Shown here: piece by piece, positions 1-64,000 of the stretch
Numbering within the stretch: position 1 is the first letter of the stretch
Layout: the number at the start of each line of letters is the position of its first letter
NCBI GenBank assembly: GCA_963799845.1
Contig: CAWCYI010000004.1
Location: 160,001-224,000 of the forward strand
Direction of reading: 5' to 3'
From: an uncultured Nitrososphaerota archaeon
GTDB lineage: Archaea > Thermoproteota > Nitrososphaeria > Nitrososphaerales > CADDZS01
DNA: 64,000 nt
Translations under genes and position numbers: made by a program
Notes under the pieces: model-generated
The model's input: only the letters and a program-made list of their open reading frames with translations
Database searches by the model: none
Told to the model about the DNA's origin: nothing

Positions 1-428
1 TGCCATTTCCTGTGCTGAATGAATCCGAGAGGTGGAGGGCGGTGCTTCGCACGATTGAGGCCGAACTCTTGACGCCTGTTGGCCTGCGCTCTCTTTCTCC
101 ATTTGACCCGAGCTACTGGGGACAGTGCACGGGCGAAGCCAGCGCTAGAGATACCGCGTATCACCAGGGAACGGTCTGGCCGTGGCTTTTTGGTTCCTAC
201 GTGACAGCGTACCTCAGGGTGTTCCCGCCAGATCCGAGGACGTTGATGTTCGTGCAGCAGCTCTACGCCCCATTCAAGAGGAGAATGACCGAGGCTGGCA
301 TTGGTACCGTCTCGGAAATCTATGACGGAGATCCGCCGAACCTTTCTCGCGGGTGCATTTCCCAGGCCTGGAGCATAGCGGAGATCTTGTGGTCATACGC
401 ACGCGACGCAAACCAAAGTCTAGAGTAA
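1..428 (+). CDS. Glycogen debranching enzyme (amylo-alpha-1,6-glucosidase), C-terminal part; 5' end outside the window
   Basis: Motifs LLTPVGLRSL, AYHQGTVWPWL, SEIYDGD and GCISQAWS are typical of GDE_C. Confidence 0.88.
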   Translation, partial: PFPVLNESERWRAVLRTIEAELLTPVGLRSLSPFDPSYWGQCTGEASARDTAYHQGTVWPWLFGSYVTAYLRVFPPDPRTLMFVQQLYAPFKRRMTEAGIGTVSEIYDGDPPNLSRGCISQAWSIAEILWSYARDANQSLE

Positions 429-489
429 TTCTGGAATACTTCTATCCACTTTTATAATCCGCAAAAATTGTGGGTGGCCGTTTAGAATT

Positions 490-1374
490 TTGTCGGACTG
501 GACAGTTGCAGCCGGCCCAGCTTCGCTAGACATCGCGACAAACCTATCTGCCAAGCTCGGCGCGAAGCTGCTCACGATTGAAGTCACGGATTTTCCCGAC
601 GGCGAATCCAAGATTCGCGTCGGAGATGACGTCCGCAACAGGCGAGTGATCGTCGTGCAGAGCACGTACCCGCCCGTTGACAAACACCTGATGCAGCTTT
701 TGGTTCTCTGCCACAAATTGAGCGAGGATGGAGCTGACGTATTCTGCGCAGTCCCATATTTGGGATATGCGAGACAGGACAGGGAATTTCTCAGTGGCGA
801 AGTTGTCACGATGGGGGTGATCGCTCGCTTGATGCGCTCAGTCGGTATCAAGAGGCTAGTCACGGTTGACATCCACAGCGCGAAGGCCCTCGGTCTGTTT
901 TCGTTCCCAGTTTACAGTACTTCGTCCATTCCATTACTCGCAGAGTACATCGGCAAGAATTTTGATCTCCATAAACCGATCGCGGTTTCTCCCGATTTTG
1001 GGAGCAGCACGCGTGTTGAAGCCTTTTCGGCAGTTCTCAAGTGCGAGCATATATCGTTCAAGAAAAGTAGAGATCGAAAGACTGGAGAGGTCTCGACGGA
1101 AGAGCAGAGTCTCGATCTGAAGGGCAGAGATGCGATCATCATCGATGACATGATATCGACAGGCGCCAGCGTCGCGAAAGCCGCCAATTTGCTGAAGAAA
1201 TATGGAGCTTCCAGGATTATTGCCGCTTGTGCCCACGCAATCCTGATCAATGGAGCCGATGATAGGATTATGAGCGCGGGAGTTGACGATCTGATCGCCA
1301 CGAATACTGTGCCGAGCAAGTACAGTAAGGTCGATGTTTCGCCGCTACTTGCGTCACACTTTGAAATGCTCTAA
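490..1374 (+). CDS. prs: Ribose-phosphate pyrophosphokinase
   Basis: FPDGE, PYLGYARQD, VDIHS and the PRPP-binding loop IIDDMISTGAS. Confidence 0.96.
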   Translation: MSDWTVAAGPASLDIATNLSAKLGAKLLTIEVTDFPDGESKIRVGDDVRNRRVIVVQSTYPPVDKHLMQLLVLCHKLSEDGADVFCAVPYLGYARQDREFLSGEVVTMGVIARLMRSVGIKRLVTVDIHSAKALGLFSFPVYSTSSIPLLAEYIGKNFDLHKPIAVSPDFGSSTRVEAFSAVLKCEHISFKKSRDRKTGEVSTEEQSLDLKGRDAIIIDDMISTGASVAKAANLLKKYGASRIIAACAHAILINGADDRIMSAGVDDLIATNTVPSKYSKVDVSPLLASHFEML

Positions 1375-1406
1375 CTCGGTGCGTTCTTTCAAACGAGTCT
1401 ATTGTC

Positions 1407-2423
1407 TTGACCGGCTCTATGTTTGTTCTTTCCGGCGAAGAGCTCAGCTTTCCGTCGGCAGAGATTCGAGCGCTAGTTGAAACTTATTCAGATTCTAAAT
1501 GCGAGAATCTCAATTCCCGAGTAATTCAATCCAGCTTGAGCGATCCTGAGCTAATTTCAAAAGTCTCCGAAAGAGCGGCCTACTGTCGGTTCGGAGGGAA
1601 GTTTATTTCGCGAGGAGAAAATATCGCCGATCTCGCCGAAGATATTTCGAGCTCTTCAATAGATTCAGGAAGGTCTTTCGTCGTTGACAGCGAGTCTCTC
1701 GATCGCTCGATAGAGGGAGAACTCGGCGCCCTGATCAAGCAAAAGACGGGAGCCAGGGTTTCGCTGGAGAATCCTGATAATGTCTTCCAGCTGGAGAAGA
1801 TTGAAAAGGAATTTGTTCTTGGATTGTCCAAAACCGGTTTCAAGAAGTTCAGATGGAGACAACGGAGGCCACGAGCGAGAAAGTTTTTCCTTCCTTCAGC
1901 AATATATCCGAAACTTGCCAGACTCCTCGTGAACCTGTCGAGGGTAAGGGAGGGCCAGTATTTTCTCGATCCATTCTGCGGGACCGGGAGCCTGCTTATA
2001 GAAAGTAGCATAATGGGGATGAAGACGATGGGTTTTGATTTGACGAGGTGGATAGCGCGGGGGGCAAAACTAAACCTGAAGGGCTTTTCTCTGGATTTTG
2101 AGAGCATTATGCGCTGCGATTCGACCTGGCCCAATCTTCCCTTGACCAAGATCGACGGAATTTCAACCGACGTTCCTTACGGCCGGGCATCGTCAACAAA
2201 GGGAAAAGACACCGAGACGATAATCAGGGAGTTTACGACGGCGGTTGCGAACCTCGTGTCTGCGGGAGGAGAGCGGAAATGGCCAATTTACTGTGTATTG
2301 ATGCACCCTCAAAAAGTCAATTTTGACTACGACAGATCCGTTTTTGAACTCGCGGAGCAGCACTTACTATACGTCCACAGGAATTTAACTAGGGCGATCA
2401 GCATACTAAGGAGCAAGAGTTAG
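1407..2423 (+). CDS. THUMP-domain tRNA (guanine-10-N2) methyltransferase, Trm11/TrmG10-like
   Basis: THUMP-like N-terminus (VSLENPD), PKLARLLVNL, SAM motif LDPFCGTGSLLIE, and TDVPYGR. Confidence 0.85.
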   Translation: MTGSMFVLSGEELSFPSAEIRALVETYSDSKCENLNSRVIQSSLSDPELISKVSERAAYCRFGGKFISRGENIADLAEDISSSSIDSGRSFVVDSESLDRSIEGELGALIKQKTGARVSLENPDNVFQLEKIEKEFVLGLSKTGFKKFRWRQRRPRARKFFLPSAIYPKLARLLVNLSRVREGQYFLDPFCGTGSLLIESSIMGMKTMGFDLTRWIARGAKLNLKGFSLDFESIMRCDSTWPNLPLTKIDGISTDVPYGRASSTKGKDTETIIREFTTAVANLVSAGGERKWPIYCVLMHPQKVNFDYDRSVFELAEQHLLYVHRNLTRAISILRSKS

Positions 2424-3356
2424 ATGGCGTCGGATTTCAATATCCATTTTTTTGGGACCTCTTCAGCAGTTCCGACTAAAGAGCGCGGTCTCTCGTGCCT
2501 CGCCGTCGTTTACGAGAACTCGATGGCTTTTTTTGACTGTGGCGAGGGCAGCCAGAGATCTGTTATCAACGCTGGTATGGGGTTCAATAAGGACTGCAAC
2601 ATCTTCATCTCGCATATGCACGGAGACCATGTCGTCGGTATGCTCGGAATTTTACAGACGATGGCGATGAACCGGAGGGAAAAGTCCGTCGGAGTATTCG
2701 GCCCCAAAGGTATCATCAAGTTTATCAGATCAAACCAGGGCATACTACACTTTGGTCTGACATTCGACGTTCTGGCGAGAGAAGTCAAGCCAGGTTTAAT
2801 CTTCGACGAGAAGAATTCAAAGTACCGCGTCTACGCGCAGAAATCCCAGCACTCTGCTCCTTCATTCGCATACATTTTCGAGGAGAAAGAGAAACCGGGT
2901 AGATTTCATCCCGAGAAAGCCCTGAAACTGGGGATTCCGGAAGGACCACTCTGGTCAAAGCTCCAGCACGGTGAATCCGTCACATCGCCAAAGACAGGCA
3001 AGATTGTAAAGCCGGAGCAGGTTGTGGAAAAACAGAGGAAAGGAAAAAGAATCGGAATTTCCGGCGATACTCGACCCACCAATTTGCTTGAACAATTCTT
3101 CAAAGGTTGCGACGTCTTGATCTTTGATTCGACGTACTCTGACGCGCATCGGGCAAATGCCCTGGAGAACTTGCACTCAACATCTCGCGAGGCGGCAACA
3201 CTTGCCAAGAAAGCGAGAGCCGGGAAGTTAATCCTGACGCATTTTAGCGCAAGGTACAGAAGCGTATCGCAGCTGGTTAGACAGGCGCGAGAAGCTTTTC
3301 CGAACACGATTGCGGCGAAAGATTCTCTTGTCTACGATGTTGCAGATCCTTCGTAA
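2424..3356 (+). CDS. rnz: Ribonuclease Z
   Basis: GTSSAVP, DCGEG, SHMHGDH, exosite GIPEGP, SGDT, HST and LTHFSARY. Confidence 0.96.
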   Translation: MASDFNIHFFGTSSAVPTKERGLSCLAVVYENSMAFFDCGEGSQRSVINAGMGFNKDCNIFISHMHGDHVVGMLGILQTMAMNRREKSVGVFGPKGIIKFIRSNQGILHFGLTFDVLAREVKPGLIFDEKNSKYRVYAQKSQHSAPSFAYIFEEKEKPGRFHPEKALKLGIPEGPLWSKLQHGESVTSPKTGKIVKPEQVVEKQRKGKRIGISGDTRPTNLLEQFFKGCDVLIFDSTYSDAHRANALENLHSTSREAATLAKKARAGKLILTHFSARYRSVSQLVRQAREAFPNTIAAKDSLVYDVADPS

Positions 3357-3766
3357 CCGAAAGTCAGCCAATCAATGACTTGCTGAAGCTCGTTTGATCT
3401 TATTCGCGCGACGATGGGGCCGAGGGCCGACTCCCGGGGATCATCGCAGAGCGCGCCGATTCCAACCGTTGCTGCCTGCTTGTTCAACATGAAATATGTC
3501 TGAAGTGATCCTTGTTCCTGGTTTTTGAACAACAGGCGTCGAGCAGTTGCCCTGACCCTTCTGTCCCGAAACTGATCTTTGAGATAGCGCAGAGTTTCCA
3601 GATCCGAAGAGACGAGCATCACGCGGTCGTCTTCTACTCGGAGCTCTCCCTTGCCTCCAAACAAATTCCGGACGGCGTTCGCAACCTTGTCTTTCGATTC
3701 GGTTTTCTTGATCTCTGCTTCGGCGACGATCTCGACTTCAATTCTGTGCCAAGTTTCCTGCGTCAA
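3332..3766 (-). CDS. UPF0201/DUF54 archaeal RNA-binding protein
   Basis: TESKDKVANAVRNLF and LNKQAA...G...ESALGPI; usual neighbour of rnz. Confidence 0.85.
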   Translation of the reverse strand: MTQETWHRIEVEIVAEAEIKKTESKDKVANAVRNLFGGKGELRVEDDRVMLVSSDLETLRYLKDQFRDRRVRATARRLLFKNQEQGSLQTYFMLNKQAATVGIGALCDDPRESALGPIVARIRSNELQQVIDWLTFGYEGSATS

Positions 3767-3783
3767 GTGGTGACACTGATAAA

Positions 3784-4417
3784 CTAATTTTCAGAATTGA
3801 ATTTTTTCTTCAGGTCGGTCAGAAGATTTGAAACGTCTTTTTTCAGGTCCTCTACCGAGCCGTTGTTGATTATCACCTCGTCAGCTGAAGGCGATCGATT
3901 CCCCGATACCCACGGAGAGCTCCCTCCTGTCCCTTGCTTCAAACGATTGGAAGCTTGCAGGAGAATCAGCGCGGGCTCTCGCCTGCAAAAATTTGAACCT
4001 CCGCTCCGGCGAGGCGTGGATCGAAACAAGGACGGCCTTCCCCAGTTTCTTGAATTCAAGGTATTCGTTCACATTTCTGATCCCGTCGATGAGTACAAAG
4101 TTCGACTTTGATTCCCTCTCGATTCTCTGCTTGCTCAGGTGGGCGATTGCAACCGGACCCCCGCTCTGCCTCAATTGAAGCATGACAGCGCCGAGGTTCT
4201 CGTCCGTTGGAGCCAGCTTTCTCCGTTCCGCCTCCATCCTCACGTCGTCGCCCATCCTGTATACCTCGAAACCCATCATGGTAGAAACTTCCGCAGCTGT
4301 CGATTTTCCGGCGCCGGGCATGCCCGTTATGCAGATAACTAATCTGGTCTGCTTTGTTCCGGGTTCCGCTGGATTCGAAACTCCCTGTTCATGATTTACA
4401 GTTGCTGTCATTGTCAA
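3784..4417 (-). CDS. UPF0200 / dephospho-CoA-kinase-like P-loop kinase with one apparent frameshift near 3888
   Basis: ITGMPGAGKST, MGDDVR, IDGIR and RDRREL; the C-terminus ADEVIINNGSVEDL continues in the frame of ORF 3784-4059. Confidence 0.82.
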
Positions 4418-4558
4418 TTTTTCAATAGCCTCGCCTTGGCCACTCCGAAAGGAGATGGCAAGTGCTTCCGGCCACCGAATGTGACTCGCTCGCCTAATAT
4501 TTGTTACGAAGCGGTTCAGCGCGAGCGGGAAAGAATTTCAAGTAGAAATAACAGTCGG

Positions 4559-5134
4559 ATGATTAGACTGTTGTTGAGGGCCTTCCTTTCCTATGATATT
4601 TCAGATCCGACATTTCTTGAAAAAGTCGGACAGCTACAGAGCGGATTAAAGCGCACGGGAGCTGATCTGAAATTCGTAAATCCTGACATCATGCACTTTA
4701 CGATAAGATTTCTCGGAGAGATCGAAGAGCCAGACAAGAACCAGATCGTCGATACTTTGAGGGGCAGGGTGGAAAACTTTGAACTTGACCTTGCGTTCAA
4801 GGGTGTGGGCTCGTTTCCGGATGAAAGAAGAATTTCAGTTATTTGGATTGGAATTGATCCTGCTTCGGCCGCGATTCTGGAAAAGCAGGCGAATGAAATC
4901 AACAAGTTGTTGCTCAATGTTCCATTGCTGAAAAATGAAAAACTGCAGGAATTCAGCCCGCACGTAACTATTGCTAGAGTTCGATCCGGAAGAAACAAGG
5001 AGGATCTCCAAAATTTCCTACGTGCGCACAAGCACGACGAGTTTGGCAGTTCCAGAATCAAACACTTGCGATTGAAGCTTTCCCAGCTCACTCCAGCTGG
5101 ACCAGAGTATACCGACCTGCACGTGTTTGAATGA
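4559..5134 (+). CDS. thpR: RNA 2',3'-cyclic phosphodiesterase (2H family)
   Basis: RAFLS start region, two HxT motifs (HFTIRFLG, PHVTIAR) and SQLTPAGPEY; true start is downstream of the ORF-track start. Confidence 0.92.
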   Translation: MIRLLLRAFLSYDISDPTFLEKVGQLQSGLKRTGADLKFVNPDIMHFTIRFLGEIEEPDKNQIVDTLRGRVENFELDLAFKGVGSFPDERRISVIWIGIDPASAAILEKQANEINKLLLNVPLLKNEKLQEFSPHVTIARVRSGRNKEDLQNFLRAHKHDEFGSSRIKHLRLKLSQLTPAGPEYTDLHVFE

Positions 5135-6537
5135 AGATTGGCGAATCGTAGTGCCTGCTTCGCTTGACAGAATAATTTTACGAGCGTCGAAACTGGTTAC
5201 TCCGACCAAATCCGAGGAGAAAAAGTCTGCAGGAAGTTGTGGCGAAAGTTGCCTCTCTACTCAACGAGACTCTCGACAAAGAGAATGCCGATCCGAGACC
5301 CGAGATTACTCTGGGAGGCTCTTACGCGAGAGGGACATGGCTCAAGGGCAGCCACGACATTGATTTCTTCCTTCTATATCCTGTCGATTTTCCCAGGGAG
5401 AGGCTAGAATCGGTTGCGATAAGATCAGCAACGGATTCGATGGCTGGTTACACTGTCAATATGCGGTACGCAGAGCACCCCTACGTTGAATCCTTCGTTG
5501 ACGGCATCCGGGTGAACATCGTACCTTGCTATGCAGTAGCTCCGGGGCAGTGGCGCAGTTCGGCAGATCGTTCTCCCTACCACACGAAATACATTGCTTC
5601 GAAGTTGGACGAGCGACTGCGACTGGAAACGAGGTTGTTCAAAAAGTTCGTAAAGTCTGCGCAAGTCTATGGGGCCGAAGTGAAGATCCAGGGTTTCAGC
5701 GGTTATGTTTGCGAGGTTCTCACGTTGAAGTTTGGGTCTTTTGTGAATACGCTCCAAGGTCTTGCTAAGCTCAAACCCAAAGAAGTGATATCTCTCGAAA
5801 ATTTCGACAAACAGTTTGCAGCCTCTTTTGACAGCGCTTTGGTCATTCTCGATCCCGTTGACACCACGCGTAATCTCGGGACTGCAATCTCTGCGCGAAA
5901 TGTTGGAAAGCTGGTTCTTCAATCGCGGAGATTTTTAGCAGGACCGAAGTTGTCGTATTTCCTGCCGCAAAAGTCGAAGAGTGTTTCACTAAATGCGAAA
6001 TCAAGGCAGCTAATTTCCAGAATCTTGATCATATCTTTCAGGAATGAAAAAAGAAGTCCCGACATCCTTTGGGGGCAGTTGAGACGGAGTGCTTCTTCAA
6101 TTTCAGACAAGCTCACGAGAATGGGATTCCAGGTCTTGAGGACCAGCGCTGCTTCTGAGGAGGAAAATAATTCTGCGTTACTGTTCTTGCTGGCGGATGA
6201 AAAGCTTGGTGCGCTATACGTGAGGGAGGGACCAGAATATTTCAGGGAGGACGAAGTTACGAAATACTATGCAAAGAATCGATCAAAATCTTTCGCTACA
6301 TGGATAGGAAGCGAGGGGAGACTCGAATCGGTCTTTGAGAGGGATAGCCGGGTGATGGATGCGACAAGCGCCCTGAAATCGATGCTGTCGAAAAGCAACA
6401 TCGACTCCATCGGCTTATCCGAAGAAATTAAGATCGAGATTAGACATAGTCACAAAATAATCAGAGGAATTATTCCGAAGAATAAGTCAATGGAATGGCT
6501 GGCGAACGAAGTCGCCGAACTGGTATCGAGCGATTAG
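5127..6537 (+). CDS. cca: CCA tRNA nucleotidyltransferase (class I) with one apparent extra base near 5226
   Basis: GGSYARGTWLKGSHDIDFF, YAEHPYV, DRSPYH, GFSGY and DPVDTTRN; the N-terminus (VTPTKSEEKK) lies in ORF 5127-5363. Confidence 0.93.
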
Positions 6538-7364
6538 GGCGAATCACCTTGTTGGAACTTCGGAAGATCAAGCCAGACGACAAGAGTGTCATCGTAAGAC
6601 CGCGCGAACTCAGAAAGAAGGAGCACGGGGCTGTTCTGTGCTACCCCGGGACCGATCTTTCGAGCTTTGAATCCAGGGTGAAACAGCTCAAAGAACTGGA
6701 AGTCGAGCATCTGATTCTGGAAGGGGATTCTAAAGTTGGGAAGTATGGAATCGTTGGCAGGGGCTGCGTCAGCATCGTCGTAAAATCGAAGATAAAATCC
6801 GAACTAGAAATTGTCGCGCTGAAAATAAGGCGCGCCGACGCCAACAGATCAGATATGAGTCGAGATTTCGATCTGCAGAAGTACGCAAATTCGTTCGGAG
6901 TCGGGCCCAGAGCGATTTCTGCATCAAAAGATCTGTTCGCGATGGAATTTATCGAGTCAACCAAACTGGGAAAATGGTTTCAGGTGTTAAAGACGAGAAC
7001 TTCAAAAAAATACACTCGGGCGCTGATTCGAGACGTTTTGACACAGTGCTGTCTCTTGGATATCAACGGGCTGGATCACGGAGAGCTCAGCAATCCTACG
7101 AAGCATGTGCTGATCTGGGGTAGTGAAAAACCAAAGACTACTCTAATCGATTACGAGTCTGCGAGCCGAAACAGAAAAATCTCGAACGTCACAGCCGTGG
7201 CTCAATTCTTTTTTCTCGGCGGGTGGCAGAGCACAAAGATCAGAAAAATACTCGGAATGGAAAAAGGCTTTTCCAAAGAAGAATACATTAGAAAACTCCG
7301 ACAGTACAAAGCAATACCTACGATGGAATCTTTGGAAGAATTGCTTTCATTTGTCCACTGTTAA
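6495..7364 (+). CDS. Archaeal Ser/Thr protein kinase (RIO/Bud32-like)
   Basis: VGRGCVSIV, VALKIRRAD, DHGELS and IDYESAS; conserved position after cca. Confidence 0.85.
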   Translation: MAGERSRRTGIERLGRITLLELRKIKPDDKSVIVRPRELRKKEHGAVLCYPGTDLSSFESRVKQLKELEVEHLILEGDSKVGKYGIVGRGCVSIVVKSKIKSELEIVALKIRRADANRSDMSRDFDLQKYANSFGVGPRAISASKDLFAMEFIESTKLGKWFQVLKTRTSKKYTRALIRDVLTQCCLLDINGLDHGELSNPTKHVLIWGSEKPKTTLIDYESASRNRKISNVTAVAQFFFLGGWQSTKIRKILGMEKGFSKEEYIRKLRQYKAIPTMESLEELLSFVHC

Positions 7365-7415
7365 ACAAAGCATTAAAACCGCAAGTCAGATTTGGAGTTT
7401 GTTATTCCTGGGTTC

Positions 7416-7567
7416 GGGGTCGTCGTCCAGCTTGGTTTAGGATCTCTCTAGAGCTAAATTACCACCCTGGGGAGCTGGCAAGTTTACTTGCCGGTAACAC
7501 GGAACGGTGGCGAGGCACTTTCACCGTGCTCCACAAATCGCCGGTTCAAATCCGGCCGACCCCACCA
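7416..7567 (+). tRNA. tRNA-Pro(GGG) with three introns (7443-7459, 7473-7504, 7513-7536) and an encoded CCA
   Basis: Acceptor stem GGGGTCG/CGACCCC, D-stem GTCC/GGAT, anticodon stem CCACC/GGTGG with loop CT-GGG-GC, T-arm GCCGG-TTCAAAT-CCGGC. Removing the three inserts gives a 79-nt cloverleaf. Confidence 0.9.
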
Positions 7568-7920
7568 TTTTTACGCTGCATACATAGACCCCCTTTTTTT
7601 CGCCAAAAGTAATAGCAGGAATGGGTGGTTGTGGAAGTTTGTGCCAACGCCCTAAATCGGGCTAAATTAGTGCTAAAGAGGCGCAGGCGAGCTTTTTTCC
7701 TTTTTGTGAAAAGAAGCGAAATCGACCTTTCGGGGGTGATGGAGGGAGGGTTGAGACTTTTTCCTTTTTGAGAATCAATAGAAATTGCATCTGGTGTCGA
7801 AAATTGGTCCTGATTGATGTTGGCGCCGGCCGTTTCTCCATTTGATGTCGTTCAGCTTTTGCATGAAACAAACATGTTTATTGCTAATTGCAAGGATTGG
7901 GGAAACAATCTGGATTGAAG

Positions 7921-9358
7921 ATGGCTCTAAGCAAACAGCTGACGGAATATCTGCCACTTTGGTCCGAAAGCCCTGGCCGCGGTGGGGAGTCAGAGGATCC
8001 ACTCGGTTTTCAGCGGCAATCCGAATATTGGGCGAACAAGTTCCTCCCAGGATTGACCGTGCTCACGATTACTCCTCGTTACTACTCTTTCATTTGTTGG
8101 TGCACTGATATAATTACCAGGGAATTTGCGGATTCCAATCAATATCGAGGAGAGATAACATGGCAGGAGTTTCAAGAATCCTTTAATCGATTTGAGCGAC
8201 TGCTAGCTGATATCCGAAGCGGCGTTTCACTCGGATGAAAAACCGATAAAATGCGGCTTCATAGGGAAACGCAGGGCCCCAAGAATTTACAAAAAGATGC
8301 GAGGGTACGGAACTCTAGATTTTTCGATTTTAGATCAGCAAGACAATACCGGCTCTCTCGCCAGATACAAGACCTCGCTGATTGATTTGAACCTATTTCG
8401 GCCCGATCAAATTGGTCTTACCGATAAGGGGGCGGAACTCGCTAAGGCATTTGAAGCCCAAATCGGTCAAGCCAAAACTCGATCTATTCATTATTGCATA
8501 GAGAAAAGAAATGTGAAAAAAACTCAGTTGTGGCATATTGGTTCGAAGTTTTGCTTGTCTCAGATCTCTAATGCAGAATGTAGAGAGATCGCAAACGCAT
8601 TATTTGGAAGAAGATACGACCGCGAGGAGGCGAGGGCCAGGAGATCGACTCTTCTCGCTTTAGACAAAGACGAAGATAGCGAATACAGTTTGTTATCTCA
8701 CTGCTATTCGCGACCTCGCAAAAGTGACATTGGAAACGATCTCGGGAACGTTCAGTTTATGCAGTTCTTCTTCATCGCTTCACTTACGATTTTTAACTGC
8801 CTATTGTTGTATAAAGAGCCTAACAGTACTTTCAAGATTTCCGGCTTCGTACAAGATTTTCTCGCGCATTCTTCATTTCCTGTCGAAGAAAATCTGAAAG
8901 ATCTCATCCCGACAATCAAAGGTAAAGAAATTAGGATTTCAGGGAAGATAGCAAAATGTAATGGAAAAAAGTACCCTGAATTGTATCAAGGACTAGATCT
9001 TGCAACTAACTTAGCTCTCTTAATTGCAGGGAGGAAAAGGGAAGGCCTTTCGAAACTTGAAAATAAAAATCTAATCTGCTATAGTTTTGTAAAATTCTCG
9101 TATTTGGTATCCAGCAACCTGAGTAACGGTCTGAGAGAATTCATGCAAGCGCTAATAATAGATCTCGTCAATTGGCACATTCTTGTGTTTGACTCTAAAC
9201 AGACTCAACCGTGGATAGAGTTTGGCGATCCCGATAGATCTATTCTCGTAACTAGGTTCCAAAAAGATGAGACCTTTTTTCTTAATCTAAATCCATACAG
9301 TGTAAGAATTAATGCGGCTTTGAGCCTACTTGGAGGGTTGGGTAGGTATGCAAAGTAG
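7921..9358 (+). CDS. Hypothetical defence-associated protein (DPLG...LPGLTVLT...RYYSF N-terminal motif) with one frameshift near 8214
   Basis: Removing one C joins ORF 7888-8238 to ORF 8297-9358 through DIEAAFHSDEKPIKCGFIGKRRA; first gene of an operon with PLD and helicase. Confidence 0.65.
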
Positions 9359-11276
9359 TAGAATTATTCTCGACTCTTTGTTTGATTTTGAAGATAATCT
9401 CCAAAACGTATTGTTTCTAACTTTTACATTTGATATTCCCTTTTTCGAAACAAAAGTGCTTCCAAAGCTCGTTGAACGAGGGAAACCGAAGATCTCGGTA
9501 ATTATGGACTATGTTCAGCACACCAAATTGATTCAACAGTCGGTCCGAACGACTCCCATCTACAATATTGACCGGTGCGCAGGTCCTAATATTCTCCACG
9601 CGAAGATATTCATTCTAGGTGGAGCGGAAAAGCTTCGCGTAGTGGTCGGATCTTGCAATCTCACAAAGAATGGATTTGAGAGAAATGCCGAACTTTTCAA
9701 AACCATTGATATAGACAAGGATTCATCCGATTCTAGCTTTGCTGACTCTGTCTCGCAATTTTTGTTTGAAGTGGTGCGAAATAGAATCGGACGGATATCC
9801 AAGAGGAATATTGACGAAATCTTGATGAAACTTTCTTCGCAAAAGACCCAAGAGAATACCTCTCCAATTTTCATTATGAATTCCTATCATACGTCAGTCA
9901 TGGATCAGATTATCAAGAGAGTGGAAAAAAAGGATGTCCGATATATTCAGGTTCTGAGTCCATTCTTTGAATCAGAGGAATATGATGAAGGAATTTTCTC
10001 TTATTTCCTATCTCCAGTTTCTGTTTTCCCGAATCTGAAGTTTTTGGATGTCTTCTTTCAGAATAAGGAGCTCCAGCATAATCTTCCGGTCAAGAAGTTA
10101 GAGTCATTTCGCAGCAAAATTAGATTGTTTGATTTAGATTTTGATCGACCATTGCACGGTAAGGCTTTTGCCATATACACGTCTAGTCACGCTTTCATTT
10201 CCTACGGATCTGCAAATTTCACTACAGCGGCGTTGTATAGAAACTTGAAGGAGATGGGTAACATCGAGACAGTGATAACGTTGAAGTTACCCCTAATTAG
10301 AGGTAGAAATACCTTCGAAAAATCCATTCTCATGCTGAAGGAGAGAGTACAAATATCTCTCGAAGATGTCGAGCAACCCTTCGAATCCCAGCCCTTATCA
10401 TCCCTCGATGGAGGACAACTGATCAATGAAGCAGTATTGAGCACAGAGACGCAAAAATTAGAAATCTACATGAGTGACTTTTTCTATAATCTACCTGAAC
10501 CTTTACTAACTATTCGAATAGGTTCACAGATCATCCAGGAATTTCAATCATTAGGCAATATGGTAGTCGTAAATGATGCAGGCAGATACTTGAAGGACGT
10601 TGATGAGAAATACCATTGCGCTACGGTTGAGGTTCAGGTTGTGAGCCAAAAGGGCACTTTCCGTGATGTAGTGATGATCCAATTCTTGAATCCAGAGGAA
10701 TTTGAGTCAGATGGAACAAAGGTGACCAATGAATTTGTAACATTTCAGGAATATCTGCGCTCTCTAGACAGCATGATTCTCGGAAAACATTCAGGAAAAA
10801 TACGAGAAAAAAGCAATGATTCAAGCTCTTCATTAACGGAGAATGAAGGCTATGAGTCGGAGCTAGACGGATTCTTCAGAGATTTCTACACAGGCTACAA
10901 ATCTCTCAACTCCATTTTTGAAACATCTTACTATTCTGTTGATTGGGCGACACGAATAATGGAAATCTTCAATCTGATGAATGAGGATCTCAATCTTACG
11001 TTCCCTAAGAAATACTACTGCACCACTCAGTTATTGTCCCTTTTGATCAAGCATCTCAATGAAGAATTATCAGAGGGTTCGAAGTTGGCTAGCATCTTGG
11101 GACAGCGTTTGAGCGAACTTGATTTTTGGAATCCAATAATGATAGCGATTCAAGCTCTGAAACAATCCACTGAAACTGCTCCCGATAAAACTACAACTAA
11201 TATTTTGTCAGATCTCGAACGTAAAATCTCTGATTTGCATAGAAAATTTGATGGAGAGGCCTCAATCCTTGACTAG
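9348..11276 (+). CDS. Phospholipase D-family nuclease with two HxK motifs
   Basis: LHAKIFI...VGSCNLT and LHGKAFA...YGSANFT. Confidence 0.85.
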   Translation: MQSSRIILDSLFDFEDNLQNVLFLTFTFDIPFFETKVLPKLVERGKPKISVIMDYVQHTKLIQQSVRTTPIYNIDRCAGPNILHAKIFILGGAEKLRVVVGSCNLTKNGFERNAELFKTIDIDKDSSDSSFADSVSQFLFEVVRNRIGRISKRNIDEILMKLSSQKTQENTSPIFIMNSYHTSVMDQIIKRVEKKDVRYIQVLSPFFESEEYDEGIFSYFLSPVSVFPNLKFLDVFFQNKELQHNLPVKKLESFRSKIRLFDLDFDRPLHGKAFAIYTSSHAFISYGSANFTTAALYRNLKEMGNIETVITLKLPLIRGRNTFEKSILMLKERVQISLEDVEQPFESQPLSSLDGGQLINEAVLSTETQKLEIYMSDFFYNLPEPLLTIRIGSQIIQEFQSLGNMVVVNDAGRYLKDVDEKYHCATVEVQVVSQKGTFRDVVMIQFLNPEEFESDGTKVTNEFVTFQEYLRSLDSMILGKHSGKIREKSNDSSSSLTENEGYESELDGFFRDFYTGYKSLNSIFETSYYSVDWATRIMEIFNLMNEDLNLTFPKKYYCTTQLLSLLIKHLNEELSEGSKLASILGQRLSELDFWNPIMIAIQALKQSTETAPDKTTTNILSDLERKISDLHRKFDGEASILD

Positions 11277-13506
11277 AGACGACAATCTTCTGTCTCTTCT
11301 GAAACTCAATAGAGAGTACAAATATCAAAGAGAAACTGTGCAGGTTGTCCTTCACCGCTTCCAGAACGGATCTAAAGGAATCATCCTAGGTGACGAAGTT
11401 GGGTTGGGCAAGACCTACGAAGCTCTCTTCATAGCCTTCTTACATTTACTTTATTCTAGAAAGACTCGCAGTCCGAAGATACTAATCATTGTCCCTCCGA
11501 ATTTGAGAACGGAAAAATGGGAGAAAGAATTGATCGGAACGGGATTTGCCCGATGTATAAAGAAAACAAATGATAAGGAGATTATCAAGTTAAGCAAGAG
11601 ATTTCGAGATTCCGTCTTCGTATTGAAAAATAAGTACGAACTTTACGATGATGGATTCTCTGAAGCCTTAGATTCAGGAATCATGATATTATCTCCTTCA
11701 TTATTTTCGCCCAGAGATGATTGGACCAATGAAGACAAGCGTTTGTATAATCGCAGGTTAAATCGAATAAAACAAAACGAATGGGACATTATCATTGTCG
11801 ACGAGGCTCATAGATACTGTCGAGGGGGTGTGCATAGTGATTATGTCCTTGATGTGCTGGACCGTAGATCAAGCAAATGCAAGACAATTCTTTGCACAGC
11901 GACACCCTTTCAGCTTGAGACAAAAGAACTGCTCGAGCTATTACGGTTTATTGAGTACGATGAGGAAAAAATCGAACAAATCGGGAATTACATTGAAAAG
12001 TACAATGAACGATTTGAGGACTTGCGAAAAAATGGATTCAATGAGAAAGAGTTTCTCCAAATGCTCAAGACGAAGCAAGTCCTAGAAAAGATTCTAAGGT
12101 CGTATATCTTGAGAAATGTGAAGGATAAGAGATTCCGAATTTCTAGAGTCGATAACATTTCGGATCATTCTTCTCAATTTGACATATTCTATCTACAATT
12201 TAGAAATTTAATAGCGGATTACATGAGGAAAGGTGGAAGAACTTTTATCCCAACAATGCTACAGCTTGCGACATCCTCTTATGATGCTTTAAAGAACAGC
12301 GATAATTTCCATACAATGAAGGATTCTGTTCAGGAGGCTCTCTCTCTTGGTTACGTTGAACAAACACTTGAAACACACTCTAGTCATCCTAAGGAGAAGA
12401 GACTTTTCGAGATAATCGAGAACGAATTCAAGAGTGGGGATCCTCTTCAAAAATGGGTGATTTTTGTTAACCACCTTGATTCTGTGACGGAAATCCTCCG
12501 AAAGCTTGGAGAAGGAAGTGAAGATGAAAATCTGAACGCGATTCTTAAACTAAAGCTTGAGGAAAGGATTAACGGAATGTTAGCGAAATATGGAATCTCA
12601 CTAACTACATATCTGAGGGAATACTACTACAAAGTATTTGGCGAGAACAACGAATTCATTTACGAGAGACTGCGGCGAATATGTAGTGACGATGATATCT
12701 GGAAAGTGGAATTTCACCGATATTATGAGTCCGCGGAAGAAAAGAAAGCGCTTCCAAAGAAGCGAAAGCTAATCGATGCTTTCGTGGATGCTGCTAGAAT
12801 GAAGTTTGAAGAATCGACACTGAAGTTTGACATAATTGACCAGGTCACCAAGCAGTGTGGTACGCGTGATCAGTTGCAAGAGATCAGTAGCCGCATCGTG
12901 CAGAAGATGCTTGAATCCATCGTGCTTTCTAAAGTTCAAGAGACACTAAGCACAGTAGAAGAAGCTGATGGGTACACAAAGAGAAGAATGCGTAGGAACC
13001 TGGAAATCATGATTAGTGCCTTATATCGCAAGAACATAGTGGCGAAGCTCACCGGGGAAACTAGCAACAAAGGAGGAATAAAAGATAGCTTCAACGAACC
13101 GTACAACCCAATAATCTTACTTGTTTCGAGGGTCGGGGAAGAGGGTATTGACCTCCAAAGATACTGCAACAATGTTATCCATTACGACTTGGAGTGGAAT
13201 CCCGCTCGTATCGAACAGAGAGAAGGCCGTGTGGATCGTAAAGGTCGAATCGATCCTAATCACAAGATTGACATTCACACTTTGGTTCTTTCCGGGACAT
13301 ATGATGAAAGGATTTACCGTAAGTTCTTAGAGCGTAGGGAGATCTTTGAATTATATCTTTGCTCGGAATTCACTTCGGCGTTCGGCTTACTTGACAGCAC
13401 GGTGCCGGAAATCGATGCTGACGATAAACGCGTCATAGATCCTATTCCGGTGATTCCTATTCACAAGGCGAATATGTTGCATTTGAACTTGCGTCCACAA
13501 AACTGA
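11248..13506 (+). CDS. SNF2-like SF2 helicase
   Basis: GDEVGLGKT, VDEAH, TATPF, GEEGIDLQ and WNPARIEQREGRVDR. Confidence 0.92.
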   Translation: MMERPQSLTRDDNLLSLLKLNREYKYQRETVQVVLHRFQNGSKGIILGDEVGLGKTYEALFIAFLHLLYSRKTRSPKILIIVPPNLRTEKWEKELIGTGFARCIKKTNDKEIIKLSKRFRDSVFVLKNKYELYDDGFSEALDSGIMILSPSLFSPRDDWTNEDKRLYNRRLNRIKQNEWDIIIVDEAHRYCRGGVHSDYVLDVLDRRSSKCKTILCTATPFQLETKELLELLRFIEYDEEKIEQIGNYIEKYNERFEDLRKNGFNEKEFLQMLKTKQVLEKILRSYILRNVKDKRFRISRVDNISDHSSQFDIFYLQFRNLIADYMRKGGRTFIPTMLQLATSSYDALKNSDNFHTMKDSVQEALSLGYVEQTLETHSSHPKEKRLFEIIENEFKSGDPLQKWVIFVNHLDSVTEILRKLGEGSEDENLNAILKLKLEERINGMLAKYGISLTTYLREYYYKVFGENNEFIYERLRRICSDDDIWKVEFHRYYESAEEKKALPKKRKLIDAFVDAARMKFEESTLKFDIIDQVTKQCGTRDQLQEISSRIVQKMLESIVLSKVQETLSTVEEADGYTKRRMRRNLEIMISALYRKNIVAKLTGETSNKGGIKDSFNEPYNPIILLVSRVGEEGIDLQRYCNNVIHYDLEWNPARIEQREGRVDRKGRIDPNHKIDIHTLVLSGTYDERIYRKFLERREIFELYLCSEFTSAFGLLDSTVPEIDADDKRVIDPIPVIPIHKANMLHLNLRPQN

Positions 13507-13575
13507 CACCCTCAGGGAATCCTCTACTAATTACATTTTCAATCACTAAAAGATAGATGAATCAAAACATCTTTT

Positions 13576-14943
13576 CTAGTAAAAGCTCTGCCCTAAGTTC
13601 ATACCCTTTTCGGGCAAAAGTATACTAGGCGCAAAATCCTTGAACATTTGAGGATTTTCTGTATGAATTGGGATTGTTCGCTTTGCTAGTACTTTTTGAA
13701 CGAGAGACCTAATTTCTTCCCCCTTTGCATGTCCTGATGCGTGAATCTGATTGTAGCTAAATCCAAAATGTTCAACCCAATTCCTGATTATCCCTTCTTC
13801 TTCCTCTCCTTCTTCGTTGAACGCTTCTGAGGAGGAATGGATGTAAGCTCCGCCGATTTCGGGCTTGATATCAATCATTTCTGGAAGATGCCAAACATCG
13901 AGATGAAGGAAAATGTTTCTTTGATCCTTAGTTATTTCTTCACAAGTGAAACCATGATCCATTAGTTCTCGTTCCCAAACGAAATAGTCCTTGTCATCAT
14001 AGGTTCCAGTCTTCTTTCTCCGCAAGTATACGAAAACGTCTTTGCCCAGTTTTGGAACGATGAGATTCTTGTCCTTTTCAAGTGATTTCAGTAAAACGGC
14101 AGACTTCATTGATACGACCAATGTTCGGCCTGCCTTCTTGCACGCGGCGTGGAAGGTATTGATTCGATCAATATCGTTTCCCCTGAACGTTGAAAATACA
14201 AGTTTCTTCTTGTTTGCTTCCAAGAGATTCGTTGTCTTTTGAAATACCTGTTTCTCAGTTAGTTGCTCTTTACTATCATCTTTAGGTGAGACCCTTGTTC
14301 CTTCAGTGATCAAGCACATCGGTTTGGATTTCGTAGCCTCTTCCACAAACTCATGAGTCATGCTTCCTTTTTGTCCGTGAAACCTCAAGTCGCCTGTATA
14401 AACAATCGGTCCAGCTGAAGTGTAAATTAAGAATCCATAAGCTCCTGGAATGGAGTGGTCCACATGGATTGGAATGATTTCAACGCCGTGGATCTTTTTC
14501 TTGTCGCCAGTCCTAAATGTAATCAGTTTGTGGTCATCGAGGGGAGAGCCTCCGGATGAGCTGTACGCTTCTTGAAAGAGCGCTGTAGTTTCGCCGCAAT
14601 AAACCGGAATCTCTGGATCGACGAAACTAATTCTTCCCATGTGATCCCAGTGATAGTGGCTAAGGACTATTGCATCAATCTCCGGTTTGGAATACTTGAG
14701 ATTAGTAGTCTCCAGTTCATCTTCAGAATATAGTCCTTTGATTTTTGGCATCAAGTCAAATTCAAAATAGTCCCCGAGACCGTTGACTCCTCTCGGATCA
14801 ATTCCTGCTGAAAAGTAGCTCGCGCCATCAGAAAATCCGGTCCCGAAATCAAACAATATCTTTGCGTCTTTATCTTCTAAGAGAATCTTGTTTCCTCCGA
14901 TCTCATTTACTCCGCCAAAGAACGTTAGTCGTGGACCCAGCAA
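13576..14943 (-). CDS. MBL-fold beta-CASP hydrolase (RNase J-like)
   Basis: GGVNEIGGN, SHYHWDH, VDHSIPGA, YTGDLRFHG and IHASGH. Confidence 0.85.
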   Translation of the reverse strand: MLGPRLTFFGGVNEIGGNKILLEDKDAKILFDFGTGFSDGASYFSAGIDPRGVNGLGDYFEFDLMPKIKGLYSEDELETTNLKYSKPEIDAIVLSHYHWDHMGRISFVDPEIPVYCGETTALFQEAYSSSGGSPLDDHKLITFRTGDKKKIHGVEIIPIHVDHSIPGAYGFLIYTSAGPIVYTGDLRFHGQKGSMTHEFVEEATKSKPMCLITEGTRVSPKDDSKEQLTEKQVFQKTTNLLEANKKKLVFSTFRGNDIDRINTFHAACKKAGRTLVVSMKSAVLLKSLEKDKNLIVPKLGKDVFVYLRRKKTGTYDDKDYFVWERELMDHGFTCEEITKDQRNIFLHLDVWHLPEMIDIKPEIGGAYIHSSSEAFNEEGEEEEGIIRNWVEHFGFSYNQIHASGHAKGEEIRSLVQKVLAKRTIPIHTENPQMFKDFAPSILLPEKGMNLGQSFY

Positions 14944-15284
14944 ACCTTGTCGGAGGAAGGCCAGAAGTTAGCGTATTAAAACGCGTGAACCCCGAATTCA
15001 TATGTCGACCATCAACACTTGCTTACTTTCTCATGATTTATCGCTTCAAACATCAGTTAGTCGCTTCCGCGATTTTCACTTTATTTTTCTTCAGTAGACT
15101 CGCCATCTTTCGCAGAAGGGGGCAACCAAATAGCCATCTATTAATCCTATGGACAGTACGTCCTCTCTCTACGATTGGTCTCTTTTCCTAGAATAATTCG
15201 TAGATCGCATCCAGACTGCATTCCATCCTTTTATGCAAGAACCATGCAACCCCGAGCGGGGACCATTCAATTCCCGTGATGCAG

Positions 15285-15390
15285 TGTCATGGTTGTTTGC
15301 CTAACTGTAAGTTCTCTTGACATTTTGGCCGCAGATCTTTATCATGCTTAGTACCCATCCCGCAATGTCTTTATCGATCACGACCGACCA
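15285..15390 (-). pseudogene. Degraded paralog of the PIN-like gene at 43942-44241
   Basis: Reverse strand reads VVIDKDIAGW, then after a frameshift TKHDKDLRPKCQENLQLGKQ; compare VVIDKDILGWGSEQENELRSTYQDILQVGKH. Confidence 0.7.
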
Positions 15391-15493
15391 GTCATATTCG
15401 TTCGCCGTATCAGAAACCATTGTGAATAATAAAGTGAATCCTAGGCTTCAATTGTTTTGAGGCTTATACGCAAAATTAGAAAGTTCGAATAAG

Positions 15494-16387
15494 ATGACAG
15501 AACTGGAACGTGATCATTTGTCAGTTGCTTCCTTGTTTGACAAGATGGCGGATGAATACGACACGATTGTCGACCCCTGGTTCGATCATTTGTATGACAG
15601 ATTGAACGAGATTATTGACAAGGTTTTGGACAAACACTCTAAAAGAGATAATATGATTGCACTGGATGTCGGGAGCGGAACGGGATTCCAGTCCTTTATG
15701 TTTGCAAAGCGAGGTTATGAGACTATAGGTTTCGACATATCAAAGGGCTTGACAACTGTTGCAATTTCAAAGTCAGAAGATAATGTGGTATTGAGAAATA
15801 AATTGTCATTCTGTTTGGCTTCTGCTACTCAGATTCCCTTCAAATCCCAAAAATTCGATCTCGTCAATTGTTGTGGAAGCGTTCTAAGTTTAATCACAAA
15901 CTACGAAGTGGCACTAAGGGAAATGTGCCGAGTCCTCAAACCTGGAGGAATCATTATCCTTGAAGTTGAGCAAAAGTGGAACTTTGATGCTTTCTGGATG
16001 CTGTTAAGCAGTGTTTCTGGCGATCTTCTCGGATACGAAGGTTCATCAAGTGAATCTTTAGAGATTTTCAGAAATCCCAGGAATCAGGGCCTGGTTATCA
16101 AATGGCCCTTCACATTTCTTGATGGCTCAAAGGAAGAAATGCGACTCAGATTATTCACATACGAAGAGATTGCCGCTTCACTTTCGAATCTTGGTATTAG
16201 GGTCTGTCAGGTATTCGGCGTCCACATCTTCACTAATCTGGTTCCTTCGACAATACTTTCCGATCCAGGATCTCAAAAATGGATCAAAGTAATGAAGGGT
16301 TTAGCAAGAATAGATAGAGTGGTAGAGGGTTCAGTTCCATTTAATCACTTCGGAGCCAGTCTTGTGATTATTGGTACGAAAACATAG
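15494..16387 (+). CDS. Class I SAM-dependent methyltransferase (UbiE-like)
   Basis: LDVGSGTG, GFDIS, IPFKSQKFDLV and RVLKPGG. Confidence 0.9.
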   Translation: MTELERDHLSVASLFDKMADEYDTIVDPWFDHLYDRLNEIIDKVLDKHSKRDNMIALDVGSGTGFQSFMFAKRGYETIGFDISKGLTTVAISKSEDNVVLRNKLSFCLASATQIPFKSQKFDLVNCCGSVLSLITNYEVALREMCRVLKPGGIIILEVEQKWNFDAFWMLLSSVSGDLLGYEGSSSESLEIFRNPRNQGLVIKWPFTFLDGSKEEMRLRLFTYEEIAASLSNLGIRVCQVFGVHIFTNLVPSTILSDPGSQKWIKVMKGLARIDRVVEGSVPFNHFGASLVIIGTKT

Positions 16388-16449
16388 TAAAATAGGATTA
16401 TTGGAGCGAAAGCGAAATAAGTTTTCGATTTGTGAGATTAGATTGAGCT

Positions 16450-18376
16450 TTGTCGATAGTCGATTCTCCTGATGAAAGCGAGTCTTCAGTCGAGAAGGCT
16501 CTAGGCTGGGTCAAATCTCAACACAAACCTGGCCAATGGTTTGATACTAGAGCTGATCCTCTGGCAATATTAGCACTCCTAACTTGTAGAGAACATCCCG
16601 AATCCCCTATCATCAGAGAAGGAAAAGACAGACTTGATTGCACGTCAGGAGGATGATGGGAGTTGGTCCGAAGAAGCTTGGGACACAACATATGCCATGC
16701 GGGCTCTTGTATCTTGGGGGGTAGAAACATCATCGACTTGCCTCAAGAAGGCGACAGAATGGCTACTAAATCTCCAGGACAGACGTACAGGTAGCTGGCA
16801 CGGTGAAGTGTGGGAAACAAGACTTTGCGCTTCTCTCATTGAAAGAGATGGGTTACCCCGATGACTTTCCTCCTGTTTCTAAGGCGATAGATTGGTTAGA
16901 GGCTGCGCAATTTGATGATGGATCCTGGTTGCATGCCCCTCACACCACTTCTGTCGCTTTGTTAGCTCTTTCAAACCTAGCGAGCCAAACTAGAGAGTCA
17001 GTCGAAAAAGCTGCTAGCTGGCTCACATTTTATGGAAAAGAAGAGATATGGTCACAGGAATGTTATGCAAATGCATATGCTCCGCTCGCGCTAAACAGTG
17101 TAGGGATATCATCGGACTCGCAAGCAATCAAAAATGGGATATCATGGCTCCTTGCCAACCAGCAAGACTGTGGAAACGGTATGGGATTTTGGGCTGATGA
17201 GGAAGACACGTGCCTTGCCATCATGGCACTAGTCTCTACTTTGCAACTTAGATTCAAGGAAAAAAAAGTCATAATTCAACCAGTCACAAGCAAGTGCTCG
17301 ATCTCGATCGCCCCGAACCTTTTGGATTGGCAGGTATCTACTCCATCCCAGAGTAGACTTGAGGCAAAACAACGAGTAGATGAGGTATATTTTGGAAGAG
17401 TAACAGAAGCAATTGACAAACTTGGAGGTCTTGCAAGTCGGTCACTATCGAAATCAGATCCAAATCAGCTCACAAATCATTCAAGGAGAGCTATCGGAAT
17501 TGGTAAAAATTGGTCGATTAATTTGGAATCTTTTCATTCCAAAAGAGTTCAAAATTGCATTGCAGAGTGAGAGAACAGATCATCTTCTTCTAGAGCTGAG
17601 TGAGAATTCGATTCTTCCATCGATTCCTTGGGAAATAGCTTACGATGACAAAACACAGAGTTTCCTCTCGCTAAAGTATGCAATAGGAAGAGCGATTCTA
17701 AGGCACACACTTGGACCTCCAAGGTCAAGTCTCAAAATCAGATCTAGGCCGAGGATCCTTTTCTTATCCAATCCCACAAACGATTTGCCTGGAACAGATA
17801 TTGAAGTTCGGCAAATAATGTCGACATTACGAAATCGAGATGTTGCAGATTGTGTATTGCTCAAGAACACAGAATCAGGTTTAACTAAAGAAAGCTTCAT
17901 CCATGAGCTGGTTCATGGTGATTACGACATCGTGCATTATGCAGGGCATGCGGTTGTAGACCAAGCTGATCCATCATCTCACTACCTTCCATTTGTGGAA
18001 CGAGGAGGACAAATGACAAAACTTTATGCATTCGAAATATCGAATTTCTCAAGCTCTAAAGTACCAAGCGTAGTCTTTCTCAACGCATGTTCTTCAGCTA
18101 GACAAGACGACGTTGGATTGTCCGAAGATGCTAACAATCTGGCCTCGGCTTTCATCTCAGCTGGAATCCCATTGTTTATCGGACCTTTGTGGAGGGTTAA
18201 TGATGATGATGCCGCGTTTCTCGCAAGCAATTTTTACTTGAACGCGATTCTGGGCTTTACAATAGGAGAATCACTGAGAATTGCTCGTGATGAAGTAAAA
18301 AGAAGATACTTCAGGTGATTCTGTTTCATGGGCTTCTTTTGTCTTGTATGGGGACCCATCAACTAAACTATTTTGA
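16450..18376 (+). CDS. Prenyltransferase/squalene-cyclase QW-repeat barrel fused to a CHAT (caspase-like) peptidase; about four frameshifts (error or pseudogene)
   Basis: Repeats ARQEDDGSW, NLQDRRTGSW, AAQFDDGSW and ANQQDCG..FW; CHAT motifs IPWE, HYAGH and LNACSS; terminal WASFVLYGDP in another frame after 18318. Confidence 0.75.
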
Positions 18377-18444
18377 TTAAAGAGCCTGAACCTGATCGCT
18401 CCTTGAAATGGGATTATGATCTGAGAGCGCCCTAGGACTCCAAC

Positions 18445-20766
18445 CTAATCAAGTTCTTGAAAAAACGTGAGATATTGGGAAGGTACATAGTACTTACGCA
18501 TGTCATCTAACCTATGTAATCGCTCCTTTTTCTCAAGCTGGTACATAGATGAAAGCTCGCCAAGCTCTATTCTAATTTCTTTCTCCGTATAATTTAGCTT
18601 CTCTGCCAGTTGCTTCGGGGAAAGCGGTCCACTTCTTGCAAGGGCTTCTAAGATCGATTTCTGGCGAGAAGGGATTTCCAAAAACTCTGCTTTCGTCCAT
18701 ACTGAAGGGATTGTCTCTGATTTTTGCGGTAACGTGAGCGAATCCGGGACAGAATTGTCTTTCTTCAACTCATCTTCCTGTTGACGCAGGCTTGCCTTTT
18801 CGAATAATAGTTGCTTTACCAAATTAGGAGTAACTTCAAAAGTTTTAGATCTTCCCATTTGTAGAGCAATTCCTTCTAATATTCTGACAATGGATCTGAC
18901 GTTCCCCTGCGAAGCGAGAGCGATTGTTGATATGACTTCAGAGGACAATTTCAGAGTGGGAAGGAGTGATGCGGCAAGTTTCTCGACGTCTTCTGGCTTG
19001 AAGGGATCGAGTCTGAAAATGTAGGGTACTCTTTCAATGAAAGCTGGATATTGGTCGCGTATTCTTTCCACTAATGCAGGCGTCAGTAACAATATAATAG
19101 TGATTGGAGATTCAGAGATATAATTGAAGAAATAGGAAAACGTGGCTAGGGATCGGTTTGAACCCGCAGATGGCGCTATTTGCTCGAATTCATCAATGAA
19201 CAACACAATTCGTCTTACCTTGGCATCACCGAATTTCTCGACCAATCGAACTATCGTACTATAAGTGACGAAAGAACCAGGTTCATCCGAGCCAGGGTAC
19301 CTAGATCTAGTGGCGGCAGAAAGAAGCCCGGGTGACAGAGTTATACCTCTTCTCAACAGCTCGCTCACTAGTTCTGAAGCCAGCTTCGCAATGGTTTTGG
19401 TTGGTGACTTTTGAGATTCGACAAATATTGAAAAACAATCCCCAAAAGCCCCTTCATTTATCTTGGATTGGAAGAAACGTGCCATACTAGTCTTGCCTGA
19501 ACCATAGTCACCTTCAATAATGGCGATTTTGGCCCCTTCACGGAAAAAGGAAAGGAATGATCCGAAAGATCGCTTGAATTCTTCTTCGTTAACCAGCATA
19601 CTCTCACGAATCTTGGCAGCCGTGAAAGGATGGGCAGCTGCAGTAGGATTCGGAAGAATCACCTGATCCCGATATCGTTCACGGTTGGCTTTCATTATGT
19701 TGAATCGGGATTCCAAAAATTCTCTTCTTTCTTCGAGCTTTTCAATAAGATGCTGTGCTTCCTTAACCATGGAGTCTATCTCAATACTTTTTTCAGTGTT
19801 GAATCGAAGTTCCTGAAGCGACGATCTAATCTCTTCCTGCAACTTTGAAAGCGCTACACGGTTACGTCTTGTTTCCTCAGCGATCCCTTGGAGGTCTTCC
19901 ATTAGCATACTAGAATTTGTGGAGCCTTTGATTGAATTGAAGTCAAATTCGAAGGATCGTAACCAATTTTGGGATTCAGCCACTTTGTTCTCAAGGTAAT
20001 CAAGAAATCTTTGAATTTCGCGATTTTTCCGATGGGTTAGCTCTATACCTCTTTCCAATCGGTCAATGATGTCTCTCGCGTCTTCTTCAAGAAATGGCTT
20101 CGAAGAGTAGTTCACCAGCTCAGCACCAGCCTTTTCTCTTATCGCGTCGCGCAAATAATCCTCGAAATCAAATGTGCAAACAATCATTGCCATGTCGTAG
20201 TTTCTGTCTGCGAAGTTCTCACGGAACTTGTTCACGAAGTCCGAAGTTAGATTTCTCTTATCACTGATCACCTGGATTAGACATCGGAATCCTTTAGGAG
20301 TAACAACAACTAACTCTGAAACAGACCCCTCAAGGGTAACCTGACTTTCTATTTTGAGGCCAAGCTTCTCAAAGGACTGTTTGATTTCAAGAAGAATAGC
20401 TCTATCGTATCCGTAAGCTTGAGTATTTGCGAGTGTATTCATGTAGTATTCCGCTTCCTTCATACTCTCACGCGCACGTTGGGCCAATTTTGCATAGATA
20501 CCTGGGGAGGGACGGTAACGGACTGGATTATCTCCGGTCTTCTCGACGAATGCCTTGTTCTCTAGAACCGAAAGGATGTCATAGGTCTTGGCCCGAGGGA
20601 TCCCAGTTAAGTCGGCAATTTCAGGAGGACTTTTTGGTCCACCTGCAAGACCTGCTAAAGCTTTAAGCTCATATTCACTTATGTCCAAGACCCTACCTAA
20701 CATATGCAAAGTATTGGGGTCGAAAGGTGTGCGGAGTGACATGTCCTTTTGTCTCTTCAGGGGCAA
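18445..20766 (-). CDS. Multidomain protein: TrmB HTH, restriction-endonuclease-like fold, coiled coil, AAA+ ATPase, C-terminal wHTH
   Basis: EIADLTGIPRAKTYDILSVLENKAFV (TrmB), Walker A GDYGSGKT, Walker B LFIDEFE, SQGNVR and C-terminal LSPKQLAEKL. Confidence 0.78.
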   Translation of the reverse strand: MPLKRQKDMSLRTPFDPNTLHMLGRVLDISEYELKALAGLAGGPKSPPEIADLTGIPRAKTYDILSVLENKAFVEKTGDNPVRYRPSPGIYAKLAQRARESMKEAEYYMNTLANTQAYGYDRAILLEIKQSFEKLGLKIESQVTLEGSVSELVVVTPKGFRCLIQVISDKRNLTSDFVNKFRENFADRNYDMAMIVCTFDFEDYLRDAIREKAGAELVNYSSKPFLEEDARDIIDRLERGIELTHRKNREIQRFLDYLENKVAESQNWLRSFEFDFNSIKGSTNSSMLMEDLQGIAEETRRNRVALSKLQEEIRSSLQELRFNTEKSIEIDSMVKEAQHLIEKLEERREFLESRFNIMKANRERYRDQVILPNPTAAAHPFTAAKIRESMLVNEEEFKRSFGSFLSFFREGAKIAIIEGDYGSGKTSMARFFQSKINEGAFGDCFSIFVESQKSPTKTIAKLASELVSELLRRGITLSPGLLSAATRSRYPGSDEPGSFVTYSTIVRLVEKFGDAKVRRIVLFIDEFEQIAPSAGSNRSLATFSYFFNYISESPITIILLLTPALVERIRDQYPAFIERVPYIFRLDPFKPEDVEKLAASLLPTLKLSSEVISTIALASQGNVRSIVRILEGIALQMGRSKTFEVTPNLVKQLLFEKASLRQQEDELKKDNSVPDSLTLPQKSETIPSVWTKAEFLEIPSRQKSILEALARSGPLSPKQLAEKLNYTEKEIRIELGELSSMYQLEKKERLHRLDDMRKYYVPSQYLTFFQELD

Positions 20767-20804
20767 TTCTATTTATATACTTTAACGATAATGAAAATTT
20801 CTAG

Positions 20805-20870
20805 TTGTCACTGGCGAGACAACAGTTAAATATCCGGTTCTACAATATTGTCTCTGGCGAGACAACAGTT
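20805..20870. promoter_or_regulatory. Two 23-bp direct repeats with an internal palindrome (probable operators)
   Basis: TTGTCACTGGCGAGACAACAGTT (20805-20827) and TTGTCTCTGGCGAGACAACAGTT (20848-20870); core TTGTCTC-N4-GAGACAA; located between divergent genes. Confidence 0.75.
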
Positions 20871-20985
20871 GAACCATTCACAAATCAAGGGGCAGTCGAC
20901 TGCCATTAAAGTGCAAGAGTCCGCACTTGCTCAAAAGTCGACAGAAGCGGTCGCATCTTCACCTGCAAACTTCTGTCCAGAGGAG

Positions 20986-21510
20986 ATGAAAGACGTCGGA
21001 AGAACCCTGGCTGTGCCAGTACTTCAAGGAGAATCCCAATCGACATCACCTGACGCATTGCCGGTTATCTCTAGGGGAAGGGACGGAAAGATAATTTTCT
21101 TTGATAGAAATACGCCTCTTCACTATCGGTTGAAGCCCGGAATGATGGTGTCCGTCGAAATCATTCGTGACTTTCCAAACTATTCCATAGCTAGGCCCCT
21201 CAAGATGGAACAATCTATACATCAAAGTGATGATGCCCTAAATTCCCGAACTACCAAAAAACAGTCCCCTGTGCATCTCTTCGAAGTTTCGATAACTGTT
21301 TTGGGTCAAAAAACAGACTTGGCGACTGCCCATAAGATATTCGATGAAATGGCCTTATTCTTCGGAGATGAGGCCAACGAGTATTCTACCTCTGTTCCTG
21401 AACGAGATGAGACGAGGGATGAACAAGACGAGCTGCGCTCAGAATTCGTGGCATCCGCGGAACTAAGGCGAGCAGGCATGCTCGGAACGGAGAGAGCGGG
21501 ACAATGGTGA
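20986..21510 (+). CDS. Hypothetical protein, possible TRAM/OB-like domain; start uncertain
   Basis: GRDGKIIFFD...LKPGMMVSVEIIRDFPNYSIARP resembles a small beta-barrel; the upstream TTG of the ORF track falls inside the operator repeat. Confidence 0.5.
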   Translation: MKDVGRTLAVPVLQGESQSTSPDALPVISRGRDGKIIFFDRNTPLHYRLKPGMMVSVEIIRDFPNYSIARPLKMEQSIHQSDDALNSRTTKKQSPVHLFEVSITVLGQKTDLATAHKIFDEMALFFGDEANEYSTSVPERDETRDEQDELRSEFVASAELRRAGMLGTERAGQW

Positions 21511-21794
21511 TGGAAATGAGCAACTCACGACCTGTGGAAGATATTGAATTGGATACCGAAACAAACGATCCATTCGACGGGGCAATCGACACAGTCATAG
21601 AGATCATGCGAGATATGAACAAAACCAACCCATCGTTGAAAATAGGTGTTGTCCTAACTCTTCTGATGAACACGAGCAGGAATCCGATCGAATCACTAGG
21701 AATACTTGAAATGGTAAAACAAGAATTGCACGGGATTGTGAACGATCATTCTAGAAGGACTTTCACCGAAAATGTCTTGTCATACATAGGGTGA
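21504..21794 (+). CDS. Small hypothetical protein
   Basis: 96-aa ORF overlapping the previous stop and ending 4 nt before the GHKL gene. Confidence 0.55.
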   Translation: MVMEMSNSRPVEDIELDTETNDPFDGAIDTVIEIMRDMNKTNPSLKIGVVLTLLMNTSRNPIESLGILEMVKQELHGIVNDHSRRTFTENVLSYIG

Positions 21795-21798
21795 GAAA

Positions 21799-23739
21799 AT
21801 GAAACGGGCAATAAGATATTCCCCCGAGCTTGCCAGGAAAATTGCGAAATCTGTAGTGAGGAATGATCCGATAAGATCTCTCGTTGAAATTTGTACTAAC
21901 AGCGATGATAGCTTCCACAGAATGAATAAGCCTGAATATTTGGGTCGGATCACGATTGGCATAAGTCGAGGAAGAGAGAATGCTACAATTTTGATTTATG
22001 ACAATGCTGAAGGGATGGATTCTGACACAATGGAGTACGCTGTTGGTGGATATGGATTCGAAACGAGCGGATTCAAAGAAGGAATGCGAGTTAGAGGACT
22101 TTTTGGAAGAGGCCTGAAGGAAGCAATACTAGGGTTAGGAGCAGGTCACGTGATTTCCATCAAAAACGGAATCTACTCCGAATGCCTGCTTGACGGCGAC
22201 GGTATTTTTGAGAACATGGAACCAAAAAAGGCAGCACCAAAAGACTTCAAGCAGCTCATGATATCTGAGAATGAAAATGGATATCTTGTACTAATAGAGA
22301 TGAAGGCTAGAGAGAACGATCTACACATCCCCCTTTTTGATACTTTGAGGGAAACTCTCCAAAAACATGTTAGCCTTCGTGATATCATGACCAGCCCGAG
22401 AAGGATTGTGAAACTTTGTGACATAAATTTGAATCGAGAAGAAATCTTGTCATATCGTTATCCGGTTGGTACATCGATTCACAAAGAGATGAACGTTGAA
22501 ATCCCAGGCTATCCTGACGGGAAGATTGATGTTGAGATTTTCAAGGCTGAGGAGGAACTATCTCAGGCTGAAGAAGGCTATACTCGTGACGGAGGATTAG
22601 TAATTCGTAGCGGCACGGCAATACATGATTCGACTTTGTTCCGCTATGATTCAGACAAGTACGCTCGCAAACTTTACGGCACGATTCGATGCGAATACAT
22701 TGACAAGCTCATTATTCAAGAAGAAGCTGTCATTTCTGATAAACGAGATGGTCTTGAGCTCAATCATCCGTTTGTGAAGGCGCTGAAGCTTCTCACCGAG
22801 GAGATTCTTGAACCCATTGTTGCAAAAGAGCGGCGTGAAGAAGAAGCAAACAAGAAACAGCTGGAAACAGCGAAAACTCAACAGAGATTTCAAAAAACCA
22901 TCGAAGAGCTGAACCGCATAGCAAATCAGGAATTGCGCACAGTTGAAGGACCCGTCGAGATTGCTGAGGGCAAGAAGCCTGATATTCCGTCCGCACCCCC
23001 ATCTATTACTTTCCAGTTTGGAATACCATTTGCGACTATAGTCACGGCGAAGAGAGAAACTCTTTACCTCAAAGCTTCAGTGCCCGTTGTCGTTGGAGAT
23101 GGTGTTCGGATTAATATCATGAGTGACAGTCCTGAAGTAATCGTTCTAGATCCGACTCAAACGGTCGAAGCAAACCAGTCTGTCAACGGCATCTGCACTT
23201 TCAAAATTCATGTAGAGGGTCGTCAAGTTGGCGCCACAGCTACAATAGCGGCTGATGCGTTGGCCTTGGGGCTAAGAGCAACCATGAAGGTCAAGGTAAT
23301 CTCTAAACGTATTACCCCGCCTCTTTCACCCTCGAAGCCGCCAAAGGCAGGTCTCTTCAAAGAAATAAGATTCAATGATGTTGATGGACCGACTCAGAGA
23401 GCATTCTATGATAGTAACACGGGAATAATAGAAATCTATACGAAGAGCGAGTCGGTTGGCATGTATTTGGGACCAAATGGAGAAAATCAGGAGAAACCTT
23501 ATGCTCAAGTTTTGGTCGCCGAGCTGATCGTAGATGTTTACTGTCGCTACCTTGCGAAACAAAAAGAAAAGAAAGGCATACTAGTCATTCTAAACGAAGC
23601 ATCAAAACTAGACCAAATAGATAGAGAGCATGAAAAACTCCGCTCTGAATACGCCACATTAATACACAAGTGCATAGTGGATTCTACGATACATCGAGAC
23701 AGTCTCGCAATTTCCAAGTTGGAGAGGATTTCCAAATGA
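21799..23739 (+). CDS. GHKL (HATPase_c, MORC/MutL-like) ATPase
   Basis: LVEICTNSDDS, DNAEGM and RGLFGRGLKEA; S5-like region ending in SDKRDGL; GGTGA RBS. Confidence 0.85.
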   Translation: MKRAIRYSPELARKIAKSVVRNDPIRSLVEICTNSDDSFHRMNKPEYLGRITIGISRGRENATILIYDNAEGMDSDTMEYAVGGYGFETSGFKEGMRVRGLFGRGLKEAILGLGAGHVISIKNGIYSECLLDGDGIFENMEPKKAAPKDFKQLMISENENGYLVLIEMKARENDLHIPLFDTLRETLQKHVSLRDIMTSPRRIVKLCDINLNREEILSYRYPVGTSIHKEMNVEIPGYPDGKIDVEIFKAEEELSQAEEGYTRDGGLVIRSGTAIHDSTLFRYDSDKYARKLYGTIRCEYIDKLIIQEEAVISDKRDGLELNHPFVKALKLLTEEILEPIVAKERREEEANKKQLETAKTQQRFQKTIEELNRIANQELRTVEGPVEIAEGKKPDIPSAPPSITFQFGIPFATIVTAKRETLYLKASVPVVVGDGVRINIMSDSPEVIVLDPTQTVEANQSVNGICTFKIHVEGRQVGATATIAADALALGLRATMKVKVISKRITPPLSPSKPPKAGLFKEIRFNDVDGPTQRAFYDSNTGIIEIYTKSESVGMYLGPNGENQEKPYAQVLVAELIVDVYCRYLAKQKEKKGILVILNEASKLDQIDREHEKLRSEYATLIHKCIVDSTIHRDSLAISKLERISK

Positions 23740-24407
23740 AAAAAGAGAGTTTCGATGAAAACCAGTATGCATCGATAGGTTACGATGATCTTGTAACCTA
23801 TTCTGTATTTTCTCTTCAGAACAAAAAAGAGGAAGCAACTTTCGAAAATCTTGTGGTAGAATGTTACCATCTTTTTCCGAAGAGGTTTAGTTTAGTCGGG
23901 TATCCCCGATATCCAGACTCCGCTTTGGTAAACAAGAGCTGGTTGCGCTGTCGCACGGATAAGGGTTTGATTGAGGGAAACGTTGCCAACGGGTTCAAAC
24001 TAACAGCAGCAGGTCTCGCCATCGTAGAGAAGGTATCCCTTCTGTTGAAAGACAAAATGAGTAAGCCTTCTCTCGAAAAGAAGAAGGATGAAGAAAGGAG
24101 TCGAGCAAGCAAGTTCATCCAACATATCGATGCATCTGCAGCGTTTAGGAAATATGTTCAGAACAGCGAAAATCCTTCAATATCAGAATTTGAATTGAGG
24201 GACTTGTTACTCGGGACCATGCAAACTGAACCAGAACTGCTTCATGAAAATCTTGTAAAGCTTGCAGAGTACGCCAGAATAAAGGAGAGGGATGACATCT
24301 TATCTTTTCTTGGATATGTAGAGACTAGACTGAAGTCACAATTCAATCTCGAATCTCGTCCTCTTATGTATGAAGGCGGAATGAATAAGCGAAAAGTTCG
24401 ACGGTGA
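23736..24407 (+). CDS. Hypothetical protein with probable N-terminal wHTH, translationally coupled to the GHKL gene
   Basis: ATGA overlap at 23736; FPKRFSLVGYPRYPD...GFKLTAAG wing-like motif. Confidence 0.65.
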   Translation: MKKESFDENQYASIGYDDLVTYSVFSLQNKKEEATFENLVVECYHLFPKRFSLVGYPRYPDSALVNKSWLRCRTDKGLIEGNVANGFKLTAAGLAIVEKVSLLLKDKMSKPSLEKKKDEERSRASKFIQHIDASAAFRKYVQNSENPSISEFELRDLLLGTMQTEPELLHENLVKLAEYARIKERDDILSFLGYVETRLKSQFNLESRPLMYEGGMNKRKVRR

Positions 24408-24414
24408 ATAACAA

Positions 24415-25392
24415 ATGTCTTCCCTAGATTCCCTATCTACCAAGGGTGTTACTCCAATACACATCCAATTGCTGAAGAAATTTCAAGTCCTCCAGGGTGA
24501 AACCATTACTAATAGTGAACAGATTAGAGGGCAAAAAGGTCGAGCACCTATACCCGCCGACTCACTTGTTTCAGTTCCTCACTATCTTCACAACCTAGTA
24601 AGAGGGGTCTACAAACCAAGAGGAGACAATTTCGCACTAGCGATTCAGCTCAATCCAAGCTCGTCATGGGGTACCGAAATCAACTTTTTTTCTAACAAAA
24701 AATGGTTGATTAGATATGACTTCCAGGATTCATCGAAATATGCTGGAGATATGCAATCTCTAAGAAACTGCCATGAACAGGATGTTCCAATTGGCGTAAT
24801 ATACAAAATGAAGAAGGCGACAAATCGCATACTCGGGCTGGGTCAAGTAGAGCAGATAATAGGTACTAAATTTACCATAGCCCCTTTTCAATTAGACAAG
24901 AAATCGACAATAGATATTGATGATCTCGCGCATTCCTTAGCTACTGAAGAGGTAGCCCAGGGAGACTTTTCTTCATCGGGAGGAAATAGATCGATTGTCG
25001 GCAGGCAGAAGATGCGATGGTTCCGCGAACAGTTAATGATCCAATACGAAAAGAAATGCGCATTTTGTAATTTATCATTTGAACCCTATCTAATAGGTTC
25101 GCACATAGTACCTTTTTCGTACATGCAGAAACATGACCCAAAAAACTCAATGAATCCTTCCGATGGAATACTTCTCTGCAGCTTGTGCGACAAAGCATTC
25201 GAGAGAGGAGACATTGTCATTCACCCTGATTACAAGATCGATACTTCAAAAGTTGGAAAACTTCTTCAGGAAGACAGAATTGCTGTTGCATGGCTTGGAA
25301 AAATAAAATCCACGTTGAATTTTTCAAGCATTGGAAAATTTCCAGCTAGCAAGAAGTATCTTAAAAAGAAGATCCTACTCAACTCTTCATAG
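24415..25392 (+). CDS. HNH endonuclease with SRA/PUA-like N-terminal domain (putative modification-dependent restriction)
   Basis: FREQLM..YEKKCAFC...SHIVP...DGILLCSLCDKAFERG; N-terminus RGVYKP...VPIGVI...LGLGQV. Confidence 0.8.
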   Translation: MSSLDSLSTKGVTPIHIQLLKKFQVLQGETITNSEQIRGQKGRAPIPADSLVSVPHYLHNLVRGVYKPRGDNFALAIQLNPSSSWGTEINFFSNKKWLIRYDFQDSSKYAGDMQSLRNCHEQDVPIGVIYKMKKATNRILGLGQVEQIIGTKFTIAPFQLDKKSTIDIDDLAHSLATEEVAQGDFSSSGGNRSIVGRQKMRWFREQLMIQYEKKCAFCNLSFEPYLIGSHIVPFSYMQKHDPKNSMNPSDGILLCSLCDKAFERGDIVIHPDYKIDTSKVGKLLQEDRIAVAWLGKIKSTLNFSSIGKFPASKKYLKKKILLNSS

Positions 25393-25453
25393 AATGCACC
25401 TAACTTTATACTACCCATTGTTCAAACACTACTAGGATTCTCATGATGTTTCT

Positions 25454-26095
25454 TTGGATAACTACAAAATTCTAAGCACTATTTACGAGCTTTCCGTGAC
25501 CGAGGCAAGTCTGGTCGGACAGTCGGGAAGTTCATCTAAAAGTGGTCATACATTCGAAGATACGGTTGCACGAACAATCTATGATGTTTGCAATCAGATT
25601 GGTTATCAATGTAAGCCAGCTCGCTTTACTCCAAATCTTCCCACACTCTCCGGGATGAAACACCAATTCGATTGTTGGTTTGGTCGAGAGAATTTGGACT
25701 ACGTTGTGGAGTGCAAACGCAGAAAGATTGCAACGAAAGAACAGATTTACTATCTAAATGCGCGAATCATTGACTACATTCTCGGTCTCAGAAAAGTCGA
25801 TGGAAAAATGGATCGACGGATTAAGGGCGTATTTGTTTCCACAGCTCCTGTCGACGATAACTCACTCGCGTACTCCTTTGCGTATGGGATAACTGTCATT
25901 GAACCAATGTCTCCCCCAATTGAATGTCTGTTACTAGGATCTCATGATTCATCTTTAACAGATGCCCTAACGAGACTGCAAACTGTAGTTCCGAAATTCA
26001 ATCCAATCTTTGATGACAAATATGAAATAGAACCTTCGCCAGAGACTCTCGTCAAAGATTATAGGTACCTCATAAAACTCACGAAAGGAGTTTAG
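25454..26095 (+). CDS. PD-(D/E)xK restriction-endonuclease-like protein
   Basis: GHTFEDTV...HQFDCWF...VVECKRR. Confidence 0.75.
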   Translation: MDNYKILSTIYELSVTEASLVGQSGSSSKSGHTFEDTVARTIYDVCNQIGYQCKPARFTPNLPTLSGMKHQFDCWFGRENLDYVVECKRRKIATKEQIYYLNARIIDYILGLRKVDGKMDRRIKGVFVSTAPVDDNSLAYSFAYGITVIEPMSPPIECLLLGSHDSSLTDALTRLQTVVPKFNPIFDDKYEIEPSPETLVKDYRYLIKLTKGV

Positions 26096-26112
26096 GAACA
26101 GGAACCTCTCTG

Positions 26113-27099
26113 ATGGCGCGTGTTCCTAGAATTGCCAGATTAGAATTCATTACCGATTTTCTTGAAGGACTAAATGAGGGATTGGATGATGAGAAGTTAG
26201 AGCAAAAACTTGCCAGCAGAAAATTTGAATTTGAGCGTGAGAAATATAGAGCCCTAGGCAGAGGTGCTCCCTTCAGTGAAAAACAAAAGAAGGTGCTTTC
26301 GGTTGGAAGATTCAAACTTTCGGATTGCGAAAAAATGTGCTCGATACTCGGGCTAATTTATTCCAATGGAAGATTCAAACTATCTGATATGGGGAATCGC
26401 ATCTTAAGGTTGAAATCGCGTGAACAAAGAGATGAGTTCGGATCCTTATTTCTCAATAATTTTCTGGAATTTGCAAATTTTCTATTGCAACTTAATATTT
26501 CGTCTGGTAAAGAGTTATCACTTCCGGACATCAGACACAGTTCAAGTAAGCAGCTTTTCGGTGAACTAGCCAAGTCATTCGGTATTGACCTCGATGCCAT
26601 ATCATTCAATCATATGCGGGATCTGTTGAGTCAAATTGGATACATTAATTGGTATCCGGAGAAGAGTGAGAACGAAGTCTGGTCAAAGACCTATTTGACA
26701 TGTCAAGTCCATCTATTAGAAAAAGGACACCGCGGTACGGATAAACTTCCAACCTTTGTGTACAATTCAAATCATTATTCCGTGGAACTCAATGATTGTA
26801 GTGCGGAAGTTTTCTCGATAACCGCATGGGAAGAATACATGCAAGCTGCAAAAGACGTGCAGTGGAAACCTGTTTTTTACGCCGACCTCAGGGCAAGGAC
26901 CTGCGAACGACTTCGAATCTGTGACGAGATATTTGATTCGCATCTCTTCGAATTGCTTCGCGATCCATCAAAATTCAAAACAGTGTGGTCTGGTGGGACG
27001 ATACCTCGCAGCGTTGATTCAGCAAGCCTCCTTAAGAATCTCCCACCTCATGCTACTGAGGATGATTACATGGTCTATCTGATGATAGGAAGGAACTAG
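26113..27099 (+). CDS. Hypothetical protein with a wHTH-like segment
   Basis: 328-aa ORF in the operon; LGLI...FKLSDMG. Confidence 0.65.
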   Translation: MARVPRIARLEFITDFLEGLNEGLDDEKLEQKLASRKFEFEREKYRALGRGAPFSEKQKKVLSVGRFKLSDCEKMCSILGLIYSNGRFKLSDMGNRILRLKSREQRDEFGSLFLNNFLEFANFLLQLNISSGKELSLPDIRHSSSKQLFGELAKSFGIDLDAISFNHMRDLLSQIGYINWYPEKSENEVWSKTYLTCQVHLLEKGHRGTDKLPTFVYNSNHYSVELNDCSAEVFSITAWEEYMQAAKDVQWKPVFYADLRARTCERLRICDEIFDSHLFELLRDPSKFKTVWSGGTIPRSVDSASLLKNLPPHATEDDYMVYLMIGRN

Positions 27100-27106
27100 A
27101 CCTCTT

Positions 27107-28345
27107 ATGTTGGATTATTCTTCTCTTGCTCTAAAAGACAACCCGTTTCCCGAGAATCCCTCAGTTGACATTACATCAAACGATGACCGCATAAATGGAA
27201 GGATCTTCTATGAAGGTATCTTCCCAGAGGAACTTGAGAAGATAAGAAGTCGCATTGATTCAAGAACTAATATGGTCTACATTCGCGGTTTACAATTTAC
27301 CAGAGGGGTTGGTAAGACTGCCATACTTGCCCATGTATGGAAAGAAATTAAACAGAATCCGAAAGTTTTCACGGCCTTCATCAAATGTCTTGATGCCTCT
27401 CCCACAAACAAGCCTGATGGGTTTTGTTCAGTCGTTCTAAGACACTTGCATGAACAGGGTTATCTCTGGGCAGCTTTCTGGAAAATAATGCTTGTATTCG
27501 CCGATGAAAAAAAGTCTGCCACTTTTGGTAAGGATGATTTTCAGAAGGTCCTAAAAGATCATCCGCTTCCAACAGACAACGATATTCATCTGTCATGGTA
27601 TACTTATGTCCCAAACTTAGAAAAATTTACGAAGGAAGTTGCAAAGTGGCTCCAACGCAAATACAAAGTGAGCGAGTTTACTTCACTTTTGCTTACGGAG
27701 AGTTACTTCGCAAATCCGAATTCCATTGAAAAGAAACTTTCCGTGAGAACGATCGATCACATCGTTCTCTATGGTGATATGTTGACTCTTCTCAGAGAAG
27801 GCGGCTTTGATTGGGGATATATTTTTCTCGATAATTTCGAAGATTCGGTGACCTCTCGTACGACCAGGATTGAAGATCTGAGTATTGGAATGCGGCGAAT
27901 GATCGAGATGAGTTCAGGGAAAGCGTCGATTCTTGTAACCCTTCATCCGGATTCCAGTATGAGACTAGATGCTCCCGAGTCTAAGAGCTTGCAATCCATC
28001 GCCCCATTAGACGAGAAACGCGTGATTCCGGTTAACGTACTGGATTTAAAAAATAAACTCGTGGTGCCGTTAGCAGCAGAATACATCAGAGACTTTCGAC
28101 AAGGAGCTGTGCCTTACGAAACGTACCCGCTCGAACCCGATGTTATCAGATACGTCTGCTTTCTCAAACAAGGTAACTTGAGGGCGATCTTGCAACAACT
28201 GCACGAGTGCATAGAGCAAGCCATCAAACTGGATAAGAAGGTAATAGACATGAATCTCTTAAAAGAGAATCATAACTTGATGATGGGAAAACAAATCAAT
28301 GAAAAAAGTCTTCAAGAATTTGAAACAATTCTAAAACAAGGGTAA
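27107..28345 (+). CDS. P-loop AAA+-type ATPase
   Basis: N-terminal NPFP, RGVGKT, IFLDNFE and QGNLRAIL. Confidence 0.8.
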   Translation: MLDYSSLALKDNPFPENPSVDITSNDDRINGRIFYEGIFPEELEKIRSRIDSRTNMVYIRGLQFTRGVGKTAILAHVWKEIKQNPKVFTAFIKCLDASPTNKPDGFCSVVLRHLHEQGYLWAAFWKIMLVFADEKKSATFGKDDFQKVLKDHPLPTDNDIHLSWYTYVPNLEKFTKEVAKWLQRKYKVSEFTSLLLTESYFANPNSIEKKLSVRTIDHIVLYGDMLTLLREGGFDWGYIFLDNFEDSVTSRTTRIEDLSIGMRRMIEMSSGKASILVTLHPDSSMRLDAPESKSLQSIAPLDEKRVIPVNVLDLKNKLVVPLAAEYIRDFRQGAVPYETYPLEPDVIRYVCFLKQGNLRAILQQLHECIEQAIKLDKKVIDMNLLKENHNLMMGKQINEKSLQEFETILKQG

Positions 28346-28357
28346 GCTTTCAGTAAA

Positions 28358-28843
28358 CTAATCTTTGAGTGAGATTTTGCCAGTACCTCCACAAAACGAG
28401 CAAACCAGAGTTTCTTCTGCAACCTGTATGCCTGCTTCCTCTCCTCGTTGATATTTCCTCGTGACAGTAATCCCTTCTCCGTTGCATTTCTGGCATCGCT
28501 CGAGGAGTCTAAGAGATTCTTCAAGTGTTGCAAGCTCTTTCGTATTGTATTCTAAGTTGGCTTGCTTCTGCTTACCTAATCCATAAAGCCTATTTCTCAG
28601 AGCGGTCTGAGCGATTGCCGATGAGTATGCTTTTTCAGACACATTTGAGAACCCAGCTCGTTTGATCTCTTCCATAGGAACTATTTCGTCCTGTTCTAGT
28701 CGTTCCGCGATTTGACTAAGTGATTTTATCTGTTCTTTTAATGAATAATTTTCTTCTCTAAGGGAATTGATTTTTCTCTCCTTTAGACGAGCCTGGAGTT
28801 TTATCTGTCTGATCGAATTCTCGTCATTGGTCATCAGGATCAT
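28358..28843 (-). CDS. Coiled-coil protein with C-terminal DnaJ-type zinc finger
   Basis: CQKCNGEG and CSFCGGTG; overlaps the stop codon of the SMC-like gene. Confidence 0.7.
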   Translation of the reverse strand: MILMTNDENSIRQIKLQARLKERKINSLREENYSLKEQIKSLSQIAERLEQDEIVPMEEIKRAGFSNVSEKAYSSAIAQTALRNRLYGLGKQKQANLEYNTKELATLEESLRLLERCQKCNGEGITVTRKYQRGEEAGIQVAEETLVCSFCGGTGKISLKD

Positions 28844-31335
28844 GAGTCACTAACAAGTTTCGGTCCCTTCGATGACCAACCGCTAAAGCTCAAAACCTTG
28901 ATGGAATCGCATTTCTTCAAAAGAAAATCATGAAATTCTTTGTCCTCAGTCGCAACAATAACTTGCTTTGCCTTCGAAAGTTCAGATATAACTTCAGAAA
29001 GTGATTCTTTATGTTTTGAATCCATGCTCTGAGTCGGATCATCCATCAGAACTGTTCCAAACTTTTCTCCGAGTTTCTCATTGTTTGCTAAAAACAAAGA
29101 AATCGCAGCTGCATTCTTCTGTGCGTTAGATAGACGTGTCTGAATATACGTGGAACCCTGCTCACCAGTTGCTTGAAAAGAATACGTAGGCGATTCTCCC
29201 TTTTCTGAAACAATTTGAATTTTCTTGAAGATTGGATGTCCTACCATTCTTGAATAATAGGAATCTATGAGACCTGAAAGATTAGCGAGCTCATTCGTCG
29301 CGGACTCTTTTCCGTATTCCAAGGCAACCTGGCGAAACATGTTCAATAAGCCCTGAAGTTTTTCGGTACTCTCTTTGCTTGCTTGTATTGAGCCTATTAG
29401 TTGAGCAATGTGAGGAAGCTCCTGTTCAAGTGTATCAAGTTCTTCGAAATCTTTCAAATATTCGACTATCTTTTCCAGCTTTGAGATCTTGACGAAAAAA
29501 TCTTCAATTGATTTGTCGCTGTTGTCCTGCTCCATCTCAGAGTTGATCTGCGTTATCTTTTCATTTACCAATTCTAGCAGCTGATCGCCTTCGACCTTTG
29601 CGCCAATCGCATCCCGGAGGACTGTTTGTGACAAGTTTACAGATTCTATGGTTCTTTTGAGATCGGTAAATTGCCTTTCAAATGCCGACTTGCGCTCGTT
29701 GAGTGTAATTGTTCGGTTTTTCAGCTCATTTGCGGTTTGCTTTGATTTCTCAATTTGCTCATCGAATGAATAGTTCTCATTAACATTTTCCTTATCAACC
29801 ACAAATCCTCGAAGTTTGGATAGGGATTTTTCAAGGGCTTGTTGTTCAGAACTTTGCCTTATTCCAAGTTGGTCTAGTTCTTCCTTGATTGTTTTCGTCT
29901 CTCTGATCTTTCTTTCTGCACCAGTACGTTCAGCTTCAAGCGAAGCAATTTTTTGTGACAAGTCATTCTTGTTCCTATCTTCCAGAGAACGAATAACCTT
30001 CTCAACATCGATTAGTTGCTGACAAATTGGGCATTCGTGCGAACGCTCTGAGGATAAATAATTCAGACCAACAACTAACAGCTGACCGAGCTTCGATGAG
30101 CTATCAATCGAGTGACGAACATCTTCGAGTTTCCTACCTTCCGCTTCCAGGTCAAGACGTAGTCGTTCGAGATCTCCATACTTATTGACAATTTCACTAG
30201 ATTTCGACCTTGCCCTGTCAATATTTTGCTTCGTTGTTGAAACCTCGGACCTCATTGCAATCAGATTGGTAACCAGTTTATCCAATTCTCGTACTTTTGG
30301 TTCAATATCCTGAAGTTGCGATAAGACATCCTTTCTGGAGGCGTCAACAGAATCCAGAGTTATTTGACCAATCGACTCTAATTCCATCCTCGCCGCTTCG
30401 TAAGTGGTTTTCGATCGGTTTATCGTTCCAATCTTTTTGTCGAGTTCCGCTACTCGCTTGAGTCGCCTTTCGTTCAGCTCTCTGAGGTACTTGGATAATG
30501 CATCAGCCGCATCTCTGATTTGCTCTACCTGAGGAACGGGGTACTTGATTTTGGGAGGACTAGGGTCGTATTTTGAAGCGAGCGACATGGCATCAGTTAT
30601 GATCGTGGAAAGGTCGGCGCCGCATCTTTCGACTGAAAGTTCGCTTTCATCATAACCACTTGAAATCAGCTTCTGTTTCTTCTCAGAAACAAGCTTGCGC
30701 AAATTGCTTGCAAGTTTCTCCTTGTCGGCACCTATTTCGTTTAACCGCTTATCTAGACTCTTTGTCTTTCCGTTAAAGTATCGGTCAAGATCTAGGGCTT
30801 CTGCGAATTCTCTAATTTCGTACGTCCCCAGCAGCCGATCAATTCCACGGCTTCGCTCTTTTGGGTCCATTGAAAGAATTTCTTGTATTGCCTCTTGATG
30901 AAGATAGAAAACACCTGAGAAATCGTCAGAGACTGTCCCAAATTGCTTAGCGACCTGATTCAGCGCATCATCATCTTTCAGAAGCTCACCTTCTAAATCA
31001 ACAGTAAGTGAAGAAGCTCCTCTAGTAGACGACTTTCCCATCTTCCTAGTTCTAGTAAGGACGATCCTCCGTTTTCCATCTTCGGCAGTCAAGCTTACGA
31101 GAGCGTTCTTCTTCGCTGCAAACTCGTTAACGATCGCATCTTCCTTTCCAAAATCAGAACCTGTAAAGTAGGATATCTCTCCAGTTAGACACCATTCTAT
31201 CGATTGCATGAAGCTGGACTTTCCTTCGCCGTTGTTCCCGTAGAGTAGAGTAACCCCGTTCGTTAATGGAAAGTTGCATTTCTCGTTGAAACCACGGAAT
31301 CCTTCAGCCGTTATTTCGGTTAGCCTTAAGGCCAT
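28840..31335 (-). CDS. Rad50/SbcC-like SMC ATPase
   Basis: GFRGF, Walker A GNNGEGKSS, Q-loop YLHQE, zinc hook CPIC, signature LSNAQ and Walker B MDDPTQSMD. Confidence 0.9.
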   Translation of the reverse strand: MALRLTEITAEGFRGFNEKCNFPLTNGVTLLYGNNGEGKSSFMQSIEWCLTGEISYFTGSDFGKEDAIVNEFAAKKNALVSLTAEDGKRRIVLTRTRKMGKSSTRGASSLTVDLEGELLKDDDALNQVAKQFGTVSDDFSGVFYLHQEAIQEILSMDPKERSRGIDRLLGTYEIREFAEALDLDRYFNGKTKSLDKRLNEIGADKEKLASNLRKLVSEKKQKLISSGYDESELSVERCGADLSTIITDAMSLASKYDPSPPKIKYPVPQVEQIRDAADALSKYLRELNERRLKRVAELDKKIGTINRSKTTYEAARMELESIGQITLDSVDASRKDVLSQLQDIEPKVRELDKLVTNLIAMRSEVSTTKQNIDRARSKSSEIVNKYGDLERLRLDLEAEGRKLEDVRHSIDSSSKLGQLLVVGLNYLSSERSHECPICQQLIDVEKVIRSLEDRNKNDLSQKIASLEAERTGAERKIRETKTIKEELDQLGIRQSSEQQALEKSLSKLRGFVVDKENVNENYSFDEQIEKSKQTANELKNRTITLNERKSAFERQFTDLKRTIESVNLSQTVLRDAIGAKVEGDQLLELVNEKITQINSEMEQDNSDKSIEDFFVKISKLEKIVEYLKDFEELDTLEQELPHIAQLIGSIQASKESTEKLQGLLNMFRQVALEYGKESATNELANLSGLIDSYYSRMVGHPIFKKIQIVSEKGESPTYSFQATGEQGSTYIQTRLSNAQKNAAAISLFLANNEKLGEKFGTVLMDDPTQSMDSKHKESLSEVISELSKAKQVIVATEDKEFHDFLLKKCDSIKVLSFSGWSSKGPKLVSDS

Positions 31336-31514
31336 TAATGCTCTACCTCTTCTCCTATCTTCTCTATCATTTCCTTAAGCTGATCTTGTAAAGCGGCTTT
31401 GCCTTTTTCCCTTTGGATATCCAATAATTCCTTTAGCAGCTTTTCATCTGCCGGAACTCGTTTTGGTAATCTCTTACAAAATTCTTCATACATCCTTTGA
31501 TAGATATCGGGCAA
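31335..31514 (-). CDS. Small helical protein (52-59 aa) missing from the ORF track
   Basis: (MPDIYQR)MYEEFCKRLPKRVPADEKLLKELLDIQREKGKAALQDQLKEMIEKIGEEVEH; its TAA overlaps the SMC ATG (TAATG). Confidence 0.65.
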   Translation of the reverse strand: MPDIYQRMYEEFCKRLPKRVPADEKLLKELLDIQREKGKAALQDQLKEMIEKIGEEVEH

Positions 31515-31627
31515 TTGGTATCATGCTCGGGAAACAATTAGCCCTAATAAATTGAACTTTTCCAATTCTAATTGTTCGGGAGTAGACTACAAGGTCGAAA
31601 ACGGAGAAGAAAGAACATGGCGGGAAG

Positions 31628-32080
31628 TCAACGAGCAGGAGCGCCGCATTGAGAGCAAGTGTTGTTTCTGAAGACATCCATCAGAGCCCCACAGTATTTA
31701 CACGGGATCTTCACGACCTCTTTCTCAATGACGATAGTAGGAGAAACCGTGCTTGAGAGAGGGATTCGGAGATTATTGATTTTGGTCACCCATTGTTCGG
31801 GGATCACGGCTATATTGAAAGTGATTTGAGTTGTCCCAAATCCATTGTTCGCATTTTTTGTTGTAATTAGAAGCTCCTGACCGCCTAAACGTGCGTGCTT
31901 TGCGTTGACAGTTGTCATATCTCTAAGAGTAACACCAAACTGATTAAATTTCTTGTGAATAACACCTTCTCCATATTCAAACAAGATTCTCCTGTCAGTT
32001 AAGTAAAGCGTGCCCTTTCGGCCTAGGAAAGCTGCGATAGTTTGATCAATTTGCCTTTCTCCTTCAGCTAGGACTGGCAA
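31628..32080 (-). CDS. PH/GRAM-like domain protein with C-terminal zinc ribbon
   Basis: GTLYLTDRRILF; CKYCG...CSQCGA. Confidence 0.7.
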   Translation of the reverse strand: MPVLAEGERQIDQTIAAFLGRKGTLYLTDRRILFEYGEGVIHKKFNQFGVTLRDMTTVNAKHARLGGQELLITTKNANNGFGTTQITFNIAVIPEQWVTKINNLRIPLSSTVSPTIVIEKEVVKIPCKYCGALMDVFRNNTCSQCGAPAR

Positions 32081-32100
32081 TTAAAGTCCACTTACGATTT

Positions 32101-32454
32101 CTAGTTGAGCGGAGTACCGCATTTATTACAGAATTTAGATCCTTCATTTGCAGAAGCTCCGCAATTATGACAGAATCTTCCGCTTGCTGCTTGAGGCGAG
32201 TATGGTTGAGCTGCCGACAAAATAGTTTGTTTTTCTATTAATTTCGTACGCATTAAGAAAGAGCCAGACTGAATAGCAAGAATGAATTGTGTTCCGCATT
32301 TCTGACATACCGCATCTGGCTGGGCAATTTCTAACACATGACCTCCGCACTTTGGACATCTAGAACGTTTCAAGGCTAGCTCGAAATCCGCTCTTTGTTT
32401 CACTAATTGGCGGTTATGACGAGACATACAAAGAAAAGTGAAATTAAGAAACAT
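32101..32454 (-). CDS. Multi-zinc-ribbon protein
   Basis: CPKCG...CQKCG and FCHNCG...FCNKCG. Confidence 0.7.
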   Translation of the reverse strand: MFLNFTFLCMSRHNRQLVKQRADFELALKRSRCPKCGGHVLEIAQPDAVCQKCGTQFILAIQSGSFLMRTKLIEKQTILSAAQPYSPQAASGRFCHNCGASANEGSKFCNKCGTPLN

Positions 32455-32798
32455 TATTCATTACGAATCTCGAATCAAGAGTTGGAATCTAAGTATCACA
32501 AATCTGAAGCACTCTATCAGAATAGGTGAACAAATCTCCCGTGCGTCTAGTTCTCACATACTTAATGTAGCGCTGATCCAATCCGTGAGAAATTAGAATC
32601 ACGTGAATTGAAGATCTTTAATCCAATGCCTCAATGCAACGCCTCTATCAGAGCAGATTTTTTCGTTATGATTATGCTTGATAATGCAAGATTTGTCTTT
32701 CTCAATGATTTCACGATTTCGAGATAAGCTCGAATATTCGTTAAAGATTTGTAGATTTGTTCTTCAGACGCGTTCTTGCTCTTCTTTGCAACAAAGTT

Positions 32799-33023
32799 CT
32801 AGCGATAAGGGAGTTCCACAGGGTCATTAGGAACAAAAAGGCCGTAGTCAAGTAGTTCGTCTAACAGCTTGAATTCGGGCTTGGGATTCGATTTGGATAA
32901 TTGATGTGAGTACAGATGAGGCTTGCAATGGGGACACGATTCAATTTTGTTCAATTCCACCAGTGTATCGTAAAGCCAAGCCTCGTCCATCTCGGAGGTG
33001 ACTTTTGCCCAATCTATTCTCAA
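32799..33023 (-). CDS. Small hypothetical protein; the frame stays open after the TAG to about 32631
   Basis: ORF with CPHC in line with its neighbours. Confidence 0.35.
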   Translation of the reverse strand: MRIDWAKVTSEMDEAWLYDTLVELNKIESCPHCKPHLYSHQLSKSNPKPEFKLLDELLDYGLFVPNDPVELPYR

Positions 33024-33055
33024 AGAAATTTCTGCCCCCCGGTATTCGGGATTTA

Positions 33056-33529
33056 TCAGTCTTCGGTGGAAGGGGCTTCCTTCAGAGAAGACATTTGTCT
33101 GATCTTACCCGAAAGAGTGATAAGTTGAAAATCTTCGTCAAAATTTTTCGGATAATCTGAGCCAGGATTGATTACGAAGTAGTGGCTCGAAAGAATCAGA
33201 TCATCACCTATACGCCCACAGCCATCCGCTGTGGGGATTACGAGGTCAATTCCTATTGGAATGCTTCCCGATTTTTTGATTCCTCCCCCGATATTTTCCC
33301 ATATCTTGACTATTTGTTCGACAGCACTGTTGGCGTCGACCGCCATCACATCATTTACAACTATTGTAAATGGCTCGTGCGCTGATATCGAATAGAGAAT
33401 TCCTACGAATCTCGTAAGATGTGAGGATGGTTGAGTTTGTTTCGGCTTCTTCAAATCTCTTCTGAATAACAGGATTGTTAGTTCAATCCCATCTTGTTCC
33501 TTGTTTTCTCGATTTCCTCTTTCCGGCAA
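33056..33529 (-). CDS. Hypothetical protein
   Basis: 157-aa ORF co-oriented with the TFB gene. Confidence 0.5.
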   Translation of the reverse strand: MPERGNRENKEQDGIELTILLFRRDLKKPKQTQPSSHLTRFVGILYSISAHEPFTIVVNDVMAVDANSAVEQIVKIWENIGGGIKKSGSIPIGIDLVIPTADGCGRIGDDLILSSHYFVINPGSDYPKNFDEDFQLITLSGKIRQMSSLKEAPSTED

Positions 33530-33633
33530 ATTGAATCGTTTAGTTCATGCAGTCAGAAAATTTGGCGGTAAGCGTTCAGTAACGCCGACGGGGTGACTGT
33601 CAGCGAGAGGGTCTTTCTCTAAACGCGCACTTT

Positions 33634-34563
33634 TCAAAGATATTTGCTGAGTTCTTTAGATCTTTCTCGAACAGTGACTTCTGTTACACCAGCCGATACC
33701 GCTAGATCCTTCAAAAGATTCTTTTTGTTTTCATTTTCAGCTAAAGAAGAAACTAAGAGAGCTGAAGCCGCCAAACCTTTCGGATTTTTTCCTTCCGTAA
33801 TCTTAGATTCTTTGGCACGATTCAAGATGTCAATTGCCCTAATTGTTACCTTTTCCGACAATCCAATTTTGCTCGCAATTTGCGAGATTGACTTCACCGG
33901 ATCAGGTAAGATCGTTAGATCAAGTTCTCTCATAAGCAGATGATAGCCCTTCAAGACTTCGGCTTCCGAAACATCGCTTATTCGAAGCAGTTCTTCGACC
34001 GCTTTCTGATCTCCTGTTTCTCGGATAGCCGCATAAAGCGATGCAGTGATCAGTCCGAGAATAGAATGACCACGGATGAGGTCTCTTTCAAGCGCTTTAA
34101 GGTAAATATGTTCAGTTCTCCGAACAAGCAAAACTCTTAGATTAAGATTATGTGCGAGTTTATCCAATTCATCGAAAGCCTTCTTTTTGTTTCTGTCGGA
34201 TTGAGTGTGTAACTGAGTTTCGTTATCTAACTTACGAAGTCCAGCTTGCGTAAGAGATCCCGAAGATTCGCGTGTTGCCCTTCCGTTTTGGTAACCTATG
34301 ACCGTGAGTGGACCGTGGCGGCGAGCGAGTTTTTGGACATTAGGATCATCATAATCCCTCTTGCGTTTTTCGTAAGTGCCTGAACCCGGAACCGTCTTGC
34401 GCCTTTCGCTGATTACATGCCCGCATTCAGCGCAGACGAGTTGGCTTTTGTCTAAAACGACTAAGCCTCTCTTACAAAAAGGACATCTCGCCGGTATGTC
34501 GATGTCTCTCTTATTCGCTGTTAGAAATTCTTTCGAGACGATGGGGCCATTGTTGCTGCTCAC
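33634..34563 (-). CDS. tfb: Transcription initiation factor IIB (TFB) paralog, divergent
   Basis: Zinc ribbon CPFC...CAECG, two cyclin repeats (LIRGHSI..LITASLY; EGKNPKGLAASAL) and HTH AGVTEVTVRER. Confidence 0.88.
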   Translation of the reverse strand: MSSNNGPIVSKEFLTANKRDIDIPARCPFCKRGLVVLDKSQLVCAECGHVISERRKTVPGSGTYEKRKRDYDDPNVQKLARRHGPLTVIGYQNGRATRESSGSLTQAGLRKLDNETQLHTQSDRNKKKAFDELDKLAHNLNLRVLLVRRTEHIYLKALERDLIRGHSILGLITASLYAAIRETGDQKAVEELLRISDVSEAEVLKGYHLLMRELDLTILPDPVKSISQIASKIGLSEKVTIRAIDILNRAKESKITEGKNPKGLAASALLVSSLAENENKKNLLKDLAVSAGVTEVTVRERSKELSKYL

Positions 34564-34616
34564 GTGGTTACACCGTCGAGAACTCCGACCAGGGTTTTGT
34601 CAACATTCCCTAAAAA

Positions 34617-35243
34617 TCATCGAATAGAACCTTCTTTCCACTTTAAGAAGTCGTACATTGTGAGAATGCCGAGCAGACGCTCCTTCTGATCAAGGACAAT
34701 TATAGTATTCCTGACTTCTATCAGCTTTCTCGCAGTTTCTGCGGGTTCGTTTGGATCCATTACTGCAAATTTGTTCCCCTCTAGTGCTTCGCCAATGGAT
34801 TTTGCATCCGGATGGGTTAAAATGCTCTTGTCATTAATCAATCCTGCCAGTCCCTTATGTAGTCGGGAGTGCAGGACCGGCAACTGAGAGAAATTATATT
34901 TTGTCATAATGTCCTTGGCGACACTGATATTTTCATTTTCTTCTACAGAAACTGCTTTTCGGATTTTTTTTGCATCCAATATGCTCTGTACGGTTGGGGG
35001 AGGAGCTTCGATCTGAGGTGCCATTGTGTAGATGCTATCAATCATTAGCCTCACGGTTTCATACTTTGGCAATAGAGAACCATTTGCATAGCGAGAGAGT
35101 GCACCTTTGCTTATTCCGCACTCTTTTGCCAATCTGTATCTCTTGATACCACGCGATTGCATGACCAGAAATAACTGAGTCATGAGTTCGCTCAGAGGAG
35201 GCAGGCGTATCAGATTCTCGTAGTCTTCTATCAAATGTATCAA
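34617..35243 (-). CDS. XRE-family HTH regulator with a CBS pair
   Basis: RYRLAKECGISKGALSRYANGSLLP; MTKYNFSQLPV; LLGILTMYD. Confidence 0.85.
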   Translation of the reverse strand: MIHLIEDYENLIRLPPLSELMTQLFLVMQSRGIKRYRLAKECGISKGALSRYANGSLLPKYETVRLMIDSIYTMAPQIEAPPPTVQSILDAKKIRKAVSVEENENISVAKDIMTKYNFSQLPVLHSRLHKGLAGLINDKSILTHPDAKSIGEALEGNKFAVMDPNEPAETARKLIEVRNTIIVLDQKERLLGILTMYDFLKWKEGSIR

Positions 35244-35251
35244 TCCTCGAG

Positions 35252-35291
35252 AGGTTTACCAGGAGTAAACTTGTTTCTCAAGATTCTTGAG
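35252..35291. promoter_or_regulatory. Palindromes in a divergent promoter (candidate operators)
   Basis: GTTTAC-N5-GTAAAC (35254-35270) and perfect CTCAAGA-T-TCTTGAG (35277-35291) in the 80-bp gap between the XRE gene and the rightward operon. Confidence 0.6.
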
Positions 35292-35323
35292 TCCTGATAA
35301 CACCTCAAGTATATGGTAGAAGT

Positions 35324-35815
35324 ATGTCGAACCAAAAACAGATTCACCAATCAGTAAACGTCTTCGGACCAATAGTTTCCGGCATCTCACTTGATCTGTG
35401 TCGAGTTTGTAATTGTCCTCTCGATACCAATCGAGATAAGCAATGGGTTCGAAGGAGAGACCGAAGATGCCAAGACTGTGTCCGCGGATACCAGCGTATT
35501 TTGATGGCTAAGCTTAGAGACCCGTTGAACGAAGACCCAGTAAAGCGGAAAGAACGTCTGAGAAAGCAACGAATTCTCAACAGACGATTCCGTAGGACGC
35601 GAGGGCAATCTGAACTGGGGACGACCAGTTCGAAGAAGAACGCTTCCCTCGCTGATTATATTCGCGGGCAAGCAAGGGCGTTGGGACTTCAGACATATCT
35701 TCAGTTGTGCCACTCATCACAGTTGGAGGAAATCAGACAATTCTCCACTCCCGATGTCAAACAGGTTCACTTTGATGACGAACGAATAGCAGGATCTTTA
35801 GCCACTAGCCACTAA
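35324..35815 (+). CDS. Basic zinc-finger protein, virus-like
   Basis: CRVC...CQDC followed by an Arg-rich helix; first gene of the rightward operon. Confidence 0.6.
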   Translation: MSNQKQIHQSVNVFGPIVSGISLDLCRVCNCPLDTNRDKQWVRRRDRRCQDCVRGYQRILMAKLRDPLNEDPVKRKERLRKQRILNRRFRRTRGQSELGTTSSKKNASLADYIRGQARALGLQTYLQLCHSSQLEEIRQFSTPDVKQVHFDDERIAGSLATSH

Positions 35816-35843
35816 CAATTCTATGTTTCAGAAGTGAAAAATC

Positions 35844-36074
35844 ATGGAATCAGAAACCCTACACCAATCCGATATAGAAAGGGAAACGCTGAGTCTATCG
35901 AAACGTCTAAAGAAACCTGCAAATCACGCTGATTCATGTACTTGCTTCTTTTGTATGGGCGGTTCGGTAGACGATTTGGATTTTACCTATCATAGATCTA
36001 AATACGACAATCCCATAGCAGACGATGACCAATTAGATTACGGTAGAATGGGCGTGTATAACCCCAATTACTAA
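35844..36074 (+). CDS. Small hypothetical protein
   Basis: ATG directly after the repeat; CTCFFC. Confidence 0.5.
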   Translation: MESETLHQSDIERETLSLSKRLKKPANHADSCTCFFCMGGSVDDLDFTYHRSKYDNPIADDDQLDYGRMGVYNPNY

Positions 36075-36334
36075 GGCAATTAAGCGAACCTCATCTTGGT
36101 CACTGTTGACCCGGCTATACATGAAAAATCACGTATTCAGAAACTGCGAAGGAATACGAAATCTCTTGGTAACCCTTCTACTATGAAGTAATGCAACATC
36201 ATGTAATCGTAACTGATATTCTGCCGGGTCTGTCCGAACTCGCTCTTGAGCTCGAAGACACAACAATAGTACAAATTCTGCGCTAGGTCCAGTGCAAGAT
36301 TAATCCACGTTTTCTCTTAGGGCGCACTACGAGG

Positions 36335-36622
36335 ATGCCCACCCAGGAACGAAATTCGAATCAACTCTGGCGACTAACAATCCTTTTGTGCAGTGAGCGA
36401 AAAATCTTGGAATCTGAAATCCAACGCCAACCAGATCTAGAAGAGGACCCAATGGGCCTATTGAAACGCTTGCCTTCACATTTTACTGAATCTTCTCTGA
36501 AGACATGCTTTCTTTGCAGGAAACCGATTTGGACGGAAGAAATGTTTGAGCACGTTAGAACGACTCACACGACACCAAGTAGTTTTCTGGCTGACGCTAA
36601 ACTAAGCTCATCGACCCGCTAA
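36335..36622 (+). CDS. Small C2H2-like zinc-finger protein; start may be 36451
   Basis: CFLC-x11-HVRTTH. Confidence 0.45.
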   Translation: MPTQERNSNQLWRLTILLCSERKILESEIQRQPDLEEDPMGLLKRLPSHFTESSLKTCFLCRKPIWTEEMFEHVRTTHTTPSSFLADAKLSSSTR

Positions 36623-36652
36623 CAATGTCCGGCAACAGAGAGTGAACATGGC

Positions 36653-37099
36653 TTGTTTTACCCGATACTACATCAGGATTGGAAAAAATTAGTGGATACC
36701 AAGACTTTGGGAGAGATGAAGGAATATCTACACGGACTTGGCGTACCCAATGAGTGGGGCTACGCCCCACACGGTCTCGCCCGAATTCTTGACGACATTC
36801 CAGATTCTTGTGATCAATTGCTGAATGGCAAGAGGGTCTTAAGAGACTTAGGAAAGTGCGTGGAAGCGATCGACATTGCACTTTTTCGCAACTGGCGTGA
36901 CTATCAGTCGCTGCCAGTATATGGATTAGAAGACGACGATGAGTTCGAAGCCTGTTCTGAGATTCTTCACGGATTGAGAAATAGACTGACTTCGAAATAC
37001 GGCGAAGGAATCCTAGAAGAGAAGTATCCCGAACCGATTAACGGTTGCGCCAGCGGCTTCATTGTAATCCCAGACTCATCGATTGTTTCAGAGTATTGA
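36653..37099 (+). CDS. Hypothetical protein
   Basis: 148-aa acidic ORF in the operon; the start may be the ATG at 36625 with an indel. Confidence 0.55.
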   Translation: MFYPILHQDWKKLVDTKTLGEMKEYLHGLGVPNEWGYAPHGLARILDDIPDSCDQLLNGKRVLRDLGKCVEAIDIALFRNWRDYQSLPVYGLEDDDEFEACSEILHGLRNRLTSKYGEGILEEKYPEPINGCASGFIVIPDSSIVSEY

Positions 37100-37144
37100 C
37101 CCTGAACGTCACTAACAATTCTACGTCTTGGGAGTGAAAAATCA

Positions 37145-37423
37145 ATGCATTCAGAAACAATGTTTGCGAAAAAAACATCAAAGAAAAATGGGAAGGGGGC
37201 TAGAATTATTGGTGTTAAGGATAAATCTCACAATGATTACTACGAAATGCTAGAGAACGATCCTGGACTCGACGGGGCAGAGTTTTGGATTTTCGAAATC
37301 CTGGAAAATGGCAAGATCCTGTTCAACGACAAGGAAATGACCGTAGAAGGGTTTCATGAGTGTCTTAGGGCAGGTGGTGAGATATGGAGTTCAAGGCAAC
37401 TCCAATCCACTAACAATCCATAG
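37145..37423 (+). CDS. Small hypothetical protein
   Basis: ATG directly after the second full repeat copy. Confidence 0.55.
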   Translation: MHSETMFAKKTSKKNGKGARIIGVKDKSHNDYYEMLENDPGLDGAEFWIFEILENGKILFNDKEMTVEGFHECLRAGGEIWSSRQLQSTNNP

Positions 37424-37433
37424 GTTGATACAA

Positions 37434-37907
37434 ATGAACGCAACCCAAGACTCGAAGAATGACTACTCACCTCCAGGAATTTTGAACTTTAAGGAGGATG
37501 GACTAGTAATCCTCTGGAAGTGCAGGTGCCAAAAAGGAGAATCACAATTACTGAGGATTCTTGAATCAAAGAAAGTCTTTGATAGAGTCCTTGACCTCCA
37601 CCGGGGTAATTCAAATCCTGAAAAGATATACGTGTATCAAAATTTGCGACGTGGCGAGCACATCCTAATTCACACAGATTTGCCCTCACTTTCCCTTCAG
37701 GGCTTTGGTTACGACATGAGTCCCGATGAGGAATCCCTCCGCATGTGGAATAAGTTGAAGGGAAGTCAGAATGGGTTGCTGGTCGAGAAGCAACTTTACG
37801 TGGTTGTACCAATTTCGCAGCTGCGACGCAGACTTCTCTTCTCAATAGAAATTATGGACCCAAGCGGAACGATCAGGGGACTCAAGTCAATAAAGAAACT
37901 ATGGTGA
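37434..37907 (+). CDS. Hypothetical protein
   Basis: ORF in the operon; probable start MNATQD. Confidence 0.55.
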   Translation: MNATQDSKNDYSPPGILNFKEDGLVILWKCRCQKGESQLLRILESKKVFDRVLDLHRGNSNPEKIYVYQNLRRGEHILIHTDLPSLSLQGFGYDMSPDEESLRMWNKLKGSQNGLLVEKQLYVVVPISQLRRRLLFSIEIMDPSGTIRGLKSIKKLW

Positions 37908-37913
37908 CTCGAA

Positions 37914-38408
37914 GTGGAAGAAATAGAAGACAAGGAAGACGAGTTCGTGAATGACGATCCCACATCTCTAGCAGAGATGACCTTGTCCTTAATCGAGGAG
38001 TTGTTCATTTATCCGGAGTCCGAGGAGGACATCAAACTTGCAGATAGGATCTATCAAAGAGGGTTCCAAAAACACTGTAGTTTCAATGCTTTCGCTTCTT
38101 CACCTCTCTTTCGGAAATTGAAGGAACTTCCAGAAGAGGACTGGTACGCCGTGTTCGCAAATGCCAGAAAGAAACGGGACTGGCTATGCGAGTGGGAGAG
38201 GAATTTTATTCTCCGCAATTTCGGCAAGTTCGAGCTGGGCGTAATCTACGACAAGTTGTCTCTCTGGAACATTCTCCTTGCGTCAGACGTAGGTCATCCG
38301 AGTCATAGAGCCGTAAAGGAATCTATGCTAAATTCAGGAGAAATTCTTGGAGCGATTGCTCGCGAAAAAACAAGACGGAAGAGTTCCCCGAAAGGAGCGA
38401 TTCAGTAA
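37914..38408 (+). CDS. Hypothetical protein
   Basis: GGTGA RBS before GTG; tight spacing with neighbours. Confidence 0.6.
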   Translation: MEEIEDKEDEFVNDDPTSLAEMTLSLIEELFIYPESEEDIKLADRIYQRGFQKHCSFNAFASSPLFRKLKELPEEDWYAVFANARKKRDWLCEWERNFILRNFGKFELGVIYDKLSLWNILLASDVGHPSHRAVKESMLNSGEILGAIAREKTRRKSSPKGAIQ

Positions 38409-38409
38409 C

Positions 38410-38925
38410 ATGGTATCTCAGAAAGAATTGTACAAATTTAATACCCGAATGACGGACATCAACCAGTACATCCAAGACCGTGTTGAAACTGGTTTCGGTC
38501 CCCTCTCGATATGGTATGTCCTACGGCTCAGATTGTTAAAGGAAGGTCGAAGCGACGAATTCCCTTCATACGAGAAAGTCCGAGCTCGAGTCGGGTACCT
38601 TAACCGCTTGAAAGAAGTAAAAGATGTTAGGCTGGATTGGAGGACGATCCAGCTAATCGAGAAGGGATACATTCCACCTTACAACCATCGGGTCGAGGGT
38701 CTAATCTTCAGGGAGTGGCCCCTCCCCTTCATCAGGGGTACGATACAGTCGAAAATGTCCCACATGAGAATTCGATGGCAGGACGTTGCGGAGATCGCAC
38801 TTTTTGATGCTGAACGACAACTTACCGATCTCCAAGAAGGTGTTCTCAAGAAAGCCCGTAGGACAGGAAAAAGCGTTCTCGATATCCTCATGGGAGAAGA
38901 GGAGGCGAGTGACTACGGCTCCTGA
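38410..38925 (+). CDS. Hypothetical basic protein directly upstream of PolB (candidate terminal/priming protein)
   Basis: ORF overlaps the PolB start; function inferred from position only. Confidence 0.55.
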   Translation: MVSQKELYKFNTRMTDINQYIQDRVETGFGPLSIWYVLRLRLLKEGRSDEFPSYEKVRARVGYLNRLKEVKDVRLDWRTIQLIEKGYIPPYNHRVEGLIFREWPLPFIRGTIQSKMSHMRIRWQDVAEIALFDAERQLTDLQEGVLKKARRTGKSVLDILMGEEEASDYGS

Positions 38926-41268
38926 AAATCCTTACAACGTCACGAAACTTCTGGCAAAAAAGCCTCGCCAACTCAGTCGGCGCGAATTTAGGGTGATCGG
39001 GATCGACACCGAAGTGTGTCGTGGTCAAGTTGTCTTGCTCTGTTCAAGCGGAGTGCCCAATGCCAAGTCGGGAAAATTCATGAGATCGGATAAGATCCTG
39101 TACCCCAATCTTGAGCAAGCGGTCGAATTCCTTTGGAAAAACATGCCAATTTCAAAAAGAAAGTACGACAAGATTGGGGATTCTGGAACATCAAATACGA
39201 TTTTTCGGTTTTATTCAAGAATTGGTTTAGGCACGTCACTAAACTCGACGAGTGGCTGGAAGCATGCGAAAATGGCTTCGACGTAGGTGAATTTGTGGGG
39301 GAGAAAGAGGACGCGGAAGGAAAAGTGAAGCGCCTCTTCTACTATCACATCAACTTCATCCAGGGAAAGGGGTTCTCCATTACGGAGCACCGATTGAACA
39401 AACAAAAGAACGTCCAATCCCGCACCAAGTCATATTACGATATCAGTGATTTCTACAAGAACGAGTCAGGAAAATCTTCCCTTGAGAACGCTGCAGAACA
39501 TTTTCTTGACGATCGCAAGAATGGTGACGTCGACAGGGAACGGCTGGGCGAAGAAGAGCAATATTGGTTAGAGCATCAGCAAGAAACAATCGACTACTGT
39601 ATCCAGGACTGCCAACTTACCTCTAGACTCGGCTCGAAAATGACCAGGAAGAGCGGTGAGATAATCCGACGGTTCGCGGACAGGCAATTCTGGCCAAAGT
39701 ACTATTATTCATGCGCGGGTCTCTCCAAGGCGCTCCTTGAAGCAAAGCATCCTGAGCTCCAGGACAAATTCTTCCTATTCGACTGGAAGATTATCGAGAT
39801 GTCTTGGCTCGCCTATCAAGGCGCCCATACCGAAGTCCGTAAGTTTGGAAGGAATGACGGGGTCTCGCGCGTAGACATCTCGCAAGCCTATCCACATGCA
39901 ATATCCAAGTTGCCTAGGATGGATCTGCTGGAATGCCAAGAAGTTACAGAATCACATGATAACGCAGTCATTGGAATCTACAAAATCTTGGTCAGGTACA
40001 ACGGTAAGATTCCTTGCAAGAAAGACGATGGCACTGTCTATTGTCCAATCGGAGCTAAACGTCTGCCCGACTACGTGACGAATATTGGTCTGAAGTACTT
40101 CAAAGAGGCAGGATACGACGTTGAAGTCGTCGAAGGAATCGAATTCTTTTACAAAGACATCGAAAGCGACCACACGGTGCATCCGGGGCACAAATGCTCA
40201 GAATCCTGCAATCCAGTATTGCAGTTCCCTGAAACAGTTGCCCTTTACCACGAACGCTCTAAAGAAAAGAAGCTCAAACAGCAGGAAGGGGACGAGCACG
40301 ACCTCACGCAGTGGTTCATCAAACAGACAATGGCTGCCGAGTATGGGGTGCTTGCGTCCAACAAACACAATGTCTCAGCTTTCACGAATTTCATCTACGC
40401 GTCTCTGGTGACTGAGCATTGCCGGGTCACGATCTGGAAACTCTGTGATAAGATTGGCTGGGAGAATGTCGTATTCATCTTCACCGATGCAGTAGCGTAT
40501 ATCGACAAAGGGCAGCTGACCGAGGAAGACATTGTGAAGGAACTCGGAGGGCTGGAGAAAGACATCGAGAAAACCACGATGATAACCTACGAGTGTGGTC
40601 TGTACACTTACTACTCTAACAAGAACGAAGACGGGGACAACCACGATACTGACATCGAGCAGAGAAAGTTTTGCTCTTGCCCTGACGAAGGGATAGAAGA
40701 CGAGGATAGCACATGCTCTTGTGACAAACGATGCTATATGAAGTGCTTTTGCGGCAAGGAGTGTCATTGCCGTTGGAAACTCAAGAAGAGAGGCGTGCCT
40801 AGTCTTACTGTGAAACAGCTATTCGGAGCGCAAGGGAATGTTCTGAAGATCGGCAGGACCAAAGCGATGACTCTGTTTGAAGGCATCCGGGATAAGAAAT
40901 TTGACGAGATAGGGCGATTCTACTATGAGGAGAAGGAAATCAATCTTTGGTCAAACAAGGAGAAGCGAGACTTCAAAGACGATACCTTGCTCAATTTTGA
41001 GATATTCAATTCACAGAGCGTAGATTCGTATCCATTAGAGATTCAAGACCCCGAGTATCACCCAGATGTCCCTTCGAGCGTTAAAGATCAACGATGCAAA
41101 GTCCTGCGTAGACTCCTCTCTTCCACTCTAAAGAACCGCAACTTCAAAGTCGAGCAAGAAATCCTCGAACAAATCAAGAAAGACGAAGTTGCGTTCCAGA
41201 AGGTCCGGAACATTGTCCTAACTCTTCTCAAATCGCAAACTCAAGTCGCTACGTCCAGTTCGGGGTGA
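38909..41268 (+). CDS. polB: Family B DNA polymerase of protein-primed type with one frameshift near 39140-39160
   Basis: GGAGG RBS plus GTG; ExoI GIDTE (in ORF 38786), ExoII FWNIKYD, ExoIII YCIQD, motif A DISQAYP, TPR1-like insert, motif B KQTMAAEYG, motif C IFTDAV, and KKRGV. Confidence 0.88.
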
Positions 41269-41280
41269 TTCGAGTCTCCA

Positions 41281-41854
41281 ATGTCCGAACAAAAAATTCT
41301 CAGTTCCGATGAGATCTACCTAGACAATATCGTCATTGATAAACCTGCAACTTATGGATGCGTCCACGCAGCTCTCGAATATGATTCCGGGTACCCGACT
41401 ATTCACCTGATAGATTATTCGAGAGTAGAAAACGTAGAGCTCAGCTCTCGTCAGTTCGCTTTCTCATGAAACTTTGCATTTTGTTTTAGGAAAAATTGGC
41501 GTAGAGCCTATTCAACCGCCGAACTTCCCATCATACTGGACTATGCCTTCCCTGGACAAGTTACATTCGATCTGGACACAAACTGGATATGAGCGTGGAG
41601 TCAAGACAGAGACTGATGTATCAGGGATCTCAAATTTTCTTGTTAACTATAGGCTGGTCAACCCGAAATACGGACGGCAGGCGTTTTGGTCAACTGTTGA
41701 TATGCTCTGCGATGGTCTACAAGAAATATTCAGTGCCCCTATTCTTGACAAGCGATATGCGGAAAATCTGATCAAAGGCTACTTCACATTTAGGGTGTAT
41801 TTGCCTGATTACATTCGGCAAGAAGCTCACGAGAAGGGGCTGGATAAATCTTGA
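41281..41854 (+). CDS. HExxH zinc metallopeptidase-like protein (ImmA/IrrE/SprT-like) with a frameshift near 41440
   Basis: Joining the two ORFs gives ...TIHLIDYSRVENVESALVSSLSHETLHFVLG; HETLH sits just upstream of and across the ORF-track start at 41474. Confidence 0.62.
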
Positions 41855-42560
41855 CAGATATAATTCATTCGAGTCCTTCAACATTCCGGGGTAATATCCC
41901 AAGGGCTATCCTCTTTGATGACTCGGCGTGTGTTTTTTGTCAAGAGAAGACTCTCCTGTGGCACAGGGAAAACGTAGTGGAATTTGCAAGAAAGGTCGGA
42001 TTGGATAATGCGCCAAAGAGCTACAAATACCCGAGCGGAAAAAGAGCTTGTTTTGAGTGTGGCCAGGGGATAATCGATGAAATGCGTGCTTGCTATCTCA
42101 ACACAATCCATCTTCGAAATCCCATCAGTTTGAAGTATTCAACTGATAACGCACGATACTGGAGAGAATATTTTACCGATGAATGTGATCTCTGCCTAAA
42201 GAAATCCGTAGAAGGCAAGCTAACGTTGACCACGACCATGATTCGGGGCTAATCAGGGGCGTCTTGTGCACCTTCTGCAATACTCATCTTGTCTCACAAA
42301 GAGATCGTAACGAGAAATTCTTCAATGGGGAAGAAATGTCGGACGATGAGATACTTGACTACTTACGAACGCAAGAAATGTTGGTAAAATCTTTTCCGGA
42401 AGAGTTCAATTCTGAAAATTATGCAGATGAAAGCCCATTTGATGTGCCGAACGGTAGAATTCGTATCTTGAACGCTTATCGCAACAAATCAGGAAGACTC
42501 GTTGTCGTTTTTCGAAGATTGGACGAGGAAGATACATTTCCCAGAGATCTAAAAGCATAA
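41851..42560 (+). CDS. Endonuclease VII-family (His-Me finger) nuclease with N-terminal zinc finger; frameshift near 42200-42222
   Basis: CDLC in ORF 41851 joins NVDHDHDSGLIRGVLCTFCN, which is in frame upstream of ORF 42264; this is the endo VII signature. Confidence 0.8.
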
Positions 42561-42677
42561 CCAAGAACTCGGATGTTCCAAATTAACTTTTCAATTCTCT
42601 GAACTTGGATAATATATTCCAGTACGAATATTTCGAATCCTATAGTTTAGATCTTAGAATGGGCCAATTACTGTCGT

Positions 42678-43844
42678 ATGAGAGCCCTCGTCCTGTCTGG
42701 ATTTGGTGCCTCGATGTATTTCAGATCTAATCGTCTCGTCGTGAGGACGCGAGGAGAAAACGGGAACAAGATGCAGGTCCAGGAGTTCCGGGCGAACGAG
42801 GTCCCGTTTGACACCGTCGTTGTTGATTCCAGAAAGGGCTGGGTTTCTCTGGACGCGATGCTCTTTTGCAGCAAAATGGGGATAGGAATTGTCCAACTCA
42901 ACTGGGATGGAGACCTCTTGTACAGTTGTTTACCTCCGGCACCTGATTCCAATCAGTTGAGGCTCTGTCAGTACGAGTCTCATCTTGACAGACAAAAGAG
43001 GGTTTACATTTCTAATGTTATCGTAGCAGAGAAAATCAGACAACAACAAGCGTTGTTAACCGAACTTTCCAGATACTATCACTTTGAGTTGCCAAAAACA
43101 CAATCCTTCTCCTTTATCAAATCGCTTGATTTTCTAAGAAATGCAGAGGGAAGGTTCGCCGAACAATATTTCCAATGTCTCTCCAAAGTATTTGACGAGT
43201 TGGGATTTGAGTTTACAGGAAGAGCGAGGGGAACCAACAAACATAACATGAAATCCGCCCTTCCGGTATCCTCCGCCCTAAACTACGGCTATGGATTGCT
43301 CTACACACTAGTCAGACGGGTCGAAAACTCGATAGGACTGGACAGCAGCATTCCTTTTCTTCATGATTTGCGGAAAAACCGTGAAGGACTCACCTACGAC
43401 CTCTGCGAGAGCTGGAGAGCATTGATCGATTACGCAGTAATTCGTTTTTTCGAGTCCGAGGACATGAAAAATTGTTTCGTAATGACGGATGACTTCGAAT
43501 GTCTTCTGAGACCTGAAGCAACAAAGCGCTTGATTTCACTCGTCAGTGATGGTTTCAGCGAAATTGTAGAATACAGAAATGCCTTACTGACTCGTGAGAG
43601 AGTGATGACGCTCTCGTTTCGCAACTTTGCAAACTTTCTCGCAGGCAAAAATCAGAGTTTGGACCTGAAAATTCCATCTGTCTCGATAAAAAGGGATGAC
43701 TCACCGGATCTAAAGGAGAAAATTCTGACACACACGGCCCGAGAATTAGGCATGAACAAGTCGACCCACTTCTACATAAGAAAACGACTGCAAGAAGGAA
43801 AGCCTGTTCGAATCTATAGACGAACAAAGCAATATTTTGTCTGA
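42678..43844 (+). CDS. cas1: Solo Cas1 / casposase with C-terminal HTH
   Basis: LSGFG start, LRLCQY, catalytic RNAEG, LNYGY, FLHD and YDLCE; C-terminal ARELGMNKST...GKPVRIY; no cas2 or CRISPR array nearby. Confidence 0.92.
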   Translation: MRALVLSGFGASMYFRSNRLVVRTRGENGNKMQVQEFRANEVPFDTVVVDSRKGWVSLDAMLFCSKMGIGIVQLNWDGDLLYSCLPPAPDSNQLRLCQYESHLDRQKRVYISNVIVAEKIRQQQALLTELSRYYHFELPKTQSFSFIKSLDFLRNAEGRFAEQYFQCLSKVFDELGFEFTGRARGTNKHNMKSALPVSSALNYGYGLLYTLVRRVENSIGLDSSIPFLHDLRKNREGLTYDLCESWRALIDYAVIRFFESEDMKNCFVMTDDFECLLRPEATKRLISLVSDGFSEIVEYRNALLTRERVMTLSFRNFANFLAGKNQSLDLKIPSVSIKRDDSPDLKEKILTHTARELGMNKSTHFYIRKRLQEGKPVRIYRRTKQYFV

Positions 43845-43941
43845 TTGTCCGTCCATGCTCGTGATACCGATGGGCTGCATGGGCATATGCCCATGACTGT
43901 TTACACCTGGAGAACGATCGCTAGAAAATTTGATCCAGTAA

Positions 43942-44241
43942 CTATTTCTCGATCTGAACCAGGTAGATGGGCTTATCGGCCTTTTCCCACCAATCATATT
44001 GAGTTATTCTGACCCATTGGACACCTGCTTTGAAGAAGTGAGTGTATGATCTTGCATCTCCCGTTATCAAATCACAATCGTTTTGTCTACAGTATGCAGC
44101 AATATTCTCGTCAAAACTACGCTGCGGAAGATCCTGATGTTTGCCCACCTGCAAAATATCCTGATACGTTGAGCGAAGTTCGTTCTCTTGCTCAGAACCC
44201 CATCCCAAAATGTCTTTGTCAATTACGACCTTGATAGCCAT
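43942..44241 (-). CDS. Small PIN-like protein (DUF5615/Mut7-C-like)
   Basis: VVIDKD...FDENIAAYC...LITGD acidic pattern. Confidence 0.65.
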   Translation of the reverse strand: MAIKVVIDKDILGWGSEQENELRSTYQDILQVGKHQDLPQRSFDENIAAYCRQNDCDLITGDARSYTHFFKAGVQWVRITQYDWWEKADKPIYLVQIEK

Positions 44242-44423
44242 ATCTCGTAGACTAAATTAACAGAAAAATTAGAGGATATTAAACTGGAGTACGCAGTTTT
44301 GGTTAGTTCTCTCATGCGATTTCTCCCACCATTGTTCGAAATTAGAATCAGAGAGGGAAATTATTCCAGTACGAATCTTTCGAGTACCAAAATTTACAGC
44401 TTAGTTAGGGCCAACACCCTTTT

Positions 44424-45425
44424 ATGATCGGAGATAAGGGCGAAGGCGAAAATAACGAACACCTAGTCGGAAAAATAACCGGGTTCACTGGCTCCGCAGG
44501 AAGTGGTTTGGGGACCATTTTCATCGACGGAAAACCGATAATGTGCGAAAATTCGACGACCGTGAGGGCGCTCGATGATGCTTTCGGCAATGTCATAACG
44601 AAAGACCACTCTGTGAACACAAGTTCGATAATCGGACGCACAATCGTTTACTCGATCGGCGATTACGGGCTGCTAGAATGGTTCCGACCGATAGACCCGG
44701 AGGACTTGCTCGTAGATCCTCCACTGCAAACAGACCAACCATCCAAAAAGTCTTCCGAGATGAAGTGTGCAAGCTGCGAAAAATTGCTCGAGGGTGAGGA
44801 ACCTTTCACGGGAGAATTCAGAACACACTACGAAGGTGAGCCTTTGTGCGAAACCTGCTACTACGAAGCGGACGTTGATGCAACGGTTGTGCAATCTGAC
44901 AGAGAAGAACAGATAATTACTTCAACCCGAAACGAAACCGATGGGGAATTCTGGGTTTCCTGGCACTCGACCGACGCCTGGAGGGGCTACTACGAAACAC
45001 ATTCTGAAAATTACTCCCTCGTGAATACCGCCGAACTATTGAATGGTCATGAATCCCAAGAGATGCTCAAGGATTTTGACGAGAAAATCAGACAAGCGTT
45101 TGAGGTAACTGGCATAGATTACACCAGAGTCTTTGCGAGAAGCTCAAACCTGTTTTACTCCAACTACGACCTCTATGTGAAGAAAGATCAGGTCATCCTA
45201 GCGCATTTAATTGTTCAAAAAGTGAAGGCAGAGGTCAATTACGACGACCCGAAATGGTATCAAGGAATCATCTTTGACTCAGATGCTCTAAAATCTCTGT
45301 CAGATCTGTTCCCTGAATTTTCCATAAAGAACGACAATGATGCAATGAAACTAGTGCAAGCTTATCGGGGCGACTTAGTCGGCGAGTTGCAGAAGAGAAT
45401 CGCCTCCAAGGGAGAAGTGAATTGA
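44424..45425 (+). CDS. Hypothetical multidomain protein with central zinc finger
   Basis: 333-aa ORF; CASC...CETC. Confidence 0.65.
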   Translation: MIGDKGEGENNEHLVGKITGFTGSAGSGLGTIFIDGKPIMCENSTTVRALDDAFGNVITKDHSVNTSSIIGRTIVYSIGDYGLLEWFRPIDPEDLLVDPPLQTDQPSKKSSEMKCASCEKLLEGEEPFTGEFRTHYEGEPLCETCYYEADVDATVVQSDREEQIITSTRNETDGEFWVSWHSTDAWRGYYETHSENYSLVNTAELLNGHESQEMLKDFDEKIRQAFEVTGIDYTRVFARSSNLFYSNYDLYVKKDQVILAHLIVQKVKAEVNYDDPKWYQGIIFDSDALKSLSDLFPEFSIKNDNDAMKLVQAYRGDLVGELQKRIASKGEVN

Positions 45426-45426
45426 A

Positions 45427-45786
45427 GTGGTAAAATCTCCTTTGGACTATGATTTCAGGATTGGTCTCGATGATATCGAAGAACGAACTGCAAAACGGAC
45501 ACGATCTCAAAATTTTGAATTGTCTCTTGGGAAATCAATCTTTGACGAACCCAAGTCTAAGAAAGAACGTGAATCAGGGAAGAAAAGACAACGCGAAAAC
45601 CTGCGGCGCTACGCCTGGTTGTCAGGTAAAGTTTGCGCAGTAAGTCTCAGGCTTCTAGGAGAACTTTTGGTTTGGACCGGCGAAAAATCAAAAGTCGGAG
45701 GCCACAGACTGGACGAATTTGCGACGCAAGTCAAACCCAGGAAAACATCATTGAGAAAGGGCACTAGAACGCTTGTGGGTCGATGA
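45427..45786 (+). CDS. Hypothetical basic protein
   Basis: Starts 1 nt after the previous stop; ATGA overlap with the next gene. Confidence 0.45.
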   Translation: MVKSPLDYDFRIGLDDIEERTAKRTRSQNFELSLGKSIFDEPKSKKERESGKKRQRENLRRYAWLSGKVCAVSLRLLGELLVWTGEKSKVGGHRLDEFATQVKPRKTSLRKGTRTLVGR

Positions 45787-46151
45787 GGTGTCTCAATATG
45801 ATTATTGGGATATTCTGCCCCTCCGACAGGCTTGAGTTCTTCATCAAACGATTGAAATTGACGGGCTATCGAGTAATGGAATATACCGCGTTTTCTTTAG
45901 CAGTTCTTAGCAACTTGGATTCTTTGGAGATTCTGATTATGCACGCTCCGCATCCTCGTGTCGTCCCCAATGACCTAACTCATAACGTGCAACTTTGCGT
46001 GCTAGCGTTTGGCAACAAAAATATCATTATAAGTGATAACGAATCCGCTGCAAAAATTCCGCTTGAAAAATTGGACGAAATTGACTTGCTGTATGGAGAT
46101 TACAAAAAATACGAAATGAGATTCCAGAAAACGCCTTTCTACATTGGATAG
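45783..46151 (+). CDS. Hypothetical protein
   Basis: Coupled ORF of 122 aa. Confidence 0.45.
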   Translation: MRCLNMIIGIFCPSDRLEFFIKRLKLTGYRVMEYTAFSLAVLSNLDSLEILIMHAPHPRVVPNDLTHNVQLCVLAFGNKNIIISDNESAAKIPLEKLDEIDLLYGDYKKYEMRFQKTPFYIG

Positions 46152-46394
46152 CCCAGTCTCAAATAAAGAAAAAGAGGGGACAGGGCGCGATTTCCACGCC
46201 CATTGAGTCTAATTTCGTTTGCTTCTTCCGTTGCGCAGATCTCTGATAATTGACGAAGTACTCCAGATGAGCAGTGGAACGCCCACCAGGAGAGAGACTG
46301 CCGCAACGACGAGCCAGATATCTGAGGATGGAATTGGGCTCATCAAGCAATATTGGACGGGTGTCAGCTAAAGCTCTTTCGGTGAACAAGAAAA

Positions 46395-46628
46395 TTGATC
46401 ACATCTCAATTAGAAAATTCCTGTTTTTGGTGTGGTAACCAAACAGTTGTGTTGGACTCAGACAGAGGTGAGGTCGTCTGCAGCTATTGCGGCATTGTCG
46501 TGATGGATAGGATCGAAGAAATAGCGCCAGGATGGAGAAATGCGGCTCGACGACTCGGGACTCCACCACTTGCAATTTACAACATGGGACTGGGTTCAAT
46601 AATTGGATATCAGGTGAAGCGATCGTGA
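46395..46628 (+). CDS. Truncated TFB: zinc ribbon and B-reader-like segment only
   Basis: CFWCG...DSDRGEVVCSYCGIVV...PGWR...GLGSIIG, then stop; GGTGA upstream. Confidence 0.72.
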   Translation: MITSQLENSCFWCGNQTVVLDSDRGEVVCSYCGIVVMDRIEEIAPGWRNAARRLGTPPLAIYNMGLGSIIGYQVKRS

Positions 46629-46690
46629 TGTACGGACCCGTTTGGGATTTCTAACACTGACATGGGTTTGGAAGGGGACCACTTGTTATC

Positions 46691-47818
46691 TAACCTGGCC
46701 GACATAAGTTCATAGACACCTGTTGGTCAGAAGGAATTTCTTCATGTCAAGATGCGAGCAAAACCTTCGCGTTCGATAGTATTCTGCCAGGATTGATTTC
46801 AGTTCTTTCAATGACGTCGGAAAGGTTGGAAGCCTTGAGAGATCCTTCTCACCCTCGCGCCAACACTCCTCCATCATGTTGAACTCTGGCGAAGCTGTCG
46901 GGATCCATCTGACTCTGAGAGTCTTCCTGTTCTTACCCAAATAATCAGTTACGATCCTGGTTTTGTGGTGTTGCCTTGCTTTGTCAAGGAAGAGATAGAG
47001 TGATCCAAACTTCCTGTGCACCTTCTTCAGGTAGTCGAGGAATGTCTCGCCATTGAATTTCTCGTACTGCCTGAAGATTTGTGTCCCGTCCAGGCTGATC
47101 GCTCCAAACACCACGGTGTTGCCGTGCGAGCCTGACACAATCCGAATCGGTCGAATCCCTTTGACCGCCCACACCCTTTTGGTTTCTATGTTCTGGACGA
47201 AGATTGATTCGTCTTCGGATGCTACGGTGAAGCCTTCCGGGATATTCCTGAGGAGTCTTGCGGTCCTTTTTTAAATTCGAGCCTCTCTTCGAGGGAAGCC
47301 TTGTGAAGTAACCTCTTGTCAGGGACAATTGCTCTCACTCCCCACTTCTGCATCAACCTGTAGATGTGTCTCTCAGTGTATGCCACGTCTGCTTCCTTGC
47401 GGATCATCTCCCTGACCTCCTTCACGGTCCAGCCGCATTCGTTCTTCACGACCTTCCTCTTCACCGCAATGAACTTGTTGTGATCGAGCTTCGGAGGTCT
47501 CCCGCTCCTTTCCATCGTCTTGAGTCCTTCTAGCCCATCTTTCTCGAAACGTCTAAGCCACGGTGTCGTCCATGATTTGTGCCGGTGAACTTCCCTTGCT
47601 ACGTGCGACGCCGGGACACCCTCGTACTTGACCTTCAGAACGAGGAATATCCTCTTGCTTACGTTTGCGTCCCTCTCCTCTCTATAAGCCTCTTCAACAA
47701 TCTCCTTCGGTGCCTGTAATCGAGACATACAACCTGAGATAGGAAGGGAAGTTGGCCAAAAATGAGAATGTCTAGGTCTGTGGCCCTTTCAGTCTAATAA
47801 TTTATGTCGGCCAGGTTA
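46691..47818 (-). mobile_element. IS630-family insertion sequence, copy 1 (1124 bp plus TA duplication)
   Basis: TIR ACCTGGCCGACATAA at both ends, flanked by TA; HTH ORF plus DDE ORF. Confidence 0.93.
46710..47728 (-). CDS. IS630 transposase; two ORFs joined by a probable -1 frameshift
   Basis: HTH with RSGRPPKL; DES, LDKARQH and SPEFNMMEECW; slippery TTTAAAAAAG. Confidence 0.9.
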
Positions 47819-50551
47819 ATTCACAGTGGTCGTCAAACGAACAGATCTGACAAGTTCTTCGAAGTTGTAATAGTCATGTTTCTCGAAAATTTCTTGAGGT
47901 ACTTTGATTGTTCGCCAATCTTCTTTAGTCATAATGGATACATCTTTGCACCACTTGGTCATTGCCGCCTCCTTCTGATCAGTATCTGGATACTCCCTTC
48001 CTTTCGTTTCGATAATCCAATTTATGACCCCTTTAGGAGTTTTTTGCACAGCTACAAAATCGGGATAATAAAATCGAATTCCACCGGCTTTACTCAGATA
48101 ATCGATTTTGAAACCTGTAAATGTTTCAGCGAAGGCAGCGAACTTTACAATGTCATTGTCCTTTCTATCAAGGAATTCTGCGAAATGTGACTCGAAATTG
48201 TTGAAAGTTGCGACGTAATTGAAAATGGATTTGCTCGGATTCTTCACATGCTTGCGTCTCCAAGTGAAAGGAATTGTTTTTGATAATACGACTCCCGTCT
48301 GTTTTAGAACGACCGGCTTTTGTTCCACTACAGCTTGTCCTACAGCTATGGCTAGAATATTAGAAATTTCGTTTTGAATGATAGGATCTGCGATCCTTTT
48401 TCGAACCTTGGCGCTTTCAAGATCAACAACTTTTCCGAAGCATTTCCTTGAAACATATTCATTAACTATCGGATAGAGATCAGAAAACCTTCCCGAGACT
48501 AGCTTCGCCTTCTTTAAAGCGTCAGATGTTATTCTTGCAATAGATTCGGAGGAAGGAGGTGCATAGTCGTATTGTATTGTTGATTCTCCGACTATGGTTT
48601 CGGTTATTGGGAACTCCATTCGGAGTCGAATCTTTTGATCTTCAGGCAGGGAAGAATTCAGTAATGAGTCTATTTTCATTGGATCGATCGAAGACAGGAC
48701 TTTGTAGTTGTGAGAATATTGCAATTCAGTTTGAGGAATCTCTACGTCATATTCAATCTTCGACTTCAGTGGTTCAACGACAATCGAAGGGATCGGATTC
48801 TCAACAGTCCTAATTCCAACACCTTCAGTTTCAAGTAATTTGACAAAATCCTCAAAGGCCTTTGTGCCGATAACTTCTAGCACTTGAAAGTTGTCCGGAC
48901 TAATTCCCGTCATCAGTCTCAGTCCACGTCCAACAGCTTGCTCTGGGAGAATTTGCGCTTTGGATGTAAATGGTCTTAGACCTAGTATCACAGTTACATT
49001 TTGTACGTCCCAACCTTCCCTAAGCATAAGAACGCTGACTATAATCTTGATCTTGTTTTTTGTTTTGTCAATGTCCATTGCCGTCTTCCGCAACTCTTCG
49101 ATATCGCCTGTCCTTACTTCACCCTTAAGATCGGTGTGAATTACAAGAACTTCCTCCTTCCTTACTCCTTTTTGTTTTTTGATCATCTCCGCTAAAGTAT
49201 CTGCAAATGCATTTTTTTCTGCCATTATGAAAAGGACTGGTTTCTTACCAACCTTGGCATATAGTTCACAATGAAGTTTCCATCTTTCAAGAGCAGAAAT
49301 GATCCATGGAGTATAAACCTCTGCAACATTTTCTTGCGTTATCCGTTCAGGATTCGGATCCTTGTTCGTAACCCGATGAACGATAATCGGCACTTTGACG
49401 ATAAGATCCTCTACCGCTTGAGCTAATGGATAATCGACGACGATCCAAGGGTAATAAGAACCATTTTGATCTTTGGGTGTCGCTGAGAAATCAAGCCATA
49501 ACTTGAGACCGCCGGGTGTTGAATGGTGAATCGTCAGAAGTGTCTTAGTCCATTCTAATTCTTCATCGTGTACGTGGTGGGCCTCATCGTTCATCACCAT
49601 TAGATTTTGAACTGTCATCACGCGGTCAAGAATAGAGAGAGAAGGCTTGTCAATATCGGTCTGTGCGGGTTTACCAAGAATTCTTTGAACTACGTTTTGA
49701 GGATCCCACTTGTCCTTTGGTCTGGATTGAAGCTGTTGAACATTTTGAATGAAAATAGTACCACTGGATTTTGGCATTCCAGGATTCCCCCTGCCGATTA
49801 CTTTGATGTTCCAATTGTCGATCCATTCGGGAGGAATAAGAGGGAGGCTTCTGAAAATTGCGCCATCAATGAAATCTCTTTGCAATCTTTCAAGCACGAT
49901 GACATTAGGAGCAACGATGAGGAAATTGTCGGCGTACCGATTTTGCTTTTCTTTAATTCGATTAAAATCAGCTCCAAACTACGGCAAGCGCCATCACAAG
50001 AGTCTTTCCAGAACCTGTGGCCATTTTGAAAGCATACCTAATCAAGTTGGGCTCCGGAATTTCTTGTGTTACATCTTGTCCGTGCTCCGAAGAGTACCTT
50101 CGAATAGACCTCTTTCCGTCAGGGGTAACCTGAAACTCAAGTCCTGTCCCCGTCAGGAAGTTTTGTTCAATTGTAGAAAATTCAGCAATGACAGGTTTTA
50201 GATCAGATACCCCTTAACTTCGAAAAGAAAAATGAGAGTTTCAATAGCTTCGCGCTGACAAAAGTAGTATCTGAAACGCTCTTTACTTACGATATGATCT
50301 TCTTCGAACCAGTAGGTAAGAAGCCTTCTCGTCGTTTCGGAAATTCCGACAGGAATTGTGTAATTAGAAGATCTCCAAGCAAGGACTTGGCTTCTAATCT
50401 TCTCAACAAGAAGGATATTACTCGGCCTCCGGCCGTTGACGATAGCATAGCCGTCACCTTCCTTTTCGAGATACGATTCGGGCCTTGAGTAGGGCTCCCT
50501 ATCTGGTATGATCGGAAGAGAACGGTCATAGGAAACAATGGGCTTTGGCAA
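47816..50551 (-). CDS. Type III restriction Res-like helicase-nuclease with frameshifts in 49960-50210
   Basis: YFCQREAIET, MATGSGKT (in the gap between ORFs), NDEAHH, FSATP, LREGWD, QAVGRGLR and YPDF...IETKG. Confidence 0.85.
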
Positions 50552-52513
50552 TTATATTCTAACCTCGAATAGCCGAGAGCTGTCGATTCCAAAAACGTCT
50601 ACAATTTTCAGAACTACGCGATATAATCCACGCTTCAAGTAAACATGGTTTGTCGATTTAACGCTCAAAGTCGGTTTCTCTTGTGTTCGATAGCAGGACC
50701 ACTGATTCATGAAAGTATCATTTTGAAAATCAAAATCAAGGGCCCAGTAGTCGATGAGATCTGACCAGTGCTTAATTTTCAAGCTTTCCGGAATTAGCTC
50801 TGGATTGGGTATTGCGAAATCTAGTAATTCCACTTCGAGAGAATTTTCGTTAATATGAGTCATTGCTTTGATGTATGCTAGGTCATAGAATTCCACTTCA
50901 TCTGCTTTTTGAAGATCAGCCTGAATCACTTCTTTTGGAATAACCAGAAGTCGGAGTTTGATCTTTTGATTTTTGGCCTCTAATTTCACGAGATCGTCTA
51001 ATCCCATTTCCCATTCCCAGCCCAGGATGTGCAATTCAGTCTGCTTAGTTTCTGAACATTCTCTTATCGCGGAAATCACTTCTTCAATCGTTACTGGTGA
51101 ATCAACTGCCCCAACATGCACTAATGCGCCACCTTTTCTTCCATGAATGGATTGGAACCCTGCTATGGGCTCTGCTTTGTATAATCGTAAAATGAAGGCA
51201 AGGTACTGATACAAAACGGTCCGATCCGAATTGGCAGAAAACGTAGTGCTTTGCCACACTTGTCGCTCATATTTTCCCAAATTCAAGATCTCGAATGGCT
51301 TACAGTTCTCCATTTCTAGAAGGCGCTTTCTAGAAGCGTGGATAGCAAAACGACTCAGGTCGCAGCCAATCCAACGTCTTCCTAATCGTTCAGCGACCGT
51401 TAACGTTGTGCCAGATCCGCAAAAAAAGTCAGCAACCACATCATTAGGATTCGACGAACTCGAAATAATTCGTTCTAGAAGTGCCTCTGGCTTCTGCGTC
51501 GGGTAACCAAGTCTCTCCTTCGAAGTGGCATAGATAGGAGGGACGTCAGTCCAAAGGTTCTGCAGAGGCTGACCTTCGTTTGAATCTAAGTAAGTCTTCC
51601 GTTGGATTCGCCCATCTTTACTCTTTGGAAAGACTAGTCTTCCTTCCACATCGAGCTGTTTCATAACTTCGAGGGACACTGCCCAGCCATTTGGATGAGG
51701 TTTGTAACCCTTGTAATCGTAGGTTAGATTAGGGCGCGGATGAGGACTGCGGAAGTCTGATAGTCGATATCGACGGCCGTCGGGCTCTGTAAATCGATAG
51801 AATTGCTCGATATACTCTTTCGAGAGAGGGGTGTATTGTGGGTTCCATGTGTATTTTTCCGACTTTACATAGTAGAGAATACGATCTGTGATATTGCCGA
51901 AGTTTTTGGGATCGTTGTGCGATGATGTGCGCTTCCAGATTATTTCACTCAGGAAATTCTCTTCTCCGAAAAGCTCATCCATAACGACCTTGACGTAATG
52001 AACCATATTTGCATCCAAATGGACATAGATTGAACCTTGAGCAGAAAGTAGATCTCTCATGAGAGATAGCCTTTCATAAATCATCTGAACATATGATGAT
52101 CTCCCTTCCCCCCAGGTGTCATTGTAGACTTTCATTTCGATAGTTGACGGACTCTTAGTTACTTCTTGTTCACCGATTTCTGTCCTAAAAGAAAAATCAG
52201 CCCCAGTCGCAAAGGGAGGATCGATGTATATTAGATCAAGTTTGCCAGCAAATTTTTCGGCAAGTGAAGAGATCACATACTTGTTTTCGCCCCAGATGAG
52301 CTTGTTTTTCCAACCTGCATCGAATGTCTGGCCCGGGTCTCCTTCCCAGACGTTAAACAACGTCTGTTGCAGTCCGTCATGCTTTCTATTTTCGCGGGCT
52401 GATGTACTTTCATTGATTGTCTCTATGATTTGAAAGGGAAGATTCACATGATGTAATTCTCGTTGCATTCCCTGCTCGTCGAACTTTAGCGGCCAAACTA
52501 ACCTGGCCGACAT
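50552..52513 (-). CDS. Type III Mod-like adenine methyltransferase 2; native first 11 codons cut off by the IS (53625-53657)
   Basis: YIDPPF, YPTQKPE and DFFCGSGTT; the current start MSAR comes from the IS TIR. Confidence 0.88.
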   Translation of the reverse strand: MSARLVWPLKFDEQGMQRELHHVNLPFQIIETINESTSARENRKHDGLQQTLFNVWEGDPGQTFDAGWKNKLIWGENKYVISSLAEKFAGKLDLIYIDPPFATGADFSFRTEIGEQEVTKSPSTIEMKVYNDTWGEGRSSYVQMIYERLSLMRDLLSAQGSIYVHLDANMVHYVKVVMDELFGEENFLSEIIWKRTSSHNDPKNFGNITDRILYYVKSEKYTWNPQYTPLSKEYIEQFYRFTEPDGRRYRLSDFRSPHPRPNLTYDYKGYKPHPNGWAVSLEVMKQLDVEGRLVFPKSKDGRIQRKTYLDSNEGQPLQNLWTDVPPIYATSKERLGYPTQKPEALLERIISSSSNPNDVVADFFCGSGTTLTVAERLGRRWIGCDLSRFAIHASRKRLLEMENCKPFEILNLGKYERQVWQSTTFSANSDRTVLYQYLAFILRLYKAEPIAGFQSIHGRKGGALVHVGAVDSPVTIEEVISAIRECSETKQTELHILGWEWEMGLDDLVKLEAKNQKIKLRLLVIPKEVIQADLQKADEVEFYDLAYIKAMTHINENSLEVELLDFAIPNPELIPESLKIKHWSDLIDYWALDFDFQNDTFMNQWSCYRTQEKPTLSVKSTNHVYLKRGLYRVVLKIVDVFGIDSSRLFEVRI

Positions 52514-53626
52514 AAATTATTAGACTGAAAGGGCCACAGACCTAGACATTCTCATTTTTGGCCAACTTCCCTTCCTATCTCAGGTTGTATGTCTCGATTA
52601 CAGGCACCGAAGGAGATTGTTGAAGAGGCTTATAGAGAGGAGAGGGACGCAAACGTAAGCAAGAGGATATTCCTCGTTCTGAAGGTCAAGTACGAGGGTG
52701 TCCCGGCGTCGCACGTAGCAAGGGAAGTTCACCGGCACAAATCATGGACGACACCGTGGCTTAGACGTTTCGAGAAAGATGGGCTAGAAGGACTCAAGAC
52801 GATGGAAAGGAGCGGGAGACCTCCGAAGCTCGATCACAACAAGTTCATTGCGGTGAAGAGGAAGGTCGTGAAGAACGAATGCGGCTGGACCGTGAAGGAG
52901 GTCAGGGAGATGATCCGCAAGGAAGCAGACGTGGCATACACTGAGAGACACATCTACAGGTTGATGCAGAAGTGGGGAGTGAGAGCAATTGTCCCTGACA
53001 AGAGGTTACTTCACAAGGCTTCCCTCGAAGAGAGGCTCGAATTTAAAAAAGGACCGCAAGACTCCTCAGGAATATCCCGGAAGGCTTCACCGTAGCATCC
53101 GAAGACGAATCAATCTTCGTCCAGAACATAGAAACCAAAAGGGTGTGGGCGGTCAAAGGGATTCGACCGATTCGGATTGTGTCAGGCTCGCACGGCAACA
53201 CCGTGGTGTTTGGAGCGATCAGCCTGGACGGGACACAAATCTTCAGGCAGTACGAGAAATTCAATGGCGAGACATTCCTCGACTACCTGAAGAAGGTGCA
53301 CAGGAAGTTTGGATCACTCTATCTCTTCCTTGACAAAGCAAGGCAACACCACAAAACCAGGATCGTAACTGATTATTTGGGTAAGAACAGGAAGACTCTC
53401 AGAGTCAGATGGATCCCGACAGCTTCGCCAGAGTTCAACATGATGGAGGAGTGTTGGCGCGAGGGTGAGAAGGATCTCTCAAGGCTTCCAACCTTTCCGA
53501 CGTCATTGAAAGAACTGAAATCAATCCTGGCAGAATACTATCGAACGCGAAGGTTTTGCTCGCATCTTGACATGAAGAAATTCCTTCTGACCAACAGGTG
53601 TCTATGAACTTATGTCGGCCAGGTTA
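52499..53626 (+). mobile_element. IS630-family insertion sequence, copy 2, inverted relative to copy 1
   Basis: Same TIRs, TA flanks, same length and identical translated ORFs as copy 1. Confidence 0.93.
52589..53607 (+). CDS. IS630 transposase with probable -1 frameshift at 53042-53051
   Basis: The -1 frame after TTTAAAAAAG reads RTARLLRNIPEGFTVASEDESIF into the DDE domain. Confidence 0.9.
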
Positions 53627-53678
53627 GTTCTGTGTCTCTAATATTGATGTTAACCAATTTTTGATCTCACCTTGCATT

Positions 53679-55529
53679 TCATACTTCAATCTCAAACAAT
53701 CTTGAACTATCTATTCCAAAAATGTCTACAATTTTTAGAACGATGGCGTAGCGTCCACTTTTCTTATAGTCATATTCGCCAGATTTGAGACTCAACTTAG
53801 GTCTTCCGGGTGTTCGGTAGCAGGACCACAGATTCATGAATGTATCCTTCTTAAAATCGTAATCGACAGCCCAATAGTCGATCAAGTCAGACCAGTGTTT
53901 TATCTTCACATTTTGACTTACCAGTTCAGTGTTTGGTATCGCGAAGTCCAATAATTCGATATGAATCGTTCTATTCCGTACATTTGTCTTTGCTTTTATG
54001 TAAGCTAGGTCGTAGAAATTAATGTCTTCTTTTTTTGGTATATCTGCTTGGATCAATTCGTTAGGAATGACAAGAAGTCTAAGCTTAATTCCTTGCTTTC
54101 TTGCTTCAATTTTCACCAGATCATCTAATCCCATTTCCCATTCCCAACCGAGAATGTGGAGTTCTGTTTGTTTAGCATCAAGACACTCGGACAGAGCTGA
54201 ATTGACTTCATCTATTGTGACCGGGGAGTCAACGGCGCCGACATGGACTAGAGCGCCGCTCTTTCTTCCGTGAATGAAACGAAATCCAGAAATCGGCTGC
54301 GCTTTGTATAATTTCAAAATGAAAGCAAGATACTGGTAAAGCACGGTTCGATTATCTTTTGATGAAAAATTCGTACTTTGCCAAATCTGGCGTTCATATC
54401 TTCCAAGGTTCAATATTTCAAAGGGTTTACAATCCTCGATTTCCAGAAGACGTTTTCTCGTCGTATGAATTGCAAAACGACTTATATCACAACCAATCCA
54501 CCTTCTGCCTAGTTTTTCGGCAACCGCTAAAGTAGTTCCGGAGCCGGAGAAAAAATCAGCAACTATCGAGTTCTCATTTGATGCAGCCTTTATCAGTACA
54601 TTCAACAAAGCTTCGGGTTTCTGTGTAGGATAATTCAGTCTCTCTCCTGATGTAGAAGCCATAACAGGTACATCAATAACATCGTTGGCTCGTTTTCCTT
54701 CGTCCCTTGGGTAGGTTTTGCCATAGTATACTGTTCCATCGGTTCTCCTTCTTTTTATCAGAGCATATTTCTCGCCTTTTTCATCGACTTTATTATATCG
54801 CTTCATATCAGTGTCTTTGTAGTCGACAAACACATCATTCCAAATGAAGTTCTGTCCTTTGGAATACCAGAAAATATTTTCATGCGCACGCTGAAATCCC
54901 TTTTTGGTCTCTGTTCCTCTAAATCCTTTATTCCAAATAATCTCATCCAAGAAATGTTCTTTTCCAAAAATCTCGTCTAAAATTACCTTCACGTAGTGGC
55001 CGACATGGTGATCCAAGTGAACAAAAATACTACCGTTTTCCGTGAGAAATTCCCGCATTAAGGACAGTCTGTCATACATCATCTGCATATAGGAGGAAAG
55101 TCCGTTTCCCCAAGTATCGTTGTAGACTTTTAGTTCAATTGCAGAAGGACTTTTTGTTACATTCTCCTCGCCTATCCCTGTTCGAAAAGAAAAATCCGCA
55201 CCAGTTGCAAATGGCGGATCTATGTAAATTAGATCTATCTTTCCAGCATAATTCTCAAGAAGAGATGAAATGATGTACTTGTTTTCTCCCCAAATTAACT
55301 TGTTTTTCCATCCGGTTTCAAAGGATTGTCCTTGATCGCCTGTCCAAACGTCGAAAAGAGAGTGTTGGATTCCAGAACTCTTTCTTGATTCGCGATTAAC
55401 CGTGCTTTCGTTAATGGTCTCAATAATTTGTAAAGGAAGGTTAACTCGTTTGATTTCATGCAGCTTTCCAGGTTCAACAAACTTATCTGACCATACCAGC
55501 TCAGTATTCCCAATTTCCAAGTTTGTCAA
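53679..55529 (-). CDS. Type III Mod-like adenine methyltransferase 1
   Basis: YIDPPF, YPTQKPE and DFFSGSGTT; clear paralog of 50552-52513. Confidence 0.9.
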   Translation of the reverse strand: MTNLEIGNTELVWSDKFVEPGKLHEIKRVNLPLQIIETINESTVNRESRKSSGIQHSLFDVWTGDQGQSFETGWKNKLIWGENKYIISSLLENYAGKIDLIYIDPPFATGADFSFRTGIGEENVTKSPSAIELKVYNDTWGNGLSSYMQMMYDRLSLMREFLTENGSIFVHLDHHVGHYVKVILDEIFGKEHFLDEIIWNKGFRGTETKKGFQRAHENIFWYSKGQNFIWNDVFVDYKDTDMKRYNKVDEKGEKYALIKRRRTDGTVYYGKTYPRDEGKRANDVIDVPVMASTSGERLNYPTQKPEALLNVLIKAASNENSIVADFFSGSGTTLAVAEKLGRRWIGCDISRFAIHTTRKRLLEIEDCKPFEILNLGRYERQIWQSTNFSSKDNRTVLYQYLAFILKLYKAQPISGFRFIHGRKSGALVHVGAVDSPVTIDEVNSALSECLDAKQTELHILGWEWEMGLDDLVKIEARKQGIKLRLLVIPNELIQADIPKKEDINFYDLAYIKAKTNVRNRTIHIELLDFAIPNTELVSQNVKIKHWSDLIDYWAVDYDFKKDTFMNLWSCYRTPGRPKLSLKSGEYDYKKSGRYAIVLKIVDIFGIDSSRLFEIEV

Positions 55530-55530
55530 A

Positions 55531-58469
55531 CTAGTTTATTCTCTTCATCGTTCGCTTCTTGCGCCTAACAAAGCGGTATTTAATTGTGTTTTGTGAAACA
55601 CAATACATTCTGAAGTCACACTCCTTGCAAATATTTGACGCTGGAGGATTCTTTACCTGAAAATCGTTCTTCTGGATCTCACCCACAATGTTGTCAAAGT
55701 GATGACCGGCTGAAAGCACGGTATTGGGATCCACAGGAAATTCCATTAACGCATTTTGCTTGTCCTTTTCAGCTGTCCAGTAAATGTATAGTCTGTCCGG
55801 ATGTTTACCATAACGCTCTTTCAGAATATGGGCGTAGAGACAAAGTTGGTTATGATAACGCGCAATTATCGGATCGTCTTTCGGTGGTCTTCGTTGCGTT
55901 TTGAAATCTAGTATCTCTAACTTTCCATCTTCACCTCTGAGGAGATCGATTTTTCCGGTAAGAATGTAGTCGGCTTTTCAACGGATACGTCCACTTCTGT
56001 TTCAATTACCCGATGAAGTTCCTTCTTATTCTGGTGGAAGTAATTCAAAACATGCTGCAGAGCGGTCTCTCGTCTTTGTTCTGCGAGAGGTCTCATCCCA
56101 GCGGAGACAAGACTTTGGTAATTTATCGCAAACCATTGATTCTCTATGATTTCATCTGTGATTTGATCTAATTTGCCGTCTATGACTCGTTTATGAATGT
56201 CTTCGATAGTTTGATGGACTAAGATACCGAAAGTCATCGTTGCAGATCTTGACGGAGAAAACTCGTATTCCTGATAGTATTGGTATTGACGGGGACAGAC
56301 TTCGAAAACGTTAATGTGTGAAGTCAGACTGTAGGATTTCTTTGGGGCAAACGGTTTCTTTGGAGCGAATCTCAGAGATTGCAAGACCTGCGTTTCAACG
56401 TAAGGCCATTGGTCCAATCCCTCCCAGATTGGATCGAACAGCTGGTTTGGCTCAGCAGTGCTAGTCAGGACGAGTAACTTTTCAGCTCGCGAGAAAGCGA
56501 CGTAATATTGTCTCATGAAATCGAATGTTGAAATTCTATCGTCCGGCTCGAAAGGAGTGCGACGATAAAAGGATGCTAGATCTCTATCGACCTGTCTTTG
56601 GGTTCGACGAGTCTTATCGAGTGATCCAACCGCCACCGCAGTGAATTCCAATCCTTTCGATTGATGGATCGTCATTACTTGCACGTATCCTCTTGGGATT
56701 GGATTGTAGGGGTCCTCATACTCATCAATTCCGCTGTCGATCAGTAATTTGAAGAAACTAGAAAACAGCTTCTTGTTAATCCAATCTTTGTTTCGCTCCG
56801 TTACTAGGTTAATGTGATAGTAATTTTGGAACTCCGTCAGAAGTGTAGAGAAAGTAGATAAATTTCTCACCCTGTTTTCATTCTTTAAGAACGAGGCAAA
56901 AGGCTCGAAGGACATCAGATCATAAAAATAATCAACCAACGTCATGTCCAGGGTCTCACCTTTTTGTAGATTAGTGATGTCAGCGACTCTTTCTCGAATG
57001 TACCTAGCCAGTTTTGGATTTGTATCGATATACGGCCCCAATGATGAAATACATCGATTGCTAAACTGAGCTAGCGCATCGAAATTGGTTCCTATTAACT
57101 CAGGAATCTCGTTATGGAATCCAAAGATAACCGCGTAACAAGCAATAATCAGTTGAACTTCGTCATTTTCAAAATAGGCTCTTGCTCTGGGGCAGAAATA
57201 TGGGATCCCGAATTTCTCGAGTTGATCCAAGTAATGACCACTGTGTTCCAATCGTACACTGTGTAGCAAAAGAGCAACCTGACTATAATCTTCTATTATG
57301 GAATTATCCTTGAGATACTTCACCATTCTTGCAAAACGCTGTGCCTCATCATCTTGGTTTTCTCCCCAGATACAAAACACTGAAGGATACTCTGGAAAAC
57401 TGCCATTTGGATCCGGCACTATTTGTTTTGGAAACCGAAAATTTGGAGGACCGCGTGGATTAGTCCAATCGACGGAATTCATGAAGTAATTGTATCTATC
57501 AATGATCTTCGAATGTGAACGATAATTTATGTCAAGAGTTATTCTCGAACATTCAGGGAAGTGAGTCTGGAATTCGAGGATGTTTCTGACCGTTGCCCCT
57601 CGGAAGCGGTAAAGCGATTGATCCTCGTCACCCACAATGCAGATATTATTTTCTGGTTCTACTAATGCGAAGAGAATTTGTTCTTGGATGTAATTAGTGT
57701 CTTGATATTCATCCACCATTATGAATTTGATATGTTGTCTTATTCTCTTCTTTATCTCATCGCGGCTCACGAGTTGAAAGAAGATTTTTTGCAAATGAGC
57801 AAAATCTACTTTGTTGAGCTGGAACAGTTGTGATTCATAGTTTTCATAGGCAGTTCCAAGACGTGACAGGAATTCGTTCGGCGAATTGCGTAGTTTAGTA
57901 ACGTCGATTAATTCTTCGGTTATCTTGTCGAAGTATGGAAGTAGCCCTCTGATTGTTGTCCATTTGTACTTCCACTTTCCAAAATACTCCTCCGAGATCT
58001 TCATTGATTCTGGAATAGTTTCATCAAATCGGTCGTTGAGAAAGAGTTCTTGAGTGAGATCATCGAGAGTTTCGTAGTTCTTTTTCAGTGGAGAGTACTC
58101 AATGAACCTACGAATGTATTCGTCGCAAATTGAGTGTAATGTTCCTACCTTCATTTCATAAAGAGGTCCTTTGTAGTCGAAGATCTTAGCAGACTGATAC
58201 AACCTGTCTCTTAGCTCAAATGCGGCCTTCTCTGTGAAAGTCGTAACTACGATCTCCGCAGGTTGAGCTCTTCCTGTAAGAAGGAGAAAAAACGCTCTCA
58301 ATACGAGAACGAGAGTCTTCCCAGAACCCGGTCCGGCAATTATCTGTACAGGTCCATTTACTGTTTGAATCGCTTGAAGTTGACCCTCATTAAGACTCGA
58401 GAAATGCTCCTTGATAATCCGGATGGCTTGCTCATCACTGAGAAAAGGAGCACTTTCCGAGAGTTGCAT
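55531..58469 (-). CDS. UvrD/PcrA-like helicase fused to a PD-(D/E)xK (AddB/Cas4-like) nuclease; one frameshift near 55970
   Basis: AGPGSGKT, VDEYQD, GDEDQSLYRFRGA, TIHQSKGLEF and YVAFSRA; the shifted frame reads GKIDLL...LDFKT...QLCLY...CKECDFRMYC. Confidence 0.88.
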
Positions 58470-58674
58470 TTTGTCGCGATCTTACTAAAAGAAGTTAATT
58501 ATATGTTTGACACATTTCCAGATGTTTGGTATTACGCACGGAACGAATTGGGAAGAAATTGGATAAAGAAGCATGGAAATTCTTTAGGCGTAAATAAGCC
58601 GAAACATCTGTCCAAATCCATGATCGTCGAAAAACAGCATAGATTTAAGCGCTAACGAAGGTTTTATCCATTAT

Positions 58675-59880
58675 ATGCAAATTGTCAAACAACAGAGAGA
58701 CTTTTGGGAATCTTTTGGCATTTCACTAGATGATATATACGAACAATACTCCAAGAAAAAGGGAAAAATAAGTAACACTCTTGCCAACAAATTAGAATCC
58801 CAGTCTAAAGATTGGTCTGAGATAGTTACGCAGACTTATGGTGTCAAAGGAGATAACCTCAAAGGGATTGTAGCGTCTCTCTATAAAAAATCAAAGTCTG
58901 ACTTCATTGATTTGTTCGCTCTTTCGAAGTTCGCTCATGCGAAAATCAATCCGACCATAATCTATGATTTTGCTGATAAGAATCTAAAGGGAAAATTACA
59001 TGAACGAGCTGCAAATAAAACCGTTGATTCAGCTCCAATTTTGTTGCCGTTGTGGAAACAAAATCCAAAAATCCTTGAAAATATTTTCTACGAATTTCTC
59101 ATCCAACGTTCGAGTGTTAGAAAGTTCGAAAATGAGAAACCAATAGATCACAAAATTAGTATTAAAAATCTAACTTTTGAGACAATAAGCTCCTATCTGC
59201 AAGAATACGAAAACAGTAGGAAAGTAAATTCTCGGCGTGAGATAAAACTATGGTGGTTTGCGAAGGATTCTAATCGAATCAAGTTGATGTTTCGAAGAGA
59301 AAAGGGTGCACGATCATCACTGAAATTAGTGGAAAGAAATGCCTTTTTGAAAACCGGCGATGAAAAGATCCTAGTCCTGAGCGAGGATGGTAAGTCTCTG
59401 CAAATAGTTACGCGTCGTGAACCAAAAAGTACTTTGAAAATTGCCATATTCGTTGTCGAAAAGTTGACTGGAAGTAAGCCAGATTTCGTTGAGATGCCCC
59501 ACAATTACGAGGTTGAAAAGGTCCAATCTTTTTTCGATAATTTTAGAAAAAATAAGATAAAAGGCTCGGCCTTACTTTCGGTTAGAGTAAGAAATACTCC
59601 TCTCCCCGAATCGCCAATTGTAGAGGTTCTTGCCTCTAGTAGCATTTCGGATCAGGGAATTCTGCCCGCCCTCGAAGAACTTGAAACTAATAGAAAGACA
59701 CCTTTAATCAATGGTGTCTCTGACCTGATTAGCTTTCAATTGAAATTGGGAGACAGAGTCTACACCGTCAAGACTCTGTTACAAGGAAAAACTGTAAAAT
59801 TTGCGACAGATAATCGTTACCTGAGGGAAAGTGAAAAAGAAAAAGTCTGGTCATATTTTGACAAGGAGTTAGCCTTGTGA
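58675..59880 (+). CDS. Hypothetical protein
   Basis: 401-aa ORF with GTGA overlap into the next gene. Confidence 0.7.
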   Translation: MQIVKQQRDFWESFGISLDDIYEQYSKKKGKISNTLANKLESQSKDWSEIVTQTYGVKGDNLKGIVASLYKKSKSDFIDLFALSKFAHAKINPTIIYDFADKNLKGKLHERAANKTVDSAPILLPLWKQNPKILENIFYEFLIQRSSVRKFENEKPIDHKISIKNLTFETISSYLQEYENSRKVNSRREIKLWWFAKDSNRIKLMFRREKGARSSLKLVERNAFLKTGDEKILVLSEDGKSLQIVTRREPKSTLKIAIFVVEKLTGSKPDFVEMPHNYEVEKVQSFFDNFRKNKIKGSALLSVRVRNTPLPESPIVEVLASSSISDQGILPALEELETNRKTPLINGVSDLISFQLKLGDRVYTVKTLLQGKTVKFATDNRYLRESEKEKVWSYFDKELAL

Positions 59881-60998
59881 TATACGCCAAAGTTCCCATT
59901 CGCAAGGGGTTCGGAGTGCAGATAGATGAGAAATCACGCTACGAATCGTTAAAGAAACTCGAAGAATTAGGAATCGTTACACTCGGGGAAAGCACTTGGC
60001 AACCATGCAGTAACAAATCGTGTCCGAATTCAATTCGAGTAGACGATCTGTTCCGATCAGAACGTTGGACAGTATGTAACTCGTGTGGAAAGACCGTGGG
60101 GCTAACACACGATCTAACTAAAAAGTGGGAGATTAGCAAAGTAAACTTCGGTGGTATTGTCGATTTCTCGAAGAGTCTGGTTCAAGAAACTTTTCCGCAT
60201 GACGCAGTGAAATTTGACAAATCTTTGAATGCGTGGACAGTCACACAGAACGGAAAAATTGTACCTGTGTTCATTTCTCAAATTTCGTCCTATAACAAAT
60301 TCATGGATTACAAGTTTGACTCGGCATGGATATCCATTCTCTTAGATTGGGATATTGAGAGTAGCGCGCTGACCTATTACGATCAAGTCCATTTTCTCGA
60401 TTTTTGGGATTTAGTCAATAAGAAAGTCGGCTTGAAACAAATTGTCAAGGACATAGCTTCATCTTATGAAACAAATCCTTCGTTTGCAATTGAATCCAGA
60501 TTCATTACTTTCTTAAATTCGGTCAAGCCTGGTGAATTCGAAAAAGATTTCATAGATACATTTTTCGATCAAGTCAAACGTAACGAAAATATGTTGAGAG
60601 AGTTTCTTGGATTCCTCTCTCGAAGAAAGGAAACCATCCTCAACTCAAAAATCGTATCGGTTGGTGGCGCGGCAAATCCGGACTTTTACTCATTTGACCT
60701 CCTGGAATATTTGCAAGATGGATTCAAACCAAATAAAGTAGGGGAAGCAAAGAGATACAATCTTTCAGAATTTACCTACGATGATTTTTCGATACAATTC
60801 ACTCATGCCGATGGAGCGGATACATTATCCGTTGTGTCAACCAACGAGGTTAGTCCTTCGGTTTGGAGATTTGTTTGGGATCACAGCGATAACGGTAAGC
60901 GCTTTCATCACGTTGTTTTCGACCGTGATCTCATCATTATGCTAATGAATGTTCTTGGCATCGCGGATCAATGTTTTGCAACAACAAAAGTACTCTGA
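59877..60998 (+). CDS. Zinc-finger protein with possible C-terminal PD-(D/E)xK domain
   Basis: CSNKSC...CNSC; NPDF...GEAKRY. Confidence 0.6.
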   Translation: MIYAKVPIRKGFGVQIDEKSRYESLKKLEELGIVTLGESTWQPCSNKSCPNSIRVDDLFRSERWTVCNSCGKTVGLTHDLTKKWEISKVNFGGIVDFSKSLVQETFPHDAVKFDKSLNAWTVTQNGKIVPVFISQISSYNKFMDYKFDSAWISILLDWDIESSALTYYDQVHFLDFWDLVNKKVGLKQIVKDIASSYETNPSFAIESRFITFLNSVKPGEFEKDFIDTFFDQVKRNENMLREFLGFLSRRKETILNSKIVSVGGAANPDFYSFDLLEYLQDGFKPNKVGEAKRYNLSEFTYDDFSIQFTHADGADTLSVVSTNEVSPSVWRFVWDHSDNGKRFHHVVFDRDLIIMLMNVLGIADQCFATTKVL

Positions 60999-61272
60999 TA
61001 CTTTGCGCACAATGAGGAAGGATAATTGACACCTGCAGAATGAAGGAGCTATTAAATCGTAATTTCGCCAAGAATGTCCTGTACTACGAATAACGAAAAA
61101 GAAACCGGGGTGGATGACATTAAAGTACCTCACTCCAGACAATGGAATATTGTTGTACCAGGATCTCCAAAAACGTAGATCCCATTATACGGAATTCGAG
61201 ATTGATATTGTTCTTACTTAATCTTTCTTGTTTTGAACTTGTTTCGGGCTCCTAATGGTCAAGCGTCTATCG

Positions 61273-62253
61273 CTAATTCGGAGATGTTTGTGGGGATGTG
61301 GAGGGATTCTTTGAAGCCGTCACTTTTTCTCCGCAATAGGCTTTCAGGATAGTGAGGAGCTCCTGCAACATCGATGCTGTAATAATACGAGGGCTGAAAT
61401 CCCACATTCTAATGAAACCACTACCCCTCGAATCAAAATTGAAAATCTTGATCCATCCTGAAAGATATTTTGTGGAAAACTCCAACTCTGATTTCTTCTC
61501 TTCTTTCTCCAATTCTACTTCAAAATCACCGGCTTTCACAGAGGACGTACCCAAGAACTCGAAAAACCGTCGCAAGTGACCTTTTCGAACAAACGGCCTC
61601 ACTGAAGGTATTCCAATTCCTTCCACATGAGCGAGCTCAACAAAGTCTTGTCGATTAAGGATCTTATTGATAATTCTTGTTCTGTCCGATTCGATTTGCG
61701 AGGGGAATATTATAGGTCTGGAGCTCGCCCAAGGAGTTTTCAGTCCAAGTTTTGCACCTTGACTTGTTATTACTGACCTACTTGCAGCGATAATGGAAAC
61801 TGGAACGACTCCGAGAACTTCCAAGTAATGTATCGCGCCTTCTTTTGGATAGACAGCAACGAAACTACTGTTCTTTTGTTCTAGATGCCAATAAAATGGA
61901 ATATCCCCGATCCAAAGAACTGTCCCACCGTTATCAAGATATTGTCTGGCCAAGCAGTGAGACGACATATCATCAAAAACGCTCTGTGGAGCTCTATCTT
62001 GGGCGAAAACGACAATAGTCTTCTTTGCATCTCCTGAAGATATTTTGTCACGCATCCATTTTCCAAGATCAGAATTATTCTTTCTCTTGAATCCTCGCAT
62101 TTCAAAAAAGTTAGAAAGTCTCTCAGCATTTTCTAGAGTAATCCAGTTACCTCCAATCCAGTGCTTATCCGAGTCCAGGATCTCCTTATCGAAATAAACG
62201 ACGTTGAGATCACCTTCTACCGCAACATTGTGAGTCGCCACGTCGCTACTCAA
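61273..62253 (-). CDS. Hypothetical protein with possible GATase-like fold
   Basis: IVVFAQD...YLDNGGTVLWIGD. Confidence 0.55.
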   Translation of the reverse strand: MSSDVATHNVAVEGDLNVVYFDKEILDSDKHWIGGNWITLENAERLSNFFEMRGFKRKNNSDLGKWMRDKISSGDAKKTIVVFAQDRAPQSVFDDMSSHCLARQYLDNGGTVLWIGDIPFYWHLEQKNSSFVAVYPKEGAIHYLEVLGVVPVSIIAASRSVITSQGAKLGLKTPWASSRPIIFPSQIESDRTRIINKILNRQDFVELAHVEGIGIPSVRPFVRKGHLRRFFEFLGTSSVKAGDFEVELEKEEKKSELEFSTKYLSGWIKIFNFDSRGSGFIRMWDFSPRIITASMLQELLTILKAYCGEKVTASKNPSTSPQTSPN

Positions 62254-62435
62254 TTTTTCCCTTCTCTTTTTCCAACCTGCTCAAGCAAGGACTGAAGAAG
62301 TGAAAAAATTGAAATTGCAAATTCTCGCTCCTGATCCAGAGTTCACAAGTAAGAATTACAATAGACTCCGGAAGAACCACCGTACTGTTGGAGCTGGTTC
62401 TGGTTTAGTATGCCTAAAGAGAGTCAAGAAAGCCC

Positions 62436-63566
62436 ATGAATTCAACTGATTTGAGTTCTCCTTTCCAGGACTTGCCAGAAGCACTAGTCAATGACATGCT
62501 ATCGTATCATAAAGCTATAGGACGACAACTATCTGGGTCATTCGAGAAAATTCAGCACTCAAGGACTGACATAAGGAATTCACTCGATTCCTTTGGTCTT
62601 TTGAAGCATGATAGCGAGATAATCACATCATACAAGAATCCGACAACATGTGGTATCGATGGTGCGTTTGCAATCGAGAGACTGCTCTCAACTGATATTG
62701 CCGCAATGGCTGGAATAGCCGTTGAAGGTCTGACGCCTCCCACAGAGAAAAGATATTGGCCAGCGCCGCGTCATCGATCTAAAATAATACCGTGCAATCA
62801 TAACGAGGCCACATCTTGGGTAGTTAGAGCAATTATGATGGCGATGGAATTGGAACTCGCGGTGGAAGCTCCCCATGATGTTGTGTTTCTTGACGGCTCG
62901 CTGGCGACACCTCTGATACATTTCAATCAGGCATTCAGCCGGATAAACGAGGCGACAAGTGATCTATCGGCTATCTTGTTAGATAGAATAGGAGGAGCAC
63001 TAGATGCCTATAAGAAAATCCTCTCTTCATCAAGAAGTGACAAAATCTTTGTCGGTGTTCCAAAGTACACTGCCAGGAACGAAATTGCAACAAAGCTTGG
63101 ACTTGCAGGACACGAGGACAGGTCGTTGCTCTCCTTCGTTCTCCATGGAGGCGAAATGATAGGACCCTGCGCTATGCTACAATCCTCGGACTCTTGGCAT
63201 TTTGTTAGATTGCCTGACAACCTGATTGAATTGGGACGTGAACTAGTTTCCATGGTTAAGAATCTGAATATAATATACTACAGGCCATACGAATACTTTC
63301 CAACCCTTCGCGTCGAAGTCGCCTCTTCGATATCCAGCAATCAAAGCCGACTATCAATTCTCCTCGAATCTCTAAAATTACAATGTGGCTCCCCGGCGAT
63401 TATGGAACCGTATCCTTTGTACATGGCAGATAGAATGGTTAAGCACCTGGGAACTGCTCTTCCTGCATTGCGCAGGGCAACCACGCAGGAAATAGCGGCT
63501 TCGAATGAAGACACGGGTAGTGTTTACCTCGCCATGCACGGTTACAGAACCGACTCTGGAGCGTAG
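62436..63566 (+). CDS. NurA-domain nuclease
   Basis: CGIDGA, ELELA, VFLDGS, GVPK and EPYPLYMADRMVK. Confidence 0.85.
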   Translation: MNSTDLSSPFQDLPEALVNDMLSYHKAIGRQLSGSFEKIQHSRTDIRNSLDSFGLLKHDSEIITSYKNPTTCGIDGAFAIERLLSTDIAAMAGIAVEGLTPPTEKRYWPAPRHRSKIIPCNHNEATSWVVRAIMMAMELELAVEAPHDVVFLDGSLATPLIHFNQAFSRINEATSDLSAILLDRIGGALDAYKKILSSSRSDKIFVGVPKYTARNEIATKLGLAGHEDRSLLSFVLHGGEMIGPCAMLQSSDSWHFVRLPDNLIELGRELVSMVKNLNIIYYRPYEYFPTLRVEVASSISSNQSRLSILLESLKLQCGSPAIMEPYPLYMADRMVKHLGTALPALRRATTQEIAASNEDTGSVYLAMHGYRTDSGA

Positions 63567-63571
63567 CCGCT

Positions 63572-64000
63572 ATGGAAGAAGAAATGAAGATCTCCTTCGA
63601 CCGCGCCGAAAAGATAGGTGTTGTAGGATCTCCTTCTTCTACTCATAGTTTAGTGATAGATATTCTTGGAACTGCGGTGGATAGGAAACTTGTCGGGTCC
63701 CTTAGCATTTTCAACTACATTCAAGATGGAATAGAGCACTATGCCTTAGGGCAGATAACCGAGCTTTCAATGCGCAACGTTTGGAGCGAAGACCCGACCA
63801 TGCGCGGGTTAATTCGACAAAAGGGCAGAGTTGATCCGATAACGGGTCGACAAGACACTCACACGGCGAAGATGTTTGTCAGCTCTGTTTTCGGTAAAAA
63901 TTCCTCGCACTTTGAGCCAAGTATGTTAGGAACGGTGCCCTCCACCGGCACTTTCGTGAAACTAGTAGATCAGAAAGTTATGCATGATCTTCTTAGTGGA
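63572..64000 (+). CDS. HerA-like ATPase, N-terminal HAS barrel; truncated by the window end
   Basis: Open frame MEEEMK...IGVVGSPS...ALGQIT...TVPSTGTFV directly after NurA. Confidence 0.75.
   Translation, partial: MEEEMKISFDRAEKIGVVGSPSSTHSLVIDILGTAVDRKLVGSLSIFNYIQDGIEHYALGQITELSMRNVWSEDPTMRGLIRQKGRVDPITGRQDTHTAKMFVSSVFGKNSSHFEPSMLGTVPSTGTFVKLVDQKVMHDLLSG

Follow-up and report, generated by a model that had tools for sequence, protein, structure and literature searches.

How did a large island rich in defence genes come to lie at the 3' end of a tRNA-Pro gene in an uncultured Nitrososphaerota archaeon, and which enzyme placed it there? The island fills most of the window, the stretch of 64,000 nucleotides of contig C4 that was analysed, and continues beyond it. 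A sequence-only reading had noticed a casposon-type island at this tRNA gene and had interpreted it as a giant casposon. The observation is confirmed, and the interpretation is supported by the analysis described here. The island is very probably a genuine casposon (casposon A, 7575-73585) that was integrated at the 3' end of tRNA-Pro(GGG) by its own Cas1-family casposase.

The tRNA-Pro target

The integration target is a tRNA-Pro(GGG) gene that automatic tRNA finders miss because it contains three introns. In the unedited sequence, no tRNA was detected by ARAGORN (with or without anticodon-loop introns) or by Rfam at gathering and E-value thresholds. The region shows an acceptor stem, a D arm, a T arm, a discriminator A, and an encoded CCA, and ARAGORN called a clean 79-nt cloverleaf tRNA-Pro(ggg) when the introns (7445-7461, 7473-7504, and ~7511-7534) were removed by script. 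Further evidence comes from an orthologue of the same family (G007, L032) that lacks introns 2 and 3 and whose predicted anticodon arm is contiguous. A single-intron model was rejected, as the deletion of any one stretch of 40-99 nt gave 213 incoherent matches, mostly SeC. The three-intron model alone gave a workable tRNA; the search for it covered just the vicinity of the hypothesised model, and its counts are biased accordingly. With standard tools for finding islands, integration sites in multi-intron tRNA genes stay hidden.

The last position of the tRNA is 7564 if the discriminator is taken as its end and 7567 if the CCA is included, and the T arm borders the TSD on the upstream side. A 15-bp reading of the TSD is also possible, given the ambiguity of the C before it. 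In that case, 5 bp of the TSD are shared with the tRNA, and the 18 bp that precede the TSD span the T arm. The Aciduliprofundum boonei casposon is described as having a 15-bp TSD that overlaps its tRNA by 5 bp, and an 18-bp segment of the T loop is described as essential there (PMC5137440).

Ends and extent of casposon A

Casposon A adjoins the tRNA-Pro(GGG) gene and spans 66,011 bp, with its right end at C4 233585. The sequence-only reading had placed the start of the island at the tRNA 3' end, with the TSD at 7561-7574 and the left TIR starting at 7575. Both positions stand: the TSD overlaps the end of the tRNA, and the right end of A is an inverted copy of the left end (GCTGCATACATAGACCCCC...) followed by an exact repeat of the TSD (CCCACCATTTTTAC). 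That reading had also predicted GGGGGTCTATGTATGCAGC followed by CCCACCATTTTTAC downstream of the window, and this string occurs letter for letter at C4 233567-233599. Its size estimate is corrected from 56 kb to 66.0 kb. The two other arrangements that it had named, a right end made of a tRNA repeat beside a tyrosine integrase and a TIR/TSD pair tightly flanking just the 33-46 kb core, were looked for and not found, and internal repeats were at chance level.

The similarity of the two ends is far above chance. When 7401-7640 was compared with the 4.6-Mb genome by blastn-short, 7575-7617 matched inverted at C4 233585-233542 (95.5% over 44, E 6e-11). An imperfect similarity extends to ~230 bp (72% over 225, E 1e-26), and its subterminal alignment score was 155, compared with 13 +/- 5 (maximum 31) in 200 shuffles. 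The terminal 19-mer occurred once in the window at up to 3 mismatches, where 0.00 occurrences were expected from 100 shuffles, and only two copies of it are present in the whole genome. The TIR length falls within the range of 25-602 bp given for casposons in the cited account (PMC9939771). GC content drops at the junction, from 49.6% in the left flank to 43.2% in casposon A. Within A, it is 42.2% in the left arm, 45.2% in the core, and 43.3% in the right arm.

Table 1. Features of the tRNA-Pro locus. Positions above 64000 lie outside the window and continue its numbering, in which 160000 is subtracted from the position on contig C4.
Feature	Position	Strand	Remarks
tRNA-Pro(GGG) gene, integration target	7416-7567	+	three introns, encoded CCA; ARAGORN after intron removal; orthologues
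TSD copy 1	7561-7574		CCCACCATTTTTAC, 14 bp
Casposon A, in-window part	7575-64000		remainder to 73585, beyond window
Left TIR of casposon A	7575-7618	+	near-perfect 44 bp; similar to right end, with indels, to ~7800
353-aa protein without assignment, PLD-family nuclease (ZacB/DrmC-like), SNF2 helicase (ZacC/DrmD-like)	8297-13506	+	three genes
MBL/beta-CASP-type hydrolase, SAM methyltransferase, CHAT protease pair, STAND-type ATPase with TrmB/MarR HTH	13576-20766
GHKL (HATPase_c_3) ATPase, ORF without assignment, HNH endonuclease	21799-25392	+
SMC-like ATPase and small zinc-ribbon partner	28358-31335	-	ATPase Lamassu LmuB-like, 2.5e-50
TFB (TFIIB) homologue and XRE-HTH/CBS regulator	33634-35243	-	divergent from core operon
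Core module, ~10.8 kb	35324-46151	+	small ORFs, pPolB, casposase, three more ORFs; repeated intergenic motifs
Protein-primed-type family B DNA polymerase, 711 aa	39133-41268	+	PF03175, 3.3e-10
Casposase (Cas1 with C-terminal extension), 388 aa	42678-43844	+	PF01867, 1.9e-44
IS630 copy 1, 1,132 bp	46690-47821	-	host IS family
Type III restriction helicase (Res) and type III methyltransferase (Mod)	47816-52513	-	between the two IS630 copies
IS630 copy 2	52496-53627	+	inverted relative to copy 1
Second type III methyltransferase; UvrD helicase fused to PD-(D/E)XK nuclease (GajB-like)	53679-58469	-
Weak NurA-like ORF	62436-63566	+
HerA ATPase gene	63572-65305	+	ends outside window
Holliday-junction-resolvase-like endonuclease	65466-65903	-	outside window
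ORFs without assignment	65916-69427	-	outside window
SLATT protein	69877-70488	-	outside window
TIR-domain protein	70540-71760	-	outside window
GTPase-like protein	71796-72797	-	outside window
Right TIR of casposon A	73542-73585		outside window
TSD copy 2	73586-73599		exact copy of 7561-7574, directly after right TIR
Casposon B, 5.2 kb	73600-78771		in tandem after A; perfect 127-bp TIRs
Cas1 of casposon B	76433-77546		no PolB in B
TSD copy 3	78772-78785		CCCACCATTTTTAG, after casposon B
Opp/Dpp ABC-transporter operon	81127-87004
Degenerate tRNA-Pro 3' copy	87240-87278		direct, 87% over 39 nt; 13.7 kb beyond A; without CCA and TSD

The casposase and polymerase of the core

A carries the hallmarks of a casposon, namely a non-CRISPR Cas1, a PolB, TIRs, and a 14-bp TSD. 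As the sequence-only reading had proposed, a solo Cas1 lies near the PolB, and it is the sole integrase-like enzyme of A besides IS630: a Pfam search of 46 ORFs of at least 150 aa found Cas1 and two IS630 (DDE_3) transposases and no tyrosine or serine recombinase. No CRISPR repeat array was found in 7001-80000, and no other Cas family was found among 54 Pfam-scanned ORFs of A, a set that mostly comprises ORFs above the size of Cas2 (<100 aa).

The best solved relative of the casposase is 6OPM (6.8e-46), with residues 1-379 aligning to 6OPM residues 18-403, whereas the next-best solved Cas1 matched only the catalytic part (1.9e-17). The 6OPM structure is that of the casposase from Methanosarcina mazei, an enzyme described as dependent on its C-terminal HTH for integration (PMC6977970). 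E157, H229, and D241 are the same in all 15 homologues compared, and a C-terminal block is conserved in that alignment of 15 sequences (T363, Y380).

The assignment of PolB to the protein-primed type comes from several comparisons. Of its 30 Atlas feature matches, 22 belong to the PF03175 set. Polymerase motifs A, B, and C are recognisable by eye, and the N-terminal exonuclease motifs look degenerate by eye. Relatives that are 27-28% identical lie directly upstream of Cas1 in two Thermoplasmata MAG loci (L063 and L065). The match to NCBIfam was below threshold, no solved structure in the PDB was matched by sequence, and no homologue was found when this PolB was used as a query in 40 relatives. 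Eight small ORFs upstream of PolB, on the same strand, have no Pfam or NCBIfam matches.

Cargo of the arms

The sequence-only reading had placed defence modules on both sides of the core, and defence gene families are indeed present on both arms. They include Azaca/DISARM-like, LmuB-like, type III R-M, UvrD-nuclease, HerA, and TIR-domain proteins. A TFB of its own, also expected, is encoded beside the core. The divergent HTH-CBS and TFB gene pair may act as the regulatory switch that was proposed. The IS630 copies belong to a family with 18 copies in the genome at an identity of at least 99.8%.

A second casposon in tandem

Directly beyond A, and beyond the window of the earlier reading, lies a second casposon, B. 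Its Cas1 is 36% identical to the casposase of A, and the TIRs of A and B are unrelated. B shares its site and its duplication with A, which counts as independent support for the casposon nature of A. TSD copies 1 and 2 are identical (...TAC) and copy 3 ends in ...TAG, a pattern that fits the insertion of B first and A second. It also agrees with a published model in which each new casposon lands on the tRNA side (PMC5137440). Thus, B probably arrived before A. The degenerate tRNA-Pro 3' copy further downstream likewise lies beyond that window. Another pseudo-tRNA-Pro 3' copy, on contig C6, was rejected as a further site, with no casposon features nearby.

Mobility and related elements

Neither an empty site nor an excised form of A was found in Logan contigs of 3 runs, which belong to one study and may represent the source sample. 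A second copy of A was not found either. Right-flank synteny was absent in 20 relatives, and an empty site could therefore not be rebuilt from them. Loose ends at L001 9542 and 9585 were rejected as signs of excision, being the left junction mapped onto the right TIR, and a loose end at L001 14813 had no match in the genome. In X2, a contig joins the left interior of B to the right flank via the 127-bp repeat. In this 'opposite strands' joint through the repeat of B, an inversion and an assembly-graph path look alike.

A search of 40 relatives for the terminal 19-mer, with 2 mismatches allowed, gave 3 matches, against ~1 expected by chance by our own arithmetic. One of them (G004:C60) continues with a T-run like that of the TIR of A; it is not beside a tRNA and serves as a lead only. 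A single metagenome match of the 19-mer (contig L084, n=1) was attributed to chance, as the contig has no other similarity to the genome.

A single-protein search of genome contigs with the casposase found no relative, and an alignment-based search found 43 loci. The named casposase loci nearest to that of A are in Nitrososphaerales MAGs. Of the 21 loci examined, 2 have TIR and TSD pairs around Cas1, one has an inverted pair but no TSD, and the remaining 18 have none; many of these loci are cut by contig ends, and no size distribution can be derived from them. The two delimited elements are 10.75 and 9.86 kb. The larger (L045) encodes a casposase with 34% identity and a 918-aa PolB that matches PF00136.

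How was the island formed?

The enzymes of A. boonei and M. mazei serve as the model for the mechanism proposed here. The casposase would bind the 3'-OH ends of the TIRs, and the T-arm sequence just upstream would serve it as a leader-like guide. Strand transfer would take place twice, once where the tRNA meets the TSD and once at the far edge of the TSD, with 14-15 bp between the two events, and repair of the gaps would then copy CCCACCATTTTTAC without damage to the tRNA. The central ~11 kb (small ORFs, protein-primed-type PolB, and casposase) would be the core for mobility and for replication, which may be protein-primed. The arms (~26 and ~27 kb) would be cargo, mostly anti-virus systems plus the TFB and the HTH-CBS regulator. 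The smaller PolB-less B would have used the site first, and the insertion of A on the tRNA side would have left the two elements in tandem, with the TSD present three times. The two host IS630 copies would have entered A later.

Did A arrive at roughly its present size? This appears probable, and several observations weigh against it. The core is central, with 28 kb on one side and 27 kb on the other, as later growth could also have left it; A is 3.3 times the upper published casposon size (~20 kb), and the IS630 copies show that A was altered in place. The imperfection of the TIRs of A past the first 44 bp and the degenerate look of the PolB exonuclease motifs also count against the casposon reading as a whole. 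One alternative is that a casposon of ~11-15 kb inserted at tRNA-Pro and other DNA was added later, so that the 66-kb unit never transposed as a whole; its size or its decay may then prevent A from moving now. Such growth would suit the compact 10.8-kb core, the IS630 insertions from an 18-copy host family, the ~10-kb size of the delimited relatives, the reported casposon sizes of about 8-20 kb, and the lack of a second copy or an empty site in the data searched. However, besides IS630, the arms contain neither insertion machinery nor scars, none of the 46 ORFs surveyed is a recombinase, no internal TIR-like sequences or long repeats occur in A, and GC content is alike across both arms and the core. 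Furthermore, A is placed between the tRNA and B and is hence later on the published model, and the 127-bp TIRs of B are still identical. Together these leave little time for a stepwise gain of ~50 kb. Assembly of the island in place is therefore considered unlikely.

A second alternative is that the ~80 kb from the tRNA to its degenerate copy form an old integrase island in which the casposons are passengers. It is favoured by the existence of the direct 3' copy and by the GC content, which is lower between B and the copy (45.3%) than further on (49.4%). But no integrase was found in A or among the tested ORFs between B and the copy, where the Opp/Dpp operon lies, neither the CCA nor the TSD sequence is present in the copy, and TIR/TSD pairs bound A and B exactly. 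This scenario, which is very improbable, explains at most an older layer beneath the casposon array. Still less credible is a mis-join in the source MAG (86.7% complete, 4.9% contaminated, with single-base indel errors in the assembly and the X2 link described above), because matching TIRs and exact TSDs on a contiguous 2.1-Mb contig cannot come from a mis-join, and X1 contigs cross both the tRNA/A and the A/B junctions with 0 differences. The indel errors do make gene integrity uncertain. Thus, integration of casposon A by its own casposase is the preferred explanation.

Significance

Casposons are described in the cited accounts as transposons of 8-20 kb that carry few accessory genes. A 66-kb element with the full set of casposon hallmarks extends the known size range more than threefold, and it ties a Cas1-type integrase to a large, many-system defence island in a soil archaeon. 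The chances are about even that A moved as a unit of >60 kb, which would mean that casposon size is not limited to ~20 kb, and that its mix of family 2-like features and pPolB represents a new lineage. If so, Cas1-driven transposition would be a vehicle for whole defence islands, and the combination of a family 2-like casposase, a tRNA-Pro target, and a protein-primed PolB would define that lineage. In bacteria, a comparable role for defence islands is played by pipolins, integrative elements, and Tn7-like transposons. One mobile element would then also unite a Cas1 integrase and its leader-like target with a large set of genes for innate immunity. Such a combination is what has been proposed for the origin of CRISPR-Cas, and its natural occurrence is relevant to the question of how the adaptation module of CRISPR came together with its effectors. 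In addition, two casposases with different TIRs at one tRNA-Pro site provide a system for tests of end and target specificity.

Comparison with known casposons and pipolins

A literature search found no report of a 'giant' or a PolB-less casposon, and thaumarchaeal casposons are all <20 kb in the account cited (PMC6563490). A close parallel by description is AciBoo-C1 of A. boonei (family 2). Like A, it is described as inserted at a tRNA-Pro 3' end, with a 14-15 bp TSD, a tRNA overlap of 4-5 bp, a T-arm segment directly upstream, TIRs, and a solo Cas1 next to PolB, and tandem arrays are predicted by the model (PMC5137440). A differs from it in its 66-kb size, its >50 kb of cargo, and a polymerase that matches PF03175 and not PF00136. 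NitNCS1-C1 of Ca. Nitrosotalea okcheonensis (family 2) shares the tRNA-Pro target and, unlike A, is reported to carry the genes conserved in family 2, together with a PolB of that family (PMC6563490).

Does A belong to family 2 or to family 1? Its target, the 3' end of tRNA-Pro(GGG), is of the tRNA 3' end or intergenic kind found in family 2, and its casposase aligns through the HTH-bearing region of 6OPM, as expected for the C-terminal HTH of that family. Its PolB (PF03175) is not the non-protein-primed type of family 2; it matches the family 1 type through the PF03175 set, and the small ORFs upstream of it are candidate counterparts of the family 1 ORFs. The family 1 thaumarchaeal casposons (NitAR1-C1, NitNF5-C1/C2, and others) are described as sharing with A a protein-primed-type PolB, small upstream ORFs, accessory genes of nuclease or defence type, and a tandem pair in one genome, whereas their casposases lack a C-terminal HTH and mostly target ef-2 (PMC6563490, PMC8464041). 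The casposase of A, in contrast, aligns to 6OPM up to residue 379 and targets a tRNA, so that the HTH-less casposase and the usual ef-2 target of family 1 are both missing. Methanosarcina casposons resemble A in their kinship to 6OPM, in tandem copies with a single shared TSD between them, and in their TIRs, described as 31-59 bp or 225 bp; their targets are tRNA-Leu or intergenic, and their tandem partners are close relatives (PMC4779613). A and B are not, with 36% casposase identity and unrelated TIRs.

Pipolins integrate by tyrosine recombinases at direct repeats, and they are not known to use Cas1, a TIR, or a TSD. Unlike A, they are described as bacterial, commonly as integrative elements, and with a primer-independent PolB; like A, they are PolB-encoding integrative elements that serve as a platform for many defence systems (PMC11551731).

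Extent and termini of the element at tRNA-Pro

The island that abuts tRNA-Pro(GGG), element A, leads a tandem array that it forms with element B, a mini-casposon without PolB. A extends from window position 7575 to 73585 (66,011 bp; positions above 64000 are extended window coordinates, that is, C4 minus 160000). These limits follow from matching terminal inverted repeats (TIRs) and from copies of the target site duplication (TSD) at both ends. A whole-genome blastn-short search with 7401-7640 as the query revealed an inverted copy of 7575-7617 at C4 233585-233542 (95.5% over 44, E 6e-11), and an exact direct copy of 7561-7574 immediately follows this inverted repeat. The right end reads GGGGGTCTATGTATGCAGC and then CCCACCATTTTTAC, letter for letter the TIR and TSD that the sequence-only reading had predicted downstream of the window. 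The sequence right of the window was taken from three fetched loci (L001, L003, and L085).

The two ends are alike, with indels, for ~230 bp in a gapped alignment. Their subterminal alignment score was 155 versus 13 +/- 5 (maximum 31) in 200 shuffles, and blastn aligned them at 72% over 225 (E 1e-26). The terminal 19-mer has only two copies genome-wide, and no further copy occurs in the window at <=3 mismatches (0.00 expected). GC content falls at the junction, from 49.6% in the left flank to 43.2% in A. In G004, a relative of the same genus, GCTGCATACGTAGACCCCT followed by a T-run was observed (locus L086, G004:C60:12864-12882), resembling the terminal 25 nt of A. No tRNA adjoins this site, which is only 857 bp short of the end of its contig; it may mark a terminus of a related element or be a chance match.

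The earlier observation of a casposon-type island at tRNA-Pro was confirmed, with all four structural hallmarks present. Its reading as a giant, defence-laden casposon is likewise supported. A is very likely an element delimited by its casposase, in the way set out here; the chances that it moves as one 66-kb unit appear about evenly balanced.

Assembly and population data

The source genome is a 4.6-Mb MAG of nine contigs (86.7% complete, 4.9% contaminated), and the contig carrying the window, C4, is 2.14 Mb long. The region was present in three public runs of one study labelled soil metagenome (word shares 0.85, 0.39, and 0.09). The runs were examined as Logan contigs, and the source sample may be among them. 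Run contigs span the junctions of A with the tRNA and with B; among the contigs of these three runs from a single study, no joint indicating an empty site or excision was seen. Single bases of the reference at L001 9878, 11955, and 13413 are consistently absent from the run contigs, so the reference carries indel errors able to split ORFs.

The interrupted target gene

No tRNA was called in the window by ARAGORN or Rfam, and ARAGORN called no tRNA-Pro in the whole genome. An acceptor stem, D arm, T arm, discriminator, and encoded CCA can be recognized by eye in 7416-7567 (152 nt). A single-intron model gave no coherent call whichever one stretch was removed. After removal of 7445-7461, 7473-7504, and ~7511-7534, ARAGORN draws the remaining 79 nt as a clean tRNA-Pro(ggg). 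The three-intron search was confined to the neighbourhood of a prior hypothesis, and its tally is therefore biased. Independent support for the three-intron model is comparative. The orthologue in G007 (L032), a relative of the same family, does not have insertions 2 and 3, and its predicted anticodon stem-loop and variable loop are contiguous; differences among the other orthologues fall mainly within the proposed introns. The tRNA genes of the source genome are heavily interrupted, most of the 35 ARAGORN calls genome-wide having introns. Island finders that rely on tRNA calls would overlook the integration site at tRNA-Pro(GGG).

Seven tRNA 3' regions from relatives, orthologous or similar to this one, were retrieved; three of them (G001, G002, and G006, all of the same genus) share the tail CCCACCATTTT. 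In G001, which is flagged unpublished and requires the depositors' permission for publication, a Cas1 fragment lies ~570 bp from the tRNA end. The DNA right of B showed no synteny in 20 relatives, and an empty site could therefore not be reconstructed. A degenerate direct copy of the tRNA-Pro 3' end lies further right, at 87240-87278 (C4 247240-247278; 87% over 39 nt), without CCA and without a TSD. It bounds neither A nor B; an older integration at this tRNA may have left it behind. The stretch beyond B with the Opp/Dpp operon has a slightly low GC content (45.3%). A further incomplete copy of the tRNA-Pro 3' end precedes CCCACCATTT at C6 1113945-1113980; no casposon ends were found nearby.

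Gene content

After filtering, A contains 75 ORFs of at least 60 aa, 46 of them at least 150 aa; a Pfam scan covered 54 ORFs, including all 46 of the longer class. No tyrosine or serine recombinase was matched among the scanned ORFs, and no repeat array is present. The sole transposase besides Cas1 is that of IS630, present as two inverted copies around the type III Res-Mod pair. These copies are host insertions into A, because the family has 18 copies (>=99.8%) across C1, C4, and C6. Their ends overlap the ends of the Res and Mod ORFs; the pair may have disrupted these genes or made a composite unit.

Two kinds of repeats were observed in the core operon. A 53-nt direct repeat (79% identical; 42615-42667 and 44362-44414) immediately precedes the casposase gene and the ORF after it, and a 23-35-nt motif occurs 3-4 times in intergenic gaps at 35810-37158. 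Both could act as common promoters or as operators.

Features of the casposon array, its surroundings, and related casposons
Feature	Position	Size	Remarks
Core module of A	35324-46151		one-directional: small ORFs without known match, PolB, more small ORFs, Cas1, three ORFs without known match
PolB	in 35324-46151	711 aa	PF03175, 3.3e-10
Cas1	in 35324-46151	388 aa	PF01867, 1.9e-44
TFB + XRE-HTH + CBS regulator			divergent from core module
PLD nuclease + SNF2 helicase	left arm		ZacB 6e-15, ZacC 6e-37; also DrmC/DrmD-like
MBL/beta-CASP hydrolase; methyltransferase; CHAT protease	left arm
STAND-like ATPase with HTH domains; GHKL ATPase; HNH nuclease	left arm
SMC-like ATPase	left arm		LmuB, 2.5e-50
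Type III Res helicase + two type III methyltransferases	right arm
UvrD-PD-(D/E)XK helicase-nuclease	right arm		GajB-like
NurA-like ORF + HerA	right arm		NurA-like match weak
Holliday-junction-resolvase-like nuclease	right arm
SLATT, TIR-domain, GTPase-like proteins	right arm
IS630 copies	46690-47821; 52496-53627	1,132 bp each
Casposon B	73600-78771 (L001 9600-14771)	5.17 kb	directly after second TSD copy
Right of B, in order			ORF without known match; Opp/Dpp-type ABC transporter operon; degenerate tRNA-Pro 3' copy; nitrile hydratase genes
Related casposon	L045 3102-13854	10,753 bp	14-bp TSD; named Micrarchaeota MAG
Related casposon	L054 4344-14200	9,857 bp	12-bp TSD; named MAG record

Casposase and polymerase

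Among solved structures, A's Cas1 is closest to 6OPM (6.8e-46; query residues 1-379 versus chain residues 18-403), and CRISPR Cas1 proteins come next, matching in the catalytic part only (1.9e-17). E157, H229, and D241, which we take to be the catalytic Glu-His-Asp of Cas1, are invariant in a 15-sequence alignment of the casposase. The closest named casposase loci (30-39% identity) are in MAGs titled Nitrososphaerales, Micrarchaeota, Thermoplasmatota, and Nitrosarchaeum. PMC6977970 describes 6OPM as a complex of the M. mazei casposase with DNA and reports that the C-terminal HTH of this casposase is essential for integration.

A's PolB matched no PDB chain by sequence; PF03175 clusters account for 22 of its 30 hits among Atlas feature neighbours. 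Its translation shows readable polymerase motifs A, B, and C; by eye, the N-terminal exonuclease motifs look degenerate. PolB proteins 27-28% identical over ~657 aa lie just upstream of Cas1 in two Thermoplasmata MAG loci, and no homologue was found with A's PolB as query in 40 order-level relatives. The L045 relative has a casposase 34% identical to that of A and a PolB of the PF00136 type. By these limited tests, A pairs a casposase and target like those of family 2 (HTH-bearing casposase, tRNA or intergenic target) with a family 1-type polymerase (protein-primed-type PolB). By the same tests, A lacks one defining feature of each family.

The second casposon and the order of insertion

B is bounded by perfect inverted repeats of 127 bp, and a third TSD copy, CCCACCATTTTTA plus G, comes after them. 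It encodes its own Cas1 (PF01867, 1.7e-44), 36% identical to that of A; there is no room for PolB, and the other ORFs have no known match. The C-terminal part of B's Cas1 is in another reading frame in the reference. This break is probably an assembly error, since contigs of runs X1 and X2 are one base short at L001 13413 and removal of this base brings both parts into frame.

B would have inserted first, with C as its first base, and A would then have duplicated 14 bp including this C. This order is suggested by the TSD copies, of which the first and second end in C and the third in G; insertion of A first would need one extra mutation. A's arrival looks recent, because the 127-bp repeats of B are still identical. 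A recent arrival argues, indirectly, that A was already close to its present size when it entered, apart from the two IS630 copies. A truncated third Cas1 was observed beside an IS630 at a contig end (C6 1748317-1748904); it is 41% identical to the C-terminal half of A's Cas1 and has one TGA.

Comparison with described casposons

In the A. boonei casposon, as described in PMC5137440, 5 bp of a 15-bp TSD fall within the tRNA-Pro 3' end, and an adjacent 18-bp segment over the T loop is essential. A's duplication can be read as 14 or 15 bp because its boundary C is ambiguous. Read as 15 bp, it shares 5 bp with the tRNA, and the 18 bp that precede it, CGGTTCAAATCCGGCCGA, correspond to the T arm. 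The same source expects each newer casposon to land between the tRNA and its predecessor. Tandem casposons with one shared TSD between them are described for Methanosarcina, with TIRs of 31-59 or 225 bp (PMC4779613).

No giant or defence-island casposon was found in 40 listed titles out of 62 papers from 2021 onward that mention casposons, and a phrase search gave no literature match to a giant or PolB-less casposon; both exclude subscription-only papers and supplementary tables, where a larger element may be. The original casposon islands measure ~8-20 kb (PMC9939771). PMC6563490 gives all thaumarchaeal casposons as <20 kb, with other integrated elements reaching 98-140 kb, and counts TFB and HTH-CBS regulators among the genes found most often in thaumarchaeal integrated elements. 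The cargo of A thus resembles a shared thaumarchaeal pool. A exceeds the reported upper size of casposons 3.3 times and is laden with defence genes.
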